Part shown: positions 1 to 64,000 of the stretch, one piece after another
Position numbering within the stretch: the first letter of the stretch is position 1
Layout: each line of letters opens with the position of its first letter
Source: Thermodesulfobacteriota bacterium
Lineage (GTDB): Bacteria > Desulfobacterota > Desulfobacteria > Desulfobacterales > C00003060
Direction of reading: 5' to 3'
DNA length: 64,000 nt
Assembly (NCBI GenBank): GCA_034189385.1
Contig: JAXHVD010000018.1
Span: forward strand, 1-64,000
Notes under the pieces: generated by a model
Told to the model about the DNA's origin: nothing
The model's database searches: none
What the model saw: the letters and a program-made list of their open reading frames with translations, nothing else
Position numbers and translations under genes: made by a program

Positions 1-299
1 ACTTCCTGAGCATAGGGGTGCTGCAGGGATTTTCAAGCTTGGGCTCTACGGTGTTCTTGATGAGGTTGAAAAAAGACCCGAGGCAGCAATAGCGGGTTCT
101 TTTGGTTGATTGTTTGGTCCCGTTAGTGACTGTGTTCAGAAATGATAGGACCTCATCTGGGGTTATGGAACTGAGGTCCCGCTCTCTGAACCGGCTGGTA
201 AACTTCGATAGGACGAATTCCATGGCGCGGTTCGTATTTTTTTTTGGAATGCGTCCCGTGGTACTCCAGACAATAGTTGACGGCCTGTGACACTTTCAT
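1..299 (-). CDS. Tyrosine recombinase/integrase N-terminal part (runs off left edge), frame broken at an A9 run
   Basis: Manual translation: ATG at 299 gives MKVSQAVNYCLEYHGTHSKK. After the A9 tract (237-245) the +1 frame continues open as NTNRAMEFVLSKFTSRFRERDLSSITPDEVLSFLNTVTNGTKQSTKRTRYCCLGSFFNLIKNTVEPKLENPC, which resembles the core-binding (SAM-like) domain of XerC/D-like integrases. Catalytic domain is outside the window. Confidence 0.7.
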
Positions 300-640
300 G
301 GTGCACCTCCTCATTCTTGGGTTGATAAGATGTGGGCCAATACCTTGACAAAGCTTACACTATTGTGTACAAATCTACAATAAAATCATTTGCTTGATCA
401 CACCTAGACCTGATAGGCAATCACACATCGGGCTGCCCCGTTTCCGAGGTGCCATCTGGCAGGCAAACCTGTGTTCTGTCCAGGGCTGCCATAATCGTCG
501 AAGATCTTTCATTTTTGATGAACCGTTTTCGCTGTGCTCTTGGCAAGAAATCATCACTGGCATTATACGTGACGTCCGTTGTGATATTGGAAAAGCCAAA
601 GCAGTCCATATGCAGAGGCTATGAGGTGTTTCTGTCATAG

Positions 641-1833
641 ATGCCCAAATCACTTATCTCGGTCGTAATCGCCGTTTTTCTCGGCGCTTCTATTCTCTCC
701 TGTAAAGAACCGGGTGTTCCCACTGCAACGGAGAGACCTTCGAGCGAGAATACACTTCATTATGATGTGAACGCCCCCTTTACTTCGCTCAATCCAATAC
801 AGGTCTATGCCTCAGGTTCAACTAACATCTTTCCACTCCTTTATGACTATCTTTTTGTTCCAAACGCACAGGGAAAACTTGAACCGGTTCTTGCACGAAA
901 ATGGAGCTATGATGAAAAGAACTTCACGTGGACCATCTCTCTTCAAGAAGAAGCCCTGTTCCATGACAAAGCGCCTGTCACCGCTGCGGATGTGAAATAT
1001 TCGCTCAAGGAGCAACTCAAGGAAAAACACTTTGCGATTTACGGTCTCATCGACCATATCTCCCTTTTGTCTCGGGAGGCAATCAGCATACGTCTTAAGA
1101 AAAACGACAGCCGGTTTCCCGAGAAGATATGGACCACAGACATCGTTCCGAGACCGGGTGGCGGCGAAACCGACTACTACAACCATCCCGTGGGTTCAGG
1201 CCCCTTCCGGTTTGAATACAGAAAAGGGGAGAAGGAAGTCGGCCTTGTGGCCAATGCGGACTACTTTCAAGGTCGCCCCACAGTGGATAGGGTTGTCTTC
1301 CATTTTGTGCCGGATAAGGAGAAAACATGGACACGGCTCCTTTCAGGCGAGACCGACTTAGGCCAGGAGATCTCCCCAAAAAATTATGAGATAATAAAGC
1401 AGTACGAAAAGAGGTTTTATTTCGATCTCTACACGCTGAGGTGTTACAGTATCCTTCTCTACAACACAGCCGATTCTCTTTTTTCCGATATAAGAGTTCG
1501 GCAGGCCCTCGCTCATGCCATTGACAGGGAATATATCGTAGAAAAAATCCTGGGGGGCTTTGGAGTCGTTGCAGTTGGCCCCATGGGTGTGAATTCGCCA
1601 TTTCACAACCCTGAAGTCAAGCCTTTACCCTATGACCCGAAAAGGGGATTGAAGCTTCTTGAAGCGGCGGGTTGGTCTTACGACAAGAGAGGCCACCAGC
1701 TTGTTAAGAACGGAGAGCCTTTTGCATTCACCCTCCTTGTCTTTGAAGAAAGCCAGGTTCAAAAGCAAGTGGCACGGTACATAAGGCTTTGCTTAAACGA
1801 TCTTGGTATAAAGGTAGGCTTGCGGGTGCTTCC
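641..1833 (+). pseudogene. ABC transporter family-5 (peptide/nickel) substrate-binding lipoprotein, 5' part, interrupted by IS
   Basis: Signal peptide with lipobox-like ILSC; motifs LEPVLARKW, FHDKAPVTAADVKYS, PVGSGPF, VRQALAHAIDRE typical of DppA/OppA. Frame is broken by the IS at 1834. Confidence 0.9.
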
Positions 1834-1872
1834 CGGCGCGTTTCTGAATCAATGACCCGAACAGCGGATCTA

Positions 1873-2952
1873 TTACACTACAAGGCATGGGGTTAATGAT
1901 GTGGTGAACCCCTGGCAGGGATCCTGCGACGGATCTCGGCCGTGGCGGTTCACGTGCTTTCGCCACTTTCGTTGTTTGTCGAGCTTAGCCTTGCGTTCGG
2001 CCACAATCTGATCTCTGAGCCCACGATGACATTGCTCAGGGGTGACATAATCGATGCCGGAGTGCAAGTGCTCGGTGTTGTACCATCGAAAATATTCATT
2101 GAAGTACCCCACAGCGTCTCGCCGGTCAAGGAATCGTCCTGGGTAGGCGGGGGCGGTTTTTGCGGTACCAAATGCTGATTCCACAAAGGGATTATCATTG
2201 GGGGTTCGCGGCCGAGCAAAGAGCTGAGGCATGCCGTGCAGCTCGAACATGGTCTTTATCGAACTGGCCTTCATCTGCCGACCCCGGTCATTGACAATCT
2301 CTGGCCGTTGGGATTCAGGCAAAGCAAGAATGTTTTCTGAAAGTAGGCCGTTTTCAAGAAGTTCTTCCGCCTGTTCAGCCCTTTGATGCCAGCTGATCAG
2401 CCAGTAGATGGCTTTTCGGGAGAACTCATCGAGCAGCAAATACAGATACAAAAACACACCCCTCTCGTAGGTGGGCAGGTAACTGATATCCCAACACCAG
2501 CGCTGGTTCGGCCCGGTAATCTCCTTTCGGACCGGGGGCAAGGACCGCCCATTGTGATGACGGCAGGGCCCCCTAAGGCTCATCAACCCTTCGGAACATA
2601 GAATGCGGTACACGGAAGAAAAAGAGACAAAGAACATGTCTAGATCCCATGCCGTAACAGCTAGGATACGGTGTGAAAGGTCTGCGTATGCTTGCTCGGT
2701 GGCCATGGCTACCACGGTCCTGCGTTCCTGGGGCAGAAGGCTGTGGACAGGGGCTTTGGGGCCGGGCTTACCGTTAACCAGGCGCTGTCCCTGTCTCCAT
2801 AGACGCCACCATCTGCTCACCCGTCTGCGGCTGACCATCCACATGGCACAAGCGCGGCTCTTGGAGATCCCCTTGGCTTTAGCGTTTTCGATAGTCATCA
2901 GCATGGCAACTTTGTGCTCTTCTTCAATCCATGTGCCCTCTATCTTTCCCAC
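1873..2952 (-). CDS. IS3-family transposase OrfB (DDE integrase core)
   Basis: PNQRWCWDISY, LLLDEFSR, NDRGRQM, PNDNPFVESAF, WYNTEHLHSGIDYVTP motifs of rve/IS3 transposases. Confidence 0.92.
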   Translation of the reverse strand: MGKIEGTWIEEEHKVAMLMTIENAKAKGISKSRACAMWMVSRRRVSRWWRLWRQGQRLVNGKPGPKAPVHSLLPQERRTVVAMATEQAYADLSHRILAVTAWDLDMFFVSFSSVYRILCSEGLMSLRGPCRHHNGRSLPPVRKEITGPNQRWCWDISYLPTYERGVFLYLYLLLDEFSRKAIYWLISWHQRAEQAEELLENGLLSENILALPESQRPEIVNDRGRQMKASSIKTMFELHGMPQLFARPRTPNDNPFVESAFGTAKTAPAYPGRFLDRRDAVGYFNEYFRWYNTEHLHSGIDYVTPEQCHRGLRDQIVAERKAKLDKQRKWRKHVNRHGRDPSQDPCQGFTTSLTPCLVV

Positions 2953-3311
2953 GAACCCCCATTGGTTTTTTTTCGAAGAATCGCCAATTCCACGGCCATC
3001 TCAGCTATCACACGTTCTTTTTCTTGGAGATCCTGCTTCAGGGCATCGTAATCTTGCTGGCAAACTGTCTTTTTGGCAGGACCGGGCCGCGCTGCCAGGC
3101 GGTCCAGGGCGCCTTCCTTTACCATACGCTGGATCCTTGCCAGGTCGCTCGAGTATAGACCCTCGCGGCGCAACACCTCTCCAACAGGGGTCTCTGATCT
3201 CTGGGTCTCAAGGAAGAGCTGATACTTTTTTTCAGCGGACAGATAACGGCGCTTCTTTTTTCCGGAAGGCGATGAATCTTCAACAGGCTGATTCTTGTCG
3301 GTCACACTCAT
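2940..3311 (-). CDS. IS3-family transposase OrfA (HTH plus leucine zipper)
   Basis: RRYLSAEKKYQL...VLRREGLYSSDL HTH and C-terminal coiled coil. Overlaps OrfB in the -1 frame with an A8 slippery run at 2966-2973. Confidence 0.88.
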   Translation of the reverse strand: MSVTDKNQPVEDSSPSGKKKRRYLSAEKKYQLFLETQRSETPVGEVLRREGLYSSDLARIQRMVKEGALDRLAARPGPAKKTVCQQDYDALKQDLQEKERVIAEMAVELAILRKKTNGGSWER

Positions 3312-3450
3312 GGTATCTTCCTTTCTCTGCTGCCTGCTGGGGAACTCCGGTCGCCCTATGGGCTCCCTCCGTTCCCCAGCCCAGCTCATCATACCATGTA
3401 GTGTAATTCAATCCCACTTTTGGGACACAAAATCGGAAACGGGGGGTTCC

Positions 3451-3832
3451 ATATGGTGAAATCACTAGGAGATACTTTCGCAATGATGAGTTTCAAGCAG
3501 TGGTTACGGAGGTTAAAGGCGCCTTTAGCGCTCCCGAGTGCCTGAAGGAGCAATGGTCCTCTGATGGCATAACGGCAGCTGAGGTTGGCTGTTTTCAATA
3601 TCCCAAGGTCACTTCCCTTGTCGACAAAGCCCTAGACGAAAAAGACCCCTTAGTACAAAAGGCGCTTTTATGCAAAATAGATGCCCTGATCACGTGGCTC
3701 CAGCCTGGTACGTTTCTATTCCACAAGACAGCCATCGATGTAATGTCCAAACGTTTCAAGATTCATCCGCCCTTTTCTCTCACATACGAAGGAATTTATC
3801 GCCTCCGGTATGCCTCGTTGAATCCAGATTGA
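3451..3832 (+). pseudogene. ABC family-5 substrate-binding protein, 3' part
   Basis: Continues the SBP frame after the IS; FQYPKVTSLVDKALDEKDP...IDALITWLQPGTFLFH matches the family-5 SBP C-terminus. Confidence 0.85.
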
Positions 3833-4391
3833 GTCTTGGCCCTAGTGTCGTAAACCATAGATAAGTGACATTAGTCACTGTGCAGTACCGACGCGTCGGG
3901 AATTGAGGGCGTTAGCCCGGGTTTTTATGATTCAGCCGAGGCAGCAGGGATGAGGGGCTCCGCATTGAAAGCACCATGGTGCCACCAATGTGGTGGATTC
4001 TACAACTATTGAGGTTAGTCGGCGAAAGACGCCGTGCCTATCAGATCACGTTGATGCATGACATCTTTTGAGGATGCTGATTCAGTCGAAACGCCTAGAT
4101 ATCAAAAGCGGTCTGAACATCCCAGAAAGCTCAATATTGTCTATCGATCTCTATTTTGAACACTTTGTAGATTTTGCCCGACTGTCCTCAATTCCCAAGA
4201 CTCTCTGAAGTGCGAGGTCTCCTCTGCATATATAAAGCGGTTGTTTGATCATGCCGATTGGCGATTATGCTATGCCATCGCTACCCTGCATTTCAAGGGG
4301 CCGAGTGTACATAATGCTATATGATCTAACATATTGACCCCACGAGCTATTACTAGATATACTTCCCCTATCCTCACGAAAGTTGGGCACC

Positions 4392-4835
4392 TCACCGGTA
4401 GAATCTGAACGACGCTTGGCCATACTGTGTCTTGGATCTGGGTGAAGCTGATCCATGCCCAGACCTTGACAAGTAGTTCTTCAGACGCCCTTCTAGGGTC
4501 ACATAGATCCCCCTGTCAATAATCCGCTTCCAGTCTCTATTGAAATCCGACGGATAGATTTCAATCAGATCATATTTGTTCTCCCGGTAAACAATCCGCT
4601 TGTACTCGTTGAGGCGTGCATTCTTCTCGTTTCCGTTCATACCAAGGTATTCGATGAGAATATGATAATCGTTGAGGCTGAAGTCAGGATACCAAATTCG
4701 CTGCTTCCCGCTGTCAACCACTAGCACTGGCCTTTCATAGGTGAAGTCTATTCCTCGGTCCTGTAAATAGGTCCCGATTCTTCTCTCGCCATCCGACTTG
4801 TAATTGTTCCAGAGCTTGTTCTGGTAGGCCGCCAT
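4392..4835 (-). CDS. Small PD-(D/E)xK-type endonuclease-like protein
   Basis: KSDGERRIG..L...GI.F.YE, YPDF, LIEYLG, K...Y pattern typical of Vsr/DUF559-like restriction-endonuclease fold. Confidence 0.65.
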   Translation of the reverse strand: MAAYQNKLWNNYKSDGERRIGTYLQDRGIDFTYERPVLVVDSGKQRIWYPDFSLNDYHILIEYLGMNGNEKNARLNEYKRIVYRENKYDLIEIYPSDFNRDWKRIIDRGIYVTLEGRLKNYLSRSGHGSASPRSKTQYGQASFRFYR

Positions 4836-5054
4836 CCTGGGGCCCTGAAGATCATAAAGCTATAAAAAACTTGTGGTTTTCATAGAGCACCTAAATGGTA
4901 CCAAAGATTTGGCGATCTGTGGTCGAAGTCCCCAAGTGCCGGACTAAGGCGATTGAACAGCCCGTCACCAACAAACCCAAATAAACCATAACTATTTGGC
5001 AGAACACGACATTTTAGCAACTGCAAAAAATATTTAAACCCCGTAAAAAATATA

Positions 5055-5083
5055 TTGACAAGACACTTGAGGCAGAGTATGAA
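5055..5083 (+). promoter_or_regulatory. Putative sigma70 promoter for the JAB-E2-E1 operon
   Basis: TTGACA (5055-5060), 17-bp spacer, TATGAA (5078-5083), AT-rich upstream tract. Confidence 0.55.
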
Positions 5084-5183
5084 GGATGAATCGAGAATCC
5101 GGATTCGGCCTTCGAGCCTCTGCCTCATGGTCTGTTCTCGACAAACGACGGACAGCTTGAGATCTCAGGTAAAACCCAAGAAT

Positions 5184-5211
5184 TGAGCACTATCGTTATC
5201 GATAGTGCTCA
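5184..5211. promoter_or_regulatory. Perfect 12-bp inverted repeat just upstream of the first operon gene's RBS
   Basis: TGAGCACTATCG-TTAT-CGATAGTGCTCA, followed by GGGGGG and ATG at 5224. Confidence 0.6.
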
Positions 5212-5223
5212 GGGGGGAAACTC

Positions 5224-6444
5224 ATGGACTCCCAGATCCAGAGATTAGATAAGCTACCGTACCTATCGATATTTTCGTCTGAAATTGAGGTTATGGCCGG
5301 ACTTGCCGTTGAGTGTGGCCAAGTTGAGACCGGAGGCGAGACATATGCCCTATTGAGCCAAGCTGGATACCCAGTAATCATGCTGGTGACCCCCCCTGGT
5401 CCGAATGCTGTGCACGAGTGGGCGCACTTCCGACAAGACCTTGAATTCTTTCGGAAGGTAAATCCGTTGCTTGAAAACGATTTTGGCCTGCAATACTCCG
5501 GCAGTTGGCACTGCCATCATTATCTTGGTATCAGGGGTCCTTCGGACGGAGATGTTCGGAGCACACACTCCATAGCTTTAAGGAACGGATACCGCATACA
5601 GAGCCAGATAGTGCTGACCTTTGAAAACGGCTACCATGGGCCGCCGCTTTCCCGGGGAAGCGCACCGTTCCGCCAGGAGCCGGCTGCTGAGACAGACAAC
5701 AGAGCTGTTAAGCAAAACACTTTTGTACGTCTAGTCAAAAGACGGCCTCTCCCTCCTGCCCCCAATGCATACGACCCTGCAGCCGTGCAGATCCACGCCT
5801 TTCTATATTTAAATGCCGCCAAAGGCAAACCCATGCGGTGCCCAATTCGAGTAATCCCTGGTATGAGCCCTTTCAGGGAGGCCATTGTAAAAACGTTCCC
5901 AGAATTACCTGAACTGGCTAAGGAAAAGTCATTTCCCATGTCGCGCATTGTACTGGACCACTTCCGGCAGGACGGGTTGGTGGGCACCCCCTCCGAGTTG
6001 CCTGCATCCTTGGCAACCCAGTACCTTGAACTTCCCATCCAGGTGAGAGAACGGGCCGGAGTTGCGTTCAAGTCAGGATTCGTCATTTTCTCACTTCCTT
6101 TGCCGGTACAAGGTGGCAGAGTCATGGTTTCGTGCAGCAACGCCCCACCATACGAAGCAAAAGCAGTCTACGCCACCTCGGTTTTGACGGCGAACAAACC
6201 TGTAGAGCTAACAAAGGATGTATTGGGACAGGCCTCTCGTGTAAGCCTAAGTGCTATTTACACCCGGGCTGTGGACTATGTGCGCCTCAACAGTCGCCAA
6301 AACGAACAAGGCAGCAATTTTGAGGATAATCGTCACAGGTTTCGCCGCCTTCAGCTGAAAAGAGTAAAGAGAAAGCTGCCTAGGCAATGGAAACAGCGGC
6401 TTTCACGTCAGACCTGTGAGGAGATACAGGATTGTCAGCCCTAA
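5224..6444 (+). CDS. JAB/MPN (JAMM) metallo-isopeptidase domain protein with uncharacterised C-terminal region
   Basis: ETGG and WHCHHYLGIRGPSDGD = E...HxH-x8-S-x2-D JAMM motif. Confidence 0.85.
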   Translation: MDSQIQRLDKLPYLSIFSSEIEVMAGLAVECGQVETGGETYALLSQAGYPVIMLVTPPGPNAVHEWAHFRQDLEFFRKVNPLLENDFGLQYSGSWHCHHYLGIRGPSDGDVRSTHSIALRNGYRIQSQIVLTFENGYHGPPLSRGSAPFRQEPAAETDNRAVKQNTFVRLVKRRPLPPAPNAYDPAAVQIHAFLYLNAAKGKPMRCPIRVIPGMSPFREAIVKTFPELPELAKEKSFPMSRIVLDHFRQDGLVGTPSELPASLATQYLELPIQVRERAGVAFKSGFVIFSLPLPVQGGRVMVSCSNAPPYEAKAVYATSVLTANKPVELTKDVLGQASRVSLSAIYTRAVDYVRLNSRQNEQGSNFEDNRHRFRRLQLKRVKRKLPRQWKQRLSRQTCEEIQDCQP

Positions 6445-6899
6445 GCTACAAAAAGAGACTCAGGACGGAGGCGGCGATCATGGCTGAAGAGATGCCCCAG
6501 TTCCGGCTGTTTCAAACAAGAAGCGGTGCCCACTACTTCAGGGGCTGGCAAAAAACCACAATCGGGGGAAGGAGCTATGAATTCAAGCTTGTCATACCCA
6601 TGCGATACCCGAATGAAATGCCGAGGTTGTATGTGATTTATCCAACAGAACTGTGGCAGCACGGCTTTCGGCGCTTGGTGAACACGGAGGGAGTTTCTCA
6701 CGGTTTTCACACCTTGGGAAACGGACCCGGAGGGTGTGTCCAGATCTGCCATTTCAAACCTGAACTCTGGGACGCATCCAGAACCTGCGTAGGCGTCTTC
6801 GCCAAAGGCCTACTCTGGCTTGAGGCGTACGAGGTCCACTTACGAGGCGGTAGGAGTATTGCCGATACCCTATCCGAATGGAAAAGGAGTCAACGATGA
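6432..6899 (+). CDS. Prokaryotic E2 (ubiquitin-conjugating enzyme-like) protein
   Basis: FKLVIPMRYPNEMPRLYV..P, H-T-L-G...VQICHF...W pattern matches the UBC fold (YP..PP, HPN...ICL...W) with a Cys at the catalytic position. TTG start with GAGGAG RBS. Confidence 0.8.
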   Translation: MSALSYKKRLRTEAAIMAEEMPQFRLFQTRSGAHYFRGWQKTTIGGRSYEFKLVIPMRYPNEMPRLYVIYPTELWQHGFRRLVNTEGVSHGFHTLGNGPGGCVQICHFKPELWDASRTCVGVFAKGLLWLEAYEVHLRGGRSIADTLSEWKRSQR

Positions 6900-7069
6900 G
6901 CAGAGAGGAGGACAGAATTCGACGAATTATGGAAGACATGGCAAGGGGGGATGATATTGGTCACAAGCTAGTTTATGACCGCGACAACAAAACGGTGCGC
7001 CCGGTCTCTCGCTTTCATGACCCAGACTGGGCCACATCTATAACGCCCTCTGATGCGGATTTGTTCTAA
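6896..7069 (+). CDS. 57-aa acidic peptide of unknown function between E2 and E1
   Basis: AAGGAG RBS and ATGA overlap with the E2 stop; MSREEDRIRR...TPSDADLF. Confidence 0.75.
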   Translation: MSREEDRIRRIMEDMARGDDIGHKLVYDRDNKTVRPVSRFHDPDWATSITPSDADLF

Positions 7070-7087
7070 GAAAGCGAAGGATCCATT

Positions 7088-8338
7088 GTGATCGTACTTT
7101 TCGGCGAAATGTTGCAGGGGCTTCGGGGAAACCGAGAATGCAAGGATGCCTACTTCGCATGCTGGCACGAGGAACTCGTGTATACCCTGCTTCCTGATGC
7201 GAGAAACAGCCGCGCAGTTCCCGGTAGTATTTGTGCAGCCAGTGATGACGAAGACATCTCGATCCAGGGCACCGGAAAACCCGACGACGAGGTAAGGGTT
7301 GTCGTGCACAGGGCAGGAAGTACGTCCGAAAAGGAAACAACTTCACTGCCGATAAAGGCTACTGGCCACGTGCGTGACAAGACAGGATGGAAGCGGGTAC
7401 CAGTTCAGATTGTTCCTGTCAGAGCTGAGCTCTTCTCCAGGTTTCGCGGCCTGCTTGAGACTCCCATTTTTTCCGACAAAATGGTGCTTGTGTTTGGCCA
7501 AGGGTCAGGTGGCTCTTTGGTAGCCCTGGAGCTGGCGAAATCAGGAGTCATGAACTTCAATTTGGTGGATGATGATCGTCTCGAGGTCGGCAACGTGGTC
7601 AGGCACGTGGCAGGTTTGTCACACGTCGGACGTTATAAGACCAAGGTTATGGCCGATTTGATACGAGAGAAGAATCCTTACGCGACAGTGGAAACATGGG
7701 AAGAGAAAGTCAGCTGGAAGAATGCTGAAGCGGTCAGAGATCTGGTGAGGAAAGCCGACATCATCGTCTGCGCCACGGACGAGCGTCAGTCGAAGCTTGT
7801 CATCAACAGGTTGTGCGTGGAGGAGAAAAAGCCTTGTGTCTTTGGCGGGGCTTTCAGACGGGCCTACGGAGGGCAAGTTCTTCTGCTCAGACCTTATGAG
7901 TCACCATGTTATCAGTGTTTCCTCATGCTGTTGCCGGATCATGCGGGGGACGAAGAAATATCCAGCCAGGAACAGGCAGATGGCCTCGCCTATACCGATC
8001 GACCCGTTCCGGTAGAACCGGGTCTTTCGACAGATATCGCACCCATCAGCATCATGGTGGTCAAGCTCGTGATCCAGGAACTGCTAAAAGGTACAGAAAC
8101 CACCCTCCGGTCCCTTGACGACGACCTAAAGGCGTCCTGGTATCTGTGGCTCAACAGACGTGAACTCGGAACCCAGTACGAGGGACTCCAACCTTTGGAA
8201 TTCAACGTGGGTGGCATGCATATTCTTCGGTGGTATGGGGTTGATGTGAAACGACATCCAGCCTGCCCGGTCTGCGGCAATTTCGAGGAGTGGCTGGCGA
8301 AGCAAAGGGATGCGGAGCCCCTTATCGCGTATGACTGA
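7088..8338 (+). CDS. E1/ThiF-family adenylating enzyme with extra ~125-aa N-terminal domain
   Basis: VLVFGQGSGGS nucleotide loop, DDDRLEVGNVVRH, GRYKT, CATD, and Zn pairs CYQC / CPVC. Confidence 0.92.
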   Translation: MIVLFGEMLQGLRGNRECKDAYFACWHEELVYTLLPDARNSRAVPGSICAASDDEDISIQGTGKPDDEVRVVVHRAGSTSEKETTSLPIKATGHVRDKTGWKRVPVQIVPVRAELFSRFRGLLETPIFSDKMVLVFGQGSGGSLVALELAKSGVMNFNLVDDDRLEVGNVVRHVAGLSHVGRYKTKVMADLIREKNPYATVETWEEKVSWKNAEAVRDLVRKADIIVCATDERQSKLVINRLCVEEKKPCVFGGAFRRAYGGQVLLLRPYESPCYQCFLMLLPDHAGDEEISSQEQADGLAYTDRPVPVEPGLSTDIAPISIMVVKLVIQELLKGTETTLRSLDDDLKASWYLWLNRRELGTQYEGLQPLEFNVGGMHILRWYGVDVKRHPACPVCGNFEEWLAKQRDAEPLIAYD

Positions 8339-8371
8339 TCACGGTAACCCTGGACCGTTAGCAAGGAAGAG

Positions 8372-11143
8372 ATGACGGAGCAGGTTCTAACATACCAGGT
8401 CTCAGAACTGCCAGATCCAAGGTATCCCCAATATCAGGCGATGGCAAGAGGAGACGTCTTGTCCTGTGCTTGTTCTGATATCGAGCAGCTACTCCGCGCG
8501 GTTGTCAACCTTCCTGCCGGTTCCACGTCGGTGGCGATCAGGTTCGTGTTCACTCCAAGACCAACACTAGCGGAGGCACAGAGCCGTCTGGCAATCTACG
8601 TGATTTGTCGAGCTCAAAATGAGACGATCGGTGATTGCCTGAGAGTGCTGTTTGAGAACGGACCGTTGACTAAGTACTACCGTCTTCAGCCGACGGAGGA
8701 ATTGCGGGCGCCGTCTAAAAGTCTGCAGGCAGGCTGCAGACTTTGCCGGCGCGAGGACGCCGTCGACCCGCTTCACACGTCTGAATTCAACAATAGAATT
8801 CCATCTTATTACTATACGGTGCGCTTGTTGGAGCCCAACGCCCACAACGATTATTCAGACCTTGATCGAACGCTCGGAGGCGTGAAGTCGAATGCTATTA
8901 TAGATGTGTGCGTGGAACCAACAGATATGTCACCAGAACTAAAAGCACATACCCGATACCTGTCCCGACTGCAGTCCATAAACAGGGTGTGGGATGTCGA
9001 TGAGGATGAAAGTTTCGAGATGACCGACTATTTTATGAGCGGTCAAGACTGGGCCACTATGGGGAATCAAGGTCTCAAGCCGCTGCGTTACCGGGACCCT
9101 CTGGCCGACGACATCCTTCGCTGTCAGCAACACTTCCATGAGAGCCTTCGTCAACCTCACCTGCTGTTTCACATTATGGTGCTGGCAGAGACTGCCGCTG
9201 TTGCGCACCTGATAGGATCAGTGGTGGCGGAGTCAGCCTTTCAAAATGGGAGCTATAGACTACTAGCATTCGGCAAGGATGCTCAGTTGTTCGATGAGGC
9301 CATTCAAAGTCTGAAGGTGACCCGCGTTTCATGGTCCTCCATTCATGAGTTCATCTTTCCGGGAAGAGATGTCGCACCCTACTTGGAACTTGCCCGCCTC
9401 AGCCATACTGCCACCGTGGATGAGCTTGCGGGCGCCTTCCGCCTGCCTGTGGCCGCTAGCGAGTCGCCCAGCTGCATTCGAAAAAACACCGATCCACCAT
9501 ATGAAGAAGTCTCAGACCTACTTGTGGCGGGTTTCGATCAGGAGGGCTCCCACGTTGGCAGGGGGCCACGTACCCGGGGCATGTGCAAGCATATGACAGG
9601 CACTGGCGCCTCCGGGTTCGGCAAGACCACAAACATTTGGAACATCGCACTTCAGCTCTTCAAAAACAATATTCCATTTCTAATCATAGAGCCAGTTAAG
9701 ACCGAATACAGGATACTGAAGACACTTCGAAATGAGGAGGACAAAAATGCGCGAGGTCTCGCCAAGGCGCTTGAACTGTACACGCCGGGCGACGAACGTA
9801 TTTCCCCATTCCGTCTGAATAGACTGTCACCCCAACCAGGCATGTCACTCGAAGAACACATCGAAAATACTCTGGCCTGTTTCCTGGCAGCCATGCCTGT
9901 CTCGGGACCGTTACCAGCGCTACTCAGAGAGGCGCTTGAGCGTGTCTATGAGGAATACCCTGATCCGGACAATCCTCCAATCATCGCTGACCTAGTTGCT
10001 TCCACCGAAAAGGTATTGGCGGAAAAGGCATACTCACCGGAGACGAGCTCGGACATCAGAGCAGCATTAGAGGTGAGAATAGGCATTCTCACGCACGGCA
10101 ACGTTGGTAAGATCTTTCAATGCCGCAAGAGCATCCCCTCCATTGACCACTTAATGAAAGTTCCGGCTATAGTAGAACTTGATCGGCTCCATCCCGAGTG
10201 GAGCTGCTTGTTGACTTTCTTTCTACTGACAGGCATCCGGGAATACTTAAGAACTGTTCCGAAGGCGGATAATGAGCCACGCTACGTAATCATTATCGAA
10301 GAAGCTCACAACATTGTAGGCCGAACCAGCCAGGCCGCGGTGTCGCCTGACGTTGCTGATCCGAGAGCATTCGCTTCAGAGTATGTCTGTCGCATGCTTG
10401 CCGAACTCCGAGCCCTTGGCGTTGGGATTGTCATTGTGGACACACTTCCGTCAGCAGTTGCTCCAGAGGTTATCAAGAACACAACGACAAAGATCGCCTT
10501 TCGCCAGGTGGCAAAAGAGGACCGTGAGGAGCTGGGTGCTTCCATGCTGTTGAACGAACTCGAGATGGAAGAGATGGCACGTCTGAACGTTGGCGAAGCA
10601 TTCATCTTCACTGAGGGCTACCATAGGCCACGGAGGATCCGGACGGTGAACCTCTATGAGCAATTTGACTTCACGACTGACACCATGAACGAGAACATCC
10701 TTCCGTATGTTCAGGATGACGCGTGGTTCTGTCAAGCCGAGTCTGAGAGATTGATCTCCGAGCTGACGCAGCTTCGAGAGGACATGGATCACTTCGACGA
10801 CCAGCGATTCGAGATTGCCAAGGACCTGGCGATCCTGCTGGCCCGTTTTCCTGCACTGTTAGCACAAACCGCCGGGGATAAGAATCCCACCGTAATGGAA
10901 CAGCTGAAACACGAGACACACGGTTTGAGAAGGCGCCTGTTATTTTCCTACCGGTCCTTCTTGAGGCGCTCATACAAGAAATACCTCGTCCCCGCGGGCT
11001 TGTGTGAGCGCCAGGCTCCAACGGTCCGAGAGATGCGTGAGCACTTGGTTGACCGTTTTGAGTCCTTTGTCAAGAAAGACATACAAGAGGTTCTCGGTAT
11101 ACTCGGCACATTTCTTCGCCGTTTAGAGACGAGCATGCTTTAG
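8372..11143 (+). CDS. HerA/FtsK-superfamily P-loop ATPase with large N-terminal domain
   Basis: Walker A GASGFGKTT, IEPVKTEY, Walker B IIIEEAHN, ELRALGVGIVIVDTLPS, VIKNTTTKIAFR. Confidence 0.85.
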   Translation: MTEQVLTYQVSELPDPRYPQYQAMARGDVLSCACSDIEQLLRAVVNLPAGSTSVAIRFVFTPRPTLAEAQSRLAIYVICRAQNETIGDCLRVLFENGPLTKYYRLQPTEELRAPSKSLQAGCRLCRREDAVDPLHTSEFNNRIPSYYYTVRLLEPNAHNDYSDLDRTLGGVKSNAIIDVCVEPTDMSPELKAHTRYLSRLQSINRVWDVDEDESFEMTDYFMSGQDWATMGNQGLKPLRYRDPLADDILRCQQHFHESLRQPHLLFHIMVLAETAAVAHLIGSVVAESAFQNGSYRLLAFGKDAQLFDEAIQSLKVTRVSWSSIHEFIFPGRDVAPYLELARLSHTATVDELAGAFRLPVAASESPSCIRKNTDPPYEEVSDLLVAGFDQEGSHVGRGPRTRGMCKHMTGTGASGFGKTTNIWNIALQLFKNNIPFLIIEPVKTEYRILKTLRNEEDKNARGLAKALELYTPGDERISPFRLNRLSPQPGMSLEEHIENTLACFLAAMPVSGPLPALLREALERVYEEYPDPDNPPIIADLVASTEKVLAEKAYSPETSSDIRAALEVRIGILTHGNVGKIFQCRKSIPSIDHLMKVPAIVELDRLHPEWSCLLTFFLLTGIREYLRTVPKADNEPRYVIIIEEAHNIVGRTSQAAVSPDVADPRAFASEYVCRMLAELRALGVGIVIVDTLPSAVAPEVIKNTTTKIAFRQVAKEDREELGASMLLNELEMEEMARLNVGEAFIFTEGYHRPRRIRTVNLYEQFDFTTDTMNENILPYVQDDAWFCQAESERLISELTQLREDMDHFDDQRFEIAKDLAILLARFPALLAQTAGDKNPTVMEQLKHETHGLRRRLLFSYRSFLRRSYKKYLVPAGLCERQAPTVREMREHLVDRFESFVKKDIQEVLGILGTFLRRLETSML

Positions 11144-11149
11144 GAGGAT

Positions 11150-11674
11150 GTGGTTATGGCAAAACGGAGAGATATTCCTTCAAGACGCGATGTCAATGAG
11201 AGACTTGAATGTGACAAGAGGAAGATGGAGGCCAAAGAGACTGATCTGGACAAGATAGCATCAGATGTTGAAACGGTTAGAAGAACCTTGGAAAGACTCG
11301 ATTTTCGCGGAACCGCAGAGGGCTCCAGAGAAGCAGAAGAATCTATTGAAGGCGCAGAGGATGTTGCAACAGATGCGTTCGATAAAGAAGACGGCGCCTT
11401 GGAACGCATCCAGACTCACAATCGGGAGTTCGGGGCAGAGCTTGATGACCGAAAAGGGGCGTCAGAGTCTGATCTGAAAAAGGTGACTGATGTGACCGCC
11501 AGCATCAATAGAAATGAGGTTGGAGATAAGTTGAAAAAAGCCAAGGAGGCGGTTTTGAGCGATGTCAATTTTCTTGCTGCGCAGATTGAACGGGCTCGTG
11601 CAGCAAGGGAACGAAGTGATGCGATCCAGGAAAGGCTTAAAGGCCGGGTTCAGAAGGGAAGAAGGAAACGCTAG
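11150..11674 (+). CDS. Coiled-coil/helical hypothetical protein
   Basis: AGGAGG RBS; highly charged heptad-rich sequence. Confidence 0.75.
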   Translation: MVMAKRRDIPSRRDVNERLECDKRKMEAKETDLDKIASDVETVRRTLERLDFRGTAEGSREAEESIEGAEDVATDAFDKEDGALERIQTHNREFGAELDDRKGASESDLKKVTDVTASINRNEVGDKLKKAKEAVLSDVNFLAAQIERARAARERSDAIQERLKGRVQKGRRKR

Positions 11675-11675
11675 C

Positions 11676-12293
11676 GTGCCATCAATTAAATACAGGAACC
11701 AGAATAGCTCTGGGAAAGACCACGACCTTTCCTTTGAAGATGTGGGCCCCTTCATGACCCATACGGACAAAGTGCTGGCCCAACTAGCCCAAAAAGTTAG
11801 GGTGTTGCCTAAGGTCGATGAAAAGGGTCGTTCTGAATGTCCGTTTGCAGAAGACCTTTATGCCGCCAAAGAAGAGGCTGCAGAAAAGGTCCGTGAAGTG
11901 CTCGATAAGATGCCAGGATACCTGCGCGCGGTAGACCGAGAGATACTCAGATGCAAACGTAATCTCGCTCAGGTTCGCAGCGACGCCGCTTCCCTTCATC
12001 TGGATAAAGCACAAGGGAAGTACCACAGCGCACAGGAAAATTACCGTTTTCAGCACAAAAAATACATGCAGGTTCGGCAGAGACTGATTGATCTGCGATC
12101 CCAAGCTCAGAAGGCACTCCAGAAGGCCTGTGCCAATAAGTGGCCGGCAGGTAAACCCCAAAAAAAGTTTCATGGTTCAGCGCCAGCAAGAATTGCACCC
12201 GCTTCACACGCCAAGGGATCACTTGGACCATCGTTGGCGACCGAGGTCAATAGCCTGTTGTCGCTGGATCATTTCAGTCGAAAGGACGTTTAA
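11676..12293 (+). CDS. Basic coiled-coil hypothetical protein
   Basis: Probable GTG start right after the previous stop (ORF track 11562..12293); helical, charged. Confidence 0.65.
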   Translation: MPSIKYRNQNSSGKDHDLSFEDVGPFMTHTDKVLAQLAQKVRVLPKVDEKGRSECPFAEDLYAAKEEAAEKVREVLDKMPGYLRAVDREILRCKRNLAQVRSDAASLHLDKAQGKYHSAQENYRFQHKKYMQVRQRLIDLRSQAQKALQKACANKWPAGKPQKKFHGSAPARIAPASHAKGSLGPSLATEVNSLLSLDHFSRKDV

Positions 12294-12294
12294 G

Positions 12295-14211
12295 GTGGAA
12301 GCCTGTTCGACGACAGACCAAGAGGATACACCAAGCGGAATCTGGCTATTAGATAGACTACTACTTGGAGTCGGAGGTAAGGATCCACTGCTTGTAAGTC
12401 TTCATGTCAGTTCAGGCGACGTTCAGCAGCTAATTAAACTGCCACCCGGACATAGTGCATACGCCATCGACATAGATCTGGATGGCACGTCAGCTGCTGT
12501 AGGAACCAAGGGGGGGTTGGTCTACTTGATTGACGACTTGAACGACTGCGGGCCTGACGGAGCTATCAGGCCGAAGGAGCTGGTCCAAGGAGGACCAGTG
12601 CTGTCAGTCTGCTGGCTGAACAGGACACTTCTGGCTGTGAGTGATGCACTTGGGAGGTGCTGTGTTTGGAACTCTCAGGAACAGTCACCTCCTCGGCTAT
12701 TTGAAGTTATTGATGGTGTCGTGTGCAGCTTACTGAGGTTGCCGGACGGGCTGTTAGTGGGGATTACTTCAACGGGTCATCTTCTCTTCTGGCACCCACC
12801 GGAGTTGTGCCTAGTTCATATGGTTAAGATAGCACCCCCCCCTTCTATGAGTGGCCTGGTACGCATGGTCTATTGGCCCTGCGAGCATGCCCTGGCCTGC
12901 CCTGGTGCTGGAGGACGTTTGACATTGTACGATCTGGAAAAGCGAGCCGTTGTTGAAACGTCTGCACACCAAGGCGATTTTTATGCAATTTCAGTATTGG
13001 GAAAAAAACTCTTCACGGTCGGCTTCAAGGAGTCTCAGCTAAAAACGTGGGATGGGGGGCTGGAGGATCCTACGTACAGTCTTCGCGCACCTACAGGAGT
13101 GATTTCTGCTGGAGTCGGAGGATGCCCGCCCGCTGAGATACTGCTGATTGAGGCGCGGGGTGCTGCCAGCGCTTGGACGCTCCAGGCAGGAAAGCTAAGG
13201 CTTGCCCGCCAACATGCTGGGCAAGACTATCGTGCTGTCTGTTGTCCACGGGCAGATAGGGTACAGATAGTTTACGCTCAACAGAGAAGGGAGGAAGTGC
13301 AGCGAATAGTAACGAAGATCGGGGAACACAGCGCTCAGGCAGATGCTGATAACACCGAGGAACTGCACGCCCGGTTGATCGATTTGAACTGCGAACACGT
13401 GTCTTTGGCTCTTCGCGCTGATCAAGCCTATCAGAGAGGAAACATCGTTCAGGCACTGACACTTTATTCCTCTTTGATACGCATACTGCCGACTGATGAT
13501 CCAAATGCTTGTGCATCAATGGAAAGATATGCAGCCATGCTTGCAAAGGCCTGGCAGATCCCAGAAGCCGCACAAATTCTCACACGGATTCAAAAACTTG
13601 ATCCTGACTATCAACTTACCGCTCAAACTGAAAACCTCGTTCACTTGGCCAAGATCTTGCGCGATAGACACTGGGTGATCAACCCCGGCATGCCGATAGA
13701 GGACATCATTCAATCGGCTACTGCCATTGGCAGGGGCTTCATAGGTCGCTACGTGATTAATAAGGGGCATCCGCAGGGCTGCGGCTCGACTCAACTGGAG
13801 GCAGCAGAAATTGCTGAGAAGTACGAGCAGGCCCGGCGGGAATCCGGGGAAACAAGTCTGCCTCCAGCAGGCGCCGAAAGAGTGTGGTGGCTGTCGGAGA
13901 TGCAGGTCCAAAAGATGGACCTTGTATCCTTCGGAGAGGGCCGCACCAACCCAATCAGAGGGCTCCAGCTTGCTTTGCAGGTACTGACTACAGCATCAAA
14001 GACCACCGTAATCCTCACGGTTCTATTCGACTGGCGTGATGCGTCGAAAGCTGTGGATCTGGAAGCACAAAACGACCAAGCACACAATGCCTTGACCCAA
14101 ATCAGGAATAGAACACTGTCTAATTCTTATCTGGGAGGAATACACAAGACACTGCAGCACTGTCTCCGCAGACTTCTAACCGAGAGATCGTCATACCAAG
14201 GAGCAAGTTAA
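12295..14211 (+). CDS. WD40-like beta-propeller plus TPR-like protein
   Basis: Repeats such as GHSAYAIDIDLDGTSAAVGTKGGLVYL, GPVLSVCWLNRTLLAVSDALGRCCVWN, AHQGDFYAISV; C-terminal helical TPR-like part (ALTLYSSLIRILP, AAQILTRIQKLDPD). GTG start inferred. Confidence 0.7.
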   Translation: MEACSTTDQEDTPSGIWLLDRLLLGVGGKDPLLVSLHVSSGDVQQLIKLPPGHSAYAIDIDLDGTSAAVGTKGGLVYLIDDLNDCGPDGAIRPKELVQGGPVLSVCWLNRTLLAVSDALGRCCVWNSQEQSPPRLFEVIDGVVCSLLRLPDGLLVGITSTGHLLFWHPPELCLVHMVKIAPPPSMSGLVRMVYWPCEHALACPGAGGRLTLYDLEKRAVVETSAHQGDFYAISVLGKKLFTVGFKESQLKTWDGGLEDPTYSLRAPTGVISAGVGGCPPAEILLIEARGAASAWTLQAGKLRLARQHAGQDYRAVCCPRADRVQIVYAQQRREEVQRIVTKIGEHSAQADADNTEELHARLIDLNCEHVSLALRADQAYQRGNIVQALTLYSSLIRILPTDDPNACASMERYAAMLAKAWQIPEAAQILTRIQKLDPDYQLTAQTENLVHLAKILRDRHWVINPGMPIEDIIQSATAIGRGFIGRYVINKGHPQGCGSTQLEAAEIAEKYEQARRESGETSLPPAGAERVWWLSEMQVQKMDLVSFGEGRTNPIRGLQLALQVLTTASKTTVILTVLFDWRDASKAVDLEAQNDQAHNALTQIRNRTLSNSYLGGIHKTLQHCLRRLLTERSSYQGAS

Positions 14212-15848
14212 TGCTCAAGTTCTGTTTGACCTGTAATAGCCTCGTAACACCTGAAGACGATATGTGTCCGGACTGCGGCTTGAGATTCAGACAAAACACT
14301 GACCACAATTGTTTCTTATCGGGTCCGTTTGTGCATCGGGCCCCACTGGTGAGGCTTGCCAGGGGTGCCAAACTGATGAGTCGCTTCCTGATAAAGGGGC
14401 ATCTTGGCGAAGGTCGTTTCGGCACTGTTTACGAGGCCGAAGACAAGATTCGTTCGACGGACGTAGCCTTGAAAGTCGTTGAGGCCGAAGCCCGCAACAA
14501 CGACACCGCTTGGTCCAGAGTTCAGCACGAGATGCTGATCAATAGAAGCGTCTCTGACTTCTCCCACGTTATCCAGCTATACGAGCTGCATTGTGTGCCG
14601 TGGGGAGCAACCGGCTTGCTGGTTTTGTCAATGGAGTATGCTAACGGCGGCACTTTTAGGAGATGGTTGTCGGAACATGCAAATGATTGGCAGGCTCGCA
14701 CCGATGCAGGGATTGGGTACTTCAAGCAGGCATGTCACGGTGTGGCAGCCTTTCACGACGTTCAAATAGCCCTACTTGATGTTAAGCCAGAGAACATGCT
14801 CCTTCATGACAGCATTTTAAAGATTGCGGATTTCGGGGCGGCCAAGAAAGATTATCCTACCCAAAACCCAAATGATTTCTGCTCAGAGAAATCTTCACCG
14901 AGGGAAAGTACACCGTCCTACATGAGTCCAGAACACTTCACTGCTCACGACGCAGACGATGTGGACCATAGGGCTGACATATATTCACTCGGTATCGTTC
15001 TATATGAAGTGCTTCACCCCAAGTGCAGGCTGCCTTTCAACGGCTCGTGTCAACAGCTTCAACGACTGCATCTGAAAGCGCCGCCGCCTGACCTGCCGGC
15101 TGATTGCGAGAACCTGACTCGTGTGGTCGCTCGATGCCTTCAAAAGAATCCATCCAGTCGATACCAGCACGTCTGGGATCTCCTTGAAGACATGGAGCAC
15201 GGAGCCTCTGCCGAGCCTAATCCAGCTGTTTTGGCTGGGGCGGGTATGAACGGAAGTGGGAACGAATTGGAGGAAAGTTTTAACAGGGCTTCTCAGTGTC
15301 TTTCCGATGGCATGCTCAACGAAGCTGCGACGCTGGCAGAGGAGGTGCTTCGTTTGAATCCTGACCATGCTGGGGCCAAGCGACTCAGGGGAGAGATTGG
15401 CACAAGATTTAGCCAGGCGGAAGAATTCTATCGGGATATTTTGCAGCATGTCGAGACCGGAGATCTGGGCGAACTGACAACAATGGTTGAAGAGGCCGTC
15501 AGGATTTATCCCGGTCACCCTTCGGGGGACTTGGCCCAGGCCAGGCTTGCAGCTCGAGTTCGCCGATATCGCGAAGCCATGGAAAAGGGTGAAGTTGCCT
15601 TAAGAGCAGGTCATTGGGGATTCGCACTCAACTGGTTTCGGAAAGCACTGCAACTTCACCCCGGAGCGGTTCAATTGGGAAAGATAATAGAGTCTCTGGA
15701 CCAGATCGATCAAATGACTCAAGCGGTTGATGAGGCTCTCGTGGCAAGACATTTCAATAAAGCCCAGTCTATTTCTCGTTTTATGGATGTTTTAATAGAT
15801 GAGATGGAAGCCAGCATACCGATACTGAGAGAAGCGGGAACTAGATGA
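14211..15848 (+). CDS. Hanks-type Ser/Thr protein kinase with N-terminal Zn ribbon and C-terminal TPRs
   Basis: CxxC-x10-CxxC; LGEGRFGTVY, VALK, LLDVKPEN, DFG, YMSPE, DIYSLG; TPR-like AEEVLRLNPDH, FRKALQLHPG. Confidence 0.92.
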   Translation: MLKFCLTCNSLVTPEDDMCPDCGLRFRQNTDHNCFLSGPFVHRAPLVRLARGAKLMSRFLIKGHLGEGRFGTVYEAEDKIRSTDVALKVVEAEARNNDTAWSRVQHEMLINRSVSDFSHVIQLYELHCVPWGATGLLVLSMEYANGGTFRRWLSEHANDWQARTDAGIGYFKQACHGVAAFHDVQIALLDVKPENMLLHDSILKIADFGAAKKDYPTQNPNDFCSEKSSPRESTPSYMSPEHFTAHDADDVDHRADIYSLGIVLYEVLHPKCRLPFNGSCQQLQRLHLKAPPPDLPADCENLTRVVARCLQKNPSSRYQHVWDLLEDMEHGASAEPNPAVLAGAGMNGSGNELEESFNRASQCLSDGMLNEAATLAEEVLRLNPDHAGAKRLRGEIGTRFSQAEEFYRDILQHVETGDLGELTTMVEEAVRIYPGHPSGDLAQARLAARVRRYREAMEKGEVALRAGHWGFALNWFRKALQLHPGAVQLGKIIESLDQIDQMTQAVDEALVARHFNKAQSISRFMDVLIDEMEASIPILREAGTR

Positions 15849-17071
15849 CGTTAAATGTTCATAGAAAGCCACGGGTTTCTGGCCCAACTCGGAGGGTTCG
15901 CCTGAAACAGTTGGAGCCCGACCGTCGGGAGGTACTGAAAAGACAGTCCACGGTCGAACTAGTGCGGCGTATCGTTGAAGATTCAGACGAACTAGCTCTC
16001 AGGGTTTTCCTAGAGACACGCACCCTGTTTAGATTTGGGGACGAACCGCAGCTGTTGCTTCACCAGTTTCTGATGAAGTTGCGGGACAGATCGGCTTGTG
16101 CCGAAGGTTACAGCATGACCGATATTGATCTAGCCGATTGTGCCTATGATATGACCCTTTCAAAGTACTGCAATCTGCCCGGCGCATCAGAAAGCGAGTC
16201 CAGTCCAGAGAGCTATATCGTCCGGGGAAGAAACGTCGACTGTAGAAACTATTACCGTGCTTTCCTGCTCACAATGCAATGGATAATGGATCAGGGGCAC
16301 TTGAGCACCCAAGCCGATGAAGAACTGCAAGCCGGCAGGCTCCTCCAGATAAGGGTCTATAAGAGTTTCAATTTGTCAAAATTAGAATGTCGGCGTCACT
16401 CACCGTTTTCGATCAGGTACACATGGGAGGTGGATGGAACGAGGCTGTATCTATACTATCCGTCATACATGACATCAAAGAAGTTTAGGGCGTGGCTTGA
16501 GGAAAATACTGAGGGTATTGACCTGTCGTCACCAAATGCTCAAGCACAAGTCCAATTCCTCATTGACGCCAATTTGGCCAAGGGCTACCATATTTCGTTT
16601 GATCAGTTGGGAATATGCCAAGTTTTGGCGGAAAAACAAAGGCTTTCCTTGATCGAGTTCCAAGAGGGCGTGATGTTTGTAAAAAGCCTCGCCGTAGCCG
16701 TCGCCAAAGAGAAAGCAAGAAACATTGATCGATTGCGTCCCGCTATTAGGGGGCTTGGTAAAAAAACCCTCGAACACTTAATCTTAGAGATATACTCAGA
16801 CGTTACGGACGATGAATACTCGGTGTCCAGGATGGCACGCCGGTATGGATTAAGCAAGGCCACTTTGAGTCGTTTCGCAGGGAACACATGGTTCAGAGAA
16901 TCGCAGGAGGCTGGAGCATCAAGGATCCCTGACTTATGGCAGAATACCGCAGAGACACTGGCGGGAAATCCGGCATTTATGGAGACGGTCATGAGTTCGG
17001 GCGTTGGTGGTGGTATAGAAAGAGCACTGCAACTCATGGAGCACTCGGAAAGTCTGAAAAATGCCAAATAG
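15845..17071 (+). CDS. Hypothetical protein with C-terminal HTH, possibly a divergent sigma-factor-like regulator
   Basis: N-terminal STVELVRRIVEDSDELALRVFL resembles the ECF sigma region-1.2 pattern; YSVSRMARRYGLSKATLSRF is HTH-like. Confidence 0.5.
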   Translation: MTLNVHRKPRVSGPTRRVRLKQLEPDRREVLKRQSTVELVRRIVEDSDELALRVFLETRTLFRFGDEPQLLLHQFLMKLRDRSACAEGYSMTDIDLADCAYDMTLSKYCNLPGASESESSPESYIVRGRNVDCRNYYRAFLLTMQWIMDQGHLSTQADEELQAGRLLQIRVYKSFNLSKLECRRHSPFSIRYTWEVDGTRLYLYYPSYMTSKKFRAWLEENTEGIDLSSPNAQAQVQFLIDANLAKGYHISFDQLGICQVLAEKQRLSLIEFQEGVMFVKSLAVAVAKEKARNIDRLRPAIRGLGKKTLEHLILEIYSDVTDDEYSVSRMARRYGLSKATLSRFAGNTWFRESQEAGASRIPDLWQNTAETLAGNPAFMETVMSSGVGGGIERALQLMEHSESLKNAK

Positions 17072-17777
17072 CAAACGCCTGTACTTCATTCCCATCATAG
17101 CGCGTGCGCTTGAGAGTGACCACCCACGCAAAGCCATGCGAGAGGCCTTCGACAGAATCTACAAACTCGGCAAACAACCCGAGTACAGGCTGGGATTTCG
17201 TCAGTTCCAGGACTTTGCACAGGCGGCGCTGAAGTCATTGGTCCAAAGACCTCAGAAGGGAGATGAACAAACACTCGATGTGGTCTATCCTTTAGTATAC
17301 GATCTGGCAACCGATACCTTCGAGGGGAGGGAAAAGCAAAAGGAAACCCTCTTAACCGCACTGAGTAGTCATCCTGAGTGGCTCGCACAGTACCGAAGCA
17401 TCAAAGAAGAGGCTCAAGAGCTTCTAGCCACCAAAATGTTGATTGAGGTTGAAGTTTTAAGAGAGGAGGTGGTTGTCGGCTCATTTTCTGTTTCCGCCAC
17501 TCCAGCGTACCTGAGTTCGATTATCCCAGGCGAATATACGGTTCGTCTTTCAAACGGAAGAGTTCTCTGGCAGGGGGAAATCAGCAGCGAGGACGTCATA
17601 TGGGCTTTCGCATTTCCAGGCAAAGACCTGGCCATGGCGGCAGAGACTGAAATGCCCAAGCAGAAACCAACGAGAACGCTGTCTCTTATGGCCGGAGAGC
17701 TAATTCTGGACTTCTTTGCTGGGCTTGAAAGTGGCAGCATAGGACTGAGAAAGGCCCAACGAGTCCAAGAGGAATAG
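17061..17777 (+). CDS. Hypothetical protein (possible partner of the upstream HTH protein)
   Basis: Overlaps the upstream stop; helical N-half, beta-rich C-half. Confidence 0.6.
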   Translation: MPNSKRLYFIPIIARALESDHPRKAMREAFDRIYKLGKQPEYRLGFRQFQDFAQAALKSLVQRPQKGDEQTLDVVYPLVYDLATDTFEGREKQKETLLTALSSHPEWLAQYRSIKEEAQELLATKMLIEVEVLREEVVVGSFSVSATPAYLSSIIPGEYTVRLSNGRVLWQGEISSEDVIWAFAFPGKDLAMAAETEMPKQKPTRTLSLMAGELILDFFAGLESGSIGLRKAQRVQEE

Positions 17778-17784
17778 GCAGACT

Positions 17785-19452
17785 ATGATCGGCAGGGCAA
17801 AAACGGTAGTTATTGTCCTACAGCCGGCGGATGAGCGCCCGGCCTTGGTGACTGAAATCATAGCACGGATTTCTGATAATGGTGAGGGTGATCGTCTGGT
17901 CTTTCGCGGGCCAGTCAGCTTCAAGGCTGGAACCAGGCAACATTTGCGCTCAGTGGTCCTACCTATCATTGACAACATCAGAGATCACCTGGCTGTACCA
18001 AGGATGAATTATAAGATCTCAGCCGTAAACCTAGGTGCCACGGCATCGCATGGCCTGGGGCTTGAGATCTGCGGATTCTCTGCAGATCTTCCCGTGTTGC
18101 TTGCTCTACTGTCTGCTTCGTTTAGGGTGACTCTTAAGGAAGATATAGTGAGCACCGGGCACGTTGCGTCGCTGGATGGTGACGTTGTGCCTGTCAGCGG
18201 AATCTCAGTGAAGCTTGAAGCAGTACTTGCGTCGCAAGAAGTGTCCGCCTTTGTAATTCCTGACCTGGGAAAGGACCGATCCTCACAGTTGCTGACACCT
18301 GTAGAATACAAATCAGCACAAGAGAGTCTGCTTCGCCACAAAGGCGACATAAAGATTCATACCATCAATGGTGTGGACGATGCCGTACGGATCTTCATGA
18401 CCGATGAATCGATAGTCCTGGGCAGTTTAAAAGCCGGGTTCTTTGATGCCAAACCGGCTGTGGCTGACCCCCAGAGTCCGGTGAACAGAAGCGTGAAGTT
18501 GCTTGTTGATGACAATGAAAAGAGGTTCTGGAAACTTGTTTCAGATTCTCTTTTGAATCGGCGCATCGGAAAAGCCAGGTCTGCTCTTCAAGACTATGTT
18601 GATTTCCACATCACAGACCACTGCTATCCCAAAAGGTTTGGTGAACATTTGCTTCGCCTGGTGATCTCTCTGCCGCCCTCGATACTTAAGCTTGATGATG
18701 TTTTCCCGCTGGTTCCGATGGAGTCATACATCAGGCTCACTCAGTTTGCTCAAAAATGTGATTACCAGGATGTTCGGCAGCTTCACAAAGCGCTATTCGG
18801 CGAGGGAGTTGGGACTGTCCGTCATTCCACAGTCAAGTCCGTCGCGAAACAGCCATGCGAAGGTGATAACCAAACCGAGTTGTTTGAAAGGCTCATGGCC
18901 GAACTGAGCGAAGAGAACCTCGCCAAGAAGGTCGGGCAGCCGCTGGACAAAGCCCGGGCGAGTTACATAGCGGAAGCAGTTACGGTTAAGGACAGCTTTG
19001 AATTCAATGATACGATCACCAGCTTCTACGCTCACATGTTACGCCACACGTCCTCACCGGCAGGAACCGTGAAGAAAACTGCCATTTCTGCTGAAGCCAT
19101 TGACCTAGTGTCAAAGGCTTTTAACCCCAAAGGAGGCTACAGGGCTGCTCTCGCCGAGGGGCGGCACGCCACAAATGGCGGGATGCGCCGGGTCTTCGAT
19201 GGCATGACGGAATGTCTCAAGCAAGTAGCAAGAGAGAAGTACATCAACAGGATTTTCAAAGAAACAGTGGACCCGCGCGACTGGGATGCCAAGGTTAAGC
19301 TCATGGAGGCATTCATGGGCGGCATCGGAAAGGAGTTGCCAGCTGACCTGCAAGGGCTGCCTGCAAAGCAGCTTGCAGGTCATTGGGAGACGATCATAGA
19401 GCATTACGGCAGACTGAAAGCAGAAATCTCAGATCTGCTGAAAAGGCTTTGA
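17785..19452 (+). CDS. Lon/S16-type protease domain fused to helical domains (no AAA+ module)
   Basis: ICGFSADLPVLLALLSA...IVSTGHVASLDGDVVPVSGISVKLEA matches Lon DGPSAG...TGEI.L.G.V.P.GG..EK, with the Ser-Lys dyad positions retained. C-terminal ~190 aa is paralogous to the next genes. Confidence 0.72.
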   Translation: MIGRAKTVVIVLQPADERPALVTEIIARISDNGEGDRLVFRGPVSFKAGTRQHLRSVVLPIIDNIRDHLAVPRMNYKISAVNLGATASHGLGLEICGFSADLPVLLALLSASFRVTLKEDIVSTGHVASLDGDVVPVSGISVKLEAVLASQEVSAFVIPDLGKDRSSQLLTPVEYKSAQESLLRHKGDIKIHTINGVDDAVRIFMTDESIVLGSLKAGFFDAKPAVADPQSPVNRSVKLLVDDNEKRFWKLVSDSLLNRRIGKARSALQDYVDFHITDHCYPKRFGEHLLRLVISLPPSILKLDDVFPLVPMESYIRLTQFAQKCDYQDVRQLHKALFGEGVGTVRHSTVKSVAKQPCEGDNQTELFERLMAELSEENLAKKVGQPLDKARASYIAEAVTVKDSFEFNDTITSFYAHMLRHTSSPAGTVKKTAISAEAIDLVSKAFNPKGGYRAALAEGRHATNGGMRRVFDGMTECLKQVAREKYINRIFKETVDPRDWDAKVKLMEAFMGGIGKELPADLQGLPAKQLAGHWETIIEHYGRLKAEISDLLKRL

Positions 19453-19473
19453 AGAAAAGCCAGGGAGGAGAAA

Positions 19474-20055
19474 ATGGGCTCACTGGAATATCTGCTCACC
19501 GCAACAGATGAGATGGCTATCGCCAGAAGCGTGGGAAGTCCTCACGATGAGGCACGCATGCGTTATGCTCTCCACAGCAACAGTGTAGAGAGTTTTGAGG
19601 AATTCACGGACGTGATTACCGATTACTACAACTACCACGTCGGTCGATGTGTAGTCCATGGGGGATATCTATCTCGTACTGAGGCAGCCGGGCGAGCCAA
19701 AGAAATCCTGGATCGAGAATACCGACGTCAGGGCGGAGACATAATCTCTGCCTACAAGGATGCCCGTGACGGCACCAGCGGCGGTTTGAGAGTGGTGTTG
19801 GATAGAATAGCAGAACATCTTAAGGCGGAATCAGTGGAGCGATATATTCGAGAGGCCTTTGACAGGTACGTGGAACCCAATTCATGGGAGCAGAAAGTGG
19901 ATATCATCCACCAGTTTATCGCCCAATGTGGCCAGCATCTCTCGTCCTCGATGCGCACAGACCAACCGGAAAGGTATGCCCACAATTATCAGGAACTCAT
20001 CAGGACGTATGTGGAATCGTTGAAGAAGACATCATCCGTTTTCAGACGGTTGTAA
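19474..20055 (+). CDS. Hypothetical all-helical protein, paralogue 2 of a local ~190-aa domain family
   Basis: GGAGGAG RBS; aligns by eye with the C-terminus of 17785..19452. Confidence 0.8.
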   Translation: MGSLEYLLTATDEMAIARSVGSPHDEARMRYALHSNSVESFEEFTDVITDYYNYHVGRCVVHGGYLSRTEAAGRAKEILDREYRRQGGDIISAYKDARDGTSGGLRVVLDRIAEHLKAESVERYIREAFDRYVEPNSWEQKVDIIHQFIAQCGQHLSSSMRTDQPERYAHNYQELIRTYVESLKKTSSVFRRL

Positions 20056-20069
20056 TTTAAGGGACTAAA

Positions 20070-20648
20070 ATGTCAACAAAACTCGAGCAACTTCTGGAAA
20101 GCATCGACCCGTCCCGGACCGTTGACGAAGTATCAGCCAGGGTAGACCAGGCCATTAATTCCTTCTCCGTGCAGAGAGCTATTATAGAGGACTGGAATGA
20201 ATACGAGAGTTTTCTCTCAGACTTCTACCGTCACCTGTTGACAACGGTGCTGAGAATCGGCTCCGGCGTCCCCGAAAACAGGGAATTGTACTGGAGTCAA
20301 TGCGCAGATCTTCTCAACAAGGCGTTTGGTACCAGCGGGCACAAGGCAGCCTTTGAGATGGTGAGGACTGGAAAAGAGGGGGGTCTGTATCAAGTCCTCA
20401 AGACCATTGGCGACCTGGTGGCGGAAAAATATGCGAAGAATGAAATTTCGGCGCGGATCTCCGACTACTGGCAAAGTCTCACCGTTGACGGACAGCTGGC
20501 AGCATCAGATGAATACCTGCAGCGATACGGTCACTTACTCCCCCAAGAACTGACTGAAGGGAGCGCTGCCAGGATCAGGGCGAACTTCCCAAAGGTGCTT
20601 GAAGAACACCCCAGCATGGTTCGTCGGATGAGACAAATTGGAAGGTAA
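20070..20648 (+). CDS. Hypothetical all-helical protein, paralogue 3
   Basis: Shares LE.LL, FY.H, GGL..VL and G..LP..L blocks with neighbours. Confidence 0.78.
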   Translation: MSTKLEQLLESIDPSRTVDEVSARVDQAINSFSVQRAIIEDWNEYESFLSDFYRHLLTTVLRIGSGVPENRELYWSQCADLLNKAFGTSGHKAAFEMVRTGKEGGLYQVLKTIGDLVAEKYAKNEISARISDYWQSLTVDGQLAASDEYLQRYGHLLPQELTEGSAARIRANFPKVLEEHPSMVRRMRQIGR

Positions 20649-20742
20649 TATGCAGCCTCCTTAGACTTCAGCTGAAACACACGTCCCCTTTCTGCCGCTT
20701 ACAGGTCACAAGCCACACTTAGGCGTAGAAAGGAGGAGGGCC

Positions 20743-23202
20743 GTGTCAGTTGAACAGTCTCTCATCGTCCAGGCGAGGCCCCATATGATGGCGGCAAGAG
20801 CAGAAGCGCTCTTGCGCCAGGAGGTTGCCAAGGGTTGTTCGCCAGACATAATGACAGGCCCTGTCGCCCTTGAACCACGTTACCTGCCCTTCACTGAAGC
20901 CCCCGAGCTCTTGTCAGGCCAAGTTCATGACAATCCCGTCCCCGAAGCGCTTTTCAAGCCCGGCGAACTTGTGCGAACCCAAATCTGGCTCTCCCCTGAA
21001 GAGGAATTCAGCTGGCTTCATTCAGAACTGTTTCTGAAACAACTTGGTAGTGCAAGCCACCGAATAGGATTTGAGATACTGGGTAACGTCCAGGGAATCC
21101 GGCTTCAGTTTCTAGTGCATCACAGAGACCTGCCCATCCTGGAAACGGCTTTCCGCGGGCACTTTGAGCGGTGCGAACTATCGGCTCCATCAGCTGTCCA
21201 CTCTGCGGGCATCACTGGAGAGCGCGGCGATGAAATCACATTCCTGGATTGCTATCCACCCCCTCCATATTCGCACCTCTTAACCCGTCCGGATGAGCTC
21301 AAGATTACAACGTATCAATCCCTGGTGGTGGCGCTGATGGGTATCGAACCCCCGGCCACGGGCTTCTACCAGGCACTTTTCCAGCCCGTCAACGCCCGCC
21401 ATTGCTGGCACCGTAACGTCAGGGTGCTGCTGGATATCGAGTATAACCTCAAACTAATCAGCGGCGTACAGCTACCCCAAAGGTACCTCCAGCAAGCCCC
21501 TTCCGGAGATTTGCACCACATGGCCCGGGAGCTGGAAACCAAGGCCCACAACGACAAGCCTCTCTACGCCCTGGCTCTGCGCATAGGGGTGGCATCGCCA
21601 GGCAAGGACGGCTCCGACCATGTCAAGGTTCTTGCCACATTCCTTAACCTTTTTCAGCACGGCGGCAGGCCGCTCAAGTACGTGACCGACAAAGACTACA
21701 GCGCAGTGCTTTCTCGGGACACGATTACGGAGATGTTCACCATTGGCGCCACCTATCGTCCAGGGTTCCTGGTCAACTCCGCAGAACTGACAGGGCCGGT
21801 GCACATCCCACCAGCGGAGATTTTAGAGTATCATAACCCGCCACTGCCAGTCCTTGAAACACTGCCTGTGCGAAATGCCAACCTCCATTCCGGGACTCCA
21901 ATAGGGACATGCGTGTATGCCGGTATTGAACAACCTGTCTGCATACCTCTTGATGTCCGCTCCAGGTCCACACACATTATCGGTAAACCCGGAACCACCA
22001 AGTCCACAACAATGGCCAGGATGGTGCTCGACGATATCGACAAAGGAATAGGTGTGGCGGTACTCGATCCCCACGGCGATTTGGTTGAGGCGCTTCTCTG
22101 CTTGATAAAGGAGAAGCACGTTGAAAGAACGATATACTTTGATCCTGGAGACCCTAATCATGTGCCGATATGGAATCCGCTGAAAAAGAGCGCCGGCCAG
22201 GATTTGAGTCGAACCGCAGACGATCTGGTGGCGGCCATCAAAAGCGTTGTTACGGGCTGGGGAGATCGTATGGAGCACCTGCTCAGACACGGCCTCTATG
22301 CGTTGCTTCAGCTGTCCGACAGCACGCTGCTTGACCTATCCAACCTACTTCGTCGCAAGACCGACGAGAGCGAGCGCCTGCGAAAAGAGATTCTCGATGT
22401 GGTTGATAACCAGACTGCTTACCTGTTCTGGAAGAACGATTTTAACCGTTATTCCAATGAGGCTTTGGATCCTCCCAAGCATAAGCTGAGCAAGCTTCTT
22501 GTCGCCGGCACAGTGTCGCTCATGCTCTCTCAGCCCGAGAGCCTGATCGACTTCCGCCAGGCCATGGACGAAGGGAAGGTTCTCCTCGTCAATCTTGCCA
22601 GGATTGGTTCCGAAGTACGAGAAATACTTGGATGTTTCATGCTCTCGCAATTCCACCTTATGGCTTTAGGCCGGAGCGACACTTCTGCTGCCAACCGCAG
22701 GCAGTTTCACATCTATGCCGATGAGGCTCACCGATTCATCACGGAAGCGCTGGAAGACCTCATCGCTGAGACAAGAAAGTTTGGCGTAAGCCTCACGCTT
22801 GCCCATCACTATCTGAGGCAATTCGCCGCCAGGCAGATTGACGCCCTGTCGAGCACAGCAGCTACCATTATTATGAATGTGGATTCAAATGACGCACGGC
22901 ACTTGACCAAAGACCTGCAAAATCTCGTTCACCGTGATGACTTAATCACGTTGGAGGTAGGAGAGGCAATAGCACGAATCGGCACAGATATTATCAGGTT
23001 TAAGACTCACGGTCCCTTGCAGATTCCCGAGCGCAACTTCAAAGCTGCAATCATCAAGCGCTCTCAAGATCTTTATTATAAGCCGGTGCACGCCGTGCAA
23101 AGCGCCATACGGCAACAGGACAATCGCTGGAACAGGACATTCTCACCGCTTACAGCCGCCAAAACCGGGGATGTCGAGGAGTTTTTCTATGATGAATTCT
23201 GA
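20743..23202 (+). CDS. VirD4/TrwB/HerA-like P-loop ATPase (type IV coupling-protein-like), no evident TM anchor
   Basis: RSTHIIGKPGTTKSTT (variant Walker A), GVAVLDPHGDL, WNPL, Walker B HIYADEAH, ETRKFGVSLTLAHHYLRQ. Confidence 0.82.
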   Translation: MSVEQSLIVQARPHMMAARAEALLRQEVAKGCSPDIMTGPVALEPRYLPFTEAPELLSGQVHDNPVPEALFKPGELVRTQIWLSPEEEFSWLHSELFLKQLGSASHRIGFEILGNVQGIRLQFLVHHRDLPILETAFRGHFERCELSAPSAVHSAGITGERGDEITFLDCYPPPPYSHLLTRPDELKITTYQSLVVALMGIEPPATGFYQALFQPVNARHCWHRNVRVLLDIEYNLKLISGVQLPQRYLQQAPSGDLHHMARELETKAHNDKPLYALALRIGVASPGKDGSDHVKVLATFLNLFQHGGRPLKYVTDKDYSAVLSRDTITEMFTIGATYRPGFLVNSAELTGPVHIPPAEILEYHNPPLPVLETLPVRNANLHSGTPIGTCVYAGIEQPVCIPLDVRSRSTHIIGKPGTTKSTTMARMVLDDIDKGIGVAVLDPHGDLVEALLCLIKEKHVERTIYFDPGDPNHVPIWNPLKKSAGQDLSRTADDLVAAIKSVVTGWGDRMEHLLRHGLYALLQLSDSTLLDLSNLLRRKTDESERLRKEILDVVDNQTAYLFWKNDFNRYSNEALDPPKHKLSKLLVAGTVSLMLSQPESLIDFRQAMDEGKVLLVNLARIGSEVREILGCFMLSQFHLMALGRSDTSAANRRQFHIYADEAHRFITEALEDLIAETRKFGVSLTLAHHYLRQFAARQIDALSSTAATIIMNVDSNDARHLTKDLQNLVHRDDLITLEVGEAIARIGTDIIRFKTHGPLQIPERNFKAAIIKRSQDLYYKPVHAVQSAIRQQDNRWNRTFSPLTAAKTGDVEEFFYDEF

Positions 23203-23821
23203 TCACGCCAAGGCGCTCAAGAAGGTTGTTAATGTAATTTTTGAGCTTCTTACGGAGGAGCGGATCTCCAGTGAAATAGATGAGCCCATCGAGCTGGCCG
23301 CTCAGAGTTTTCGCTTCAAAGCCCCGAAGCGTATTTCCCATCCGGTCTTCAACAGGGTAATTGCCGGATTTGTCCGCCACATCTACGAAAAAGGGATTCG
23401 CCTACGACGGTATCTTTCTGAAAAAGAGGCTCTGGGAGAAGCCATTTTTCTCGTTCAACATGTCTCAAACCTTGATCAGGCAGCGGATTACGAGACAAAT
23501 TTGGTCAATGTGACGAACAAGAAGCTGGAAGGCCTTGAGCTGGTTCTGTCAGAGCTGGCAGAGACGATAAAGGCCTTGGAAAGGCAAAAGTATATTGAAT
23601 GGGTCTTCGCCTACCACGTTGATCAACTGGACTGGAAGACACGCTGCTTTATCGTCGAGACCTATTTTGAGGAAAACAAAGCAATCCTTCCCCCTCAACT
23701 GCTGGACTTGGATCCTGCCCAACTTGCCTTGCACTGGCGCGACCTGATCATTAACCACCTGTCCACAGATCGGCTCGTCAAACAGGTCCTTGGTTCTGAT
23801 GGGCCCATTCGATTCGACTGA
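23189..23821 (+). CDS. Hypothetical all-helical protein, paralogue 4
   Basis: GAGGAG RBS before ATG 23189; RQKYIEWVF..VD..DW and LPPQL.DL.PAQLA.HW closely match REKYINRIF..VDP.DW and LPADL.GL.AKQLA.HW in 17785..19452. Confidence 0.8.
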   Translation: MMNSDHAKALKKVVNVIFELLTEERISSEIDEPIELAAQSFRFKAPKRISHPVFNRVIAGFVRHIYEKGIRLRRYLSEKEALGEAIFLVQHVSNLDQAADYETNLVNVTNKKLEGLELVLSELAETIKALERQKYIEWVFAYHVDQLDWKTRCFIVETYFEENKAILPPQLLDLDPAQLALHWRDLIINHLSTDRLVKQVLGSDGPIRFD

Positions 23822-23909
23822 AACACCCTGCCCATTTCATCCGCAAACAGGGGAAAAGCCCCGAACCCAATTTTCTGGAGGTTCGGGACTTAGCCCAGCG
23901 GATGAGAAG

Positions 23910-24971
23910 ATGAGCACATCAGCCAAAAACGAAAGAACAACAGAGGAAAAGGTTGCGCTTTTCAGGTCATACTTTTCCGGGCAGACCGACTTTTACGGGA
24001 CCTATGACCCGGCGACTGGGCGCTCATGGCAGGAGAAAAGGCCCATTACGTATGACACGATCCTCGCCCACCTTCAGGGCAGACAACCATGCGGCATTTA
24101 TCTTCTGGTTGGAGACCGTACCCGGGCAATTGCAGTCGATTTCGATGATTCGGACAATTGGACACCAGTTCAGTTCGTAGGCGTGGCCAAGCATTTAGGG
24201 CTGCCTGCCTATATTGAAACCAGCAAATCCAAGGGGTTTCACGTCTGGATTTTCTTCTCAGAAAAGGGTGTAAAAGCCTCAAAGGCAAGGATCGTGGTCA
24301 AAAACATCCTCCACGAAATCGAGCGGCCTGACACAGAGGTATTCCCCAAGCAGGACTCCCTGGGCACACAGACTTCGTTTGGCAGCTTCATAAATGCTCC
24401 ACTTTTCGGGCGCCTCGTGAACTTGGGAAAGACAGTCTTTATCGATGCAAAAACGCTCGTTCCCCACGCTGACCAGTGGGCCTTTCTTGAATCGATTGAG
24501 CGGGTCGGCGAAGACGTTCTGGACGGCATCATAGATATGAATGATTGGCCAGCGCACGAAGCTGTGCCTCAGCCCTCAACAAACGGCCCTAACAATGGTG
24601 GGGCTAACCGGTTCGGTCTTCCCCCATGCGCCCGCAAGATGTTGCAAGACGGTGTGGAAAAATTTCAAAGAGTAAGCTGCTTCCGTCTCGCCGTCCATCT
24701 TAAGAGGATCGGGTTCCCGTACGACATGGCACTGGCGGCTTTAACCAAATGGGCGCGGAAGAACAGACCCACTGACGGCAAAGGAGTTATCCGGGAGTCC
24801 GAAATCCTGGCTCAAACATCCTACGCCTACGAACATGCATACACCGGATATGGATGCAAGAGCTCTGCCATAAAACCCTTCTGTGAATCATCTTGTCCTG
24901 TAAAACAATGGATAAAGGACAGGGATAGCGTTTCACCTGACCAGACGGAACACCGAAAAGGGGTTTCATGA
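23910..24971 (+). CDS. Archaeo-eukaryotic primase (AEP) domain protein with Cys-rich C-terminal domain
   Basis: AHLQG..PCGIY, AVDFDD, ETSKSKGFHVWIFF, EVFPKQD, FINAPL are AEP motifs; C-terminal LPPC...YGC...FC..SC is reminiscent of the PriL Fe-S domain. Confidence 0.78.
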   Translation: MSTSAKNERTTEEKVALFRSYFSGQTDFYGTYDPATGRSWQEKRPITYDTILAHLQGRQPCGIYLLVGDRTRAIAVDFDDSDNWTPVQFVGVAKHLGLPAYIETSKSKGFHVWIFFSEKGVKASKARIVVKNILHEIERPDTEVFPKQDSLGTQTSFGSFINAPLFGRLVNLGKTVFIDAKTLVPHADQWAFLESIERVGEDVLDGIIDMNDWPAHEAVPQPSTNGPNNGGANRFGLPPCARKMLQDGVEKFQRVSCFRLAVHLKRIGFPYDMALAALTKWARKNRPTDGKGVIRESEILAQTSYAYEHAYTGYGCKSSAIKPFCESSCPVKQWIKDRDSVSPDQTEHRKGVS

Positions 24972-25014
24972 GACCTAAAGGTTCTTTCCGCTAACTACCG
25001 AGGCTGCTTCAGCG

Positions 25015-25305
25015 ATGGCTATTATGGAAGAATACCTGACTGTAAGGGAACTGAGCGAGCGGATCAAATTCTCAAAACGGACTTTGTACAACTTGATCTA
25101 TGAAGGGATTCTTGTGCGAGGGAAACATTACATAAAGCCAAGGCCTAAGAAGATTCTATTCAAATGGTCGGCCATCCAAGCATGGATCGAACAACCCCTA
25201 GGCTCAGAGGACGAAGCCCCCTGTGAACCTCGCCTAGGAGACACTCCTGCTGCGTCAAGTGAGATGCTTTGTTCAAACCAGCCCAAGAGCTCGATCAACA
25301 TCTAA
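25015..25305 (+). CDS. Excisionase/AlpA-like HTH DNA-binding protein
   Basis: YLTVRELSERIKFSKRTLYNLI winged-HTH, directly upstream of the integrase. Confidence 0.8.
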   Translation: MAIMEEYLTVRELSERIKFSKRTLYNLIYEGILVRGKHYIKPRPKKILFKWSAIQAWIEQPLGSEDEAPCEPRLGDTPAASSEMLCSNQPKSSINI

Positions 25306-25397
25306 AACCTCCTTCCCTTGCATGTGGGTAAGTTTCTTGCTAGAACCGATTCGGTGAAAATCAGCGGAAGGAGGTGGTAATAGGAAGGAGTGCAGCC

Positions 25398-26756
25398 ATG
25401 GTCATTGGTAATGATTCAATGGCACGAGTCATCCCTTTTCCCAAATCGAGACAACCCTCCAGACCCAAACGCCATAGAGCCAGCCTGAACGTGAATAGGG
25501 AGGGCTCGGTGCGTAAGATCAACGGGAAGGTTTGGGTAGACTTCTGTTATATGGGAGAAAGGGTAAGGGAATCATCAGAACTCGCGTGGAATGAAAAGAA
25601 CGCCAAGGCAGTCAGACAACAACTGAACAGGATAACGGTTGCGATAAAAAACGGGTCTTTTATCTTCGCCCATGTCTTTCCTAAGAGCCAAAAGGCGCGT
25701 TATTTCACTGAAAAAGAAAGGGCTTTGTCTGATAAAGAGGAGATTTCAGATAAAGGTCACTTAAATCCAAATCAAGTTCTTTTCAAAGACTATGTGTGGA
25801 CATGGTACGACTTGCTTAAGAACTCTGGGCGGGTGTCAGGACGCACATTGCTGGGATATAAGGCCTATATTAATCTCTATTTGGCCCCCTTTTTTGGTGA
25901 GATGTCATTTGAAAGCCTCGATATAGGCTCTTTTGAGAGATTCATTTCATGGGCTCGAAAACAACGGTACAGAAAAAGACCCATCTGCAACGCAACCATT
26001 AACAAGTGCTTTGTCCCCTTAAAGACAATCTGCAAGAGCGCGGCTGTCCAATATGGGTGGGGCGAGACTTACAATCCTTTTTTTGGCTTCAAAAAGCTGC
26101 CTGAAGGAGATCCTCTGGAAAAAATCTTCCCCTTCTCCTTCGAAGAACAACGCATGCTCTTGGCGGAACTCCCGGATCATTGGAAACCCTACTTCCAATT
26201 TGCATTGTCATCGGGACTTAGGCAGGGCGAATTGATCGCGCTCAAGCCGGAAGACATTGATTGGTCACGAGAGCTTCTCCACATCCGCCGCGCCATGACC
26301 TTTGATGAGAACGGAAAAAGGATCGAAGGCGGCACCAAGAATCGGTACAGCAGAAGGACGATCAAACTGATTCCGGCAATGCTTGAAGGCTTGATAGCTC
26401 AAAAAAGGATCCATGATCAGCTGCAGTGCAGATACTTTTTCTGTGCGCCTAGCGGAAATCCCATAAACACCAGCTACTTAAGGCAGAGGGTTTGGATTTC
26501 CGCACTGGAAAGGGCGGGTGTTACGCTTAGGGCGATGAAGCAAACCAGGCACACATTTGCCACACTAGCCTTAAGCTGTGGCGAAAATCCTTTGTGGATA
26601 GCAAGGGTTATGGGCCATCGGAACACAGAGATGCTGATCAAGGTCTACAGCAAATATGTAGAAAACGTCTGTGGATCTGCGGACGGGAGCCTCCTGAACA
26701 GTGCCTTTCAGGGGAACTCCGGTAAACAAAAAGAAGCATCGGTAAAAACACTTTAG
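25398..26756 (+). CDS. Tyrosine recombinase (phage/island integrase) with N-terminal arm-binding domain
   Basis: SGLRQGELIAL (R), TKN (K), KQTRHTFAT, IARVMGH, VYSKY (Y); adjacent to a tRNA 3' end. Start codon uncertain (25374/25398/25419). Confidence 0.93.
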   Translation: MVIGNDSMARVIPFPKSRQPSRPKRHRASLNVNREGSVRKINGKVWVDFCYMGERVRESSELAWNEKNAKAVRQQLNRITVAIKNGSFIFAHVFPKSQKARYFTEKERALSDKEEISDKGHLNPNQVLFKDYVWTWYDLLKNSGRVSGRTLLGYKAYINLYLAPFFGEMSFESLDIGSFERFISWARKQRYRKRPICNATINKCFVPLKTICKSAAVQYGWGETYNPFFGFKKLPEGDPLEKIFPFSFEEQRMLLAELPDHWKPYFQFALSSGLRQGELIALKPEDIDWSRELLHIRRAMTFDENGKRIEGGTKNRYSRRTIKLIPAMLEGLIAQKRIHDQLQCRYFFCAPSGNPINTSYLRQRVWISALERAGVTLRAMKQTRHTFATLALSCGENPLWIARVMGHRNTEMLIKVYSKYVENVCGSADGSLLNSAFQGNSGKQKEASVKTL

Positions 26757-26787
26757 GCATGATTTAGGCATGATTTAGGCATGATTT
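26752..26787 (+). repeat. Three tandem 11-bp direct repeats TTTAGGCATGA
   Basis: Copies at 26752, 26763 and 26774, between the integrase stop and the tRNA. Confidence 0.9.
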
Positions 26788-26802
26788 GGGTGCAGAAAAG
26801 GA

Positions 26803-26833
26803 AATAGGCTAGCAAAATCTTTGCTAACCTATT
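26803..26833. repeat. Inverted repeat downstream of tRNA-Arg (terminator and/or att-associated site)
   Basis: AATAGGCTAGCAAA-ATC-TTTGCTAACCTATT, one mismatch. Confidence 0.7.
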
Positions 26834-26841
26834 GAAATTCT

Positions 26842-26917
26842 TGGTGCGCCCAGCAAGATTCGAACTTGCGGCCTACGGATTCGTAGTCCGGCGCTCTATC
26901 CACTGAGCTATGGGCGC
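26842..26917 (-). tRNA. tRNA-Arg(ACG)
   Basis: GCGCCCA acceptor stem, anticodon arm CCGGA-CTACGAA-TCCG, GTTCGAAT T-loop, encoded CCA. Confidence 0.97.
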
Positions 26918-26936
26918 ACGATTCTGTTTCACACAT

Positions 26937-26965
26937 CTTATAGTGTCTTTGGCTTGTGCTGTCAA
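26937..26965 (-). promoter_or_regulatory. Putative sigma70 promoter of tRNA-Arg
   Basis: Minus strand TTGACA-17bp-TATAAG. Confidence 0.55.
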
Positions 26966-26996
26966 GAAAGTCGCCGCTGTATCTTAGGTACCCACA

Positions 26997-27488
26997 TTGA
27001 CCCACGAAGCATTCATGGAAGAGGCGATTCTGGAGGCAAAGAGGGCTGCCGCCGAGGGGGAGGTACCCGTGGGGGCCTTACTTGTCTCCGGCCAAGGCAT
27101 GGTGTTGGCCAAGGCCCACAACCAAACGATTACCCTGTCTGACCCCACGGCCCATGCCGAGGTCCTGGCCCTGCGATCGGCAGGGAAGACCCTGGGCAAC
27201 TACCGCCTCGTCAATACCATCCTCTATGTGACCATGGAACCTTGTGTCATGTGCATGGGCGCCTTGCTCCATGCAAGGATTGCCAAGCTCGTCTTCGGGG
27301 CCAAGGACCCTAAATGGGGCGCTGCCGGCTCCCTCTACGACCTTTCTTCCGATCCCCGGTTGAACCACAAGATGGACGTGCAGGGCGGCATCCTTGAAAA
27401 GGCATGCAGAGAACTGATCCAGGCGTTCTTCAAGGAGAAACGTCTGGTCAGCAGCGTACAGAGCCCGTCCTCAAGGTCTTCTTATTGA
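26997..27488 (+). CDS. tadA: tRNA adenosine(34) deaminase
   Basis: GEVPVGA, DPTAHAE, EPCVMC, DPKWGAAGS. Confidence 0.95.
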   Translation: MTHEAFMEEAILEAKRAAAEGEVPVGALLVSGQGMVLAKAHNQTITLSDPTAHAEVLALRSAGKTLGNYRLVNTILYVTMEPCVMCMGALLHARIAKLVFGAKDPKWGAAGSLYDLSSDPRLNHKMDVQGGILEKACRELIQAFFKEKRLVSSVQSPSSRSSY

Positions 27489-27598
27489 CAACCCGCCCCC
27501 CCTCTGGTAGGGAAACCAGGGTTCTGTCCCTACCTTGTGCCCATCCACCCATGCAGTGGAATAAGCCGGGCACTGGCAAGTCTTTCCAATTCAGATGA

Positions 27599-28921
<1,323 letters not shown>

Positions 28922-28932
28922 GGGCTTGGCCT

Positions 28933-29077
28933 GGTGGCTTCGTAAAAAGTCAGAAAATCGACTTTTCCCTCATACAGGCGGCAGCCGGCATCCAGTTTAT
29001 TCAGATAGTTATAGAAGCTATGTGCCCCGGACTCCGATCCGGGGTTCACTGCGGTGACGATTCTTGACGAAACCGTG
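28933..29077. repeat. MITE/REP-like intergenic element
   Basis: Degenerate terminal IRs (GTGGCTTCGTAAAAAG / TTCTTGACGAAACCGT) and internal palindrome CCCCGGA-CTCCGA-TCCGGGG. Confidence 0.5.
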
Positions 29078-29122
29078 AAGATTGACAAATCTAAAGAAGT
29101 GGCTTAAAAAATAAGAATCGGT

Positions 29123-29199
29123 CGGGACGTGGCTCAGTCTGGTAGAGCACAGCGTTCGGGACGCTGGGGTCGCTGGTTCAAATCCAGTCGTCCCGACCA
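29123..29199 (+). tRNA. tRNA-Pro(CGG)
   Basis: CGGGACG acceptor stem, CAGCG-TTCGGGA-CGCTG anticodon arm, GTTCAAAT, encoded CCA. Confidence 0.97.
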
Positions 29200-29229
29200 A
29201 CTTCTTCTTTCCGCCCTCAACCCTATACC

Positions 29230-29586
29230 CTACCTCCCCATCTTCTCCGCGCACTGAACGCAAAGGACACTTTCCGGAAGGACCACGAGCCTTTTGAAGG
29301 GGATGGGTTCTTCACACTGTATGCACAATCCAAAATCCGGATCATCTATCATATGCAAAGCACGTTCCAGCCTTGACAGGGTATGCTCTGCCTTTCGCAA
29401 TGCCGCCTCATGAATACCTTTGTTGCTTATGGCCTCCATGCGGGTAAGCCGCCCTATGGCGTTGTCCGGTGCCACGGGCCTGGTCAGCTCTTTATAAGAT
29501 ACAATATCCTTTTTCAGGACACCAATCTTATCCCTCATATGCTCCCTGAGCTTTTCTCGTTGCTCTCTTGTCATGGCTTTCATCAT
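29230..29586 (-). CDS. TraR/DksA C4-type zinc finger protein
   Basis: Coiled coil plus FGLCIQCEEPIPFKRL...CVQC. Confidence 0.9.
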   Translation of the reverse strand: MMKAMTREQREKLREHMRDKIGVLKKDIVSYKELTRPVAPDNAIGRLTRMEAISNKGIHEAALRKAEHTLSRLERALHMIDDPDFGLCIQCEEPIPFKRLVVLPESVLCVQCAEKMGR

Positions 29587-29605
29587 AGCACCTTTGGCAG
29601 AATGG

Positions 29606-30571
29606 TCACAGGCCCCAAAGGCTCTTCAGTCTCTCGGAATGGGCCACAAGCAGTCTCATGTAAAGGGCCTCAAGGTCGATCATGTCTTGGTCCTGGTTCC
29701 GAAGCCACTCAGACATCCACGCAAAGCGCATGGCCACCACGAACTCACACAAGTGCTCCCAGCTCAAATCGGATATCATGCCTGCCCCTCTCAATTGCCT
29801 GACAAGCTCCTTGACCAGGTCCCCTGACAGACCTCCAGGGTCCTCCATGCCGCTACAGCCGATGAGATTGGCTATATCGTATATCTCAGGCTTGTATCCC
29901 GAAAACTCCCAATCAATCACTGCATGGATACTATCTGAGGACCATATCACATTAAGCGGATGATAATCCCCATGACAAAAGGCCACGGGCAGCCTGTCGT
30001 GAACGGCCATGAACCTTTTTTCAAGGAAGGCCACCACAGGAACCATTTCTTTGAACAACTCGGGCTTGTGCCTTTTGATTTGAGACATGAGTCCGTAAAT
30101 ATAGCCCTTTATAGAAAAGGGTTCCAACGGGCTAAAGCCCGGAACATCCCTGGCTTTTTCTCTTAGGTCAATCAGGAAACCAGCCAGGACGCTGCCGCGC
30201 CAATTGTCAAAGACATACCCTGGCCTGTCCAGGGGGGCGCCTTCAATGTAGGGCGCAAGCTGCCAGAAGCGATCATCACAGTTTACAATGCAGCCCTTGT
30301 TCTTCGTGCAAAGGTACGGCCGTATTGCCGGTGTGCCCTGCCGGGAAAGATAATCAAGAAGACCTATGATCCTGTGCTTGTGGCCAACATGGTCTTTGAA
30401 GAGGCTTTCAAGGACATAGAGCCGGTTGTCATGGCAGTGAACAACAAACCTCAGCTCGTACCGCTCCGGACTCCCTGCCATGGGCATGTCTTCTCGAATC
30501 TCTTTGACCTGGAGATTCCAATGCCTCGCTGCTCTTCTTACGGATGCGTCGATTTGCACCTGCTCAACCAT
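29606..30571 (-). CDS. Aminoglycoside phosphotransferase / type II homoserine kinase-like protein
   Basis: CHGDYHPLN and VIDWEF motifs. Confidence 0.85.
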   Translation of the reverse strand: MVEQVQIDASVRRAARHWNLQVKEIREDMPMAGSPERYELRFVVHCHDNRLYVLESLFKDHVGHKHRIIGLLDYLSRQGTPAIRPYLCTKNKGCIVNCDDRFWQLAPYIEGAPLDRPGYVFDNWRGSVLAGFLIDLREKARDVPGFSPLEPFSIKGYIYGLMSQIKRHKPELFKEMVPVVAFLEKRFMAVHDRLPVAFCHGDYHPLNVIWSSDSIHAVIDWEFSGYKPEIYDIANLIGCSGMEDPGGLSGDLVKELVRQLRGAGMISDLSWEHLCEFVVAMRFAWMSEWLRNQDQDMIDLEALYMRLLVAHSERLKSLWGL

Positions 30572-30706
30572 ATTCTGGCTTGGGCTGTTTCACGATATTT
30601 TATGGCAAATGGTTCGTCACTCATGATGATGAAGCAGGGTAAAACCAAAGAAGGCAGGTCGAAACGTCCCTGCCTTCTATCAGTTCCCCTTTGGTTCAGT
30701 CAATTC

Positions 30707-33700
30707 TTAGTCATAGGTGCCCAATTGACAGCATCTGATCGCCGGCCATTCAACAAACCGCCCTAATCCCAGGTTGCCCCAGTTCCACTTTCTTGTCCAA
30801 TCAACATCATCATTGCCGATATTCATGCCTACACTGAGCTTGACAGCGGCTCCATCTCCCTCCAGAAGCCCACTCGTTTCCAGGCCCCGGATATGGATTC
30901 GGCACCAGCATGTGCGAAAGTCGAGGTAGGCATGAACAAACCCCACATTCGGGATATGTCCTTTGAAGCGAAACCGTGCGGAACGGTTTTGCACAAAGGA
31001 TCCTTTGGGGATGGTCACTGCCTGACTATCGATCGTCACAGTGACGACGTCCTGTTCCGGATCAAAGGGCATGGCGTCATAGGCCAACTTCAGACTGCCT
31101 TGAATCTCGATCCTGTCTTGTTTTGCGCCCCGCCTTTTCCTATCTGTCACCCTCATGCGGTTCACCTCAAAGCATTCCATCTCTGAGGCAACGGAGATCA
31201 CAACCGTCTCCCGGGTTACGTTGTCATCACTATCAAAGACGGTCAGGGTCACTTCATGGAGTCCCCCGGGCAGCCTGGCATGCACGTTTCTACCCTGTCC
31301 AAAGACTGTTGAGCCATATGACCAGGCAAAGGATGTGTCGGCGATGAACTCATCTTCCAGGTCATGGCCATCTCCCTCGAATGCGATCACCTCGCCTGAA
31401 GAGAAATGGCTGTTGGGACTTGGCCCAATGATGAATGCCTTTGGCGGTTTTCCCGGCACCATGAATCTCCCGTCAGAATCGGCTTCGCCCGTGTTGAAGC
31501 CGTCAGTCACAATGACCCGAATCTTTCCCTTATCTCCTCCAGGCAGCATGGCTGTGTTCACTTCATAGGATTCCCCTTGGACGAGCCACGCCACAGGAAA
31601 CCAGGAGTTGCCGTCATCGGGAGAATACAAGATGGTGAAGCTCAACAAAGCCTCCTCGTCTTGATCTTCAGCTCTCCATTCGATTGTCTCAAGCCCTTGC
31701 CAGTATTCGCCACCCTTCGGGGCCACCACGATGACGGACGGAGGGTTCTCAGACACCACGATGTCATCTAGGATCTCCTCCTCTTGATGGACTGTCCTCT
31801 TCAGGACGATCTTCGATATCTTTATCTCATCCGGGAGCTGTTCTGACTGGGATGGGAGTTGTATTGGCGATAGTGGCAGGGGGAGCTGGAAGTTGAAACC
31901 GATCCTTTCAACCTCTTCCCCTTGACGGCTGCTGAGGACCGCCGAAAAGCGCCTGGTCAGCAGGGGGGATCCGTTAGGGTCCTGAACTTCTACGGCATAC
32001 TCGCCGCCGGGGGCCATCTCTTCTGTTGGAAAACCATCTTGAATGAACGCAGGGTGTAAGATGCCTCCGTCTAACCCTATCTCCCCTGAAACGTATATGA
32101 CGGTCATGGGCTCGAGGGCGTATGGTGGATCGGGGGTAAAGAAGTCGAACAGGCTTTCCCACCTGTAGGGAGATATCCAGCTTCCGGGATATATGTCCAC
32201 CTCCTCATCGTCCACCACCATTTTGGAATCACAGTATGACATGAAGTCCGGACACGTGTCTGGAACCACCGTAAAGCGTCTCTCTTCAAAATCCTCGGGA
32301 TAGCCACCGGGGTCCAACATCCGTCCAAGTCCATCTACCCAAGGGAGACGGGTATCAAAGCCGTATTCGTGGATATGATCGTCCATCCACGGCCAGTCAG
32401 GATCCGGCGAGTCTCCACCACAGCCCCAACCATTGTTCTCATAATCCTCGCAGTCTCCCGCGCCCCCCTCACAGGCTGGGAGTCCAAGCCTTGCGCAGTC
32501 TGCCACGGCATCACCATTGAGACTATTTCGATCATCGGCCTTGCAAGGGCACCCGTGCCAGGTGCAGGGATCCGGGTTCCCCACATGGCGACCCCACGTT
32601 GCCAGTGTCCAATCTGAAGCCCTGTCCAGGTTGTGATTGATCTCGTGGGCTATAGCATGCTCGTTATACCAGTCGTGTTCTACCCCCAAAATGCCGGGGG
32701 TAAAACGGACATTTCCCACTGACACGAGTCCACGCCCCGGCTCATACGGACTCCACGTGGGATCAGAACGTCCTCCTCCTTCATATACCACGCCATACAT
32801 CTGATCTGGGGGCGTCTTGCCCTTGAGAGCCCAAGACAGCAACAGATTATCGTAGTAGAGGTTCAGCTGTAAAATGGCGTTTGCCTTAATGCAGCTACCG
32901 TCCTCGCAGAGGCGCACGAGGGGTGTGAACTCTGGGTTGAGCCTCACGAACCTTATGTCCGGTACGGGATAGACGGCCTTCAAGTAGCTTTCCTGCCGGG
33001 CTATATCTATATCCATGGGCAACGTCTCCCCATATGGCTCTGGCAACGCTACGCGTAACGGCACGGTCCAATAGAGCGGGATGTCCCTGGTCTCAAAGGC
33101 GAGGGTAAATGGGGTCGACATGTCCTGACGACGATCAAACAGGTCATAGACGTGGCTGTGGAATCGCACAGTGCCTTCTGTCCAGCCCCGTGGTAGGCGC
33201 AAGTTTGCCGTATGAGACAGCCTCCCCCTTTCAACGGCCGCAGGAGACACATGGAGCATAGACAATGGTGAGCCCGGCAGATCATCGCCATCTCTGGTTC
33301 CGTAAAGATAGACGATGGCCGGTTGGGGAGAGTCGATACCGTCGACTTCAACATAGACCCTTGACGCTGTGGTCTTGCCTTCCACCAGGGGCAAGGTGTT
33401 GAGTCTGTCCTGAACGGCCTGGGTCACCTCTACGCCGTACGCGGTGATGAGCCCTCCAGATTTTTCTTCGTCAAAGCGCAAGGACGCAGCTGGATCAGCT
33501 TCGGGGATATCATCACGAATCTCTTCTGGTACAGATGCCAGCCGAATCTCTATGAGGTCTGAGAAGTCCGTATCAAAGTCTTCCGGGACATTTTCTGTAA
33601 AATCGGGCGTCTCAGAGACAAGCCGCAGGCCCATTCTGACGAGTCCTCCAGGCGCTGCCCCTATCTCACTGAGGTCTATGGCGAACTCCCAGACTCGATG

Positions 33701-34285
33701 TTCGTTGCACACGGGCGCGAGACCGGAGTCTGGAATATATATCACCTTGGTGCCATCCCAGAAGAAGCAACCGAAACCGGCACCAAGACTTGATCGAATA
33801 GGGCCTGGGACGAGGGGCGTCAATACCGCAGGGTCCGCGTAGTGGGCATAGCGCATGTTATGGGTCCCGGGGACTTGAGAGTAGTTCAGGTCCACTCCCT
33901 CTGTGATGACGCCGTCTCCATTCACGTCGAAGGTCAGCCAGAAGTCGTCGCCTGGGTCATCTCCTGTGTCGTCGAGGACGTCCACCAGAATATAGAGCCT
34001 CGTTGCGTCGTTACATACGGAGATGAAGCCGTGATCCAAGGCATACCTGGTCTCGCTTCTCATGTCCCATTCAAACCATCCCAGAGATCCATCAATATGC
34101 GGGGGCCAGTACGTCCTGTAGGGTGAGAACACGTCAGGAACCACCGGTCCAGGTGGTGGTCCCGGCAGTGGCGGTTGCCCGAAGGCAACCCCGTCGTTTG
34201 GAATCAAGGGAGTCGCCACCAAACCCGTCCCAAGGATGATCAAGGTGGCCTGTAGCATGAGCTTCATCATTTGAAAAGCCTTCAT
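30707..34285 (-). CDS. Large secreted multidomain protein with putative zinc metallopeptidase domain
   Basis: Signal peptide, Pro-rich linker, DOMON/CBM9-like N-domain (HIDG...W, NDATRLYI), HEINH, Met-turn-like DFMSYC...WISPY, Ig/PKD-like C-terminal modules. Confidence 0.7.
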   Translation of the reverse strand: MKAFQMMKLMLQATLIILGTGLVATPLIPNDGVAFGQPPLPGPPPGPVVPDVFSPYRTYWPPHIDGSLGWFEWDMRSETRYALDHGFISVCNDATRLYILVDVLDDTGDDPGDDFWLTFDVNGDGVITEGVDLNYSQVPGTHNMRYAHYADPAVLTPLVPGPIRSSLGAGFGCFFWDGTKVIYIPDSGLAPVCNEHRVWEFAIDLSEIGAAPGGLVRMGLRLVSETPDFTENVPEDFDTDFSDLIEIRLASVPEEIRDDIPEADPAASLRFDEEKSGGLITAYGVEVTQAVQDRLNTLPLVEGKTTASRVYVEVDGIDSPQPAIVYLYGTRDGDDLPGSPLSMLHVSPAAVERGRLSHTANLRLPRGWTEGTVRFHSHVYDLFDRRQDMSTPFTLAFETRDIPLYWTVPLRVALPEPYGETLPMDIDIARQESYLKAVYPVPDIRFVRLNPEFTPLVRLCEDGSCIKANAILQLNLYYDNLLLSWALKGKTPPDQMYGVVYEGGGRSDPTWSPYEPGRGLVSVGNVRFTPGILGVEHDWYNEHAIAHEINHNLDRASDWTLATWGRHVGNPDPCTWHGCPCKADDRNSLNGDAVADCARLGLPACEGGAGDCEDYENNGWGCGGDSPDPDWPWMDDHIHEYGFDTRLPWVDGLGRMLDPGGYPEDFEERRFTVVPDTCPDFMSYCDSKMVVDDEEVDIYPGSWISPYRWESLFDFFTPDPPYALEPMTVIYVSGEIGLDGGILHPAFIQDGFPTEEMAPGGEYAVEVQDPNGSPLLTRRFSAVLSSRQGEEVERIGFNFQLPLPLSPIQLPSQSEQLPDEIKISKIVLKRTVHQEEEILDDIVVSENPPSVIVVAPKGGEYWQGLETIEWRAEDQDEEALLSFTILYSPDDGNSWFPVAWLVQGESYEVNTAMLPGGDKGKIRVIVTDGFNTGEADSDGRFMVPGKPPKAFIIGPSPNSHFSSGEVIAFEGDGHDLEDEFIADTSFAWSYGSTVFGQGRNVHARLPGGLHEVTLTVFDSDDNVTRETVVISVASEMECFEVNRMRVTDRKRRGAKQDRIEIQGSLKLAYDAMPFDPEQDVVTVTIDSQAVTIPKGSFVQNRSARFRFKGHIPNVGFVHAYLDFRTCWCRIHIRGLETSGLLEGDGAAVKLSVGMNIGNDDVDWTRKWNWGNLGLGRFVEWPAIRCCQLGTYD

Positions 34286-34916
34286 GGTTTGCCTCCCTCC
34301 TTTGCGTAGGAGCCATGGAAACCGGATAGAACAGCGCCTTTCTGATGACCACAACCCCCGCCGTGAAAAGAATGGGGCGCCTTTTTTGTGAAAAGCCGAC
34401 GGTGCTCTTTGTGACCCCCGCAGGCCCCACGATAGTCATCTATCAAGGCCATCCCAACAGAGTGCGGCCATGGGGAACTCACGGTGGTGTTTAAGATTTC
34501 GTTGAAGTTGAAGTGTAGGTGAGGGCAGAATCAGCGCAATGTGAAGATAAGAAACACTTCCCGTATTTTGCCGATAACACAACGCAAAGAGGAAGTCAAT
34601 CCGAAAGGAGACGGTTTTGTAAGGCAACACTACACAGTTGATCGGCCATCCACCCTGGTGGAGCCACTTGTTTCTATTCTAAAAAATGCTTTGCCAAAGA
34701 ATACCACTAGGAGATAACCCTCTTCAATCAGGGCTTCATACGCTCACCAAAACTCAGGCAGAGGATATCAAGGCTGTCTGTGCATGCCTTGGCAATCTTC
34801 AAGGTACGGGGTGTTTCAGCCAGGCGGTAGGCCGCAGGAAAGAAGATAAGGGCTTTCATGATGACGCTTCCTAATCGGCCCTCCCATATATTGTTCTGCC
34901 ATGTGAGCGGCTTCAG

Positions 34917-35165
34917 CTACTCCACGGAAATGACAATCCTCTCCTTTTTCTTATGTTCCTCAACCTCGACCAGAGTGCCGTGGACATCCGGCTGCTGAGA
35001 CAGTTCAATAATCTCCTTTACATCAATGCCCTTTTCCTCCAAGAAAACGGCAGCCTTCTTAGGCACGAGCCTGGACGCGAGTTTCAAAATCCCCCCAGGG
35101 ACCGTAATGGTCTTTTCTGGCTTCTTCTCTTTGCCTTTGTATATCCTGATTTTCAGATCCGCCAT
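34917..35165 (-). CDS. Small hypothetical protein
   Basis: AAGGAG RBS; MADLKIRIYK...ERIVISVE looks like a genuine protein. Confidence 0.7.
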   Translation of the reverse strand: MADLKIRIYKGKEKKPEKTITVPGGILKLASRLVPKKAAVFLEEKGIDVKEIIELSQQPDVHGTLVEVEEHKKKERIVISVE

Positions 35166-35195
35166 TCCCAGCTCCTTTCCTTTCTTAGAATCTTC

Positions 35196-35684
35196 CTAGG
35201 TACTCGATCTCAGAATCAGCCTTTCATTGTCCCTCCTGAGTTGGGGGCAACGAGACAAAAGCTCATACATGAATGCCATCTTGTCTTTGGGAGAAATCAG
35301 TGCCCCAAACTTGGCGCCCTTGAACTTGACACGCAGCCGGTCTAATGAACAAGCCGGAGCAGACAGCGGATTGCGGGTCGGAAAAACCTCAACGATGTCA
35401 CAAAGCGGTATGCGAGATTCCCGAGACAGGCACCGAATGATCAACTCTTCTTTCGTCAGGATGTAGCATGTTCCAAAGAGGATCCAGGGGATAACAGCAG
35501 CCATGGCGACAAAAAACAGGCTGCCAAAGATTTTAACTAGGGGATGGACAGGCTCTGAGAAGAGGCTTACCGGAATATATAGAAAAAAGACGGAAGCAGA
35601 AAGAAGAAGAATGAACAGCCACCAGTCTATCTTGGTAGGATAACGCGCGTCAGAAGCATGTGACAGATGATCACGATTACTCAT
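35196..35684 (-). CDS. Membrane protein with bacterial PH domain
   Basis: KIDWW, two TM helices, TCYILT..ELIIR, PLSAPACSLDRL, ISPKDK..F. Confidence 0.8.
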   Translation of the reverse strand: MSNRDHLSHASDARYPTKIDWWLFILLLSASVFFLYIPVSLFSEPVHPLVKIFGSLFFVAMAAVIPWILFGTCYILTKEELIIRCLSRESRIPLCDIVEVFPTRNPLSAPACSLDRLRVKFKGAKFGALISPKDKMAFMYELLSRCPQLRRDNERLILRSST

Positions 35685-35689
35685 GTCAC

Positions 35690-36283
35690 TCAAACCGCAG
35701 GGTCGTGCCGTTGGCATTCCTGCCACGGGTCATTGCTGCCCGGTCCGGCAATGCCCTTGAAAGCGCATAGGGCCCCAATCTCCTTGATAAGCTTAGATCC
35801 CAATTGATTACGATTCCCAATTGTTACTTTTACGCGTTCTACATCAGAACGGCTCTTTAGGCCATCCACAAAAGGATGGGAACGGGACATGACCGTTGCC
35901 AGAACTACCTTTTCCGAATCCAGGCATTCATGCACCACCTCTTTGAATCGCTCAGAGAAGAGTTCCATCTTGCCTATTTCATCAATCAGTATGACACTGG
36001 CTTCCGAAAGCGCCCTTTTTAATCCCTCCACGCCAATCCTCTCAAAACGAGACACATCAACCCGGTACTTGCCTACCCTTGGCCCAGTCTTGGACTTGGT
36101 GTGCGAGAGGGTGCCAGATGCACCGGAAAAGGTTTCAATCCTGAAACCAACCCTTCTGCCTTTCTCCCGAATCTCCTGTGTATAGAACCCTCCAATACCC
36201 AGATGCGAAATACCTTCCGCTATGTGACACAACAGCGTTGTCTTGCCTACGCCCGGTTCTCCCTCAAGCAGAATATTTCTCAT
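35690..36283 (-). CDS. THEP1-like nucleoside triphosphatase
   Basis: GEPGVGKTT, GGFYTQEIRE.GRRVGF, VGKYRVD, IDEIGKMEL. Confidence 0.92.
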   Translation of the reverse strand: MRNILLEGEPGVGKTTLLCHIAEGISHLGIGGFYTQEIREKGRRVGFRIETFSGASGTLSHTKSKTGPRVGKYRVDVSRFERIGVEGLKRALSEASVILIDEIGKMELFSERFKEVVHECLDSEKVVLATVMSRSHPFVDGLKSRSDVERVKVTIGNRNQLGSKLIKEIGALCAFKGIAGPGSNDPWQECQRHDPAV

Positions 36284-36328
36284 GATCCTGTGACATGAAT
36301 CTTTGAGAGGCAGCCCGTTGGCTAAATG

Positions 36329-37135
36329 TCACGATCTTGGCTGATAGTGCCTTCGAAGCCAAGAAGCCAGCCCATCAAGACCTGGGAAGAGCATCCTTTC
36401 TGTGATGTTTGCCTGATCTAGTTTGTCTCTGATTTCCCACTTCAGTTCCTTTGGGATGATAATGCGTCTGTAAAGCCCTGGATGCTTGTCCAGCCAAGCT
36501 TCCAGGCCTGCGTTTGGGCTTGACATGAAAGAAAACAGGGCAAACTGGTTCACGATTCGTGCATCTATGGATGGTGGCTCAAAGAAGGCAACCAGTGTAT
36601 CAGACGTTAATTTGTCAAAACTGCGAATATCGGGCAGTGCTCTTTCCAGCATGCCGACGGTGATGGCATTGGCATTGGCCGCCGTGAGTTGGTTGATCAA
36701 GGGCTCCGGAAGAAGATGATTCGCCGCCACGAAATCGACTTTCCATATGACGCCGTCCACGTCATATTTGTTGGTTTCGCAGGTTGCGTAGTGCATGGCC
36801 ACAAAAGGCGAATAGGTCCAATCAAGCAGTCTCGTCGGCAGGCCGTGATGCTGGGCAAGGGTCATCCATCTCCAGGGGGAGTCACGCATATCCACGTCAT
36901 CGTGCCGTGCGTATTTCCTGAAATTCCGCAGCAGGTGATACTCCAATTGCGTCAAATCCCCGCAATTCCGCTCGAAACTGGTCACCAGCCTGTAATCCTT
37001 ATTCGATAGGCCCCTAAAGGCATAGTTGGATCGAAAGCGTAAGATATCCTCTTGCCATGACCCTTCATAGACCCCTTCGCACAGATCGGACCAAGACTCG
37101 ATGACCACATCATTTTGTTCAATCGACTTCGTCAT
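36329..37135 (-). CDS. FRG domain-containing protein
   Basis: FRG, AQHHGLPTRLLDWT.SP.VA, RI.NQ..LF, LFPGLDG. Confidence 0.92.
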   Translation of the reverse strand: MTKSIEQNDVVIESWSDLCEGVYEGSWQEDILRFRSNYAFRGLSNKDYRLVTSFERNCGDLTQLEYHLLRNFRKYARHDDVDMRDSPWRWMTLAQHHGLPTRLLDWTYSPFVAMHYATCETNKYDVDGVIWKVDFVAANHLLPEPLINQLTAANANAITVGMLERALPDIRSFDKLTSDTLVAFFEPPSIDARIVNQFALFSFMSSPNAGLEAWLDKHPGLYRRIIIPKELKWEIRDKLDQANITERMLFPGLDGLASWLRRHYQPRS

Positions 37136-37283
37136 TTCCTCCTCACCGAACGATGGCCTTCATGGACAGGGGCACCGTGCCACGGCCCAAGCAAGACAAT
37201 CGCATCATTTCATAGACCTCTCCTTGCTATCTGCTTCTTGCACCCGTCCATAACAGGGGGACAAGCAACGAACAAAAAGGGCC

Positions 37284-39035
37284 TCACAGCCCCAACAGGG
37301 GCTCCTCTTTAGGATAGCTTACCACAAAGGAGACGTCTATCTGCTTTACGCCTTTTGGTTGAAGCACAAATGACCAACGGTGTACGCCTTCCCTGTCCTG
37401 GTAGTTTTTCTCCGTAGGCTCCGGCCTTATCTTTAGATCTTCCACCTTGATCTTGTCCGTTCTCGACACAGGGATGCTCTCAAGGATATTGATGGTCAGA
37501 GGGTTGTTTTTTAGGTTTTCCGCAGTGATCTTAAATGCCATACTTCGAACAACGGTATCCCTCTCAAACTTGCCAAAAAAGGTCTCTTTGACCTTGTCCG
37601 TGATCTTTTCCCGCTTGACCTTCACCTCTCGATCTGCGCCAAGATTCAAATCAAAGGTCTCGCCAGGCTTCTTTTCCTTCAGAAAGGTCTTGCCCACAAA
37701 GTGGGTACCAAAATGCACATTCATGGGGCCGCCAAGGAGTTCCTTGTCGGCGATGGCTTTGCAGACCAAGAAGGACAAAGGGGTGATCTTTGGCGCGGCA
37801 TAGTGCAGGAACTCTCCCTTCAAGGTCTTAGTGAAAAGGGGCAACAGGGACTCTTTGTCCTTGGATTCGATGGTAAGCTTCCGGGGCATCTGGTATTCAA
37901 AGGATAGAGGCAGCTCCTTTCTCCGGGCCATCACAAAGCCAGCCTCTCTTTCGGCCTTGGTCTCCTCAGCAACCGTTTTGTCCATCTCGTCAGAAGCCAT
38001 GGGGGCGGCAGTCTTTCGGCTCAAACCAATATGTTCGCGGCGATACACTCCTGTCTCAGGCCGTTGAATGTCCAGGATCCAACTTGGAAGCTGAGGAAGA
38101 CCTGCGCCTTTGAGAGGGACCACATTTGAGACAAAGAGGTCCACGTTCTGCCAATCTTCCCCTGTCTTTTGATGAATCTTTGAGAACATGGTGAGATTCA
38201 CTGCCTTCAAATCCAGCGGGACGGCTGCCTTGTACAGGGGCTGCCAAAAGGCATTGTACACGAGATAGCTGGCTTGAATCTTGATTTGCTGCTCCTCCTT
38301 GGCATTGAATAAAACCTCGATCGTCTTCTTTTCTCTCTGTTGGCGAGCAGTCAGAGACGCCAGCTCCCTTTCTACGACTTGAATCTCCTTGCTTATTGAT
38401 TCGGTCTTGTCATTCAAGCTTTGTCTTTGATGGTGAATCTGCTCAAAGTTGTTTCCCAAAAAAGCCATGGTCTTCTCCAGGTCTTCCGTCTGTGGAAAGG
38501 AGGTTTTGATATCCTGAGGAACCTGGGTTTTTGCAAAGTCAATGACCGAGCCCAAAAACTGCTCCTTGTTTTTTAGGACAGCCTTGCTGTCTTCCACCAC
38601 CTTCAAAGACGCCTGGAGCTCCCGCAGCTTCTCTTCCAGGGCCCGGATATTCTCCTGCGGGGCCTCCTCCAAATAAATCTCCTTCAGTTGCACGCTGTAG
38701 ACCTCGCCGTCTCCCAAGACCCTGGCAGAAACAGAATCAGAGTCCACGCGAAAGGCTTTCACTTCTAGCAGGATTTCATTTAAGCCCTCACGGACTTGCA
38801 CCTGTGCCTCCCGTGTGACCAAGGCCTGATTGGAAAAAAGGGTGACCGCCTGGATCTGGGACGGCACGGTCTCCTGGGCAGCAGACAGCGACACTGCGAG
38901 CACAAGGCCAAATGCTGCCAGGAGCAACGTCATGGCTCTTTTTCCAAGTGACATGCCAAGCAATCCATAGCCGACTGCCCCAATTCGCTGACAGAGAGTT
39001 CCCTCCCCCATCCTTTTTGAAACGCGACTCTTCAT
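37284..39035 (-). CDS. DUF4140/DUF4139 (MuiA-like) secreted protein
   Basis: I.AVTLFSNQALVTR, SYLV.NA.W.P.Y, Q.TGEDW..V.L motifs. True start may be ~38933. Confidence 0.85.
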   Translation of the reverse strand: MKSRVSKRMGEGTLCQRIGAVGYGLLGMSLGKRAMTLLLAAFGLVLAVSLSAAQETVPSQIQAVTLFSNQALVTREAQVQVREGLNEILLEVKAFRVDSDSVSARVLGDGEVYSVQLKEIYLEEAPQENIRALEEKLRELQASLKVVEDSKAVLKNKEQFLGSVIDFAKTQVPQDIKTSFPQTEDLEKTMAFLGNNFEQIHHQRQSLNDKTESISKEIQVVERELASLTARQQREKKTIEVLFNAKEEQQIKIQASYLVYNAFWQPLYKAAVPLDLKAVNLTMFSKIHQKTGEDWQNVDLFVSNVVPLKGAGLPQLPSWILDIQRPETGVYRREHIGLSRKTAAPMASDEMDKTVAEETKAEREAGFVMARRKELPLSFEYQMPRKLTIESKDKESLLPLFTKTLKGEFLHYAAPKITPLSFLVCKAIADKELLGGPMNVHFGTHFVGKTFLKEKKPGETFDLNLGADREVKVKREKITDKVKETFFGKFERDTVVRSMAFKITAENLKNNPLTINILESIPVSRTDKIKVEDLKIRPEPTEKNYQDREGVHRWSFVLQPKGVKQIDVSFVVSYPKEEPLLGL

Positions 39036-39500
39036 TTTTCCATGCCTCCTCCCCCTGAAGAAATCTTTCTCCCTTGCACTTCCCTCTCTGAAGTCCCCAT
39101 CTGGAAAACAGCCCCAAAATCGCCCAAAATCACTTTGTTTTCAGGCGAGCTGTCCTCTATAGCCCGAACACCGTCTCTTATGGCCGAAAAAATCAGATCC
39201 AGGTGCTTTTGCCGCTCAAGGGCGCCATCTTCTCCAATGACGACGTATGCAGGGCTGATGGAATTCCTTGGGGCGTCCGACCCGAAAAAAAGGGAAAAAA
39301 CTTGAGTCTATCAAAAGCCAATAGAAGACTCGAGTCCAAGCGCTTTATCAGGACCAGCGAAAAAGCTTGCCCCCATTGAGCCGAAGGTGAGACAAGCTCT
39401 GTTTTGTGCGTGGGAGCAAACCCTCATTTGTAAATCAATTGATTCTGCTTCTTGGTCACCCTCGTTCTTAGGTGAGCTACCAAGGAACGGTAGGAGGGAA

Positions 39501-41090
39501 CTATTCTCTAAGACCTGCAGCTTTCTGGAGTATGAAAAACACCTCTTCTAAACCAATCTTGTCATCTTTGTTAATATCAGCTTCTTTTTGGACAGGGGTG
39601 GAAGGTTCCAGACCTGCCAATACCTGCAACGCCAAGAGCGCATCTGTAAGATCCACGTTGCCGTCACCATTAATGTCTCCTTTGGGATCCTTACCAGTAG
39701 TAAAGGACCACTGATAATCAGTCTCCATAGGATTTCCAGCCAAGTCCTGGACTCCAGTCGTAATGGTAGCAGTGTAAATGGTGTTGCATGCCAGGTCGGC
39801 TCTAGGAGTAAACGTGGCCGTCCTATCATCATAGGTCACCGTGCCAAAGATGTTGCATGAACCATCATTTACCAGAAAGGTCATGTCATCCAGTGTAGAG
39901 GCATTCATGGCCTCCGAAAAACTCGCGCGAACAGCTGTCTTCACAGGCACGTCCGTGGAGCCGTCTGTGGGGGCAGTCGTCAACACCGAGGGGCCAGTCA
40001 TGTCAGCCGCATACCTCCAGACCTCGGCCCCGGTGACGTCATTGCTTGTTCCAACAAAGAGAGCATTCTTATACACGGCCATACCGTCCTCTTCGATCAT
40101 GACATTGTTCCCATCCCCGAACCCATCAGTATTGGCCTGCATCCACAGTGCACCGTCATATTGCCATAACTCCGCACCACTGGCTTCATTGCACGTCCCC
40201 ACATAAAGGAGGTTATGATAGACGCACATTCCCACGGCAGCCATGTTGCCTGTGTCTCCATCCCATCCGTTGTCTACCTGGATCCACGTGGCCCCGTTAT
40301 ATTGCCACACCTCAGCACCTCTGGCGGCGTTCACCGTTCCCACGTAAAGCTGATTGTTGTACACGGCCATGGCAGCGGCCTCATTCTTCGCATCGCCAAA
40401 ACCATCATCATGTATCTTTGCCCAGGTCGCCCCACCATACTGCCAAACCTGCGCGCCCGTGGGATTTTTTGTTGTCACATAGAGATGCCCGTCATATTCG
40501 GCCAGATCTACGGCAATGAAGTTAAACGGATCGCCAAAACCATCAGAATTTGCCTGGCGCCACAATACCCCATCATATTGCCATACCCTTGCGCCCAAAA
40601 GGCCTCCTCCTGACCCTGCGTAGAGATGGCTGTTGTAGACGGCCATACTGTCGGCTATATGGTTTTGCCGATTCCCGAAACCATCGCTATTGACCTGAAC
40701 CCAAGCTGCGCCGCTGTACACCCACACCTCGGCGCCTCTGGCATTCTCCGTTCCCACATAGAGATAGTTGTTATGGACGGCCATACTGTCGGTCGTCTCA
40801 TTATCAGGATCCCCAAAGCCATCGGTGTTGATCTGGACCCAGTTTGTCCCATCATATCGCCATACTTCCGCACCTGAACCTGTCCCCCCTGGCCACAGAG
40901 CATGGCTGTTCTCTGTTCCTGCGTACAAACAGTTATTGTAGACGGCCATACTCGTGGCACGTGCGTTTCCGGCATCTCCAAAACCGTCAGTGTTGACCTG
41001 GGTCCAATTCTGGGCGTGGGCCAAAGAGGAAAGGACAAAACACAGCGTAAAAAGCAAGGTGGTTGGGAAAATGGTGATTGGATTCTTCAT
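39501..41090 (-). CDS. Secreted 7-repeat beta-propeller protein with Ig-like and dockerin-like domains
   Basis: Signal peptide; 7 repeats of W.Q.N.DGFGD..N...MAVYN..LYVGT.N..GAEVW.Y; SbsA-type Ig domain; GDINGDGNVDLTD...ADINKDDKIGLEE. Confidence 0.85.
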   Translation of the reverse strand: MKNPITIFPTTLLFTLCFVLSSLAHAQNWTQVNTDGFGDAGNARATSMAVYNNCLYAGTENSHALWPGGTGSGAEVWRYDGTNWVQINTDGFGDPDNETTDSMAVHNNYLYVGTENARGAEVWVYSGAAWVQVNSDGFGNRQNHIADSMAVYNSHLYAGSGGGLLGARVWQYDGVLWRQANSDGFGDPFNFIAVDLAEYDGHLYVTTKNPTGAQVWQYGGATWAKIHDDGFGDAKNEAAAMAVYNNQLYVGTVNAARGAEVWQYNGATWIQVDNGWDGDTGNMAAVGMCVYHNLLYVGTCNEASGAELWQYDGALWMQANTDGFGDGNNVMIEEDGMAVYKNALFVGTSNDVTGAEVWRYAADMTGPSVLTTAPTDGSTDVPVKTAVRASFSEAMNASTLDDMTFLVNDGSCNIFGTVTYDDRTATFTPRADLACNTIYTATITTGVQDLAGNPMETDYQWSFTTGKDPKGDINGDGNVDLTDALLALQVLAGLEPSTPVQKEADINKDDKIGLEEVFFILQKAAGLRE

Positions 41091-41519
41091 CTATGGGTTC
41101 CCTCCCTTGGACTCGGAGTCTGTGAAACGCGACATACATTGCCATGTTGAGACCCCTTCTCAAAATTAGACTGTTGTCCGGGGACGCCCATGGCCCGAAT
41201 CGCGGAAAGAGGATGTGGAGAAGCGCTGAACAAGAGATGCCTTCTGGCCTATCCATACAAGACCTGCGGGCCTCTTTGCAAGTATAATTTTATATAAATA
41301 CATATAACTTATATGCATAATAATATTAATATCACAACCAGTGTAAAAATCAACGGAAAAATCAAATATTTGGAGGTTATCTTTCGGTGGTTTGGGAAAA
41401 AATCAATATATAGACAAAAAAGGCACTGGTGCTACAACATGTAGACTGCAGTGCCATCGGAACCCAAGAAGCTGCAAAAAAATGGACAGGTACAAAGGAA
41501 AGGCAGTGCCATTGGCAGA

Positions 41520-42716
41520 TCAAGCCCAAAATCCGCAGATAGCGGCCACGACATACTCCTTCTGCTCGGAGGTCAGCTCAGGGTATATGGGTAAAGCCAG
41601 GGTTTTCTTTGCTGCCTCTTCACTGACAGGAAAGGAGCCATAGGGATAACCCAAACTGGCGAAGCACTCCTGCAGGTGCAGAGGCACGGGATAGTAGATC
41701 TCTGTGCCCACCCCCCTGTCCGTGAGAAAGGCCCTCAGTTCATCACGATGGGGGGTGCTGATGACGAATTGATTGTAGATATGGTAGTGTGATTGAAAGG
41801 CTTTGCTATCGGAATCGGTGGGCCGACTTTCCTCAACTGTCTCTTTCCACACGGCTTTTGGCAAGGAAACGCGTCCTTTTTCAACCAGACCGAACGACTC
41901 CAGTGCACGCTGATACCACGCCGCGTTTTTTTGACGCTTGGCAGTCCATCTATCCAAATATCTGAGCTTTACAGACAACACTGCGGCCTGAATAGCATCC
42001 AGCCTAAAATTGCCTCCCACAACCTCGTGATAGTACTTGGGCTCCGATCCATGGACCCTTAGGATTCGCAGCCTATGTGACCGATCTGGATCACTGGTGG
42101 TCACCATGCCGCCATCGCCAAATCCGCCCAGGTTCTTGGAAGGAAAGAAAGAAAAACACCCGTAGTGGCCCATAGAACCGGCTCTGCAGACCCTTGAACC
42201 AGAGGCCGTAGTGGAAACATACTCCGCACCGATGGCCTGGGCCGCATCTTCAATCACCACAAGGCCATGCCTATTGGCAATCTCCAAAATGGGATCCATG
42301 TCCGCACACTGCCCATAGAGATGAACAGGGATAATGGCCCGTGTCCGCTCCGTAATTCTTTCTTCAATCAAACGCGGGGCCATGTTGTACGTATCGGGCT
42401 GGATATCGACGAACACCGGAGTTGCGCCAGTACGAGAGATCACGCCCGCTGTCGCAAAGAAGGTGTAAGGTGTTGTGATCACTTCATCTCCTGGTCCGAT
42501 CTCTTCTGCCATGAGACAGATCAACAAGGCGTCAGATCCGGAACTGACGCCCACGGCATGGAGGCAGTTGCTATAGGCAGCCACCTCTTCTTCCAGGCGG
42601 CTCACCTTGGGTCCTAAGATGAAATACTGACTCTCTAAGACCTCTTCTAGGGCAGGTACGACTTCATCTCGGATAGCCTTGTATTGGGCCTTAAGGTCCA
42701 GCAATGGAATTTTCAT
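41520..42716 (-). CDS. DegT/DnrJ/EryC1/StrS family aminotransferase
   Basis: [43 protein letters not shown]. Confidence 0.95.
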
Positions 42717-42945
42717 GGTCTATCTTCCTTTCACAGCTTAAAAGCTCTTCACGCTGTTGCCCCATTCCCCTGGGCAGAGGGCTCTGCCTCTGAGCGCCTT
42801 AAAAAACAAAAAAGGCCAAGTAGAGGCCTTTGATAAGCATGGACACAGGTGGCAACCACTAAACGAACTGGGCGAAAATGGTGCCACCACGATGTCCCCC
42901 ACCACCAGGGCGGGGCGCAAGAGGCACTATTTCTTTAGGATTTCG

Positions 42946-43503
42946 CTAATCCTTCACCACAATGTAATGCCGGATGCCGGTAAAAGTCGACGCCCCTATC
43001 CCTTGAACATGCCTCACATCATCGATATGCTGAAATGGGCCATGGGTCTTTCTGAACTCATGAATCCTCACCGCCGAGACAGGTCCAATGCTGGGCAGCC
43101 GCACCAACTCTTCCAGGTCGGCCTTGTTAATGTTGACAAGGCCAGTCATCTCCTCTTTGACCTGTTTGAGCTTCAGTCTCTGGTAGTGCTCCTCTAGGTG
43201 CTTCCTCGCCACCTCTTGGTGCCTCGGCTCCACCCAGGATTCGTGGCTAAAGGTGCCAAGACAATAGATCAACTGGTTCATGTCCACGAAGCCGTTCATG
43301 TCCCGATAGGGAAAATGTCTTACCTTTCTCCCGTTCTTGTCTATCTCCACCAGGGCAAAGGAGCTGTCCGGCAAAGACCTCACCGTAAGGTCCGACCACG
43401 GCTGGCCACACACGGGTTCAGGGAGCGACCATGACAACACCAGCATGGCCACAAAAACAGCACCAATAAGACCTTTTCCCAAGCCGCCTTCTAGCCGCAT
43501 CAC
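42946..43503 (-). CDS. ComEA-like helix-hairpin-helix protein with extra N-terminal domain
   Basis: VNINKADLEEL.RLPSIG...R..HGPF....V.GIG; signal/TM segment. Confidence 0.85.
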   Translation of the reverse strand: MMRLEGGLGKGLIGAVFVAMLVLSWSLPEPVCGQPWSDLTVRSLPDSSFALVEIDKNGRKVRHFPYRDMNGFVDMNQLIYCLGTFSHESWVEPRHQEVARKHLEEHYQRLKLKQVKEEMTGLVNINKADLEELVRLPSIGPVSAVRIHEFRKTHGPFQHIDDVRHVQGIGASTFTGIRHYIVVKD

Positions 43504-43559
43504 GGGGCCTCCAAATGCTCTTTTTGCACCTACGTTGAAAAAAGGGGGGCTTTGTCAGA

Positions 43560-43880
43560 CTAGTGGATAGTGATCTTATCCTTGTTGGCGTCAAAGGTCT
43601 TCGAGCCAATGCCCGGGACCTTCACGATGTCCTCTACCTGCTTAAATGGGCCGTGCGCTTTTCGGAACTGGACAATCGCCTCTGCATATTTTTCTCCGAC
43701 CCCTTTGAGCTGAGTCAACTCTTCGATGGAAGCGGTGTTAATATTGATTTTCTCACCTGCCGTGGCATGTGCTTCGGACCCTGCCTTTTGTGTCTCTCCC
43801 GCCATAGAAACAGTAGGAACAAATGCAACAACCAGCGCTACGGCCAGGGACAACACTAGAAAACGCTTACATTCTTTCAT
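43560..43880 (-). CDS. comEA: ComEA family DNA-binding protein
   Basis: Signal peptide plus ININTASIEELTQLKGVGEKYAEAIV.FR..HGPFK. Confidence 0.88.
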   Translation of the reverse strand: MKECKRFLVLSLAVALVVAFVPTVSMAGETQKAGSEAHATAGEKININTASIEELTQLKGVGEKYAEAIVQFRKAHGPFKQVEDIVKVPGIGSKTFDANKDKITIH

Positions 43881-44052
43881 GTCCCTCTCCTCTCCTCAGC
43901 CCCCCTTTTTTTCGACTGAGCCAGCCCGGTTCATCCTGTCTTGTCTTACACCAACCCTAAATCAGGGACAACGAAAAAGGCATTTTCCCATCGTTCACCA
44001 TGGCAACATGGGTCGGACTGCCATGGCCACACTTCCAAAAGGTCTCTCCCCC

Positions 44053-45048
44053 TTAATCATCCCCATATCCGTCGGGATGGGCCCTATGCCAATTCCAGGC
44101 AGTCTCTACGATGGTCTCAAGATCAGGGAACTTCGTGTGCCACCCCAATTCCTCGGCCGCCTTTCGACTTGAGCTAATCAACACGGCCGGATCGCCTGCC
44201 CGTCTCGCCGTCACCTTGGTGGCAATGGGCCTGCCTGTGACCCGTCGGGCCACATCCACGACTTCTTCCACAGAATAGCCCTTGCCGTTTCCAAGGTTGT
44301 ATTGACCTCCAGGCAAACCGTTTAGCAGCCTTTCCAGGGCAAGGAGATGGGCCTTGGTCAAGTCCTCCACGTGGATGTAGTCCCGGACACAGGTCCCGTC
44401 TGCAGTAGGATAGTCATTGCCGAATATGTCTACACAGGGTCTTTGGCCCAAGGCTGTCTGAAGCACCAGGGGGATAAGGTGTGTCTCGGGACGATGATCC
44501 TCGCCCAAATCACCGCCACGGTCTGCCCCGGCCGCGTTGAAATAGCGCAGACTGATCGATTCCAACCCGTAGGCTGTCCTGTAATCCTCAAGGATCTGCT
44601 CAACCATAACCTTGGTTCTTCCGTACGGGCTGATCGGGCTTTGAGGATGTTCTTCGTTAATAGGGATTTCGATAGGCTGACCATAGGTGGCACAAGAAGA
44701 GGAAAAGATGAACCTACGCACCTTCTTCTCCACCATCCCCTTGAGGAGGGAAAGGGTATGAGACACATTATTCTCGTAATACTTGGCAGGACTTGTGACA
44801 GACTCTCCCACGTAACAAAAGGCAGCAAAATGCATGACTGCTTCAATAGGATAGTCTGAAAAAACCTTGCTGAGTAAAGCTGAATCGTTCATGGGGCCTT
44901 TGTACAAAGGCCCCCACTTTACGGCCTGTTCATGGCCGTAAATCAGGTTGTCCAGGACGATGGGCTCGTAGCCCGCCTTCGAAAGGTGCTTGCACATGTG
45001 CGAGCCGATATAACCGGCCCCGCCTACGACCAAGATACTCCCTGTCAT
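44053..45048 (-). CDS. galE: UDP-glucose 4-epimerase
   Basis: GGAGYIGSH, HFAA..YVGES, YGRTK, LRYFNAAGA, DGTCVRDYIHV. Confidence 0.96.
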   Translation of the reverse strand: MTGSILVVGGAGYIGSHMCKHLSKAGYEPIVLDNLIYGHEQAVKWGPLYKGPMNDSALLSKVFSDYPIEAVMHFAAFCYVGESVTSPAKYYENNVSHTLSLLKGMVEKKVRRFIFSSSCATYGQPIEIPINEEHPQSPISPYGRTKVMVEQILEDYRTAYGLESISLRYFNAAGADRGGDLGEDHRPETHLIPLVLQTALGQRPCVDIFGNDYPTADGTCVRDYIHVEDLTKAHLLALERLLNGLPGGQYNLGNGKGYSVEEVVDVARRVTGRPIATKVTARRAGDPAVLISSSRKAAEELGWHTKFPDLETIVETAWNWHRAHPDGYGDD

Positions 45049-45315
45049 GACAACGGCCTCTCCACGATGCCGTAAGGCCCTGAGTCGCCCCAAGGTCTCA
45101 ACGTCGCTTCCAATGCAAAGAGGATGACAGGAAGCATCATGTGAACAAAACAGAGCATTTCTTTTAGAAAAGCGTCCATATGCAGCCTCAATAGCGGCGG
45201 CTGGCTCATCGGCCCCTCCGCGGCATCTTGGTCCGCCATGGAAGGGGGAAATGGCTCAGGGCCACAAAAGGCGTTGACGCAATGGGCCAAATTTGCCTCT
45301 TTCCCACAGCCTTTG

Positions 45316-45888
45316 TCATTTCGCATCCTGTTTTGCTCGTTCCACGTAAGAACTGGTCCGTGTGTCCACCTTGACCCTGTCACCGGTGTTCAAAAAGATG
45401 GGCACAGGTATCACGGCCCCAGTCTCCAGGGTAGCCGGCTTGGTGACCTTGCTGGCTGTGTCGCCCTTTACACCGGGCTCAGTTTCAGTAATGGTAAGTT
45501 CCACAAAGAGTGGCAGATCAACCCCTATGGGCTCTTCATTGTAAAACATCACATTGACGGTTGTGTTCTCAGGGAGAAAGAGGCGGGTGTCGCCCATCTG
45601 TTCTTCCGTCAGAAAGACCTGGTCATAGGTCTGATTATCCATGAGACAGTAGCTCTTGTTGTCCTTGTAAAGATATTGCATCTGCTTCTCTTCAAGGTCT
45701 GGCTTGCCAACCTTTTCCCCTGACCGAAAGGTTTGATCCAGCATCCGACCTGTAAGCATGTTCCTGAGCTTGGTGCGGACAAAGGCACCTCCTTTTCCCG
45801 GCTTTACATGCAAAAATTCTACGACCTCAAAGGGTTTCCCCTCTATCTCTATCCTTAAACCTTTTCTGAAGTTTGACGTGTCATACAT
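45316..45888 (-). CDS. efp: Elongation factor P
   Basis: HVKPGKGGAFVRTK, PGVKGDTA, KPATLETG. Confidence 0.98.
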   Translation of the reverse strand: MYDTSNFRKGLRIEIEGKPFEVVEFLHVKPGKGGAFVRTKLRNMLTGRMLDQTFRSGEKVGKPDLEEKQMQYLYKDNKSYCLMDNQTYDQVFLTEEQMGDTRLFLPENTTVNVMFYNEEPIGVDLPLFVELTITETEPGVKGDTASKVTKPATLETGAVIPVPIFLNTGDRVKVDTRTSSYVERAKQDAK

Positions 45889-46226
45889 GACTACTTATCC
45901 AGCCCCTCCTTTTCCTGTTCGTTATGAAAGCCCCCCTGCGGCCCGTCTCAAGATAGGCACGCAAGGCCCGCCCGGACGGGGGATCCAGCGGCCCGGGCAA
46001 AACTGTTTCTGCGACTATTTGAACGTGGGATGGGAGCATACCGCTTGGGGTGTCAATCGAACACGGAAGCCGACAAACGAGACTCCTTTTTCCGAGAGTT
46101 TTGCATGCCGACTTCAAGCGACCATTATAAGCTTTTTGGAGGACCCATCCCCTCCATGTGAACGGAGCAATCAAAAAGCTTATGTAGACAAGCGATAAGA
46201 GATTGCACAGCTCTCTTCTCTATCGC

Positions 46227-46985
46227 TCAAGCCTTCCGGGGCAGATTTGCCGCAGCCCGCACGGCCATGACGTATCCCTCTTTCCCAAAACCAGCCAGTT
46301 GGGCTGTCACCTTATCTGCTATCAACGATTTCTGCCCAACATTGCCCTTGGCATGGACGTTAGAAACATGCACTTCAATGATAGGAATGTCAAGACCTGA
46401 AAGGGCCTCCCTGATGGCCGCACCCTCGTAGGTATACCCTGCTGGGTTAATGATCATGGCATCATAGCCTTCAGCTGAGGCCTCTCTTATTCGCCGGGCC
46501 AGCTCCCCTTCATCGTCCGACTGAAAGGTGTCTACCTCTACGCTGCAAGCTGTGGCAGTCTCTCTGATCTCTTCGTCTATTTGCTCCAGTGTCACTTCAC
46601 TGGACACAACAGGGGCTCTCTGCCTGAAAATGTCTGCCCGGGAGCCGTGTATCACCAGAATCCTTCTTTGGTGATGAAGCTGACGTCCACGTGTCTTCTT
46701 TTGCCCACCGATGCCCTGCTGCCACCTTTGGAGGCGGGAGAAGACGGCCTTTGTCCCAGATTCCAGGGATCCTCGTTTCTGCCTGCCGAGCCGTCTTTCA
46801 ATATCCGTTAGGGCCTCCACCAATTCCGTTCTGTCCGGCTCCAAGGCTATGAGTCTTTTGTACACGTCGGCTGCCTTATTCAGAAGGCCTTGCTTCTCGT
46901 AGACCTTTGCCAGTGTCACTGTTGGGGTGACATCAGGAGGCAGGTCCGTGTTTACACCCATTCCAATACCCCACAAGTTAGGCAA
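46227..46985 (-). CDS. TPR-like domain fused to a type II 3-dehydroquinate dehydratase-like domain
   Basis: N-terminal TLAKVYEKQG...AADVYKRLIALEP; C-terminal FQSDDEGEL, IINPAGYT, IEVHVSN, G.G..GY. The N-terminal AroQ catalytic loop is degenerate. Confidence 0.8.
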   Translation of the reverse strand: MPNLWGIGMGVNTDLPPDVTPTVTLAKVYEKQGLLNKAADVYKRLIALEPDRTELVEALTDIERRLGRQKRGSLESGTKAVFSRLQRWQQGIGGQKKTRGRQLHHQRRILVIHGSRADIFRQRAPVVSSEVTLEQIDEEIRETATACSVEVDTFQSDDEGELARRIREASAEGYDAMIINPAGYTYEGAAIREALSGLDIPIIEVHVSNVHAKGNVGQKSLIADKVTAQLAGFGKEGYVMAVRAAANLPRKA

Positions 46986-47079
46986 GTTGTCACCATCAAT
47001 GTTTTTCGCAAATAGGATCGTGCCGGCTCTATGGGCTAAATGGAGGCAAAACGATGGCCAGGAGCAATAAACTGAAAGC

Positions 47080-47364
47080 CTATTCCTTCTTCTTTAGAAC
47101 GACTACCTCGTCTTCTCTTGTCATCCCGTGTTCTGTCCTTGCGATATCTTCAACAAAATCCATATCTTTTCTTAGACGCTCTACGGTCCGATACCGTTCC
47201 TCGTTCTTCTCCTCAAGCACAACGTTGTCCCTATGCAAACGATCCCTTTCCTGCTTGAGGTGATAGAGATCAACAGCACCCCTATCGCCCAATCCGATGA
47301 CAACAAGGAAGCCAAGAAGGATCACGATACCCCCCAAAATGATGAGCTTGGCCTTCATCCCCAT
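47080..47364 (-). CDS. ftsB: Septum formation initiator (FtsB/DivIC family)
   Basis: TM helix, GDRG, coiled coil, EDIARTEHGMTREDE. Confidence 0.85.
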   Translation of the reverse strand: MGMKAKLIILGGIVILLGFLVVIGLGDRGAVDLYHLKQERDRLHRDNVVLEEKNEERYRTVERLRKDMDFVEDIARTEHGMTREDEVVVLKKKE

Positions 47365-47399
47365 AGGAAGCCCCTATCCTAAAAACGTGGGCATTGTGC

Positions 47400-48971
47400 C
47401 TAAAGGTGCGTCTTGCGAACGGTCGTCCTCACCAAATCAACGACCGCACCGAGTTCTCGGCATTTGAAAAGGTATGCGCATCCGCCATAAAGGGCCACGC
47501 CGGCCACAACACTGGCTAGGACCCACGCCAAAAGGTGCCATGACTGGCCACACTTGGGGGCCGCCCACACGGCCCCTGCGGCGACAGCGCCCCCCATGAC
47601 CACTGCCGAGGCCGTGGCCCTGAGCACCGACCCGACCATATCACGAGCACTTATTCCGCCCAAACGTTTTCTTAAAGCCCTGGCAAGCAGCACCAGGTTC
47701 ACCATCGAGGCCAAAGACGTGGCCAGGGCCAATCCACCATGACGCATAGGCCCCATCAGCACCACACTTAAGGCAATGTTCACCAGGAGTGAGACGACCG
47801 CTATCTTTACCGGCGTCTTGGTATCCTGAAGGGCATAGAATGCTGCGATGACGATGCGCGCGCCCGAAAAGGCCCACAGGCCCAAGGCATAATAGACGAG
47901 CGCCTCTGCCGTCCCTTGGGTCGTGACTTCATCAAAGGCCCCCCTTTCAAAAAGGAGCTCCACAATAGGGTCCCTCAGAATGATGAGCCCCGTCATGGCT
48001 GGAATGGAAATGAAAAAGACCAACTTCAGGGCATAGGTATAGGAGGCGCGGAGCCCATCCATGTCCTGGACCGCCGCCTGCCTGGAAAGGCTGGGTAGCA
48101 CTGCTGTGGCAAGGGCAATGGCAAAGACACCAAGGGGAAACTGCACCAAGCGATCGGCATAATAGAGATAGGACACACTGCCTTCTGGAAGGAGTGATGC
48201 GAGAAATCTCCCCACAATGATATTTGTCTGATAGACTGCAGCCCCAAAAACAGCGGGCGTCATGAGCAGGGCTATCCGTTTGATGGCCACATGGTACAAT
48301 GGGCTCCGCATCAAAATATGAAAACCCTTTCGGATCATCACGACGATTTGAAGGGCCAATTGCAACCCCCCTCCGATGATCACACCGATGGCAAGACCTG
48401 CCGCCGGTTTTTTCAGGTGGGGCGAAATGAAAAACAATGATCCGATCATGGCTACGTTCAGCAGGACGGGAGCCAAGGCCGGGGCGGCAAAATGCCCCAG
48501 AGCATTCAGAATGCCCATGGCCAGGGCCACCAGGCAGATGAAAAAGACGTAGGGAAACATGATCCGCATCAACAACACCGTCAAATCAAACTTCTCAAGG
48601 GACCCATAAAAACCGGGGGCCACGATCCTAACGATCAAGGGCGACAGGAGAATCCCCAGCGCGGTCACCAAGACCAGAATGAGGGCCAGGAGCCACCAGG
48701 CAGATCTGGCCAACTTGAATGCTTCCTCCCGGCCATGCCTCTGGAGGTATTCCGTGAAGACGGGGATGAAAGAAATGGTAAGCGAGCCTTCTGCAAAGAG
48801 ACGCCGCAAGAGGTTGGGGATGGTGAAGGCCATGAAAAAGGCATCTGCGGCAAGCCCGGCACCAAAGAACCAGGCCACTGCCACATCTCGAAGGAATCCG
48901 AGGATACGGCTTACGAGGGTGGCCGCCCCCACAATGCCGGCGGCCTTTGTCATGCGAGCAGTTTCAGACAT
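47400..48971 (-). CDS. murJ: Lipid II flippase MurJ (MviN)
   Basis: SRILGFLRD, PNLLRRLFAEG, YADRLVQFPLGVF, FYALQDTKTP. Confidence 0.97.
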   Translation of the reverse strand: MSETARMTKAAGIVGAATLVSRILGFLRDVAVAWFFGAGLAADAFFMAFTIPNLLRRLFAEGSLTISFIPVFTEYLQRHGREEAFKLARSAWWLLALILVLVTALGILLSPLIVRIVAPGFYGSLEKFDLTVLLMRIMFPYVFFICLVALAMGILNALGHFAAPALAPVLLNVAMIGSLFFISPHLKKPAAGLAIGVIIGGGLQLALQIVVMIRKGFHILMRSPLYHVAIKRIALLMTPAVFGAAVYQTNIIVGRFLASLLPEGSVSYLYYADRLVQFPLGVFAIALATAVLPSLSRQAAVQDMDGLRASYTYALKLVFFISIPAMTGLIILRDPIVELLFERGAFDEVTTQGTAEALVYYALGLWAFSGARIVIAAFYALQDTKTPVKIAVVSLLVNIALSVVLMGPMRHGGLALATSLASMVNLVLLARALRKRLGGISARDMVGSVLRATASAVVMGGAVAAGAVWAAPKCGQSWHLLAWVLASVVAGVALYGGCAYLFKCRELGAVVDLVRTTVRKTHL

Positions 48972-49114
48972 GAAAAACAGTGGTCAAAAGTTCACCGCAA
49001 CAACCGGATACGCCCCACAGAAAGACAGGGCAAGAAAAAATAGCGCTTGACAAGTCTTCGTCAGAAACCTAAATATACAAGGTTAAACGAAAGCTAGAAA
49101 GGAGCAACATAACC

Positions 49115-49381
49115 TTGGCAACACACAAATCGGCCATCAAGCGGGCCCGGCAGAACCTAGTCAGGAACCTTCGGAACAAATCAAATCGGACACGGGTGAA
49201 GAACGTCATTAAGGACGTGAGAGGCGCTATCAAGGAGAAGTCACCAGAAAAGGCCAGGGCCGCGCTGCTGGTGGCCATCCCCGTCATTGACAAGGCAGCC
49301 AAACAGGGCGCCATCCATCGCAAGAATGCTTCCCGAAAAATATCCCGCCTTGCCAGGCAAGTAAACGCCATTACAGCATAA
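49115..49381 (+). CDS. rpsT: 30S ribosomal protein S20
   Basis: HKSAIKRARQN...IHRKNASRKISRL; TTG start. Confidence 0.97.
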   Translation: MATHKSAIKRARQNLVRNLRNKSNRTRVKNVIKDVRGAIKEKSPEKARAALLVAIPVIDKAAKQGAIHRKNASRKISRLARQVNAITA

Positions 49382-49410
49382 TTTGGCTATTTACAGGTGG
49401 CTGCCCCCCG

Positions 49411-49956
49411 TTAGAAATCCTGAAGGACCCGGTTATGAACCTTCTCGGCCAAGCGTTCTGACAAGGCCTCAATAGCCCTTCGCCTGTTTCCCTCTGTGGT
49501 CAACTTGTCTAAAGAAACCTGGTACTCTTCCCGGTCCGACAAGGCGCGGTCCGACCATAGGACCTCGCCATTGGCCCCTGTCAGGGCTAAATCAAGGGTG
49601 ATGGTGACACGACGCTCGCTAGAGTCGTAGTCTGCAGTGTGGGAAATGGTGTCTACGTTCAACGACACAATCGTGCCGCTTAAGACGGCATCGGCACCGT
49701 CCGGGCCGGCCACTTGGAGTACCTTGCTTCTGGTAAACTCATAGAGGAAATCATTGGTAAATACCACTTCAATCCCCGACTCCAAGGTCCGGTTTTCCAG
49801 CATCCTTACGCTAATGGTATGGACGCCCGCAGGCGCTTTCAGGCCGCCCTTGAACTGGTACCCACAGCCACCTTGGACAGAGAACATGACCAGGGCCAGA
49901 AGAACCGTCCCTATTTGCCTAAAAGGCAGACTCTTTTTTTGATCATCACACCCCAT
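49411..49956 (-). CDS. lptE: LPS-assembly lipoprotein LptE family
   Basis: GGCGYQF lipobox; lies downstream of leuS. Confidence 0.8.
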   Translation of the reverse strand: MGCDDQKKSLPFRQIGTVLLALVMFSVQGGCGYQFKGGLKAPAGVHTISVRMLENRTLESGIEVVFTNDFLYEFTRSKVLQVAGPDGADAVLSGTIVSLNVDTISHTADYDSSERRVTITLDLALTGANGEVLWSDRALSDREEYQVSLDKLTTEGNRRRAIEALSERLAEKVHNRVLQDF

Positions 49957-50001
49957 TTTGGTCCATCGTCCCTGAGCGAAACAGCGCAGCCAAGCGCCCG
50001 T

Positions 50002-52593
50002 CTAGACCACAATGTTCACAAGCTTGTTTTGCACCACAATGAGTTTCTTGACCGGCCTGCCGGCCAGCCGGGCCACCACCCTCTCATCGGCAAGGGCCGC
50101 GGCCTTTATCCTTTCCTCATCCGTATCTGCCGACACCTGAAACCGGCTCCGCACCTTTCCGTTCACCTGCACCACGATCAGTATCTGGTCTTCCTCAATG
50201 GCCTCTTGCCTGTAAGTGGGCCAAAACACTTCCAGGACGCTCCCAGTGTGACCCAAGGCCTCCCACAACTCATCGGCAAAGTGCGGCACAAGGGGAGAAA
50301 GCAACACCACCGTGGTTTCTAGGGAAAACCGCAAAACAGCACATCCGGTGGCATCAGAGCAAAGGTCCACTCTCAGGGCCTGTATGGTGTTCACCAATTC
50401 CATGACGGCACTGATGGCCGTGTTAAAGTGAAACCTGGTGTCAATATCCGTTGTGACCCGTTTGATGGTCTGGTGGGTCTTTCTATAGAGGTCCTTTGAC
50501 TCACCGTCAAGCTCCTGCCCCCCGTCATAGGGCTCTATCCCCTTTAGAACCTCCACGTGATCGGACACCAGTCGCCACACCTTATTCAGAAATCGGTAGG
50601 CACCTTCCACCCCTTGATCGCTCCAGTCCAGGTCTCTTTCCGGAGGCGCGGCAAAAAGGCAGAAGAGTCTCAAGGTATCGGCCCCATACTTCTCCATGAG
50701 GAGATTGGGGTCCACCACGTTCTTCTTTGACTTGGACATCTTCTCGATCCGGCCCACCTCAACGGGACGGCCGCAATGCTTGCACGTGGGGCGCCCTTCT
50801 CTCTGAACGACCTCTTCAGGATACAAGAAACCGTGGTCAGGACATTTCTTGGTCTCCTTGCAGACCATGCCCTGGGTCAACAGTCGGGTAAAAGGCTCCT
50901 TGTAGTCAACAAGGCCGAAGTCCTTGAGCACCCGTGTAAAATAGCGTGAATACAGGAGGTGCAGGATGGCGTGTTCCACGCCGCCGATGTACTGATCCAC
51001 CGGCATCCAATACCGCACCGCCTCTTTGTCAAACATCCCCTCTACGTGGCGGGGACTGCAATAGCGCTCAAAATACCAGGAAGACTCCACAAAGGTGTCC
51101 ATGGTGTCCGTCTCCCGACGGGCCCGGGCGTTGCCGCACCTGGGGCACTGTGTCGTCAAAAAGCTTTCCAGGGTGGGAAGGGGAGATCTTCCGCCTTCCA
51201 ACATATGTGTCTCTTCAGGCAGTACGACCGGAAGATCCTTCTCCGGAACGGGCACCACCCCGCAGGTCTCGCAATAGACGACAGGGATGGGGGCGCCCCA
51301 GTATCGTTGACGGGAAATACCCCAGTCTCTGAGCCTGAAATTGATCGCCCTCTTGCCAAGCTCTTTGTCTTGCAGGTAATCGGCAATGGCGTCTAAGGCC
51401 TTCACGTTTTTCAAGCCGTCAAAGGGGGGGGATCGGACCAACAAGCCTTCTCCCACATATGCTTCCGTCATGGTCTCTGGGTCGAGCGTGGCCCCCTCCG
51501 GCTGAATCACCACCACGATCTCCAAGTCGTATTTCCGGGCAAACTCGAAATCACGCTGATCATGGGCTGGCACGGCCATGACCGCACCTGTTCCGTATTC
51601 CATGAGTGCGAAGTTGGCCGTAAAAATCGGCATCCGCCTTTTCGTGAACGGGTTGATGCAATACGTCCCGATGAACACGCCTTCTTTTTCATAATCCTCA
51701 GAGGTACGTTTGGCTTTGTCTTGGCGGGCCATGCGCTCAACAAAGGCGCGCACTTCAGCCTCTTGAGGCGTCCCAGCGGAAAGCTTCAACACCATGGGAT
51801 GCTCAGGGGCCATGCACATGAAGGTAGCACCGTAAACCGTGTCCTGACGGGTGGTGAACACGGAAATGTGGTCCCCGCTCTTTTCCAAGGGAAAGTAGAT
51901 TTCAGCGCCCACACTCTTTCCGATCCAGTTTTTCTGCATGGTCACGACCTTGTCGGGCCACCCTGGAAGGTTGTCACAATACTCTAGCAGGTCATCAGCA
52001 TAGTCAGTGATGCGAAAAAACCACTGGTCCAACTCCTTCTGGACCACCACGTTGCCGCAGCGCCAGCAGAGACCGGCCTCGACCTGCTCATTGGCAAGGA
52101 CGGTCTGACAGTCCTGGCACCAGTTCACGGAAGACCTTTTCCTATACACCATCCCTCTTTCAAGCATCTTCACAAAAAGCCACTGTTCCCAGTGGTAATA
52201 TTGAGGCTGGCACGTGGCCAATTCTCGGTCCCAGTCATAGCTGAAGCCCAAGCGCTTGAGCTGGGATTTCATCGTTTCTATGTTCTCATAGGTCCACTTG
52301 GCAGGATGGACACTGTGGGCAATGGCCGCATTTTCTGCCGGCATCCCAAAGGCATCCCATCCCATGGGATGGAGAACATTGCACCCTTTCATCCGTTTGT
52401 ATCGAGCCACCACGTCTCCGATGGTGTAATTGCGCACATGGCCCATATGGATATTACCCGAGGGGTAGGGAAACATCTCAAGGAGATAGTATTTCTCCTT
52501 GTCTGGATCTTCTCGCACCTGGAACAGTTGTCTCTCTTGCCAAATGTCCTGCCACTTCAGTTCTATCTGCTTGGGATCGTATTTTGTCTCCAT
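50002..52593 (-). CDS. leuS: Leucine--tRNA ligase
   Basis: [41 protein letters not shown]. Confidence 0.99.
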
Positions 52594-52659
52594 TGTCCCC
52601 TCGTCTTCCAGTAGATTCCGATCATGTAAAAATAGCTGTCCTTAAAGCCCTCAAAGGGC

Positions 52660-52800
52660 GAGACCTTTGCAAAAGTCTTTTGAACGTTCCTTGCGGGCTT
52701 TTTAGGATTGCCGTTCCCGACTCCGTCGGGATGAGCGGTCCGCCCTGGCGGATCAAGCGGCCCACAGGACCAAAGTAGGAATGGGTCGTGCAAAGGTCTC
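52660..52800. mobile_element. 141-bp MITE-like element with 12-bp perfect terminal IRs
   Basis: GAGACCTTTGCA...TGCAAAGGTCTC flanked by AGGGC direct repeats (52655-52659, 52801-52805); internal hairpins. Confidence 0.7.
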
Positions 52801-52850
52801 AGGGCCATGCACGAAAATATGCAGCTCCCCATTCTGCACCCGGCTGTGGG

Positions 52851-53651
52851 CTACATGGCAACGGCACGGGAGTCAAAGACCGGCCCGTCTGTGCAAACAT
52901 GAAGGTAGGCTCCCGGGTTCCCTGCCCTTTCCACGGCACACCCCAGGCAGGCCCCGAAGCCGCAAGCCATGACCGACTCTAGCGAAATCTGACACCTCAC
53001 ATCATGGGCTACCCCTAGGTCACGAACCGCCTTGAGCATGGCCTGGGGCCCGCAAGCATAGATGACATCCGGTTTTCCATTATCCTTGAGGACATTTTCC
53101 ACCATGGAGGTGACCAGACCCTTTTCCCCCAGGCTGCAGTCTTCTGTGGTGACCCATATCTTGGCACCCATAGACTCGAATTCCTCTCGACATAGGATGT
53201 CTGCGGCAGAGCAGCCGCCCAAGAACACCGTGGACCTGCTCCTGCCCATCTTCTGAAGGTAAAGGCCCAGATAATAGAGACCGGCCACGCCAACCCCCCC
53301 GGCCACCAGATAGGCATGGCGGACCTCCTGAGGAAAAGAGAAGCCATTTCCAAGAGGGCCTAAGACGTCCAACTCGTCGTCGGGTTCCATTTCAGACATG
53401 GCCCCTGTGCCTTGGCCCACGACCTTGTACAGAAGCTCGAAGCCCTGCACCTGACCGTCTTCCAGAATCGGACAGTGCACAGAGAAGGGCCTGCGCAAGA
53501 GTGGAAGAAGCCTTTCATTTGGCTTAACCATCACAAACTGTCCCGGCCGGGCCTTTTCGGCCAACTCGGGAAATGCCAGGCCCATCTTGAAATAGACTGG
53601 CCCCACTTGTAGGTTGTATAGAATCGGCACCCTTTTCTGAAAAAGATTCAT
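52851..53651 (-). CDS. pyrK: Dihydroorotate dehydrogenase electron transfer subunit
   Basis: PGQFVM, LRRPFS, GPLGNGF, ACGP, MACGFGACLGC, VCTDGPVF. Confidence 0.93.
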   Translation of the reverse strand: MNLFQKRVPILYNLQVGPVYFKMGLAFPELAEKARPGQFVMVKPNERLLPLLRRPFSVHCPILEDGQVQGFELLYKVVGQGTGAMSEMEPDDELDVLGPLGNGFSFPQEVRHAYLVAGGVGVAGLYYLGLYLQKMGRSRSTVFLGGCSAADILCREEFESMGAKIWVTTEDCSLGEKGLVTSMVENVLKDNGKPDVIYACGPQAMLKAVRDLGVAHDVRCQISLESVMACGFGACLGCAVERAGNPGAYLHVCTDGPVFDSRAVAM

Positions 53652-53731
53652 AAGGTTTTCGCTGTCTTGACAAGAGCCTTCGATTTTCTTAGATTCTCAC
53701 AGTCCAATGTCGCCTTGAGTTTTTTTTAACC

Positions 53732-53953
53732 ATGAATCCTTTGTCCGGTCTGGGAAAAGTTCTCATTGTCACGGGGCTGGTGATGGTAGGCCTCGGCATA
53801 TTCATGATCCTTGCGCCAAAGGTGCCGTGGCTTGGGAAACTGCCCGGCGACATCCTGGTGAAAAAAGAAAATTTACGCATTTACTTCCCCATCACCACCT
53901 GCATCATCATCAGCCTTGTCTTGACCATCCTTTTTTACCTCTTTAAGAGGTAG
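53732..53953 (+). CDS. DUF2905 family membrane protein
   Basis: LGKLPGDI....N..IYFPITTCIIIS. Confidence 0.88.
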   Translation: MNPLSGLGKVLIVTGLVMVGLGIFMILAPKVPWLGKLPGDILVKKENLRIYFPITTCIIISLVLTILFYLFKR

Positions 53954-54017
53954 CCACTGTGGCCAACTGGGCCGACAGGTCGTCTCCAAGGCACCCTGGC
54001 TAGCCTTGGAAGTCTGT

Positions 54018-54512
54018 TCAGCCATTCTCTTTCCCGCCAAAATTGGCCAGAATCGTCTCAATGACCTTGGTAGTAGAGGCCCCTGCCGTCAATGGAACGC
54101 GGACCACCCGCCCTCCGGCTGCCTCCACCACATCTCTTCCCACAATAGCGTCCTCTGCCCAGTCCGCACCCTTGACCAGGACATCGGGCACGATGGTCCG
54201 GATGGTTGTCAAGGGGTCCCGTTCCTCAAAGATCGTCACCACGTCGACACAGGTCAAGGCCGCCAAGACTTCGGCTCGCTCATTTTCAGGCACCACCGGA
54301 CGGTTCGGCCCCTTGATCTTGCGAACGGAGCTGTCAGAATTGAGCCCCACCACCAGGATGTCCCCCTGGGCCCTGGCGGACTCCAAATACTGGACATGCC
54401 CGATGTGCAGCAGATCAAAGCACCCGTTGGTGAAGACAATGGTCTTGCCCGCTTTTTTCAGGGCTTGGGCCATCCCTTTGAGGTCCCCTCTTCCAACGAT
54501 CTTCTCAGACAT
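54018..54512 (-). CDS. rfaE2: D-glycero-beta-D-manno-heptose 1-phosphate adenylyltransferase
   Basis: VFTNGCFDLLHIGH, GLNSDSSV, KGPNRP, LVKGADW, STT. Confidence 0.93.
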   Translation of the reverse strand: MSEKIVGRGDLKGMAQALKKAGKTIVFTNGCFDLLHIGHVQYLESARAQGDILVVGLNSDSSVRKIKGPNRPVVPENERAEVLAALTCVDVVTIFEERDPLTTIRTIVPDVLVKGADWAEDAIVGRDVVEAAGGRVVRVPLTAGASTTKVIETILANFGGKENG

Positions 54513-55287
54513 AGGCCTCAGGTACCCGATCCCGCAGGCAGGGGATATGCTTTCTGGTTCTTTCCAGCACAGAGAGATCAATGGTAGCAAAAAGAGTGGC
54601 TGGACGCCTTCCAGCCCTAGCCATGACCTCGCCGTAGGGCGATAGGATGCGTGAATGACCGGCATAGGCCAGGGCCTCGTCCCTGCCGCATCGGTTTGCC
54701 CCCAGGACAAAAACCTGGTTTTCAATGGCCCGCCCCCTGAGAAGGACCTGCCAATGGACCACCCTTTCGGTCGGCCACTGGGCCATGACGGCCAGTATGT
54801 TGGCACCCTGCAGTACAAGAGAGCGACTCAACTCTGGAAATCTCAGGTCATAGCATATGACCAAGCCAACAGGACCAAGAGAGGTCTGGGTGACGACAGC
54901 CTCGTGGCCTGCTACAAAATAGCGGTCTTCGCCCGTTAGGGTAAAAAGATGGACCTTTCGATAGGCATCTGTGATCGATCCGTCCCTGTCCACCACGTAA
55001 GCGGTATTGTAGACCCTGTCTTTCGCCTTTTCAGGCAGGGAACCAATGGTCGTCACCTGGAGTTCTCTTGACACCTTTGACAGCTCATCAAGGATCCCAG
55101 GTGTGGACCCGGCCAGCTCCCTCAGCCGGTCATTCGCAAAGCCAGTGGCCCACATCTCCGGCAGGAGAATGAGCTGGACGCCCTTCTGGACAAGGGACGT
55201 GATCCGCCTTTTCACAGTGGCCACATTCCGGTCAAGGTCACCTAGGCGAACATCGTACTGTATCACTGCAGCCTTAAAACGCCTCAC
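54505..55287 (-). CDS. Carbon-nitrogen hydrolase (nitrilase superfamily)
   Basis: LPEMW, YRKVHLF, ICYDLRFPE, RAIENQ. Confidence 0.93.
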   Translation of the reverse strand: MRRFKAAVIQYDVRLGDLDRNVATVKRRITSLVQKGVQLILLPEMWATGFANDRLRELAGSTPGILDELSKVSRELQVTTIGSLPEKAKDRVYNTAYVVDRDGSITDAYRKVHLFTLTGEDRYFVAGHEAVVTQTSLGPVGLVICYDLRFPELSRSLVLQGANILAVMAQWPTERVVHWQVLLRGRAIENQVFVLGANRCGRDEALAYAGHSRILSPYGEVMARAGRRPATLFATIDLSVLERTRKHIPCLRDRVPEAYV

Positions 55288-55777
55288 TGAAGCCCCCTAG
55301 AGACCTTGTTTGATTTTCTGATCCATTAGACCTATGCCATACAGAAGGCAAGCCATGCAATCCGGCGTGGCCACCTTACCCACTTGCCCCATCTCCAATG
55401 TCCCCCTTTCCCCCTGGCCTGCTTCTCCGGTCCCTTATTCTAACTGAACAAGATTACAGATGATACCACCGTGGGAGATGTCGCTTGATAGCACAGCTTG
55501 CAGTTTGCATCAAGGTTCTTGCCGCCACAAACGCCGGGCTCTTCTGGCAGGAAAGGTCTGGCCTTGATAAACAAAGGCTTTGAATCACAGTATGTTGCAC
55601 CGCCCCGGCCGTTGACACAACACAGCATTTCTTCTATACTGGATGCCATCGAAAAGGATATGGTGTAAAAGAAAAAGCTCCGTGATGCACAACTGGAACG
55701 CCCGCTAAGGGCGTTCTCCCTTCTTGGACCATTTGAGGAGATCTTTGTTCAGATCCGTTTTCATGGGGAGGAAATCC

Positions 55778-57127
55778 ATGGGGAGACTATTTGGGACCGA
55801 CGGCATTAGGGGAGAAGCCAACCGCTATCCCATGGACGCCGCCATGGCCTTTTCTGTAGGTCAGGCCGTCACCCACTTCTTTGGAAAACAAGGACACCGT
55901 AGCCGGGTTGTCATAGGCAAAGACACACGCATTTCCGGCTACATGCTTGAAAGCTCCCTGGAGGCAGGGATCACCTCTATGGGCGGTGATCCCTACCTGG
56001 TGCGTGTGCTGCCGACTCCGGGCATTGCCTTCATCACCCAAAGCATGCGCGCAGACGCCGGCATTGTGATCTCCGCGTCGCACAACCCCTACCAGGACAA
56101 CGGCATCAAGATCTTCGCAGGAAGCGGTTTCAAACTCTCTGACGATCAGGAAGAGGCCATAGAAGGCCTCATCTTGGAAGCCAGACTGCCGGAGATGACC
56201 CCCCCTGCCAAGGAGATGGGCCGAGCATACCGGGTGGACGATGTCAAGGGGCGCTATATCGCCTTTCTCAAGAACACCTTCCCTCGAGACCTGTCAATGG
56301 AGGGGATGAAAATCGTCATGGACACGGCAAATGGCGCCACCTATAAAGTGGCGCCAAAAGTGTTTGCCGAACTTGGAGCCGATCTTGAAGTGATCCACAA
56401 CAGGCCTGACGGGATCAACATCAATGACAACTGCGGATCTGAACACACGCAAGATCTGGAAAAAGAGGTGCTCAACAGCCAGGCGGCCATCGGGCTCGCC
56501 TTTGATGGTGATGGGGACCGCTTGATCGCTATAGATGAAAAGGGGCGCAGGATAACGGGCGATCAGATCCTGATCATTTGTGCCAAGGTGCTCAAGGAAA
56601 GGGGCCAATTGAAAAATGATCTGCTGGTCAGCACCGTCATGAGCAATCTTGGCTTGACCATGGCCTGTAAGAGACTCGGCTTCAGACACCATGCCGCCCA
56701 GGTGGGCGACCGACATGTCCTAAGAGACATGCAACGGCTCGGCGCGGTCATCGGCGGAGAGGATTCCGGCCACATGCTCTTTCTGAATCACCACACCACA
56801 GGCGACGGCATCCTCACTGCCATGCAGCTGATTGCCTCCATGATACAAGAGGGCAAGCCCCTTTCCGAGCTAGCTGCCATCATGGAGGTCTACCCCCAGA
56901 GGCTCGTCAACGTGGGAGTGAAGAGCAAGCCGGCCATCTCCACGTTACCTGGGGTCATGGGGGCCATCGAACAGGCGGAAAGGGAACTAGGGGACCAGGG
57001 CCGTGTATTGGTCCGCTATTCTGGCACCCAGCATATCTGCCGCGTCATGGTCGAAGGGCCGACTGATGATCTCACCGAGAAGTATTGTCAGGCAATCGCC
57101 AAGGCCGTCAGGGCATCTGTAGGCTGA
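55778..57127 (+). CDS. glmM: Phosphoglucosamine mutase
   Basis: LFGTDGIRG, ISASHNP, FDGDGDR, GGEDSGH, VRYSGT. Confidence 0.96.
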   Translation: MGRLFGTDGIRGEANRYPMDAAMAFSVGQAVTHFFGKQGHRSRVVIGKDTRISGYMLESSLEAGITSMGGDPYLVRVLPTPGIAFITQSMRADAGIVISASHNPYQDNGIKIFAGSGFKLSDDQEEAIEGLILEARLPEMTPPAKEMGRAYRVDDVKGRYIAFLKNTFPRDLSMEGMKIVMDTANGATYKVAPKVFAELGADLEVIHNRPDGININDNCGSEHTQDLEKEVLNSQAAIGLAFDGDGDRLIAIDEKGRRITGDQILIICAKVLKERGQLKNDLLVSTVMSNLGLTMACKRLGFRHHAAQVGDRHVLRDMQRLGAVIGGEDSGHMLFLNHHTTGDGILTAMQLIASMIQEGKPLSELAAIMEVYPQRLVNVGVKSKPAISTLPGVMGAIEQAERELGDQGRVLVRYSGTQHICRVMVEGPTDDLTEKYCQAIAKAVRASVG

Positions 57128-57162
57128 CCCGGAACCCGCCAAGAACACTCTCCCAATTCACA

Positions 57163-59211
57163 TCAAGCCACAGACTGCCATCGATACAATCGAAAATATA
57201 GCCCCTCTTTGGCCATGAGATCTTCATGGGTGCCCACCTCCCGAATGCGCCCTTTGTGTAGCACAACGATGCGGTCGGCGTGGCGAATGGTGGACAGTCG
57301 ATGGGCCACCACAATGGACGTGCGGCCCTGCATCAAGCGCAAGGTGGCCTCCTGGATCAGCCGTTCTGTCTCTGTATCCACACTGGAAGTGGCCTCATCC
57401 AGGATCAAGATCTCAGGATCACGGGCCAGGGCGCGGGCAAATGCCACCAGTTGTCGCTCCCCGCTCGACAGGGTGCGCCCCCCTTCAGTCAATAGGGAAT
57501 CGAGGCCATGAGGAAGGACCTTTATAAGCCGATCAAGATTACAGGCCGCAATGACCTCTTGGAGACGGTCATCGGAAAAGTGAAAATCCCCTGGGACAAT
57601 GTTATGTCGCAAGGTGTCTGCAAAAAGAAACACATCTTGCGTGATGAGGGCCATGTCGGCCCGAAGTCGGGTCTTTGGAACCTGGCGGATGTCTTTGCCT
57701 CCGACAAAGATACCCCCTTTGACGGGATCGTAGAACCGTTCAAGCAGATGAATAAGGGTAGACTTGCCGGCCCCAGTAGGACCCACAATGGCCACGGTCT
57801 CGCCGCCTTTGACAGTAAATGAGACATCCCTGAGGATCCAGTCTTCCCCTGCATAGGAAAACCAAACGTTGTCAAAGGAGACAGCTTTCCCTTTCCTGGG
57901 CAGGGATCGTCCCCCATCTGCAGGGCCGAAAGTTGGGTCAGCCAGGCTCTCCAGAGAAGGCATCTGGTCTCCCGTTGCCGGCGGCATCGTATCGGACAAG
58001 TCCGGATCGGGTATCCGCTCCTGGCTGTCCAGAAGTAGGAATATCCGTTCAGATGAGGCCATGGCTGACTGCATGACATTGTACTTTTCGGCAATGTCGC
58101 GGATAGGACGGAAAAACATTCTCATGTAAGAGACAAAGGCCACCAGGGCCCCAAGACTGAGGGTCTCAGAGACGACGCGCCCTCCACCATACCAAATCAC
58201 CAGAGCAATGGTCACGGAGCTGAGGAGTTCAATGGCCGGCATGAAGACGGCGAAGATGTTGATCTGACGAATCTCTGTAAGATAATTCTCATGGTTGAGA
58301 CGACGAAAGCGCCCCTCGTTTCTCGCTTCCTGCAAGAACAACTGCACAATGCGAATCCCATCGATGCTCTCCTGAAGCCTTGTGTTGATCTCAGCGATTT
58401 TAATGCGAAGCTCCCGAAAGACGTCTCTAGCCAATCGCCTGAAGTAGGCAGTGGTCAACAAGACAACGGGAAGCATCAAGAAACAGATCAAGGCAAGTCT
58501 CCAACTCATGACCAACAGGACTACAGTAATGCCAAGAAGAAGAAAAAGGTCTTTGAATAGCACGGTGATAATGGAGGTAAAAAACTCGTGGAGATTCTGA
58601 ACATCATTTGTCACGCGGGTGACGAGGCGTCCCACCGGATTCCTCGCAAAAAATGACACTGAAAGGCCCTGGATGTGCCCAAATATTCTCACCCTTAGAT
58701 CATGCATAATGGACTGGCCGGCATACTCCATGATCAGCACGTTGCCGAAACTCAACACAAAGTGGCAAAGGATGACCCCAACAAAAATCAGGGCAATGCG
58801 GGACACGCCCGCGTAGTCCGGCATACGCAACGCCGTCAAATCCGACTTTTCAAGTTTAGAGAGATCCTCATACAGAATCCTGGCCTCGGGCCAGTCCACC
58901 TCAAACAAGGCGGGATAAAGCTTTACCACATCATCGACCGCTGCCATTCGCAGGTCGGCCGCATAGAAACGGCGTTTGTCGCGGGCCTCAGGCTTGTCAT
59001 CTCCTACGCCCTGTACAATGTAACGATCAATGGCCACTTTTGTAAGATAAGGAAGCGCCAGGTCCAAGGCCGTTATGGCTGTCACCAAAGAGATGGCTAA
59101 CAGGATGAAAGCCTGATATGGACGGACATGAGGAAAAAGTCTCTTGAGCAATCTCAAATCATAGGGCTTGCCCAACTGATCCTCTTCAAAATACCCGTAG
59201 TCACCGCGCAT
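57163..59211 (-). CDS. ABC exporter, permease/ATP-binding subunit (MdlB-like)
   Basis: TM domain, GPTGAGKS, LSSGERQ, ILDEATS. Confidence 0.93.
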   Translation of the reverse strand: MRGDYGYFEEDQLGKPYDLRLLKRLFPHVRPYQAFILLAISLVTAITALDLALPYLTKVAIDRYIVQGVGDDKPEARDKRRFYAADLRMAAVDDVVKLYPALFEVDWPEARILYEDLSKLEKSDLTALRMPDYAGVSRIALIFVGVILCHFVLSFGNVLIMEYAGQSIMHDLRVRIFGHIQGLSVSFFARNPVGRLVTRVTNDVQNLHEFFTSIITVLFKDLFLLLGITVVLLVMSWRLALICFLMLPVVLLTTAYFRRLARDVFRELRIKIAEINTRLQESIDGIRIVQLFLQEARNEGRFRRLNHENYLTEIRQINIFAVFMPAIELLSSVTIALVIWYGGGRVVSETLSLGALVAFVSYMRMFFRPIRDIAEKYNVMQSAMASSERIFLLLDSQERIPDPDLSDTMPPATGDQMPSLESLADPTFGPADGGRSLPRKGKAVSFDNVWFSYAGEDWILRDVSFTVKGGETVAIVGPTGAGKSTLIHLLERFYDPVKGGIFVGGKDIRQVPKTRLRADMALITQDVFLFADTLRHNIVPGDFHFSDDRLQEVIAACNLDRLIKVLPHGLDSLLTEGGRTLSSGERQLVAFARALARDPEILILDEATSSVDTETERLIQEATLRLMQGRTSIVVAHRLSTIRHADRIVVLHKGRIREVGTHEDLMAKEGLYFRLYRWQSVA

Positions 59212-60949
59212 GATTCAGCCCTTCCTCAATCTCCTGCCAGCGGTACATCCTACTGTAATATCCCTCTTGCGCCATGAGCTCTTCGTGGGTCCCTGCTGCC
59301 TTTAAGTGTCCATCCTCAAGGACGACAATAAGATCCGCATCTCTTACGTGACTTATTCGGTGAGAAACCATCACCGTCGTCCGGCCAAGGGAAGTATCTT
59401 GGACACTGGCCAGGATCGCTGCAGCCGTCTCTGTGTCCACCTGACTCAGGGGGTCATCTAGAATCAGGACGGGCGTCTCCATGAGCAGCGCCCTTGCCAG
59501 GGCCAGGCGTTGCTTCTGGCCCCCAGACAGCGTGACCCCCCTTTCTCCGATAATGGTGTCAAATTGATGGGCGAACCCCATGATCGTGTCGTACAAATGG
59601 GCCCTTTGCGCCGCCAGGATCATCTCTTCTTCCGACGCGTCTTCCTTGCCAAAACAAAGGTTCTCTGCGATGGTCCCGGAAAACAGAAAGGTGTCCTGCG
59701 GCACCACCGCCAGATGGCTCCGCAGGAGCTTCAGGGGCATCTCGCGAACATCAACCCCGTCCACCACAAGGCGCCCTTGCGTGACCTCATGAAGCCTTGG
59801 AATCAGGTGGCACACGGTGCTCTTGCCACATCCCGTGGGCCCAACCACACCAAGGGTCTGACCGCGAAGCACTGTAAATGATAGCTCTTTCAGGACCCAG
59901 GGCTGGCTTGGACGATACTTGAAACTGACTTCGTCAAATACAATCGTCCCCCTCGTTGCCTTTGGGGCCTTCGGCCTCGAGGGACTGACGATCTGAGGCC
60001 TGGTTTCAAGGATCACGTCGATCCTGTCGAGGGAGGCGGCCCCACGCTGAATCAGGTTCATGACCCATCCCAATGCCATCATGGGCCACGTTAGAAGACC
60101 CAGGTAGCTGATGAAGGCCACGAAATCACCAGGGGTAATGGTCAGACTGATGGTTTGGGACCCACCAAGATAAAGCACGATGGCTACGCTGATGTTGGAG
60201 AACAGCATCATGCCAGGGAAAAAGAGCCCTGTGACCCGGACCAGCAAAAGGTTCTTGCCCAAATAGTCTCTCGAGGCCTCTGAAAGCCTTCTGGATTCGG
60301 CAGCCTGCCGATTATAGGCTTTGATAACCCGGATGCCGGCCAAACGTTCCCGCACCACCTCGGTCAGCTCAGCAAAGGAGGCCTGGACCTGTCTGTATAG
60401 CTTGTGCATACGCCGCGTCAGGACCCGAGCTAAAAGGACAATGATCGGCATGGGTAGGAGTGCAAAGACGGTGAGGGTCACATTAATGTAGAGCATGAAA
60501 CCGATGGCAGCCAGACCGAGAACCACGGCATCGGTCAAAGCCACCATCCCCATGCCCACAGCCATCCGCACATGTTGGACGTCATTGGTGGCATGGGCCA
60601 TCAGGTTGCCCGTTGTGGTTTTGTCAAAATACCTGGGAGAGAGGGTTTGGATATGGGAAAAAAGTCGGTTTCGTATCCCCTCTTCTACCCGCCTAGACGT
60701 TCCTATGAGACATCTACGCCAGACGAAACGAAAGGCCCCGATCATGACTGCCAACCCCACGATATAGAGGGCATAATAAATGAGGCTTGTGGTGGTAGTA
60801 CAACAGACGGCCAGATCATCCACGGCCCACTTGATGACGCGGGGGATAAATAACTGAAGGATGTCCACAACGAAAAGAGAAAAAAGGCCGAGAAGGATAG
60901 AGGCCTTCCTCTCCAAGAAGTACGGCTTGATGAGACGGAATGATTTCAT
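59201..60949 (-). CDS. ABC exporter, permease/ATP-binding subunit (MdlA-like)
   Basis: TM domain, GPTGCGKS, LSGGQKQR, ILDD; tandem heterodimer pair with the neighbour. Confidence 0.93.
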   Translation of the reverse strand: MKSFRLIKPYFLERKASILLGLFSLFVVDILQLFIPRVIKWAVDDLAVCCTTTTSLIYYALYIVGLAVMIGAFRFVWRRCLIGTSRRVEEGIRNRLFSHIQTLSPRYFDKTTTGNLMAHATNDVQHVRMAVGMGMVALTDAVVLGLAAIGFMLYINVTLTVFALLPMPIIVLLARVLTRRMHKLYRQVQASFAELTEVVRERLAGIRVIKAYNRQAAESRRLSEASRDYLGKNLLLVRVTGLFFPGMMLFSNISVAIVLYLGGSQTISLTITPGDFVAFISYLGLLTWPMMALGWVMNLIQRGAASLDRIDVILETRPQIVSPSRPKAPKATRGTIVFDEVSFKYRPSQPWVLKELSFTVLRGQTLGVVGPTGCGKSTVCHLIPRLHEVTQGRLVVDGVDVREMPLKLLRSHLAVVPQDTFLFSGTIAENLCFGKEDASEEEMILAAQRAHLYDTIMGFAHQFDTIIGERGVTLSGGQKQRLALARALLMETPVLILDDPLSQVDTETAAAILASVQDTSLGRTTVMVSHRISHVRDADLIVVLEDGHLKAAGTHEELMAQEGYYSRMYRWQEIEEGLNHAR

Positions 60950-61256
60950 GGGCCTTTCCGTTGTAGCATCTGCGCCCTTTTCCGTGATGGCGTCTGCCCA
61001 GAAGACAGTCGCATATGGCAAGCCCCGCAGCCAATCCCGTGTTGCTTCAGCGAGATGCGACCTTTGCCATTGGGGTGTAAGGACGTCTCTGGCAAGGTGG
61101 GCTCTATACCCACTCGGGGCTAGAGGAACTCCCTGTGGGGCAAAGAAGGAATGGTAACAAACAGGGGTAAAACAGTCAAAGCGATTTCTACAGCGCCGTC
61201 TTTCTCAACCAGAGCCATTGTTGACTTTCACTGCCCCCATTGTTATGATATGGGCC

Positions 61257-63275
61257 ATGGAACCGGGTACGATTGTCGAATATATTGAACGTAAGAAGAT
61301 TGTCTGCGCCGTGGTCTTGGGCCAAAAAAACCAAAGGGCCCAGATGCTCACTGAGCATAATCGAGAAGTCAGCCACGCCGAGAAGAGGCTGGCCCACAAA
61401 GCAAATCAACGCCTTGACCCGAAGATGGGTAGAGACGCCCTAGTAGAGAGTCTAAAAGGTGCTGCGGCAAGGAGAAGAAAGCTCCAAAACCAGATAGATG
61501 TCAAGGACCTTTGGGAGGTCCTGCACACGGAAGGCACATGGATAGACCTACAGAGCATGGCGGAATTCTGCTTTGATGGCGAGATCTCGAGCGATCACAC
61601 TTCAGCCGTCATGAGGGCCCTATTTGAAGACCGTCTCTATTTCAAGTTCGACGCTGAGCGTTTTTTCCCAAACAGCCCGGAGCAGGTGGCCCGAATTGCA
61701 GCGCAGGCAGCAGAAGAGGCTCGCAAGGTCCATGTCATTGAGCAGGGAAGCCGCTGGATACAGCAGGCAATGGAAACGGACCGTGTCTCTGTGCCCTCAG
61801 ACATGGAAGAGATCGTTGAGATACTAAAATCTGTGTGCCTCTTTGGAAAAGACAGTCCCCACTACAAGATAGGCAAGGAGATCCTTGCACGAACCGGTCT
61901 GGATCCAAGGGAGGCTCCTTTTGACTTCCTGGTTAAGTTGGGAGCGTGGAATCAGGACGAAAACCTGAACCTCCATAGACTGGGCATATCAGATTCCTTC
62001 CCCCCAGCCGTGATGAAGGCTTCAGAGGACATCGTATGTCAACAGATAGAGGTGGCACCGAACTTGGGACGGAGGGATTTGACCCATATTGGCGTGCTCA
62101 CGATTGATGGCCAAGGGACCCTTGATTTTGATGATGCCATCAGTATTGAACCAAAAGGAGAGGGTTATCGTTTGGGGGTTCACATCACCGATGTGGGCCA
62201 TTACGTGAAGAAAGGGGGGCCATTAGACAAGGAGGCCATGTCGCGGGCCAGCTCTATATACATGCCAGACAAGCGTATTCCAATGCTTCCCCAGAATTTG
62301 GCAGAAGATCTCTGCAGCCTCAAAGAAGGACAAGAGCGCCTTGCCATCAGCATCGTGGCGGACCTTGACAGCGCAGCAAATGTGGTAGCATACGAGGTCT
62401 TTCCCAGTATCATCCGGGTGGCCCGACAGCTTACCTACTACCAAGCCAACCTACTGGTGCAAGAGGACCCAGAGCTTGCAGCCATCTACGACATGGCCCA
62501 AAAACTGCGCGCCATCCGCGTGAAGGCCGATGCCCTGCAACTCCTGATTCCGGAGGTCAACGTCTGGATAAACGGTCACGGAGAGATTTCAATTAGCCGC
62601 ATCAATCGTGAAAGCCCCAGTCGTATGATGGTTTCCGAGTGTATGATTCTGGCCAATAGTCTAGCGGCCCGATTCTTTCGAGACCATGGTCAGGCCACCG
62701 TTTACCGGTCACAATTGCCCCCCCGCCAGCGCCTCGTTGACGGAGGTGGCGATTCTCTCTTTCAAAACTGGATGCAACGACGCTTCTTGAGCCGCCTTGT
62801 CCTAGGCCTTCATCCGGAACCCCATGCAGGCCTCGGACTGGCTGCTTACGTGACGCTCACATCTCCTCTCCGGAAGTATCTGGATCTCGTCACCCAGCGT
62901 CAGATCAGGGGGCTTTTTGGCATGGAACGGCTATACACGGAAGAAGAATTAAGGTTTATTACTCAAGCCGTGGAACAGCCCATAAGTTACATTTCGGTAC
63001 TTCAAAAAGAGCGCACCCGCTATTGGATTCTGAAATACCTCGAAGGGTTCACAGGAAAGAAGGAGGAAGCCTTAGTCCTTGAGAAGCGCCGACAGAAATA
63101 TGTGGTCCTCCTAACCAACTACATGATGGAATGCTCCCTGCCGCTGAACAGCGGTGCCGAGCTCAAGCCACAGGAAACTGTCATTGTCAAGACAGAAAGA
63201 GTAAATGCCAGAAACGACATCCTGACGGTCTCCCTGGCACGGAGCCCCTCCCATTCCAGTCATCGTTCTTCATAA
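61257..63275 (+). CDS. Ribonuclease II/R (RNB domain) family exoribonuclease
   Basis: TIDGQGTLDFDDAIS, HITDV, SIYMPD, MILAN, HAGLG..Y...TSPLRKYLD. Confidence 0.93.
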   Translation: MEPGTIVEYIERKKIVCAVVLGQKNQRAQMLTEHNREVSHAEKRLAHKANQRLDPKMGRDALVESLKGAAARRRKLQNQIDVKDLWEVLHTEGTWIDLQSMAEFCFDGEISSDHTSAVMRALFEDRLYFKFDAERFFPNSPEQVARIAAQAAEEARKVHVIEQGSRWIQQAMETDRVSVPSDMEEIVEILKSVCLFGKDSPHYKIGKEILARTGLDPREAPFDFLVKLGAWNQDENLNLHRLGISDSFPPAVMKASEDIVCQQIEVAPNLGRRDLTHIGVLTIDGQGTLDFDDAISIEPKGEGYRLGVHITDVGHYVKKGGPLDKEAMSRASSIYMPDKRIPMLPQNLAEDLCSLKEGQERLAISIVADLDSAANVVAYEVFPSIIRVARQLTYYQANLLVQEDPELAAIYDMAQKLRAIRVKADALQLLIPEVNVWINGHGEISISRINRESPSRMMVSECMILANSLAARFFRDHGQATVYRSQLPPRQRLVDGGGDSLFQNWMQRRFLSRLVLGLHPEPHAGLGLAAYVTLTSPLRKYLDLVTQRQIRGLFGMERLYTEEELRFITQAVEQPISYISVLQKERTRYWILKYLEGFTGKKEEALVLEKRRQKYVVLLTNYMMECSLPLNSGAELKPQETVIVKTERVNARNDILTVSLARSPSHSSHRSS

Positions 63276-63304
63276 GGCAACAGGTTTTGAAGTCTGCTCT
63301 CACC

Positions 63305-63520
63305 CTATGTTGCCCTTTCCTCAAACTCCATGGTTTCATCGTTTAGAAGACCCAGGTACCTGTCGTCCTGGCCAAACAAGAACCACAACTGACCCACACT
63401 GAGCGCATTTGCCCAATCCACCTCCTGTTCCATCTCAAGGACAATATCTTCAGGTGAAACAGGTGAACTCTTGATCCCAAATTCCTTAAAAAAAGAAAGA
63501 AAACTCTCCTTGTCTGACAT
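63305..63520 (-). CDS. Small acidic hypothetical protein
   Basis: GAGG RBS before ATG 63520; the ORF-track extension upstream runs through a repeat element. Confidence 0.55.
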   Translation of the reverse strand: MSDKESFLSFFKEFGIKSSPVSPEDIVLEMEQEVDWANALSVGQLWFLFGQDDRYLGLLNDETMEFEERAT

Positions 63521-63548
63521 CCTATTCCTCCTTATACGTGTTCTATTA

Positions 63549-63609
63549 ATGAAATCGTAAAAGGTCTTTTGCTCACGGACGGAGCTAAAGGGATTTTTCA
63601 CGACTTCAT
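63549..63609. repeat. Short IR-bounded intergenic element
   Basis: ATGAAATCGTAAAA ... TTTTCACGACTTCAT imperfect inverted repeat, similar to the ends of 28933..29077. Confidence 0.55.
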
Positions 63610-63680
63610 CTTTGTTAGTAGCGTAAAGAAACTGGAACCTATGCTAAGACCGATCCCCTCCTTATGGTCTTGCCCCTCTG

Positions 63681-64000
63681 CTACGATGACCCCGACAAAT
63701 GCTCAACGATTTCCAAGGCCCTTTCACGTTTTGCCAGCCGGACCTGTTCAAAGAGCTTGCCACATTGTTCCTTGGTCAGGCCACCTACCATACGATTGAC
63801 CTTCGCCATATCTTCTGAGTGGGGCGTCTCAGAGGCCCCGGGAAGGAGTTCTTCCTTCTGAAGCAACTTAATGTACACAAGACTACGAGCGGCCAACAAG
63901 TCTCCTATGGTCTTTGGCACCCTCCCATGAAGAACATAATGAAGGGTCAAAATGTCGCCTGGCCCCATATTGCGTCGGACCCCTCCAAGCTTGCGCACTG
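63681..64000 (-). CDS. 3' end of a hypothetical protein (runs off right edge)
   Basis: Open frame to the window edge; no recognisable motif. Confidence 0.5.
   Translation of the reverse strand, partial: VRKLGGVRRNMGPGDILTLHYVLHGRVPKTIGDLLAARSLVYIKLLQKEELLPGASETPHSEDMAKVNRMVGGLTKEQCGKLFEQVRLAKRERALEIVEHLSGSS

Follow-up and report, generated by a model that had tools for sequence, protein, structure and literature searches.

The window, a 64,000-nt stretch from a 4.13-Mb genome, carries a dense gene block followed by an excisionase-type gene, an integrase gene and a tRNA gene (Table 1). All 16 co-oriented genes described in an earlier sequence-only reading were recovered as plus-strand open reading frames at the same coordinates, and the measured spacing agrees with the tight packing it reported, most neighbours overlapping or lying a few nucleotides apart. 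Overlaps of 1–32 nt join JAB/E2, E2/pep63, WD40-TPR/kinase, kinase/o408 (4 nt), o408/o238 (11 nt) and TrwB-like/hel216, and the remaining gaps span 1–33 nt, except for 94 nt ahead of the TrwB-like gene. Two details required correction. The two coiled-coil genes probably do not overlap, the start of cc243 most likely being a GTG directly after the cc174 stop codon; and the PrimPol gene belongs to the block, which thus extends beyond 23821. The possible promoter ahead of the first gene was not reported by a consensus scan, which performed at chance level. The palindrome before the JAB ribosome-binding site folds at -33 kcal/mol (z -4.77), none of 200 shuffles being equally stable.

Table 1. Genes and other features of the locus, with positions in the window and E-values of profile matches where available
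Feature	Position	Strand	Evidence or remark
Possible sigma-70-type promoter, TTGACA-N17-TATGAA, ahead of first gene	5055..5083	+	Read from sequence; weak
Perfect 12-bp palindrome (hairpin or operator)	5184..5211	+	Just before JAB ribosome-binding site
JAB/JAMM metallopeptidase (N-terminal 130 aa)	5224..6444	+	PADLOC JAB 6e-7
E2/UBC-like protein	6432..6899	+	PADLOC E2 0.0032, weak
pep63, small conserved acidic protein	6878..7069	+	57 aa counted from second ATG
E1-like adenylating enzyme, one ThiF domain, two CxxC pairs	7088..8338	+	ThiF 7.9e-36
HerA/FtsK-type ATPase	8372..11143	+	Profile to HerA 4d2i 3e-6
cc174, coiled-coil protein	11150..11674	+	No family matched
cc243, coiled-coil protein	11676..12293	+	GTG start 11676
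WD40 beta-propeller, TPR, conserved C-terminal domain	12295..14211	+	GTG start 12295
Zn-ribbon Ser/Thr kinase, TPR tail	14211..15848	+	Pkinase 1.3e-36, TPR_2 1.2e-8
o408, sigma-factor-like	15845..17071	+	Sigma2-like 33-190, insert, sigma4-like HTH 263-390
o238, invariable o408 partner	17061..17777	+	N-terminal helices, beta-rich C-terminal part
LonHel: Lon (S16) protease domain without ATPase, helical middle, C-terminal hel domain	17785..19452	+	Profile LonB 1xhk 1e-6
hel193, stand-alone helical paralogue	19474..20055	+	Invariant C-terminus FRRL
hel192, second helical paralogue	20070..20648	+	One of four helical-domain copies
ECF-type promoter-like CTGAAAC-N16-CCGCTTA	20672..20701	+	42 nt before TrwB-like gene
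TrwB/VirD4 (T4CP)-like ATPase	20743..23202	+	TrwB_AAD_bind 1.1e-7, DUF87 1.7e-6
hel216, third stand-alone helical paralogue	23171..23821	+	32-nt overlap with TrwB-like gene
ECF-type promoter-like CTGAAAC-N16-CCGCAAA	23818..23847	+	63 nt before PrimPol ATG
PrimPol (AEP primase-polymerase)	23910..24971	+	AEP-TOTE 9.2e-36, 124 bits vs cut-off 27
Excisionase-type HTH	25015..25305	+	HTH_17 3.2e-8, TIGR01764 1.2e-5
Tyrosine integrase	25374..26756	+	Arm-DNA-bind_2 2.8e-16, Phage_integrase 3.4e-11, phrog_1 2.5e-46
tRNA-Arg(ACG), likely integration site	26842..26917	-	ARAGORN

A further 89 loci (41 metagenomic and 48 in species genomes of at least six phyla) keep the gene order at protein identities of 25–67%, and the block is therefore not a chance assembly; all synteny counts refer to these loci, excluding the window and including some near-duplicates. 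Neighbouring pairs recur along most of the chain at 27/30 to 56/56, and the full set has no match in Pfam, NCBIfam, PADLOC or PHROGs models or in the literature searched, in line with the claim that the combination resembles no described system. Neither a full match to a known system nor a lack of co-occurrence elsewhere, the two outcomes that the sequence-only reading had named as contrary to it, was found. PADLOC, which it had suggested running, returned domain-level matches only, and the absence of CD-NTase, beta-grasp Ubl and sulfur-transfer genes held among the 26 open reading frames scanned against Pfam and PADLOC and the 22 scanned against NCBIfam. Its domain calls for JAB, E1, the HerA-like and VirD4-like ATPases, WD40/TPR, kinase, Lon and the helical paralogues were likewise upheld.

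The block comprises three nested layers. The first, an invariant core (15845–24971), runs from o408 through o238, LonHel, hel193, hel192, the TrwB/T4CP-like ATPase and hel216 to PrimPol, with successive neighbours retained in 41/41, 46/46, 56/56, 55/55, 39/42, 32/35 and 31/31 loci. The catalytic dyad of the Lon domain (S99, K143) is invariant, and its profile matches LonB and LonC chains, with CalpL not among the matches listed. The C-terminus of LonHel matches hel193 at 9e-22, and all four copies of this helical domain lie in the locus, with none elsewhere in the genome. The nine-helix model of hel193 (pLDDT 90.3) found no PDB match; the best Foldseek E-value was 0.87, and the best VIA Z of 6.3 (rmsd 7.1 Å, 140 aligned) lies within the range of that tool for helical models without a relative. 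The TrwB-like ATPase starts with a DUF8128-like domain and ends in a conserved YDE[FLH] sequence, its orthologues match TrwB_AAD_bind at up to 1e-10, and atlas searches place it in DUF8128 clusters (feature score 0.92–0.95, TM 0.66–0.73); it is a member of a broad DUF8128 plus T4CP architecture. Among 400 genomes of the phylum, close PrimPol homologues (55% identity) occur only in the block-carrying genomes G181 and G306.

Structural comparison suggests that o408 may be a sigma factor. In its moderate-confidence model (pLDDT 70.5), residues 33–190 superpose on sigma2 and 263–390 on sigma4, and about half of the best 50 VIA-align rows are sigma factors (Z 4.5–6.7). Against this assignment, the maximum Z of 6.7 falls within the range of the tool for helical models that lack a true relative, no Pfam sigma domain was matched, and hhalign against the three ECF sigmas of the genome aligned 18 columns at the 4.2 helix-turn-helix only (probability 2.6%). 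Its partner o238 has no family or PDB match and no resemblance to known anti-sigma factors; we consider it a candidate anti-sigma that would inhibit o408, and a candidate substrate of the Lon protease, to which its sole tie is gene order.

The second layer (8372–15848), proposed to be an accessory input module, contains the HerA-type ATPase, two coiled-coil proteins, the WD40-TPR protein and the TPR kinase. The HerA-like protein begins with about 400 aa of unassigned domain, followed by a P-loop core and then a helical tail; DUF87 is found in 7/10 orthologues, PADLOC mad8 matches at 9e-17, and its profile also matches defence-linked HerA chains. In cc243, a conserved LPxVDxxGxSECPFAE box, a coiled coil and a disordered linker precede a C-terminal h-x-h-G-P motif that reads SLDHF in the window, so that the glycine motif is absent here; across loci, this motif does not track with E1. 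WD40-TPR has 17 homologues among 5.8 billion clusters, and its orthologue in L043 matches WD40 at 5.5e-15 and TPR_12 at 7e-5. The order is retained in 33/39 (HerA to cc174), 39/41 (cc174 to cc243), 42/42 (cc243 to WD40-TPR), 28/38 (WD40-TPR to kinase) and 27/30 loci (kinase to o408). This layer adjoins the core, with o408 within 6 kb, in 32 of 38 loci anchored on WD40-TPR; the other six are two divergent loci (L043, L067), two in which the contig ends inside the kinase gene (L006, L011), and L034 and L044. It was not seen apart from the core in the loci examined and is absent from some elements, where Type I restriction-modification genes (L072, L084), a NACHT NTPase (L088) or an AAA ATPase (L096) occupy its position; in L077, a DUF2357 gene stands there beside divergent JAB/E2/pep63. 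These restriction-modification and NACHT neighbours, together with the PADLOC HerA, mad6, mad8, JAB and CRISPR-associated PrimPol matches, fit a defence island as well as they fit the switch proposed below.

The third layer (5224–8338), JAB, E2, pep63 and E1, is an optional top layer. JAB residues E35, H96, H98, S107 and D110 are invariant across eight orthologues, its conserved C-terminal domain has no assigned fold, and the L019 orthologue matches Prok-JAB at 0.0024. In E2, H90, H93, C106 and H107 are invariant in the orthologue alignment; the profile match of its N-terminal half to Ubc6 (E 0.017) is, like the PADLOC match, weak. The E1 profile matches ThiF (6.7e-23) and Cap2 (1.2e-11), PADLOC E1-E2 models match E1 at 2.4e-33, and its CxxC pairs C274/C277 and C393/C396 are invariant. 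The 57-aa peptide noted earlier proved to be a conserved small protein, present in 6/9 loci with E2; in L006 and L015 it forms an in-frame fusion with the N-terminus of E1. It ends in DLF rather than Gly-Gly. No Ubl was found, and the presence of E1 is not tracked by any conserved C-terminal glycine.

A conserved ECF-type promoter-like motif, cTGAAAC-N16-CCGCT, is newly described here. It lies upstream of the TrwB-like gene in 32/43 loci (shuffle mean 0.03) and of PrimPol in 25/34 (shuffle mean 0.08), being missing in 11 and 9 loci, respectively. Of eight other genes, only JAB carried it upstream (1/9 loci); the counts were 0/45 for o408, 0/22 for HerA, 0/47 for LonHel, 0/59 for hel193, 0/57 for WD40-TPR, 0/33 for the kinase and 0/7 for E1. 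The window contains two matches and the genome five. In about 12 loci, the same word also stands at a fixed site inside the coding region of o408, overlapping conserved D-C-R codons. The motif appears to resemble ECF promoters of the TGAAAC-N16-CGT kind. Its position ahead of DNA-handling genes fits a sigma-like factor of the element itself, and o408 may read both copies.

The integrase, excisionase and tRNA-Arg flank were confirmed and support the earlier placement on a tRNA-integrated element. In 17 of the 28 loci examined, a recombinase gene (16 tyrosine, 1 serine) is found no more than 5 kb downstream of PrimPol; in 12 of the 28, ribonucleotide reductases come directly after PrimPol, and dCTP deaminase genes also adjoin it. 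In G181, the block ends with PrimPol, a small ORF, a 421-aa ORF and a tmRNA gene, and the L092 counterpart of the 421-aa ORF has weak integrase-family matches. No direct repeat of the tRNA-Arg was found in positions 1–6000, leaving the left end without an att repeat, nor were any genes seen for a relaxase, T4SS, capsid or packaging.

Our best reading, to which we assign a probability of about 50%, is that the locus forms the body of an integrative element from an undescribed family that targets tRNA or tmRNA genes, in which a protease-gated sigma switch turns on the DNA translocase and primase-polymerase of the element. The genes from JAB to hel192 would be produced constitutively, with o238 keeping o408 inactive. 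A signal sensed by the WD40/TPR repeats would be relayed by the kinase and HerA complex and, where E1/E2/JAB are present, tuned by conjugation of some further component; both outer layers would thereby feed into the switch. The ATPase-less Lon protease, once activated, would remove o238, and free o408 would bring RNA polymerase to the two promoters. The first would turn on the TrwB-like translocase and hel216, and the second PrimPol and the genes after it (ribonucleotide reductase, excisionase, integrase). The outcome would be replication and movement of element DNA, which could let the element escape or could serve as an abortive reaction to infection. Weighing against this reading are the loci that lack the motif, its occurrence inside o408, the uncertain sigma and anti-sigma assignments, the absence of transfer and packaging genes, and the left end without an att repeat.

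The conflict-system interpretation of the sequence-only reading becomes one among several, because the ubiquitin-like enzymes are not core and the invariant block is tied to recombinases; a life-cycle switch fits the core at least equally. A distinctly less probable version holds that the whole set, including PrimPol, is one large anti-phage or anti-plasmid system usually residing in mobile defence islands, in which WD40/TPR, kinase and HerA detect infection, the sigma switch deploys two effectors, the TrwB-like ATPase and PrimPol, against the DNA of invader or host (abortive infection), and E1/E2/JAB prime or restrain the system like Cap2/Cap3 in type II CBASS. This would suit the PADLOC matches (JAB, E1-E2, HerA, mad8, mad6/PD-T4-6 kinases, CRISPR-associated PrimPol at 4.8e-33), the placement of PrimPol in Pfam AEP-TOTE, a family named for a conflict system, the restriction-modification and NACHT genes adjoining the core elsewhere, and a sporadic occurrence across several phyla (3/400 genomes of the phylum, 0/13 in the order). 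It would also suit the variable sensor architectures and optional modules, among them the AAA ATPases of L022 and L038 and the proteasome subunit of L013, and the fact that PrimPol was not seen away from the block in the loci and the 400 genomes. However, Pfam and PADLOC scans revealed no recognizable toxic effector (nuclease, TIR, Sir2 or pore former), and no named defence system's model matches the whole set. Moreover, the TrwB-like family is annotated as conjugative DNA transfer proteins, and the strict excisionase/integrase adjacency, together with ribonucleotide reductases that lie between PrimPol and the integrase, resembles element replication genes.

Alternatively, the two halves could be unrelated, the core from o408 to the integrase being an element backbone and the outer layers independent defence cargo in its hotspot, the two having no signalling tie. 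We regard this as rather unlikely. The Type I restriction-modification, NACHT and AAA genes at the same position in other elements are what such a hotspot would hold, five loci (L043, L056, L063, L067, L079) have the second layer in divergent orientation to the core, and E1/E2/JAB are always attached to HerA (E1 to HerA 10/10) and never to the core, except in L077. Nevertheless, the second layer keeps to the core, as the counts above show, and the kinase gene overlaps o408 in the window. Kinase architecture differs between loci (an FGE-sulfatase fusion in L043), and in L021, inside the same system, the kinase is fused to Sigma70_r2 and zf-HC2, a sigma/anti-sigma part that ties the second layer to sigma signalling.

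In some virus lineages, DNA is packaged by FtsK/HerA ATPases, and the ribonucleotide reductase and dCTP deaminase genes beside PrimPol and the match of the TrwB-like protein to phrog_5156 (2.7e-35) would suit an unfamiliar provirus or satellite, with one of the two ATPases packaging DNA and some of the unassigned proteins (beta-rich part of o238, hel proteins, coiled coils) being structural. This is very improbable, given that two queries of IMG/VR returned no match, neither Pfam nor PHROGs identified a capsid, portal, terminase or tail family within the block, and kinase, WD40, E1/E2 and Lon do not form part of virions. Least tenable is the original view that a ubiquitination-like pathway is the core and kinase, protease and ATPases its accessories: its catalytic motifs are conserved, it leads the operon here and its order is strict (JAB to E2 9/9, E2 to E1 9/9), but E1 stands upstream of HerA in only 9/21 informative loci, the rest of the block being retained in the other 12, and neither a Ubl nor a tracking glycine was found.

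Integrative elements with int-xis-primase modules are known, as are ICE induction switches of the ImmR/ImmA type. The locus resembles them in its PrimPol-excisionase-integrase set beside a tRNA or tmRNA gene, its T4CP-like ATPase, and a protease and regulator pair that could gate element genes. It differs from them in that its regulator is sigma-like instead of a repressor, in lacking genes for a relaxase, T4SS or packaging, and in having four helical paralogues and a sensory module with kinase, WD40 and HerA. TOTE conflict systems, named for TPR, OB, TBP and effector in the portion of PMC12458937 that relates Aravind et al. 2022, share the PrimPol family and TPR proteins, whereas the locus proteins and 23 orthologues scanned had no OB/cold-shock, TBP or RNase H match.

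The FtsH ternary systems with Ubl conjugation and EAD1 adaptors, as outlined in part of Kaur et al. 2020 (PMC7159879), also combine a beta-propeller protein, ATPases, JAB/E1/E2, a peptidase effector and a common adaptor domain, and carry "multiple alpha-helical proteins not found anywhere else". The locus differs from them in having no Pfam match to vWA, MoxR, FtsH, RING E3, Ubl, caspase or EAD1, its common domain being a different 190-aa fold. It shares E1, E2 and a JAB deubiquitinase-like peptidase with BilABCD (type I/II), but has no beta-grasp Ubl, a 416-aa E1 with a single adenylation domain, and the order JAB-E2-pep-E1 instead of Ubl-E2-DUB-E1. Bil Ubls, in the section of PMC10557695 concerned, can have a coiled coil in their N-terminal portion and a conserved glycine with up to nine residues behind it, a tail that the cc243 tail resembles in most loci, though not in the window. 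The same source, in the passage on type II CBASS, treats E1/E2/JAB as an optional regulatory add-on without its own beta-grasp Ubl, which is also their status here. Cap2 is an E1-E2 fusion and Cap3 a JAB peptidase, whereas the E1 and E2 of the locus are separate genes with pep63 between them, and the locus has no CD-NTase or nucleotide-activated effector.

A known precedent for the proposed switch is CalpL-CalpT-CalpS, in the portion of 10.1101/2024.05.08.593097 describing its Lon, anti-sigma and ECF-sigma logic: a type III CRISPR SAVED-Lon protease, an anti-sigma factor plus a sigma factor of the ECF-like type. Both place an ATPase-less Lon-type protease beside a sigma-like protein and a small partner, with a transcriptional output if our assignments are right. 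The present locus departs from that system in the absence of any SAVED, CRISPR-Cas or cyclase match among 26 ORFs of 641–28921, in a sigma-like protein twice the size of an ECF sigma, in the fusion of its Lon domain to a new helical domain, and in the identification of candidate target promoters at the locus itself.

The gene block is a real, widespread, undescribed and element-borne gene set. All 16 co-oriented ORFs proposed in the sequence-only reading are present, with overlaps of 1–32 nt at six junctions and gaps of 1–33 nt at others; the largest intergenic gap, 94 nt, lies 5′ of the gene for TrwB819, a TrwB/VirD4-like ATPase. Family scans (26 ORFs between 641 and 28921 against Pfam and PADLOC, 22 against NCBIfam), together with orthologue alignments, upheld nearly all of the gene labels of the sequence-only reading. 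The JAB peptidase matches its PADLOC profile at 6e-7 and carries a complete JAMM motif, invariant in its orthologues, and E1 (416 aa) is ThiF-type at 8e-36, with a single ThiF domain at residues 131–334 in Pfam. Family scans and orthologues agree on HerA923, a HerA-type ATPase, and on TrwB819, the Ser/Thr kinase with Zn-ribbon and TPRs was recovered by family scan, and the WD40-TPR architecture is clear in the orthologue from L043 (L and G numbers denote relative loci and genomes of the phylum set, respectively). LonHel, an ATPase-less Lon (S16) protease with a C-terminal helical (hel) domain, gives a profile match to 1xhk at 1e-6, and its Ser-Lys dyad (S99 and K143) is invariant in 11 sequences. 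The E2 assignment is weak but consistent (profile to Ubc6, E 0.017), with H90, H93, C106 and H107 invariant. The E2 and E1 ORFs are distinct and flank pep63, a conserved small protein ending in DLF; in L006 and L015 it is fused in frame with the N-terminus of E1. Catalytic motifs are intact in all enzymes of the block: JAB, E2, E1, the kinase, the Lon protease and the two ATPases. HerA923 and TrwB819 share no significant BLASTP likeness outside the P-loop region (E 0.076). The paralogous helical domain was also confirmed, with four copies at the locus (in LonHel and the stand-alone hel193, hel192 and hel216) and none elsewhere in the 4.13-Mb genome. Immediately 5′ of the first gene's ribosome-binding site, 12-bp arms form a perfect palindrome around a 4-nt loop (−33 kcal/mol when folded, z −4.77), which could be an operator or a 5′-UTR hairpin.

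Coordinates of the block and of neighboring features in the window
Feature	Position	Remark
SBP_bac_5 solute-binding protein gene	641–1855	
rve-type IS transposase	1873–2952	strand opposite to the solute-binding protein gene
147-aa ORF	4392–4835	minus strand
Palindrome	5184–5211	
16 co-oriented ORFs	5224–23821	span in the sequence-only reading
Optional layer, JAB to E1	5224–8338	
E2	6432–6899	
E1	7088–8338	
Accessory module, HerA to kinase	8372–15848	
Core, o408 to PrimPol	15845–24971	
Bipartite motif	20673	5′ of the TrwB-like gene
Bipartite motif	23819	5′ of PrimPol
PrimPol ATG	23910	
Tyrosine integrase	25374–26756	
11-nt triple repeat	26752–26790	

Recurrence of the block was traced from two proteins. 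The WD40-TPR protein has just 17 relatives among 5.8 billion clusters, and their alignment led to 41 metagenomic loci; the hel193 alignment led to 48 loci from species genomes, which include Planctomycetota (Pirellulales, Phycisphaerae), Thermodesulfobacteriota/Desulfobacteraceae, Zixibacteria, Ignavibacteria, Bacteroidales, Pelobacter and Pontiella. Protein identities across loci range from about 25% to 67%. The window proteins were mapped by tblastn on these 89 loci, which hold near-duplicates such as L036/L089, L086/L087, L007/L010 and L061/L064. Because gene order recurs over the 89 loci, the idea of a chance assembly whose genes do not co-occur elsewhere clearly fails.

Junctions were counted, per gene, only in loci with enough sequence for its neighbor. 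The invariant part, or core, begins with o408, a sigma-like protein, and its partner o238 (41/41 loci), and continues from o238 to LonHel (46/46), LonHel to hel193 (56/56), hel193 to hel192 (55/55), hel192 to TrwB (39/42), TrwB to hel216 (32/35) and hel216 to PrimPol (31/31). As the core reaches to PrimPol, the block runs past the end assigned in the sequence-only reading, whose genes stand and whose boundary was drawn too early. The accessory module is ordered HerA to cc174 (33/39), cc174 to cc243 (39/41; both coiled-coil proteins), cc243 to WD40-TPR (42/42) and WD40-TPR to kinase (28/38), with the kinase followed by o408 in 27/30 loci. Where present, this module always adjoins the core in the loci examined, and o408 lies within 6 kb downstream in 32 of the 38 WD40-TPR-anchored loci; in L043, L056, L063, L067 and L079 the module faces away from the core. 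It is missing from some elements, and other genes occupy its position: Type I R-M genes (L072, L084), a NACHT NTPase (L088), an AAA ATPase (L096) or DUF2357 adjoining a divergent JAB/E2/pep63 (L077). The third layer, E1/E2/JAB, is optional and, L077 excepted, attached to HerA only (JAB to E2, 9/9; E2 to E1, 9/9; E1 to HerA, 10/10). Variant loci carry a Sigma70_r2, zf-HC2 and kinase fusion (L021) or a kinase-FGE-sulfatase fusion (L043). An AAA (PF00004) ATPase with several small unmatched ORFs in L022 (3763–6891) and L038 (3229–6078) and a proteasome-subunit gene in L013 (12604–13218) hint at more proteolysis-related options in the family.

The link to mobile DNA is found at the downstream end, where PrimPol is followed by an excisionase, a tyrosine integrase and tRNA-Arg; the integrase adjoins the tRNA gene, which bears out the proposed tRNA-integrated island. 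PrimPol flanks were surveyed up to 5 kb downstream in 28 loci, covering 49 of 69 listed ORFs and setting aside L087, near-identical to L086, and distal ORFs. A recombinase was present in 17 of the 28 loci (16 tyrosine, of several subtypes, and one serine). Ribonucleotide reductase genes stand immediately 3′ of PrimPol in 12/28 loci (L055, L056, L063, L070, L072, L078, L079, L086, L089, L094, L098 and L100), ten being class II with a TSCPD domain and two NrdD plus NrdG, accompanied in L055 by dCTP deaminase. These reductase genes sit between PrimPol and the recombinase, and at least 10 of the 12 loci come from Planctomycetota or its orders. A single Replic_Relax gene occurs among the PrimPol-flank ORFs of the 28 loci, in L056. 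In G181, the block ends with PrimPol, a small ORF, a 421-aa ORF and tmRNA; the L092 counterpart of the 421-aa ORF has weak integrase-family matches.

Within the phylum of the window, the block is sporadic. True WD40-TPR relatives occur in 3 of 400 genomes and in none of the 13 of the same order, and hel193 was recovered in the same three genomes, plus one distant match. The latter, a hel-like ORF (G049:C16:2094-2630, E 3e-24), may be a more remote variant of the family; its genome lacks matches to WD40-TPR (E ≤ 1e-5) and to PrimPol (E ≤ 1e-10). PrimPol relatives at 55% identity are confined, among the 400 genomes, to G181 and G306, and 43 other genomes hold distant AEP domains only, mostly within ORFs of 500–1000 aa. 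Since its close relatives are found only in these block-carrying genomes, PrimPol is a dedicated member of the block, and the recombinases are exchanged.

No att repeat marks the left end of the island: blastn-short of the tRNA-Arg end against positions 1–6000 returned no match of more than 11 nt. Here a solute-binding protein gene, matched only as far as position 326 of a 368-position profile, is followed by an IS transposase; the insertion may have cut this gene and may also blur the island's left end. Just upstream of the block, a 147-aa ORF resembles the C-terminal PD-(D/E)xK-like part of the PADLOC candidates PDC-S69 and HEAT_CxxC_PD-DEXK (about 3e-8), with weak matches to phage endonuclease families and tblastn relatives in 2 of the 89 loci (L090 and L096). 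Between the integrase stop and tRNA-Arg, three tandem copies of the 11-nt unit TTTAGGCATGA (the last one base off), the sole repeat returned by the repeat finder, may be arm-type recombinase binding sites. In 2-kb bins, AT skew is 0.23 at 48001–50000 and 0.10–0.15 at 56001–62000, and about 0 elsewhere in the window.

Alignment of the spacers between hel192 and the TrwB-like gene revealed a bipartite word, cTGAAAC-N16-CCGCT(a/t)t. Its form, a −35-like GAAAC and a CG-rich −10-like element 16 nt apart, is presumably that of ECF-sigma promoters. Counting TGAAA[CT]-N16-[CT]CGC in fixed upstream windows, with the window's own locus included, placed it before the TrwB-like gene in 32/43 loci and before PrimPol in 25/34 (shuffled windows averaged 0.03 and 0.08 matches, respectively). 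The corresponding counts were 1/9 for JAB and zero for o408 (0/45), HerA (0/22), LonHel (0/47), hel193 (0/59), WD40-TPR (0/57), the kinase (0/33) and E1 (0/7). The two motifs thereby distinguish the TrwB-hel216 and PrimPol units from the genes further 5′. Exactly two matches exist in the 64-kb window, one 5′ of each unit. Genome-wide, the narrower pattern CTGAAAC-N16-CCGC has five matches and its reversed control has one; the three other matches (G000:C12:158039, C19:56006 and C22:27477) may be due to chance, given that control, or be extra targets of the sigma-like factor. The same word recurs at one fixed site within the o408 coding sequence in about 12 loci; since conserved D-C-R codons coincide with it there, coding alone may account for this occurrence. 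A consensus scan of 4850–24800 for sigma-70 promoters and terminators stayed at chance level (15 vs. 12.7 and 23 vs. 20.9, respectively).

The sigma-like character of o408 emerges mainly from fold comparison. Its model is moderate (pLDDT 70.5), and about half of its 50 best VIA-align rows are sigma factors, led by ShbA (Z 6.7), pro-sigma-K (6.3), SigB (6.1) and SigW (5.7) and joined by SigL, sigma-32, SigK, SigH, CnrH, WhiG, SigR and others, at Z scores of 4.5–6.7, which the tool itself counts as noise level for a helical protein. In the model, residues 33–190 appear to superpose on sigma2 and 263–390 on sigma4, in the correct order and at low Z. The sequence link to sigma factors is thin: Pfam matched no family in o408, neither Sigma70_r2 nor Sigma70_r4 at E ≤ 0.01, and comparison by hhalign with the three ECF sigmas of the genome aligned 18 columns of a 4.2-like HTH only, at a probability of 2.6%. 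Foldseek on the PDB returned nothing at E ≤ 0.001. For o238, no Atlas feature match or PDB profile match was obtained, and structure rows reached TM ≤ 0.33.

The hel193 model is confident (pLDDT 90.3, nine helices). No PDB relative was found by sequence profile, the best Foldseek E was 0.87, and the best hit in a wide VIA-align search, Z 6.3 (rmsd 7.1 Å, 140 aligned), falls within the tool's range for unrelated helical models. Among 1.84 billion cluster representatives, an exhaustive hel profile search recovered 2047 at E ≤ 0.001, of which 1605 reached 1e-10 and 442 reached 1e-30. The best 150 of the 2047 are nearly all stand-alone and about 190 aa long. Hel is thus common in environmental data and not visibly fused to varied effectors, and the idea of an adaptor with such fusions finds no support among these 150. 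In TrwB819, the N-terminal 385 residues resemble DUF8128 clusters (feature score 0.92–0.95, TM 0.66–0.73), which commonly bear DUF87, TrwB_AAD_bind or TraG-D_C domains. TrwB_AAD_bind itself is matched at 1.1e-7 (score 31.5, cut-off 20.5 bits), and the orthologues match T4SS-DNA_transf and TraG-D_C.

We interpret the block as a protease-gated sigma switch that drives the element's DNA translocase and primase-polymerase, a reading to which we give a probability of about 0.5. The factor reading both motifs would be o408, as it is the sole sigma-like protein of the block. Its invariable partner o238, whose gene overlaps that of o408 here, would keep it inactive until the adjacent Lon protease removes o238, following the CalpL/CalpT/CalpS logic. 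The WD40/TPR, kinase and HerA module may supply the trigger, which E1/E2/JAB would tune by conjugating some component. The output would be expression of the DNA translocase and primase-polymerase, plus the reductase, excisionase and integrase where present, leading to element replication and movement or to a DNA-directed abortive response.

Other readings weigh the same features differently. One of them, possible if unlikely, is a single large system of defence whose effectors would be PrimPol and the TrwB-like ATPase. Also unlikely is a self-contained signalling machine of a new kind borne by mobile elements, in which sensing by repeat proteins, phosphorylation on Ser/Thr, ubiquitin-like conjugation and Lon proteolysis would converge on an element sigma factor that fires a T4CP-like DNA pump and a primase-polymerase. 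Such a switch, triggered by infection or stress to bring about "escape or suicide", would be wired by a 190-residue helical adaptor fold not seen before, present in four copies, and its conjugation substrate would be non-beta-grasp, with pep63 or the cc243 tail as candidates. C-termini were compared across all 15 families in the hunt for an E1/E2 substrate, and Ubl-like-looking tails were seen in cc243 (SLGPLG plus 0–10 residues) and cc174 (RVHxGKR). Neither glycine follows the presence of E1: that of cc243 occurs in 6 of 11 loci with E1 as well as in L021, which lacks E1, and that of cc174 occurs in E1-less L086, L087 and L100. The tails thus provide no evidence for an E1 substrate and serve as a lead. 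An element backbone with functionally independent defence cargo seems rather improbable; other genes do take the accessory position, and the accessory module, where present, keeps its place beside the core. A provirus or satellite of unknown kind is very improbable. For it, the whole TrwB-like protein matches phrog_5156 at 2.7e-35; against it, searches of IMG/VR with this protein and with the WD40-TPR alignment gave no relative. The ubiquitination-like core of the sequence-only reading hardly survives as a Ubl-centred system, with E1 upstream of HerA in only 9 of 21 loci; that interpretation was right about a real, conserved block and wrong about what lies at its center.

If the switch reading is correct, the block represents a widespread, undescribed family of elements. 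It would be a second instance of sigma signalling gated by a Lon protease, this time apart from CRISPR, and would provide a non-CBASS setting in which E1/E2/JAB regulate as an option and act with no ubiquitin-like protein. Its parts are of kinds already known, namely integrative elements, sigma signalling under protease control and E1/E2/JAB as an optional regulator. The circuit is open to direct test, with two candidate target promoters, one before the DNA translocase gene and one before the primase-polymerase gene, a sigma-like protein, its candidate inhibitor and a dedicated protease. Bench work is conceivable because loci occur in two named strains, Desulfocarbo indianensis SCBM (on two short contigs) and Pontiella sulfatireligans F21 (part of the block). 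Families free of structural or family matches include hel, o238, cc174, cc243 and the C-terminal domains of JAB and the WD40-TPR protein.

Compared with known systems, no named system fits, as had been anticipated, and the literature searched yielded no description of this gene set. The noted absence of a CD-NTase, a beta-grasp Ubl and sulfur-transfer genes held among the ORFs scanned with Pfam, PADLOC and NCBIfam. As with Cap3 of type II CBASS, a JAB peptidase with invariant JAMM residues is present; however, Cap2 is an E1-E2 fusion, whereas E2 and E1 are separate genes here, and no cGAS/DncV-like CD-NTase was found in the 26 ORFs (Pfam, PADLOC) or 22 ORFs (NCBIfam) scanned. BilABCD has the order Ubl-E2-DUB-E1 and a multidomain E1 with inactive and active adenylation domains and a CYS domain (PMC10557695), whereas the order here is JAB-E2-pep63-E1, with a single-ThiF E1; the beta-grasp Ubl of BilABCD, with its conserved C-terminal glycine, has no counterpart here, as no Ubl, ThiS or MoaD family match was found in the ORFs scanned (Pfam, PADLOC, NCBIfam). 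MADS (methylation-associated defence system), which combines a methyltransferase with the mad1-mad8 set, is matched in PADLOC at the domain level only, by mad6 (kinase), mad8 (both ATPases) and mad1 (excisionase HTH); the NCBIfam MAD6 score is 96.7 against a cut-off of 460, and PADLOC and NCBIfam found no methyltransferase in the ORFs scanned. TOTE systems comprise a TPR protein, an OB/cold-shock domain, a TBP-like protein and an effector (PMC12458937); an AEP-TOTE family PrimPol and TPRs are present here, and OB, CSD and TBP gave no match in the window proteins or 23 orthologues. TrwB819 shares a TrwB/TraG-type P-loop domain with T4CPs (VirD4/TrwB/TraG), which have an N-terminal membrane anchor and relaxase and T4SS partners, whereas its N-terminus is DUF8128-like and the Pfam scan detected neither relaxase nor T4SS families within the block. 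As in sigma-70 and ECF sigma systems, a bipartite promoter-like motif stands before the candidate targets; it would be read by o408, the sigma-like protein that the sequence-only reading had suspected. The resemblance to CalpL/CalpT/CalpS, a Lon protease, an anti-sigma and an ECF-like sigma (10.1101/2024.05.08.593097), lies in the Lon (S16) domain with its Ser-Lys dyad; o408, with its sigma-enriched fold search, and the matchless o238 would be candidates for the sigma and the anti-sigma. However, CalpL has a SAVED domain and a type III CRISPR setting, whereas the C-terminal part of LonHel is a hel domain, and the 26 ORFs of 641–28921 held no SAVED or Cas match. In spirit, the closest published analogue is the FtsH ternary system, although the block has none of its defining domains (Kaur et al. 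2020, PMC7159879).

Follow-up and report, generated by a model that had tools for sequence, protein, structure and literature searches.

The question raised by this locus is what role is played by a 57-residue open reading frame lying between the genes for an E2-like protein and an E1/ThiF-type adenylase. The window analyzed, a 64,000-nucleotide stretch of a Thermodesulfobacteriota contig, had previously been read from its letters alone, and the original prediction held that this peptide occupies the modifier position without being a Gly-Gly ubiquitin-like protein (Ubl), and that it may be a new type of protein tag or E1 substrate. Overall, gene order, the C-terminal boundary of the peptide family and co-variation with E1 support the proposal of a non-Gly-Gly, non-β-grasp E1 substrate, from which we infer attachment to proteins. 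Specifically, the peptide is very probably the tag activated by this bacterial enzyme set, and one that is likely attached to other molecules. The relevant features are collected in Table 1.

Table 1. Coordinates of the module and of the element that carries it, numbered from the first letter of the window.
Feature	Position	Strand	Basis or remark
JAB/MPN metallopeptidase	5224-6444	+	PADLOC JAB E 6e-7; Prok-JAB in relatives; start codon uncertain
Stand-alone E2/UBC-like protein, 139 aa	6480-6899	+	Pfam UQ_con in relatives; PDB matches
Shine-Dalgarno AAGGAG	6884-6889	+	Inside 3' end of E2 gene
Modifier-like peptide	6896-7069	+	Open 57-aa ORF ending TPSDADLF; F57 codon 7064-7066; D53 conserved
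E1/ThiF adenylase, 416 aa	7088-8338	+	Pfam ThiF E 8e-36
E1 G141, in glycine loop	Codon 7508-7510	+	Co-varies with peptide end
HerA/FtsK-like ATPase, first gene of conserved downstream block	8372-11143	+	
Rest of long operon type	11150-23821	+	Same order in related loci; family matches
Primase-polymerase	23790-24971		
Tyrosine integrase	25374-26756		
tRNA-Arg	26842-26917	-	

With respect to the reading frame itself, the strong ribosome-binding site and the coupling to E2 that were first noted are both present, the peptide ATG being placed on the E2 stop in an ATGA overlap (6896-6899). Two features had been missed in the earlier reading, namely that the peptide shares its frame with the E1 gene, from which one TAA and six codons separate it, and that many relatives are fused to E1. 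An assembly error at the peptide stop was ruled out. The stop is real because contigs from three runs in two studies, one of which is possibly this DNA's own source, match across it without difference, and because in the related locus L040, whose E1 is 87% identical, the peptide ends at the same Phe with TGA replacing TAA and with E1 in a different frame. The host genome holds a single copy each of the peptide, E2 and JAB genes. No family in Pfam, NCBIfam or PADLOC matched the peptide, and the best Pfam E value among 75 members of its family was 0.0013, in three members.

It had also been stated that no ORF of the cluster ends in Gly-Gly. This holds for the genuine genes but not for two out-of-frame shadow frames, one of 44 residues across the E2-peptide junction (6820-6954) and the other a 37-codon stop-to-stop stretch at 7459-7569. 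Clear homologous stretches for the junction frame are limited to L043 and L053, and a stop interrupts it in both; not being conserved, it was rejected as a modifier. A GG-ending frame lies nearby in 5 of 88 loci checked, and in two of those five it is the peptide's own tail.

Relatives of the E1 were obtained by an alignment search, a genome scan with the single E1 having found none. The protein search returned 948 relatives; among the 120 matches listed, in which lengths and fusions were judged, E1 proteins of about 460-500 residues carry a peptide homologue fused at the N-terminus. A set of 116 loci was assembled, and the peptide profile was searched in the 97 of them with at least 300 nt upstream of E1. 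The expectation that a small ORF is conserved between E2 and E1 homologues was borne out, as the peptide lies directly upstream of E1, alone or fused, in 94 of these 97 loci (91 at E ≤ 1e-3). In the three missed by the profile, the copy is displaced by an insertion (L091, which gave the sole profile match elsewhere), is a divergent fused copy recognized by eye (L117), or is absent despite enough upstream DNA (L112). A profile search of 1.84 billion representatives gave 306 clusters at E ≤ 0.001, mostly of 56-75 residues among the 150 listed; four long repeat proteins among these 150 were judged spurious. The peptide family is widespread, and its gene is conserved. Searches that gave nothing further were those of viral contigs (96 pattern matches, no relatives), of 301 genomes of the phylum with the E2 as query (own genome the only match), of the ESM Atlas with the peptide (no usable match) and of PDB sequences with the peptide (one match, at E 1).

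The core order JAB-E2-peptide-E1 is constant across loci, with E2 present in 93 and JAB in 83 of the 116, many of which are short contigs. Most long loci carry the same downstream block as this window, and a short form consisting of the core only is found in Actinomycetota, Myxococcota and others. After dereplication to 83 loci, the peptide stands alone in 49 and is fused to E1 in 34, and this state switches 16 times on the E1 tree. Tandem two- or three-copy or duplicated peptides, in the manner of poly-ubiquitin precursors, were seen in P0263, P0248 and P0203 and at L095:9584-9980.

The working end of the peptide was examined in 121 short relatives, 27 of 148 having been left out as long or without the Asp anchor. 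Conservation stops four residues past the Asp of a TPED motif, a position designated D+4. No relative ends at D+0 to D+3, 12 of the 121 end exactly at D+4, and the rest continue for 1-17 unconserved residues. The D+4 residue is Phe in 49, Ser in 36, Tyr in 14, Ala in 8, Trp in 7, Gly in 6 and Asp in 1, and the peptide of this window terminates exactly there, at F57, rather than in the mature Gly(-Gly) of a Ubl. Conservation of the C-terminus, as originally proposed for checking, was therefore found as a sharp D+4 boundary but not at the literal C-terminus, which varies with a tail of 0-17 residues or a whole E1 behind it. The accompanying suggestion of maturation by the JAB peptidase fits this boundary, the fusions and the JAB co-variation described below, but the present copy needs none because it already ends at F57. 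By analogy, the tailed, fused and tandem forms resemble ubiquitin-type precursors whose working end a peptidase frees. Asp-ended copies that end exactly at D+4 were also observed (L013:5700-5880, approximate; L082:6153-6353; P0248, P0203 and P0254); in L013 and L082 such a copy precedes a fused one that has Phe as its end and Gly141 in its E1. This second class of copies could serve as a decoy, as an inhibitor or as another tag.

As for the fold, an AF2 model built from 75 sequences places helices at residues 3-16 and 51-56 and strands at 23-28, 33-38 and 46-49 (pLDDT 69, pTM 0.39). This predicted succession of helix, β-hairpin, strand and short helix, taken from a moderately confident model, is not in β-grasp order, which together with the terminal Phe agrees with the original description of the peptide as neither Gly-Gly-ended nor β-grasp. 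Fold searches with the model yielded no clear match: the best had a Z score of 2.9 among 48,161 chains, and the best Foldseek E value was 1.8; MbtH-like entries in the fold search were weak (E ≥ 1.8) and were not accepted.

The evidence that bears most directly on E1 comes from pairing the D+4 residue with every column of the locus's own E1, E2 and JAB across the 83 loci dereplicated at 90%, with one Ile-ended locus excluded for its unreliable alignment. The top column is E1 position 141, within the G-x-G-S-x-G ATP loop (z 44), followed at z 11.5 by A229, which adjoins the Mg-binding D231. An aromatic end is accompanied by Gly141 in 56 of 56 loci, and a Ser, Ala or Gly end by Val, Phe, His or Ile in 27 of 27. 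The equivalent residue is Leu in ThiF and in the housekeeping ThiF/MoeB paralogue of this genome. On an E1 tree built without the co-varying columns, peptide-end class and position 141 each change 16 times, and all 10 independent starred pairs agree (10/10, p=0.002); because of these repeated changes and agreeing pairs, kinship does not account for the coupling. Among 32 held-out fused proteins from outside the loci, three of which were unreadable, the rule is obeyed by 28 of 29 (16/16 aromatic and 12/13 small ends, with P0112 the exception). The same pair, D+4 with position 141, also comes out on top when all 21,569 peptide-by-E1 column pairs are compared without supervision (z 15.2, next 7.2). 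None of the native C-termini of the other operon proteins tracks position 141, and nothing above noise appeared between the peptide and E2.

A weaker echo of the E1 coupling, of moderate strength, is suggested by the JAB alignment. Here end class is tracked best by G109, which lies between S107 and D110 of the S-x-x-D motif (z 11.5, next 4.8), and independent pairs go in the same direction in 6.6 of 9 cases and in the opposite direction in 0.0 (median p 0.016). The corresponding unsupervised pair ranks 3rd of 15,176 with z 6.1, not clear of noise, and the Gly is retained in four Ser-ended loci.

In structural terms, adenylated ThiS has its carbonyl placed in a glycine-rich pocket, according to the accessible text of the review PMC12596934, and a contact between F57 and G141 would follow from this known role of the glycine loop. 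Co-folding of the peptide with the E1 dimer, one of the checks initially proposed, lends weak support, with a score of 0.58 versus 0.06 for the best control (contact agreement at least 88%, partner pLDDT at least 58). Among solved pairs 116 of 157 attain the co-fold mark, and among mismatched pairs 2 of 215; of those that do, 18 solved and both mismatched pairs lie at ≤0.60.

Catalytic residues are conserved in the enzymes of the module. The JAB peptidase conserves E35, H96, H98, S107 and D110, so its metal ligands are intact as in Type II CBASS; its C-terminal region is uncharacterised. The E2 matches E2 enzymes in the PDB (best E 0.001), and 22 of 48 family members match UQ_con at E ≤ 0.05. 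Its invariant residues are H77, C90 and W97, and C90, kept in 80 of 81 sequences against only 70 of 81 for S73, is likely the catalytic Cys. The E1 has one adenylation domain and conserves, across 102 sequences, the ATP-site residues R118, D161, R172, K184 and D231 and the Zn cysteines. These same sequences hold no conserved crossover-loop Cys, and the crossover-loop Y302 is invariant in 102 of 102. Because an invariant crossover Tyr works as the E1 nucleophile in Bub, as described in the accessible text of 10.1101/2024.11.21.623953, Y302 probably acts as nucleophile here, by analogy.

The predicted E1 model (pLDDT 81, low-confidence in the Tyr302 loop) matches MoeB with Z 27.4 and rmsd 2.3 over 230 aligned residues. 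Its residues 1-387 align with 172-600 of Cap2 7to3_A, covering linker and E1 (Z 19.2, rmsd 5.2, 329 aligned), and the modeled E1 thus appears to be built like Cap2 minus the fused E2, with a Cap2-linker-like N-terminal domain. The best PADLOC matches to E1 are 'E1-E2' models of about 430 positions (E 2e-33); enzymes related to it may therefore already be classed as CBASS, with the peptide overlooked.

Taken together, these observations, which come from sequence comparison, make it probable that the peptide serves a four-gene JAB-E2-peptide-E1 conjugation module as its dedicated modifier and is attached to protein targets. It would be made in one of two states, either mature, as here with its end at F57, or as a precursor in which the working residue is followed by a short tail, additional copies or a whole E1, and JAB would cut right after the D+4 residue, as the boundary, the fusions and the JAB co-variation suggest. 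A homodimeric E1 would then bind the C-terminal residue in the ATP site and adenylate it, a reaction that for F57 we consider highly probable. Gly141 would leave space for the aromatic side chain, space that Val, Phe, His or Ile would fill in Ser-, Ala- or Gly-ended relatives. Without an E1 Cys, the acyl group could pass by analogy through Tyr302, as in Bub, or straight to E2 Cys90. The route through Tyr302 is reasonably probable, and Cap2 without its E1 Cys can still hand over directly to E2 in vitro, according to the accessible text of 10.1101/2022.03.31.486616. E2 would finally join the tag to target proteins, and JAB would take it off again.

The co-variation is evidence of fit and not of turnover, and the alternatives to this modifier reading differ in what is made of that fit. 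A first point is that it bears on activation alone, such that the same residue could be activated for transfer to a small molecule, a lipid, a nucleotide or the peptide itself, yielding a RiPP-like product or carrier. Precedents lie in secondary metabolism, where ThiF-like enzymes activate the carboxylates of peptides and of N-acyl-Tyr/Phe (accessible text of PMC12596934), and in Atg8, which goes onto a phospholipid (10.1101/2022.03.31.486616, same qualification), and the fold matches of the E1 model include MccB, PaaA, AclA and Atg7. Nevertheless, we consider such an acceptor unlikely, as E1 is accompanied by an E2 with an invariant Cys and by an intact JAB in most loci, and the N-terminal domain of E1 is aligned to the linker of Cap2, an element reported to position E2 (accessible text of 10.1101/2022.03.31.486616). 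Moreover, scans against protein-family libraries picked out no tailoring enzyme, exporter or sulfur donor among the operon genes.

A peptide that acts as a pseudo-substrate plug or pro-domain blocking E1, the true substrate being another protein with a matching end, would fit equally well and show identical co-variation with position 141. Its fusion to E1 in two-fifths of the dereplicated loci (34/83) is compatible with this role, and short modules adjoin CBASS or Thoeris genes that are possible substrate sources. Yet no other operon protein follows the rule with its native C-terminus, two neighbouring CD-NTases inspected by eye have no comparable tail, the sixteen joint changes of pocket and peptide would be difficult to reconcile with a third, fixed substrate, and an intact ATP site should react with a free carboxylate; we therefore regard a plug as quite improbable. 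Least of all do we expect the peptide to be a split-off structural N-terminal piece of E1, or this copy a nonsense mutant of a fused gene, which is highly improbable. The shared frame in this window and the common fused forms would be explained, but the stand-alone state is the majority (49/83) and recurs across the tree, L040 ends alike although its stop codon and frame differ, the coupled E1 residue sits in the catalytic loop and not in the N-terminal domain, and tandem peptide copies exist.

If the peptide is accordingly taken as a modifier, the system works like Cap2/Cap3, Bub and Bil and misses a defining feature of each. Like this peptide, Pup and UBact are small bacterial modifiers without the ubiquitin fold; unlike it, they are joined by PafA-type ligation through a terminal Glu/Gln, with no E1 or E2. 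The following comparisons reflect the accessible portions of the sources named. Type II CBASS shares an Atg7-like homodimeric E1 with a linker-type N-terminal domain, an E2 with Cys, a JAB partner and a non-β-grasp substrate (10.1101/2022.03.31.486616). It differs in that Cap2 is an E2-linker-E1 fusion, whereas E2 and E1 are separate genes here and E1 lacks the crossover Cys, and in that its substrate is the cyclase tail, ending in Gly or Ala, rather than a dedicated 57-residue gene of a family whose end is usually aromatic. Cap2/3 also act on Gly-ended TIR tails (10.64898/2025.12.03.692087). No SMODS/NTase domain was recognised among the operon proteins scanned, and with it no CD-NTase and effector pair.

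The Bub (6E/DUF6527) system likewise has an E1 without a crossover-loop Cys and with an invariant Tyr there, and a modifier that may be fused to an enzyme and freed by JAB (10.1101/2024.11.21.623953). Y302 may correspond to BubCD Y370, and BubCD aligns over the adenylation domain only (E1 model 124-396, Z 23.2). In contrast to the present module, BubA is a Gly-terminated β-grasp Ubl and the Bub E2 relies on Ser in place of the invariant Cys (10.1101/2024.11.21.623953), and JAB is here a separate gene; BubE/DUF6527 had no match in Pfam scans of the operon proteins. BilABCD resembles the module in its four genes (modifier, E2, JAB and E1) and lack of an E3, but BilA is a β-grasp Ubl and BilD has an IAD-AAD-CYS arrangement with a catalytic Cys (10.1101/2023.09.26.559546); 8tyz_A, used for the Bil comparison, aligns only over E1 model 124-400. 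The RiPP ThiF-like adenylases MccB, PaaA and OxzB adenylate non-Gly carboxylates, including N-acyl-Tyr/Phe, but act without E2 or JAB, and MccB uses an RRE clamp where the E1 N-terminal domain here aligns with the Cap2 linker (PMC12596934). In our literature search the peptide family was not described, although subscription papers and supplements may list such operons. In their accessible text, operon types 6a-6e (Iyer 2006, PMC1779556) do not cover JAB-E2-peptide-E1, and Kaur 2020 (PMC7159879) treats Ubl-based systems only.

In terms of genomic context, the operon probably lies on an integrated element. The peptide profile had no match in any of 24 genomes of the same genus, which vary in completeness, and this absence, along with the primase, integrase and tRNA-Arg in which the block ends, fits mobile DNA. 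The 3' 25-mer of the tRNA-Arg recurs on contigs C14 and C22 as possible attachment sites, and about three copies of an 11-bp unit occur at 26752-26790. Downstream of E1, the 12-gene block at 8372-23821 is order-conserved across Desulfobacterota, Planctomycetota and others, and most of its members are without a family; as a whole it resembles a large conflict system that has not been described. Following the first ATPase, it encodes two coiled-coil proteins, a β-propeller/TPR-like protein, a Ser/Thr kinase-TPR, proteins of 408 and 238 residues without known family, a Lon-C-like protein, related helical proteins and a second HerA/TrwB-like ATPase. Four segments of the block (18890-19452, 19474-20055, 20070-20648 and 23171-23821), made up of the C-terminal portion of the Lon-C-like protein and three separate ORFs, all match a common set of stretches in related loci, which suggests that a helical domain family is present four times. 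PspA/WXG100 identities for the 174-residue coiled-coil and 408-residue families were unsupported, with only weak coiled-coil or HTH matches.

A few short loci have an evident defence context, in that the core lies beside SMODS and TIR-SAVED genes (with an HTH-JAB fusion; L023:7788-13042), two SMODS-like genes and S-4TM (L076:4001-10068) or ThsB/TIR genes (L014:8089-12568). For long loci the case is weak: defence-type PADLOC matches occur upstream in 7 of 27 loci (104 ORFs), comprising type I MTases, PbeA, DUF1848, MAD-like and ZorD-like proteins, with generic kinase and sigma-54-type matches set aside. Sigma-54-type (RtcR/PspF-like) activators lie upstream of JAB in 4 of the 27 loci scanned (L011, L031, L047 and L095). 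Overall, context hints only weakly at a role in conflict or defence on mobile DNA. In actinobacterial short modules, JAB is directly preceded by an additional shared gene of about 330-375 residues (L026:6958-8085, whose product had no Pfam match; L028:7129-8109; L032:7021-8094; L038:6944-8068), a candidate target or partner. Elsewhere in the window, a small PD-(D/E)XK-like ORF (4392-4835, minus strand, PADLOC E 3e-8) diverges from the operon and has a homologue upstream in L060, and in the region 641-3392 a family-5 solute-binding protein gene is apparently cut short at 1855 by a transposase/integrase-core element (1873-3392, minus strand). Unrelated, secreted-looking large proteins are encoded on the minus strand at 30707-34354 (1215 aa) and 39501-41090 (529 aa, with repeats and, by eye, a dockerin-like end).

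At its fullest, the picture would be of a widespread tag pathway in which a non-ubiquitin helix-hairpin protein is joined through a C-terminal Phe, Tyr or Trp (Ser, Ala or Gly in relatives) by a Tyr-ester to Cys-thioester relay, with a lock-and-key in the E1 ATP loop that has flipped some 16 times to give mutually exclusive systems on mobile conflict islands; we hold this whole to be an even call. On the modifier reading, which we favour with fair confidence, this is a bacterial ubiquitination-like conjugation with a new modifier class and a specificity switch. In the accessible portions of the literature compared, dedicated modifiers of E1/E2 pathways are β-grasp and Gly-ended, the sole non-Ubl substrate being the CBASS cyclase tail, and an aromatic-ended modifier with another fold, if true, would break both rules and would put a name to the substrate so far missing from a group of 'Ubl-less' E1-E2-JAB operons. 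The specificity reduces to a one-residue rule, Gly141 for aromatic and Val or Phe for small ends, that is testable with four small soluble proteins. The rule suggests natural orthogonal E1-tag pairs for protein labelling, and it may account for the preference of canonical E1s for a terminal Gly.
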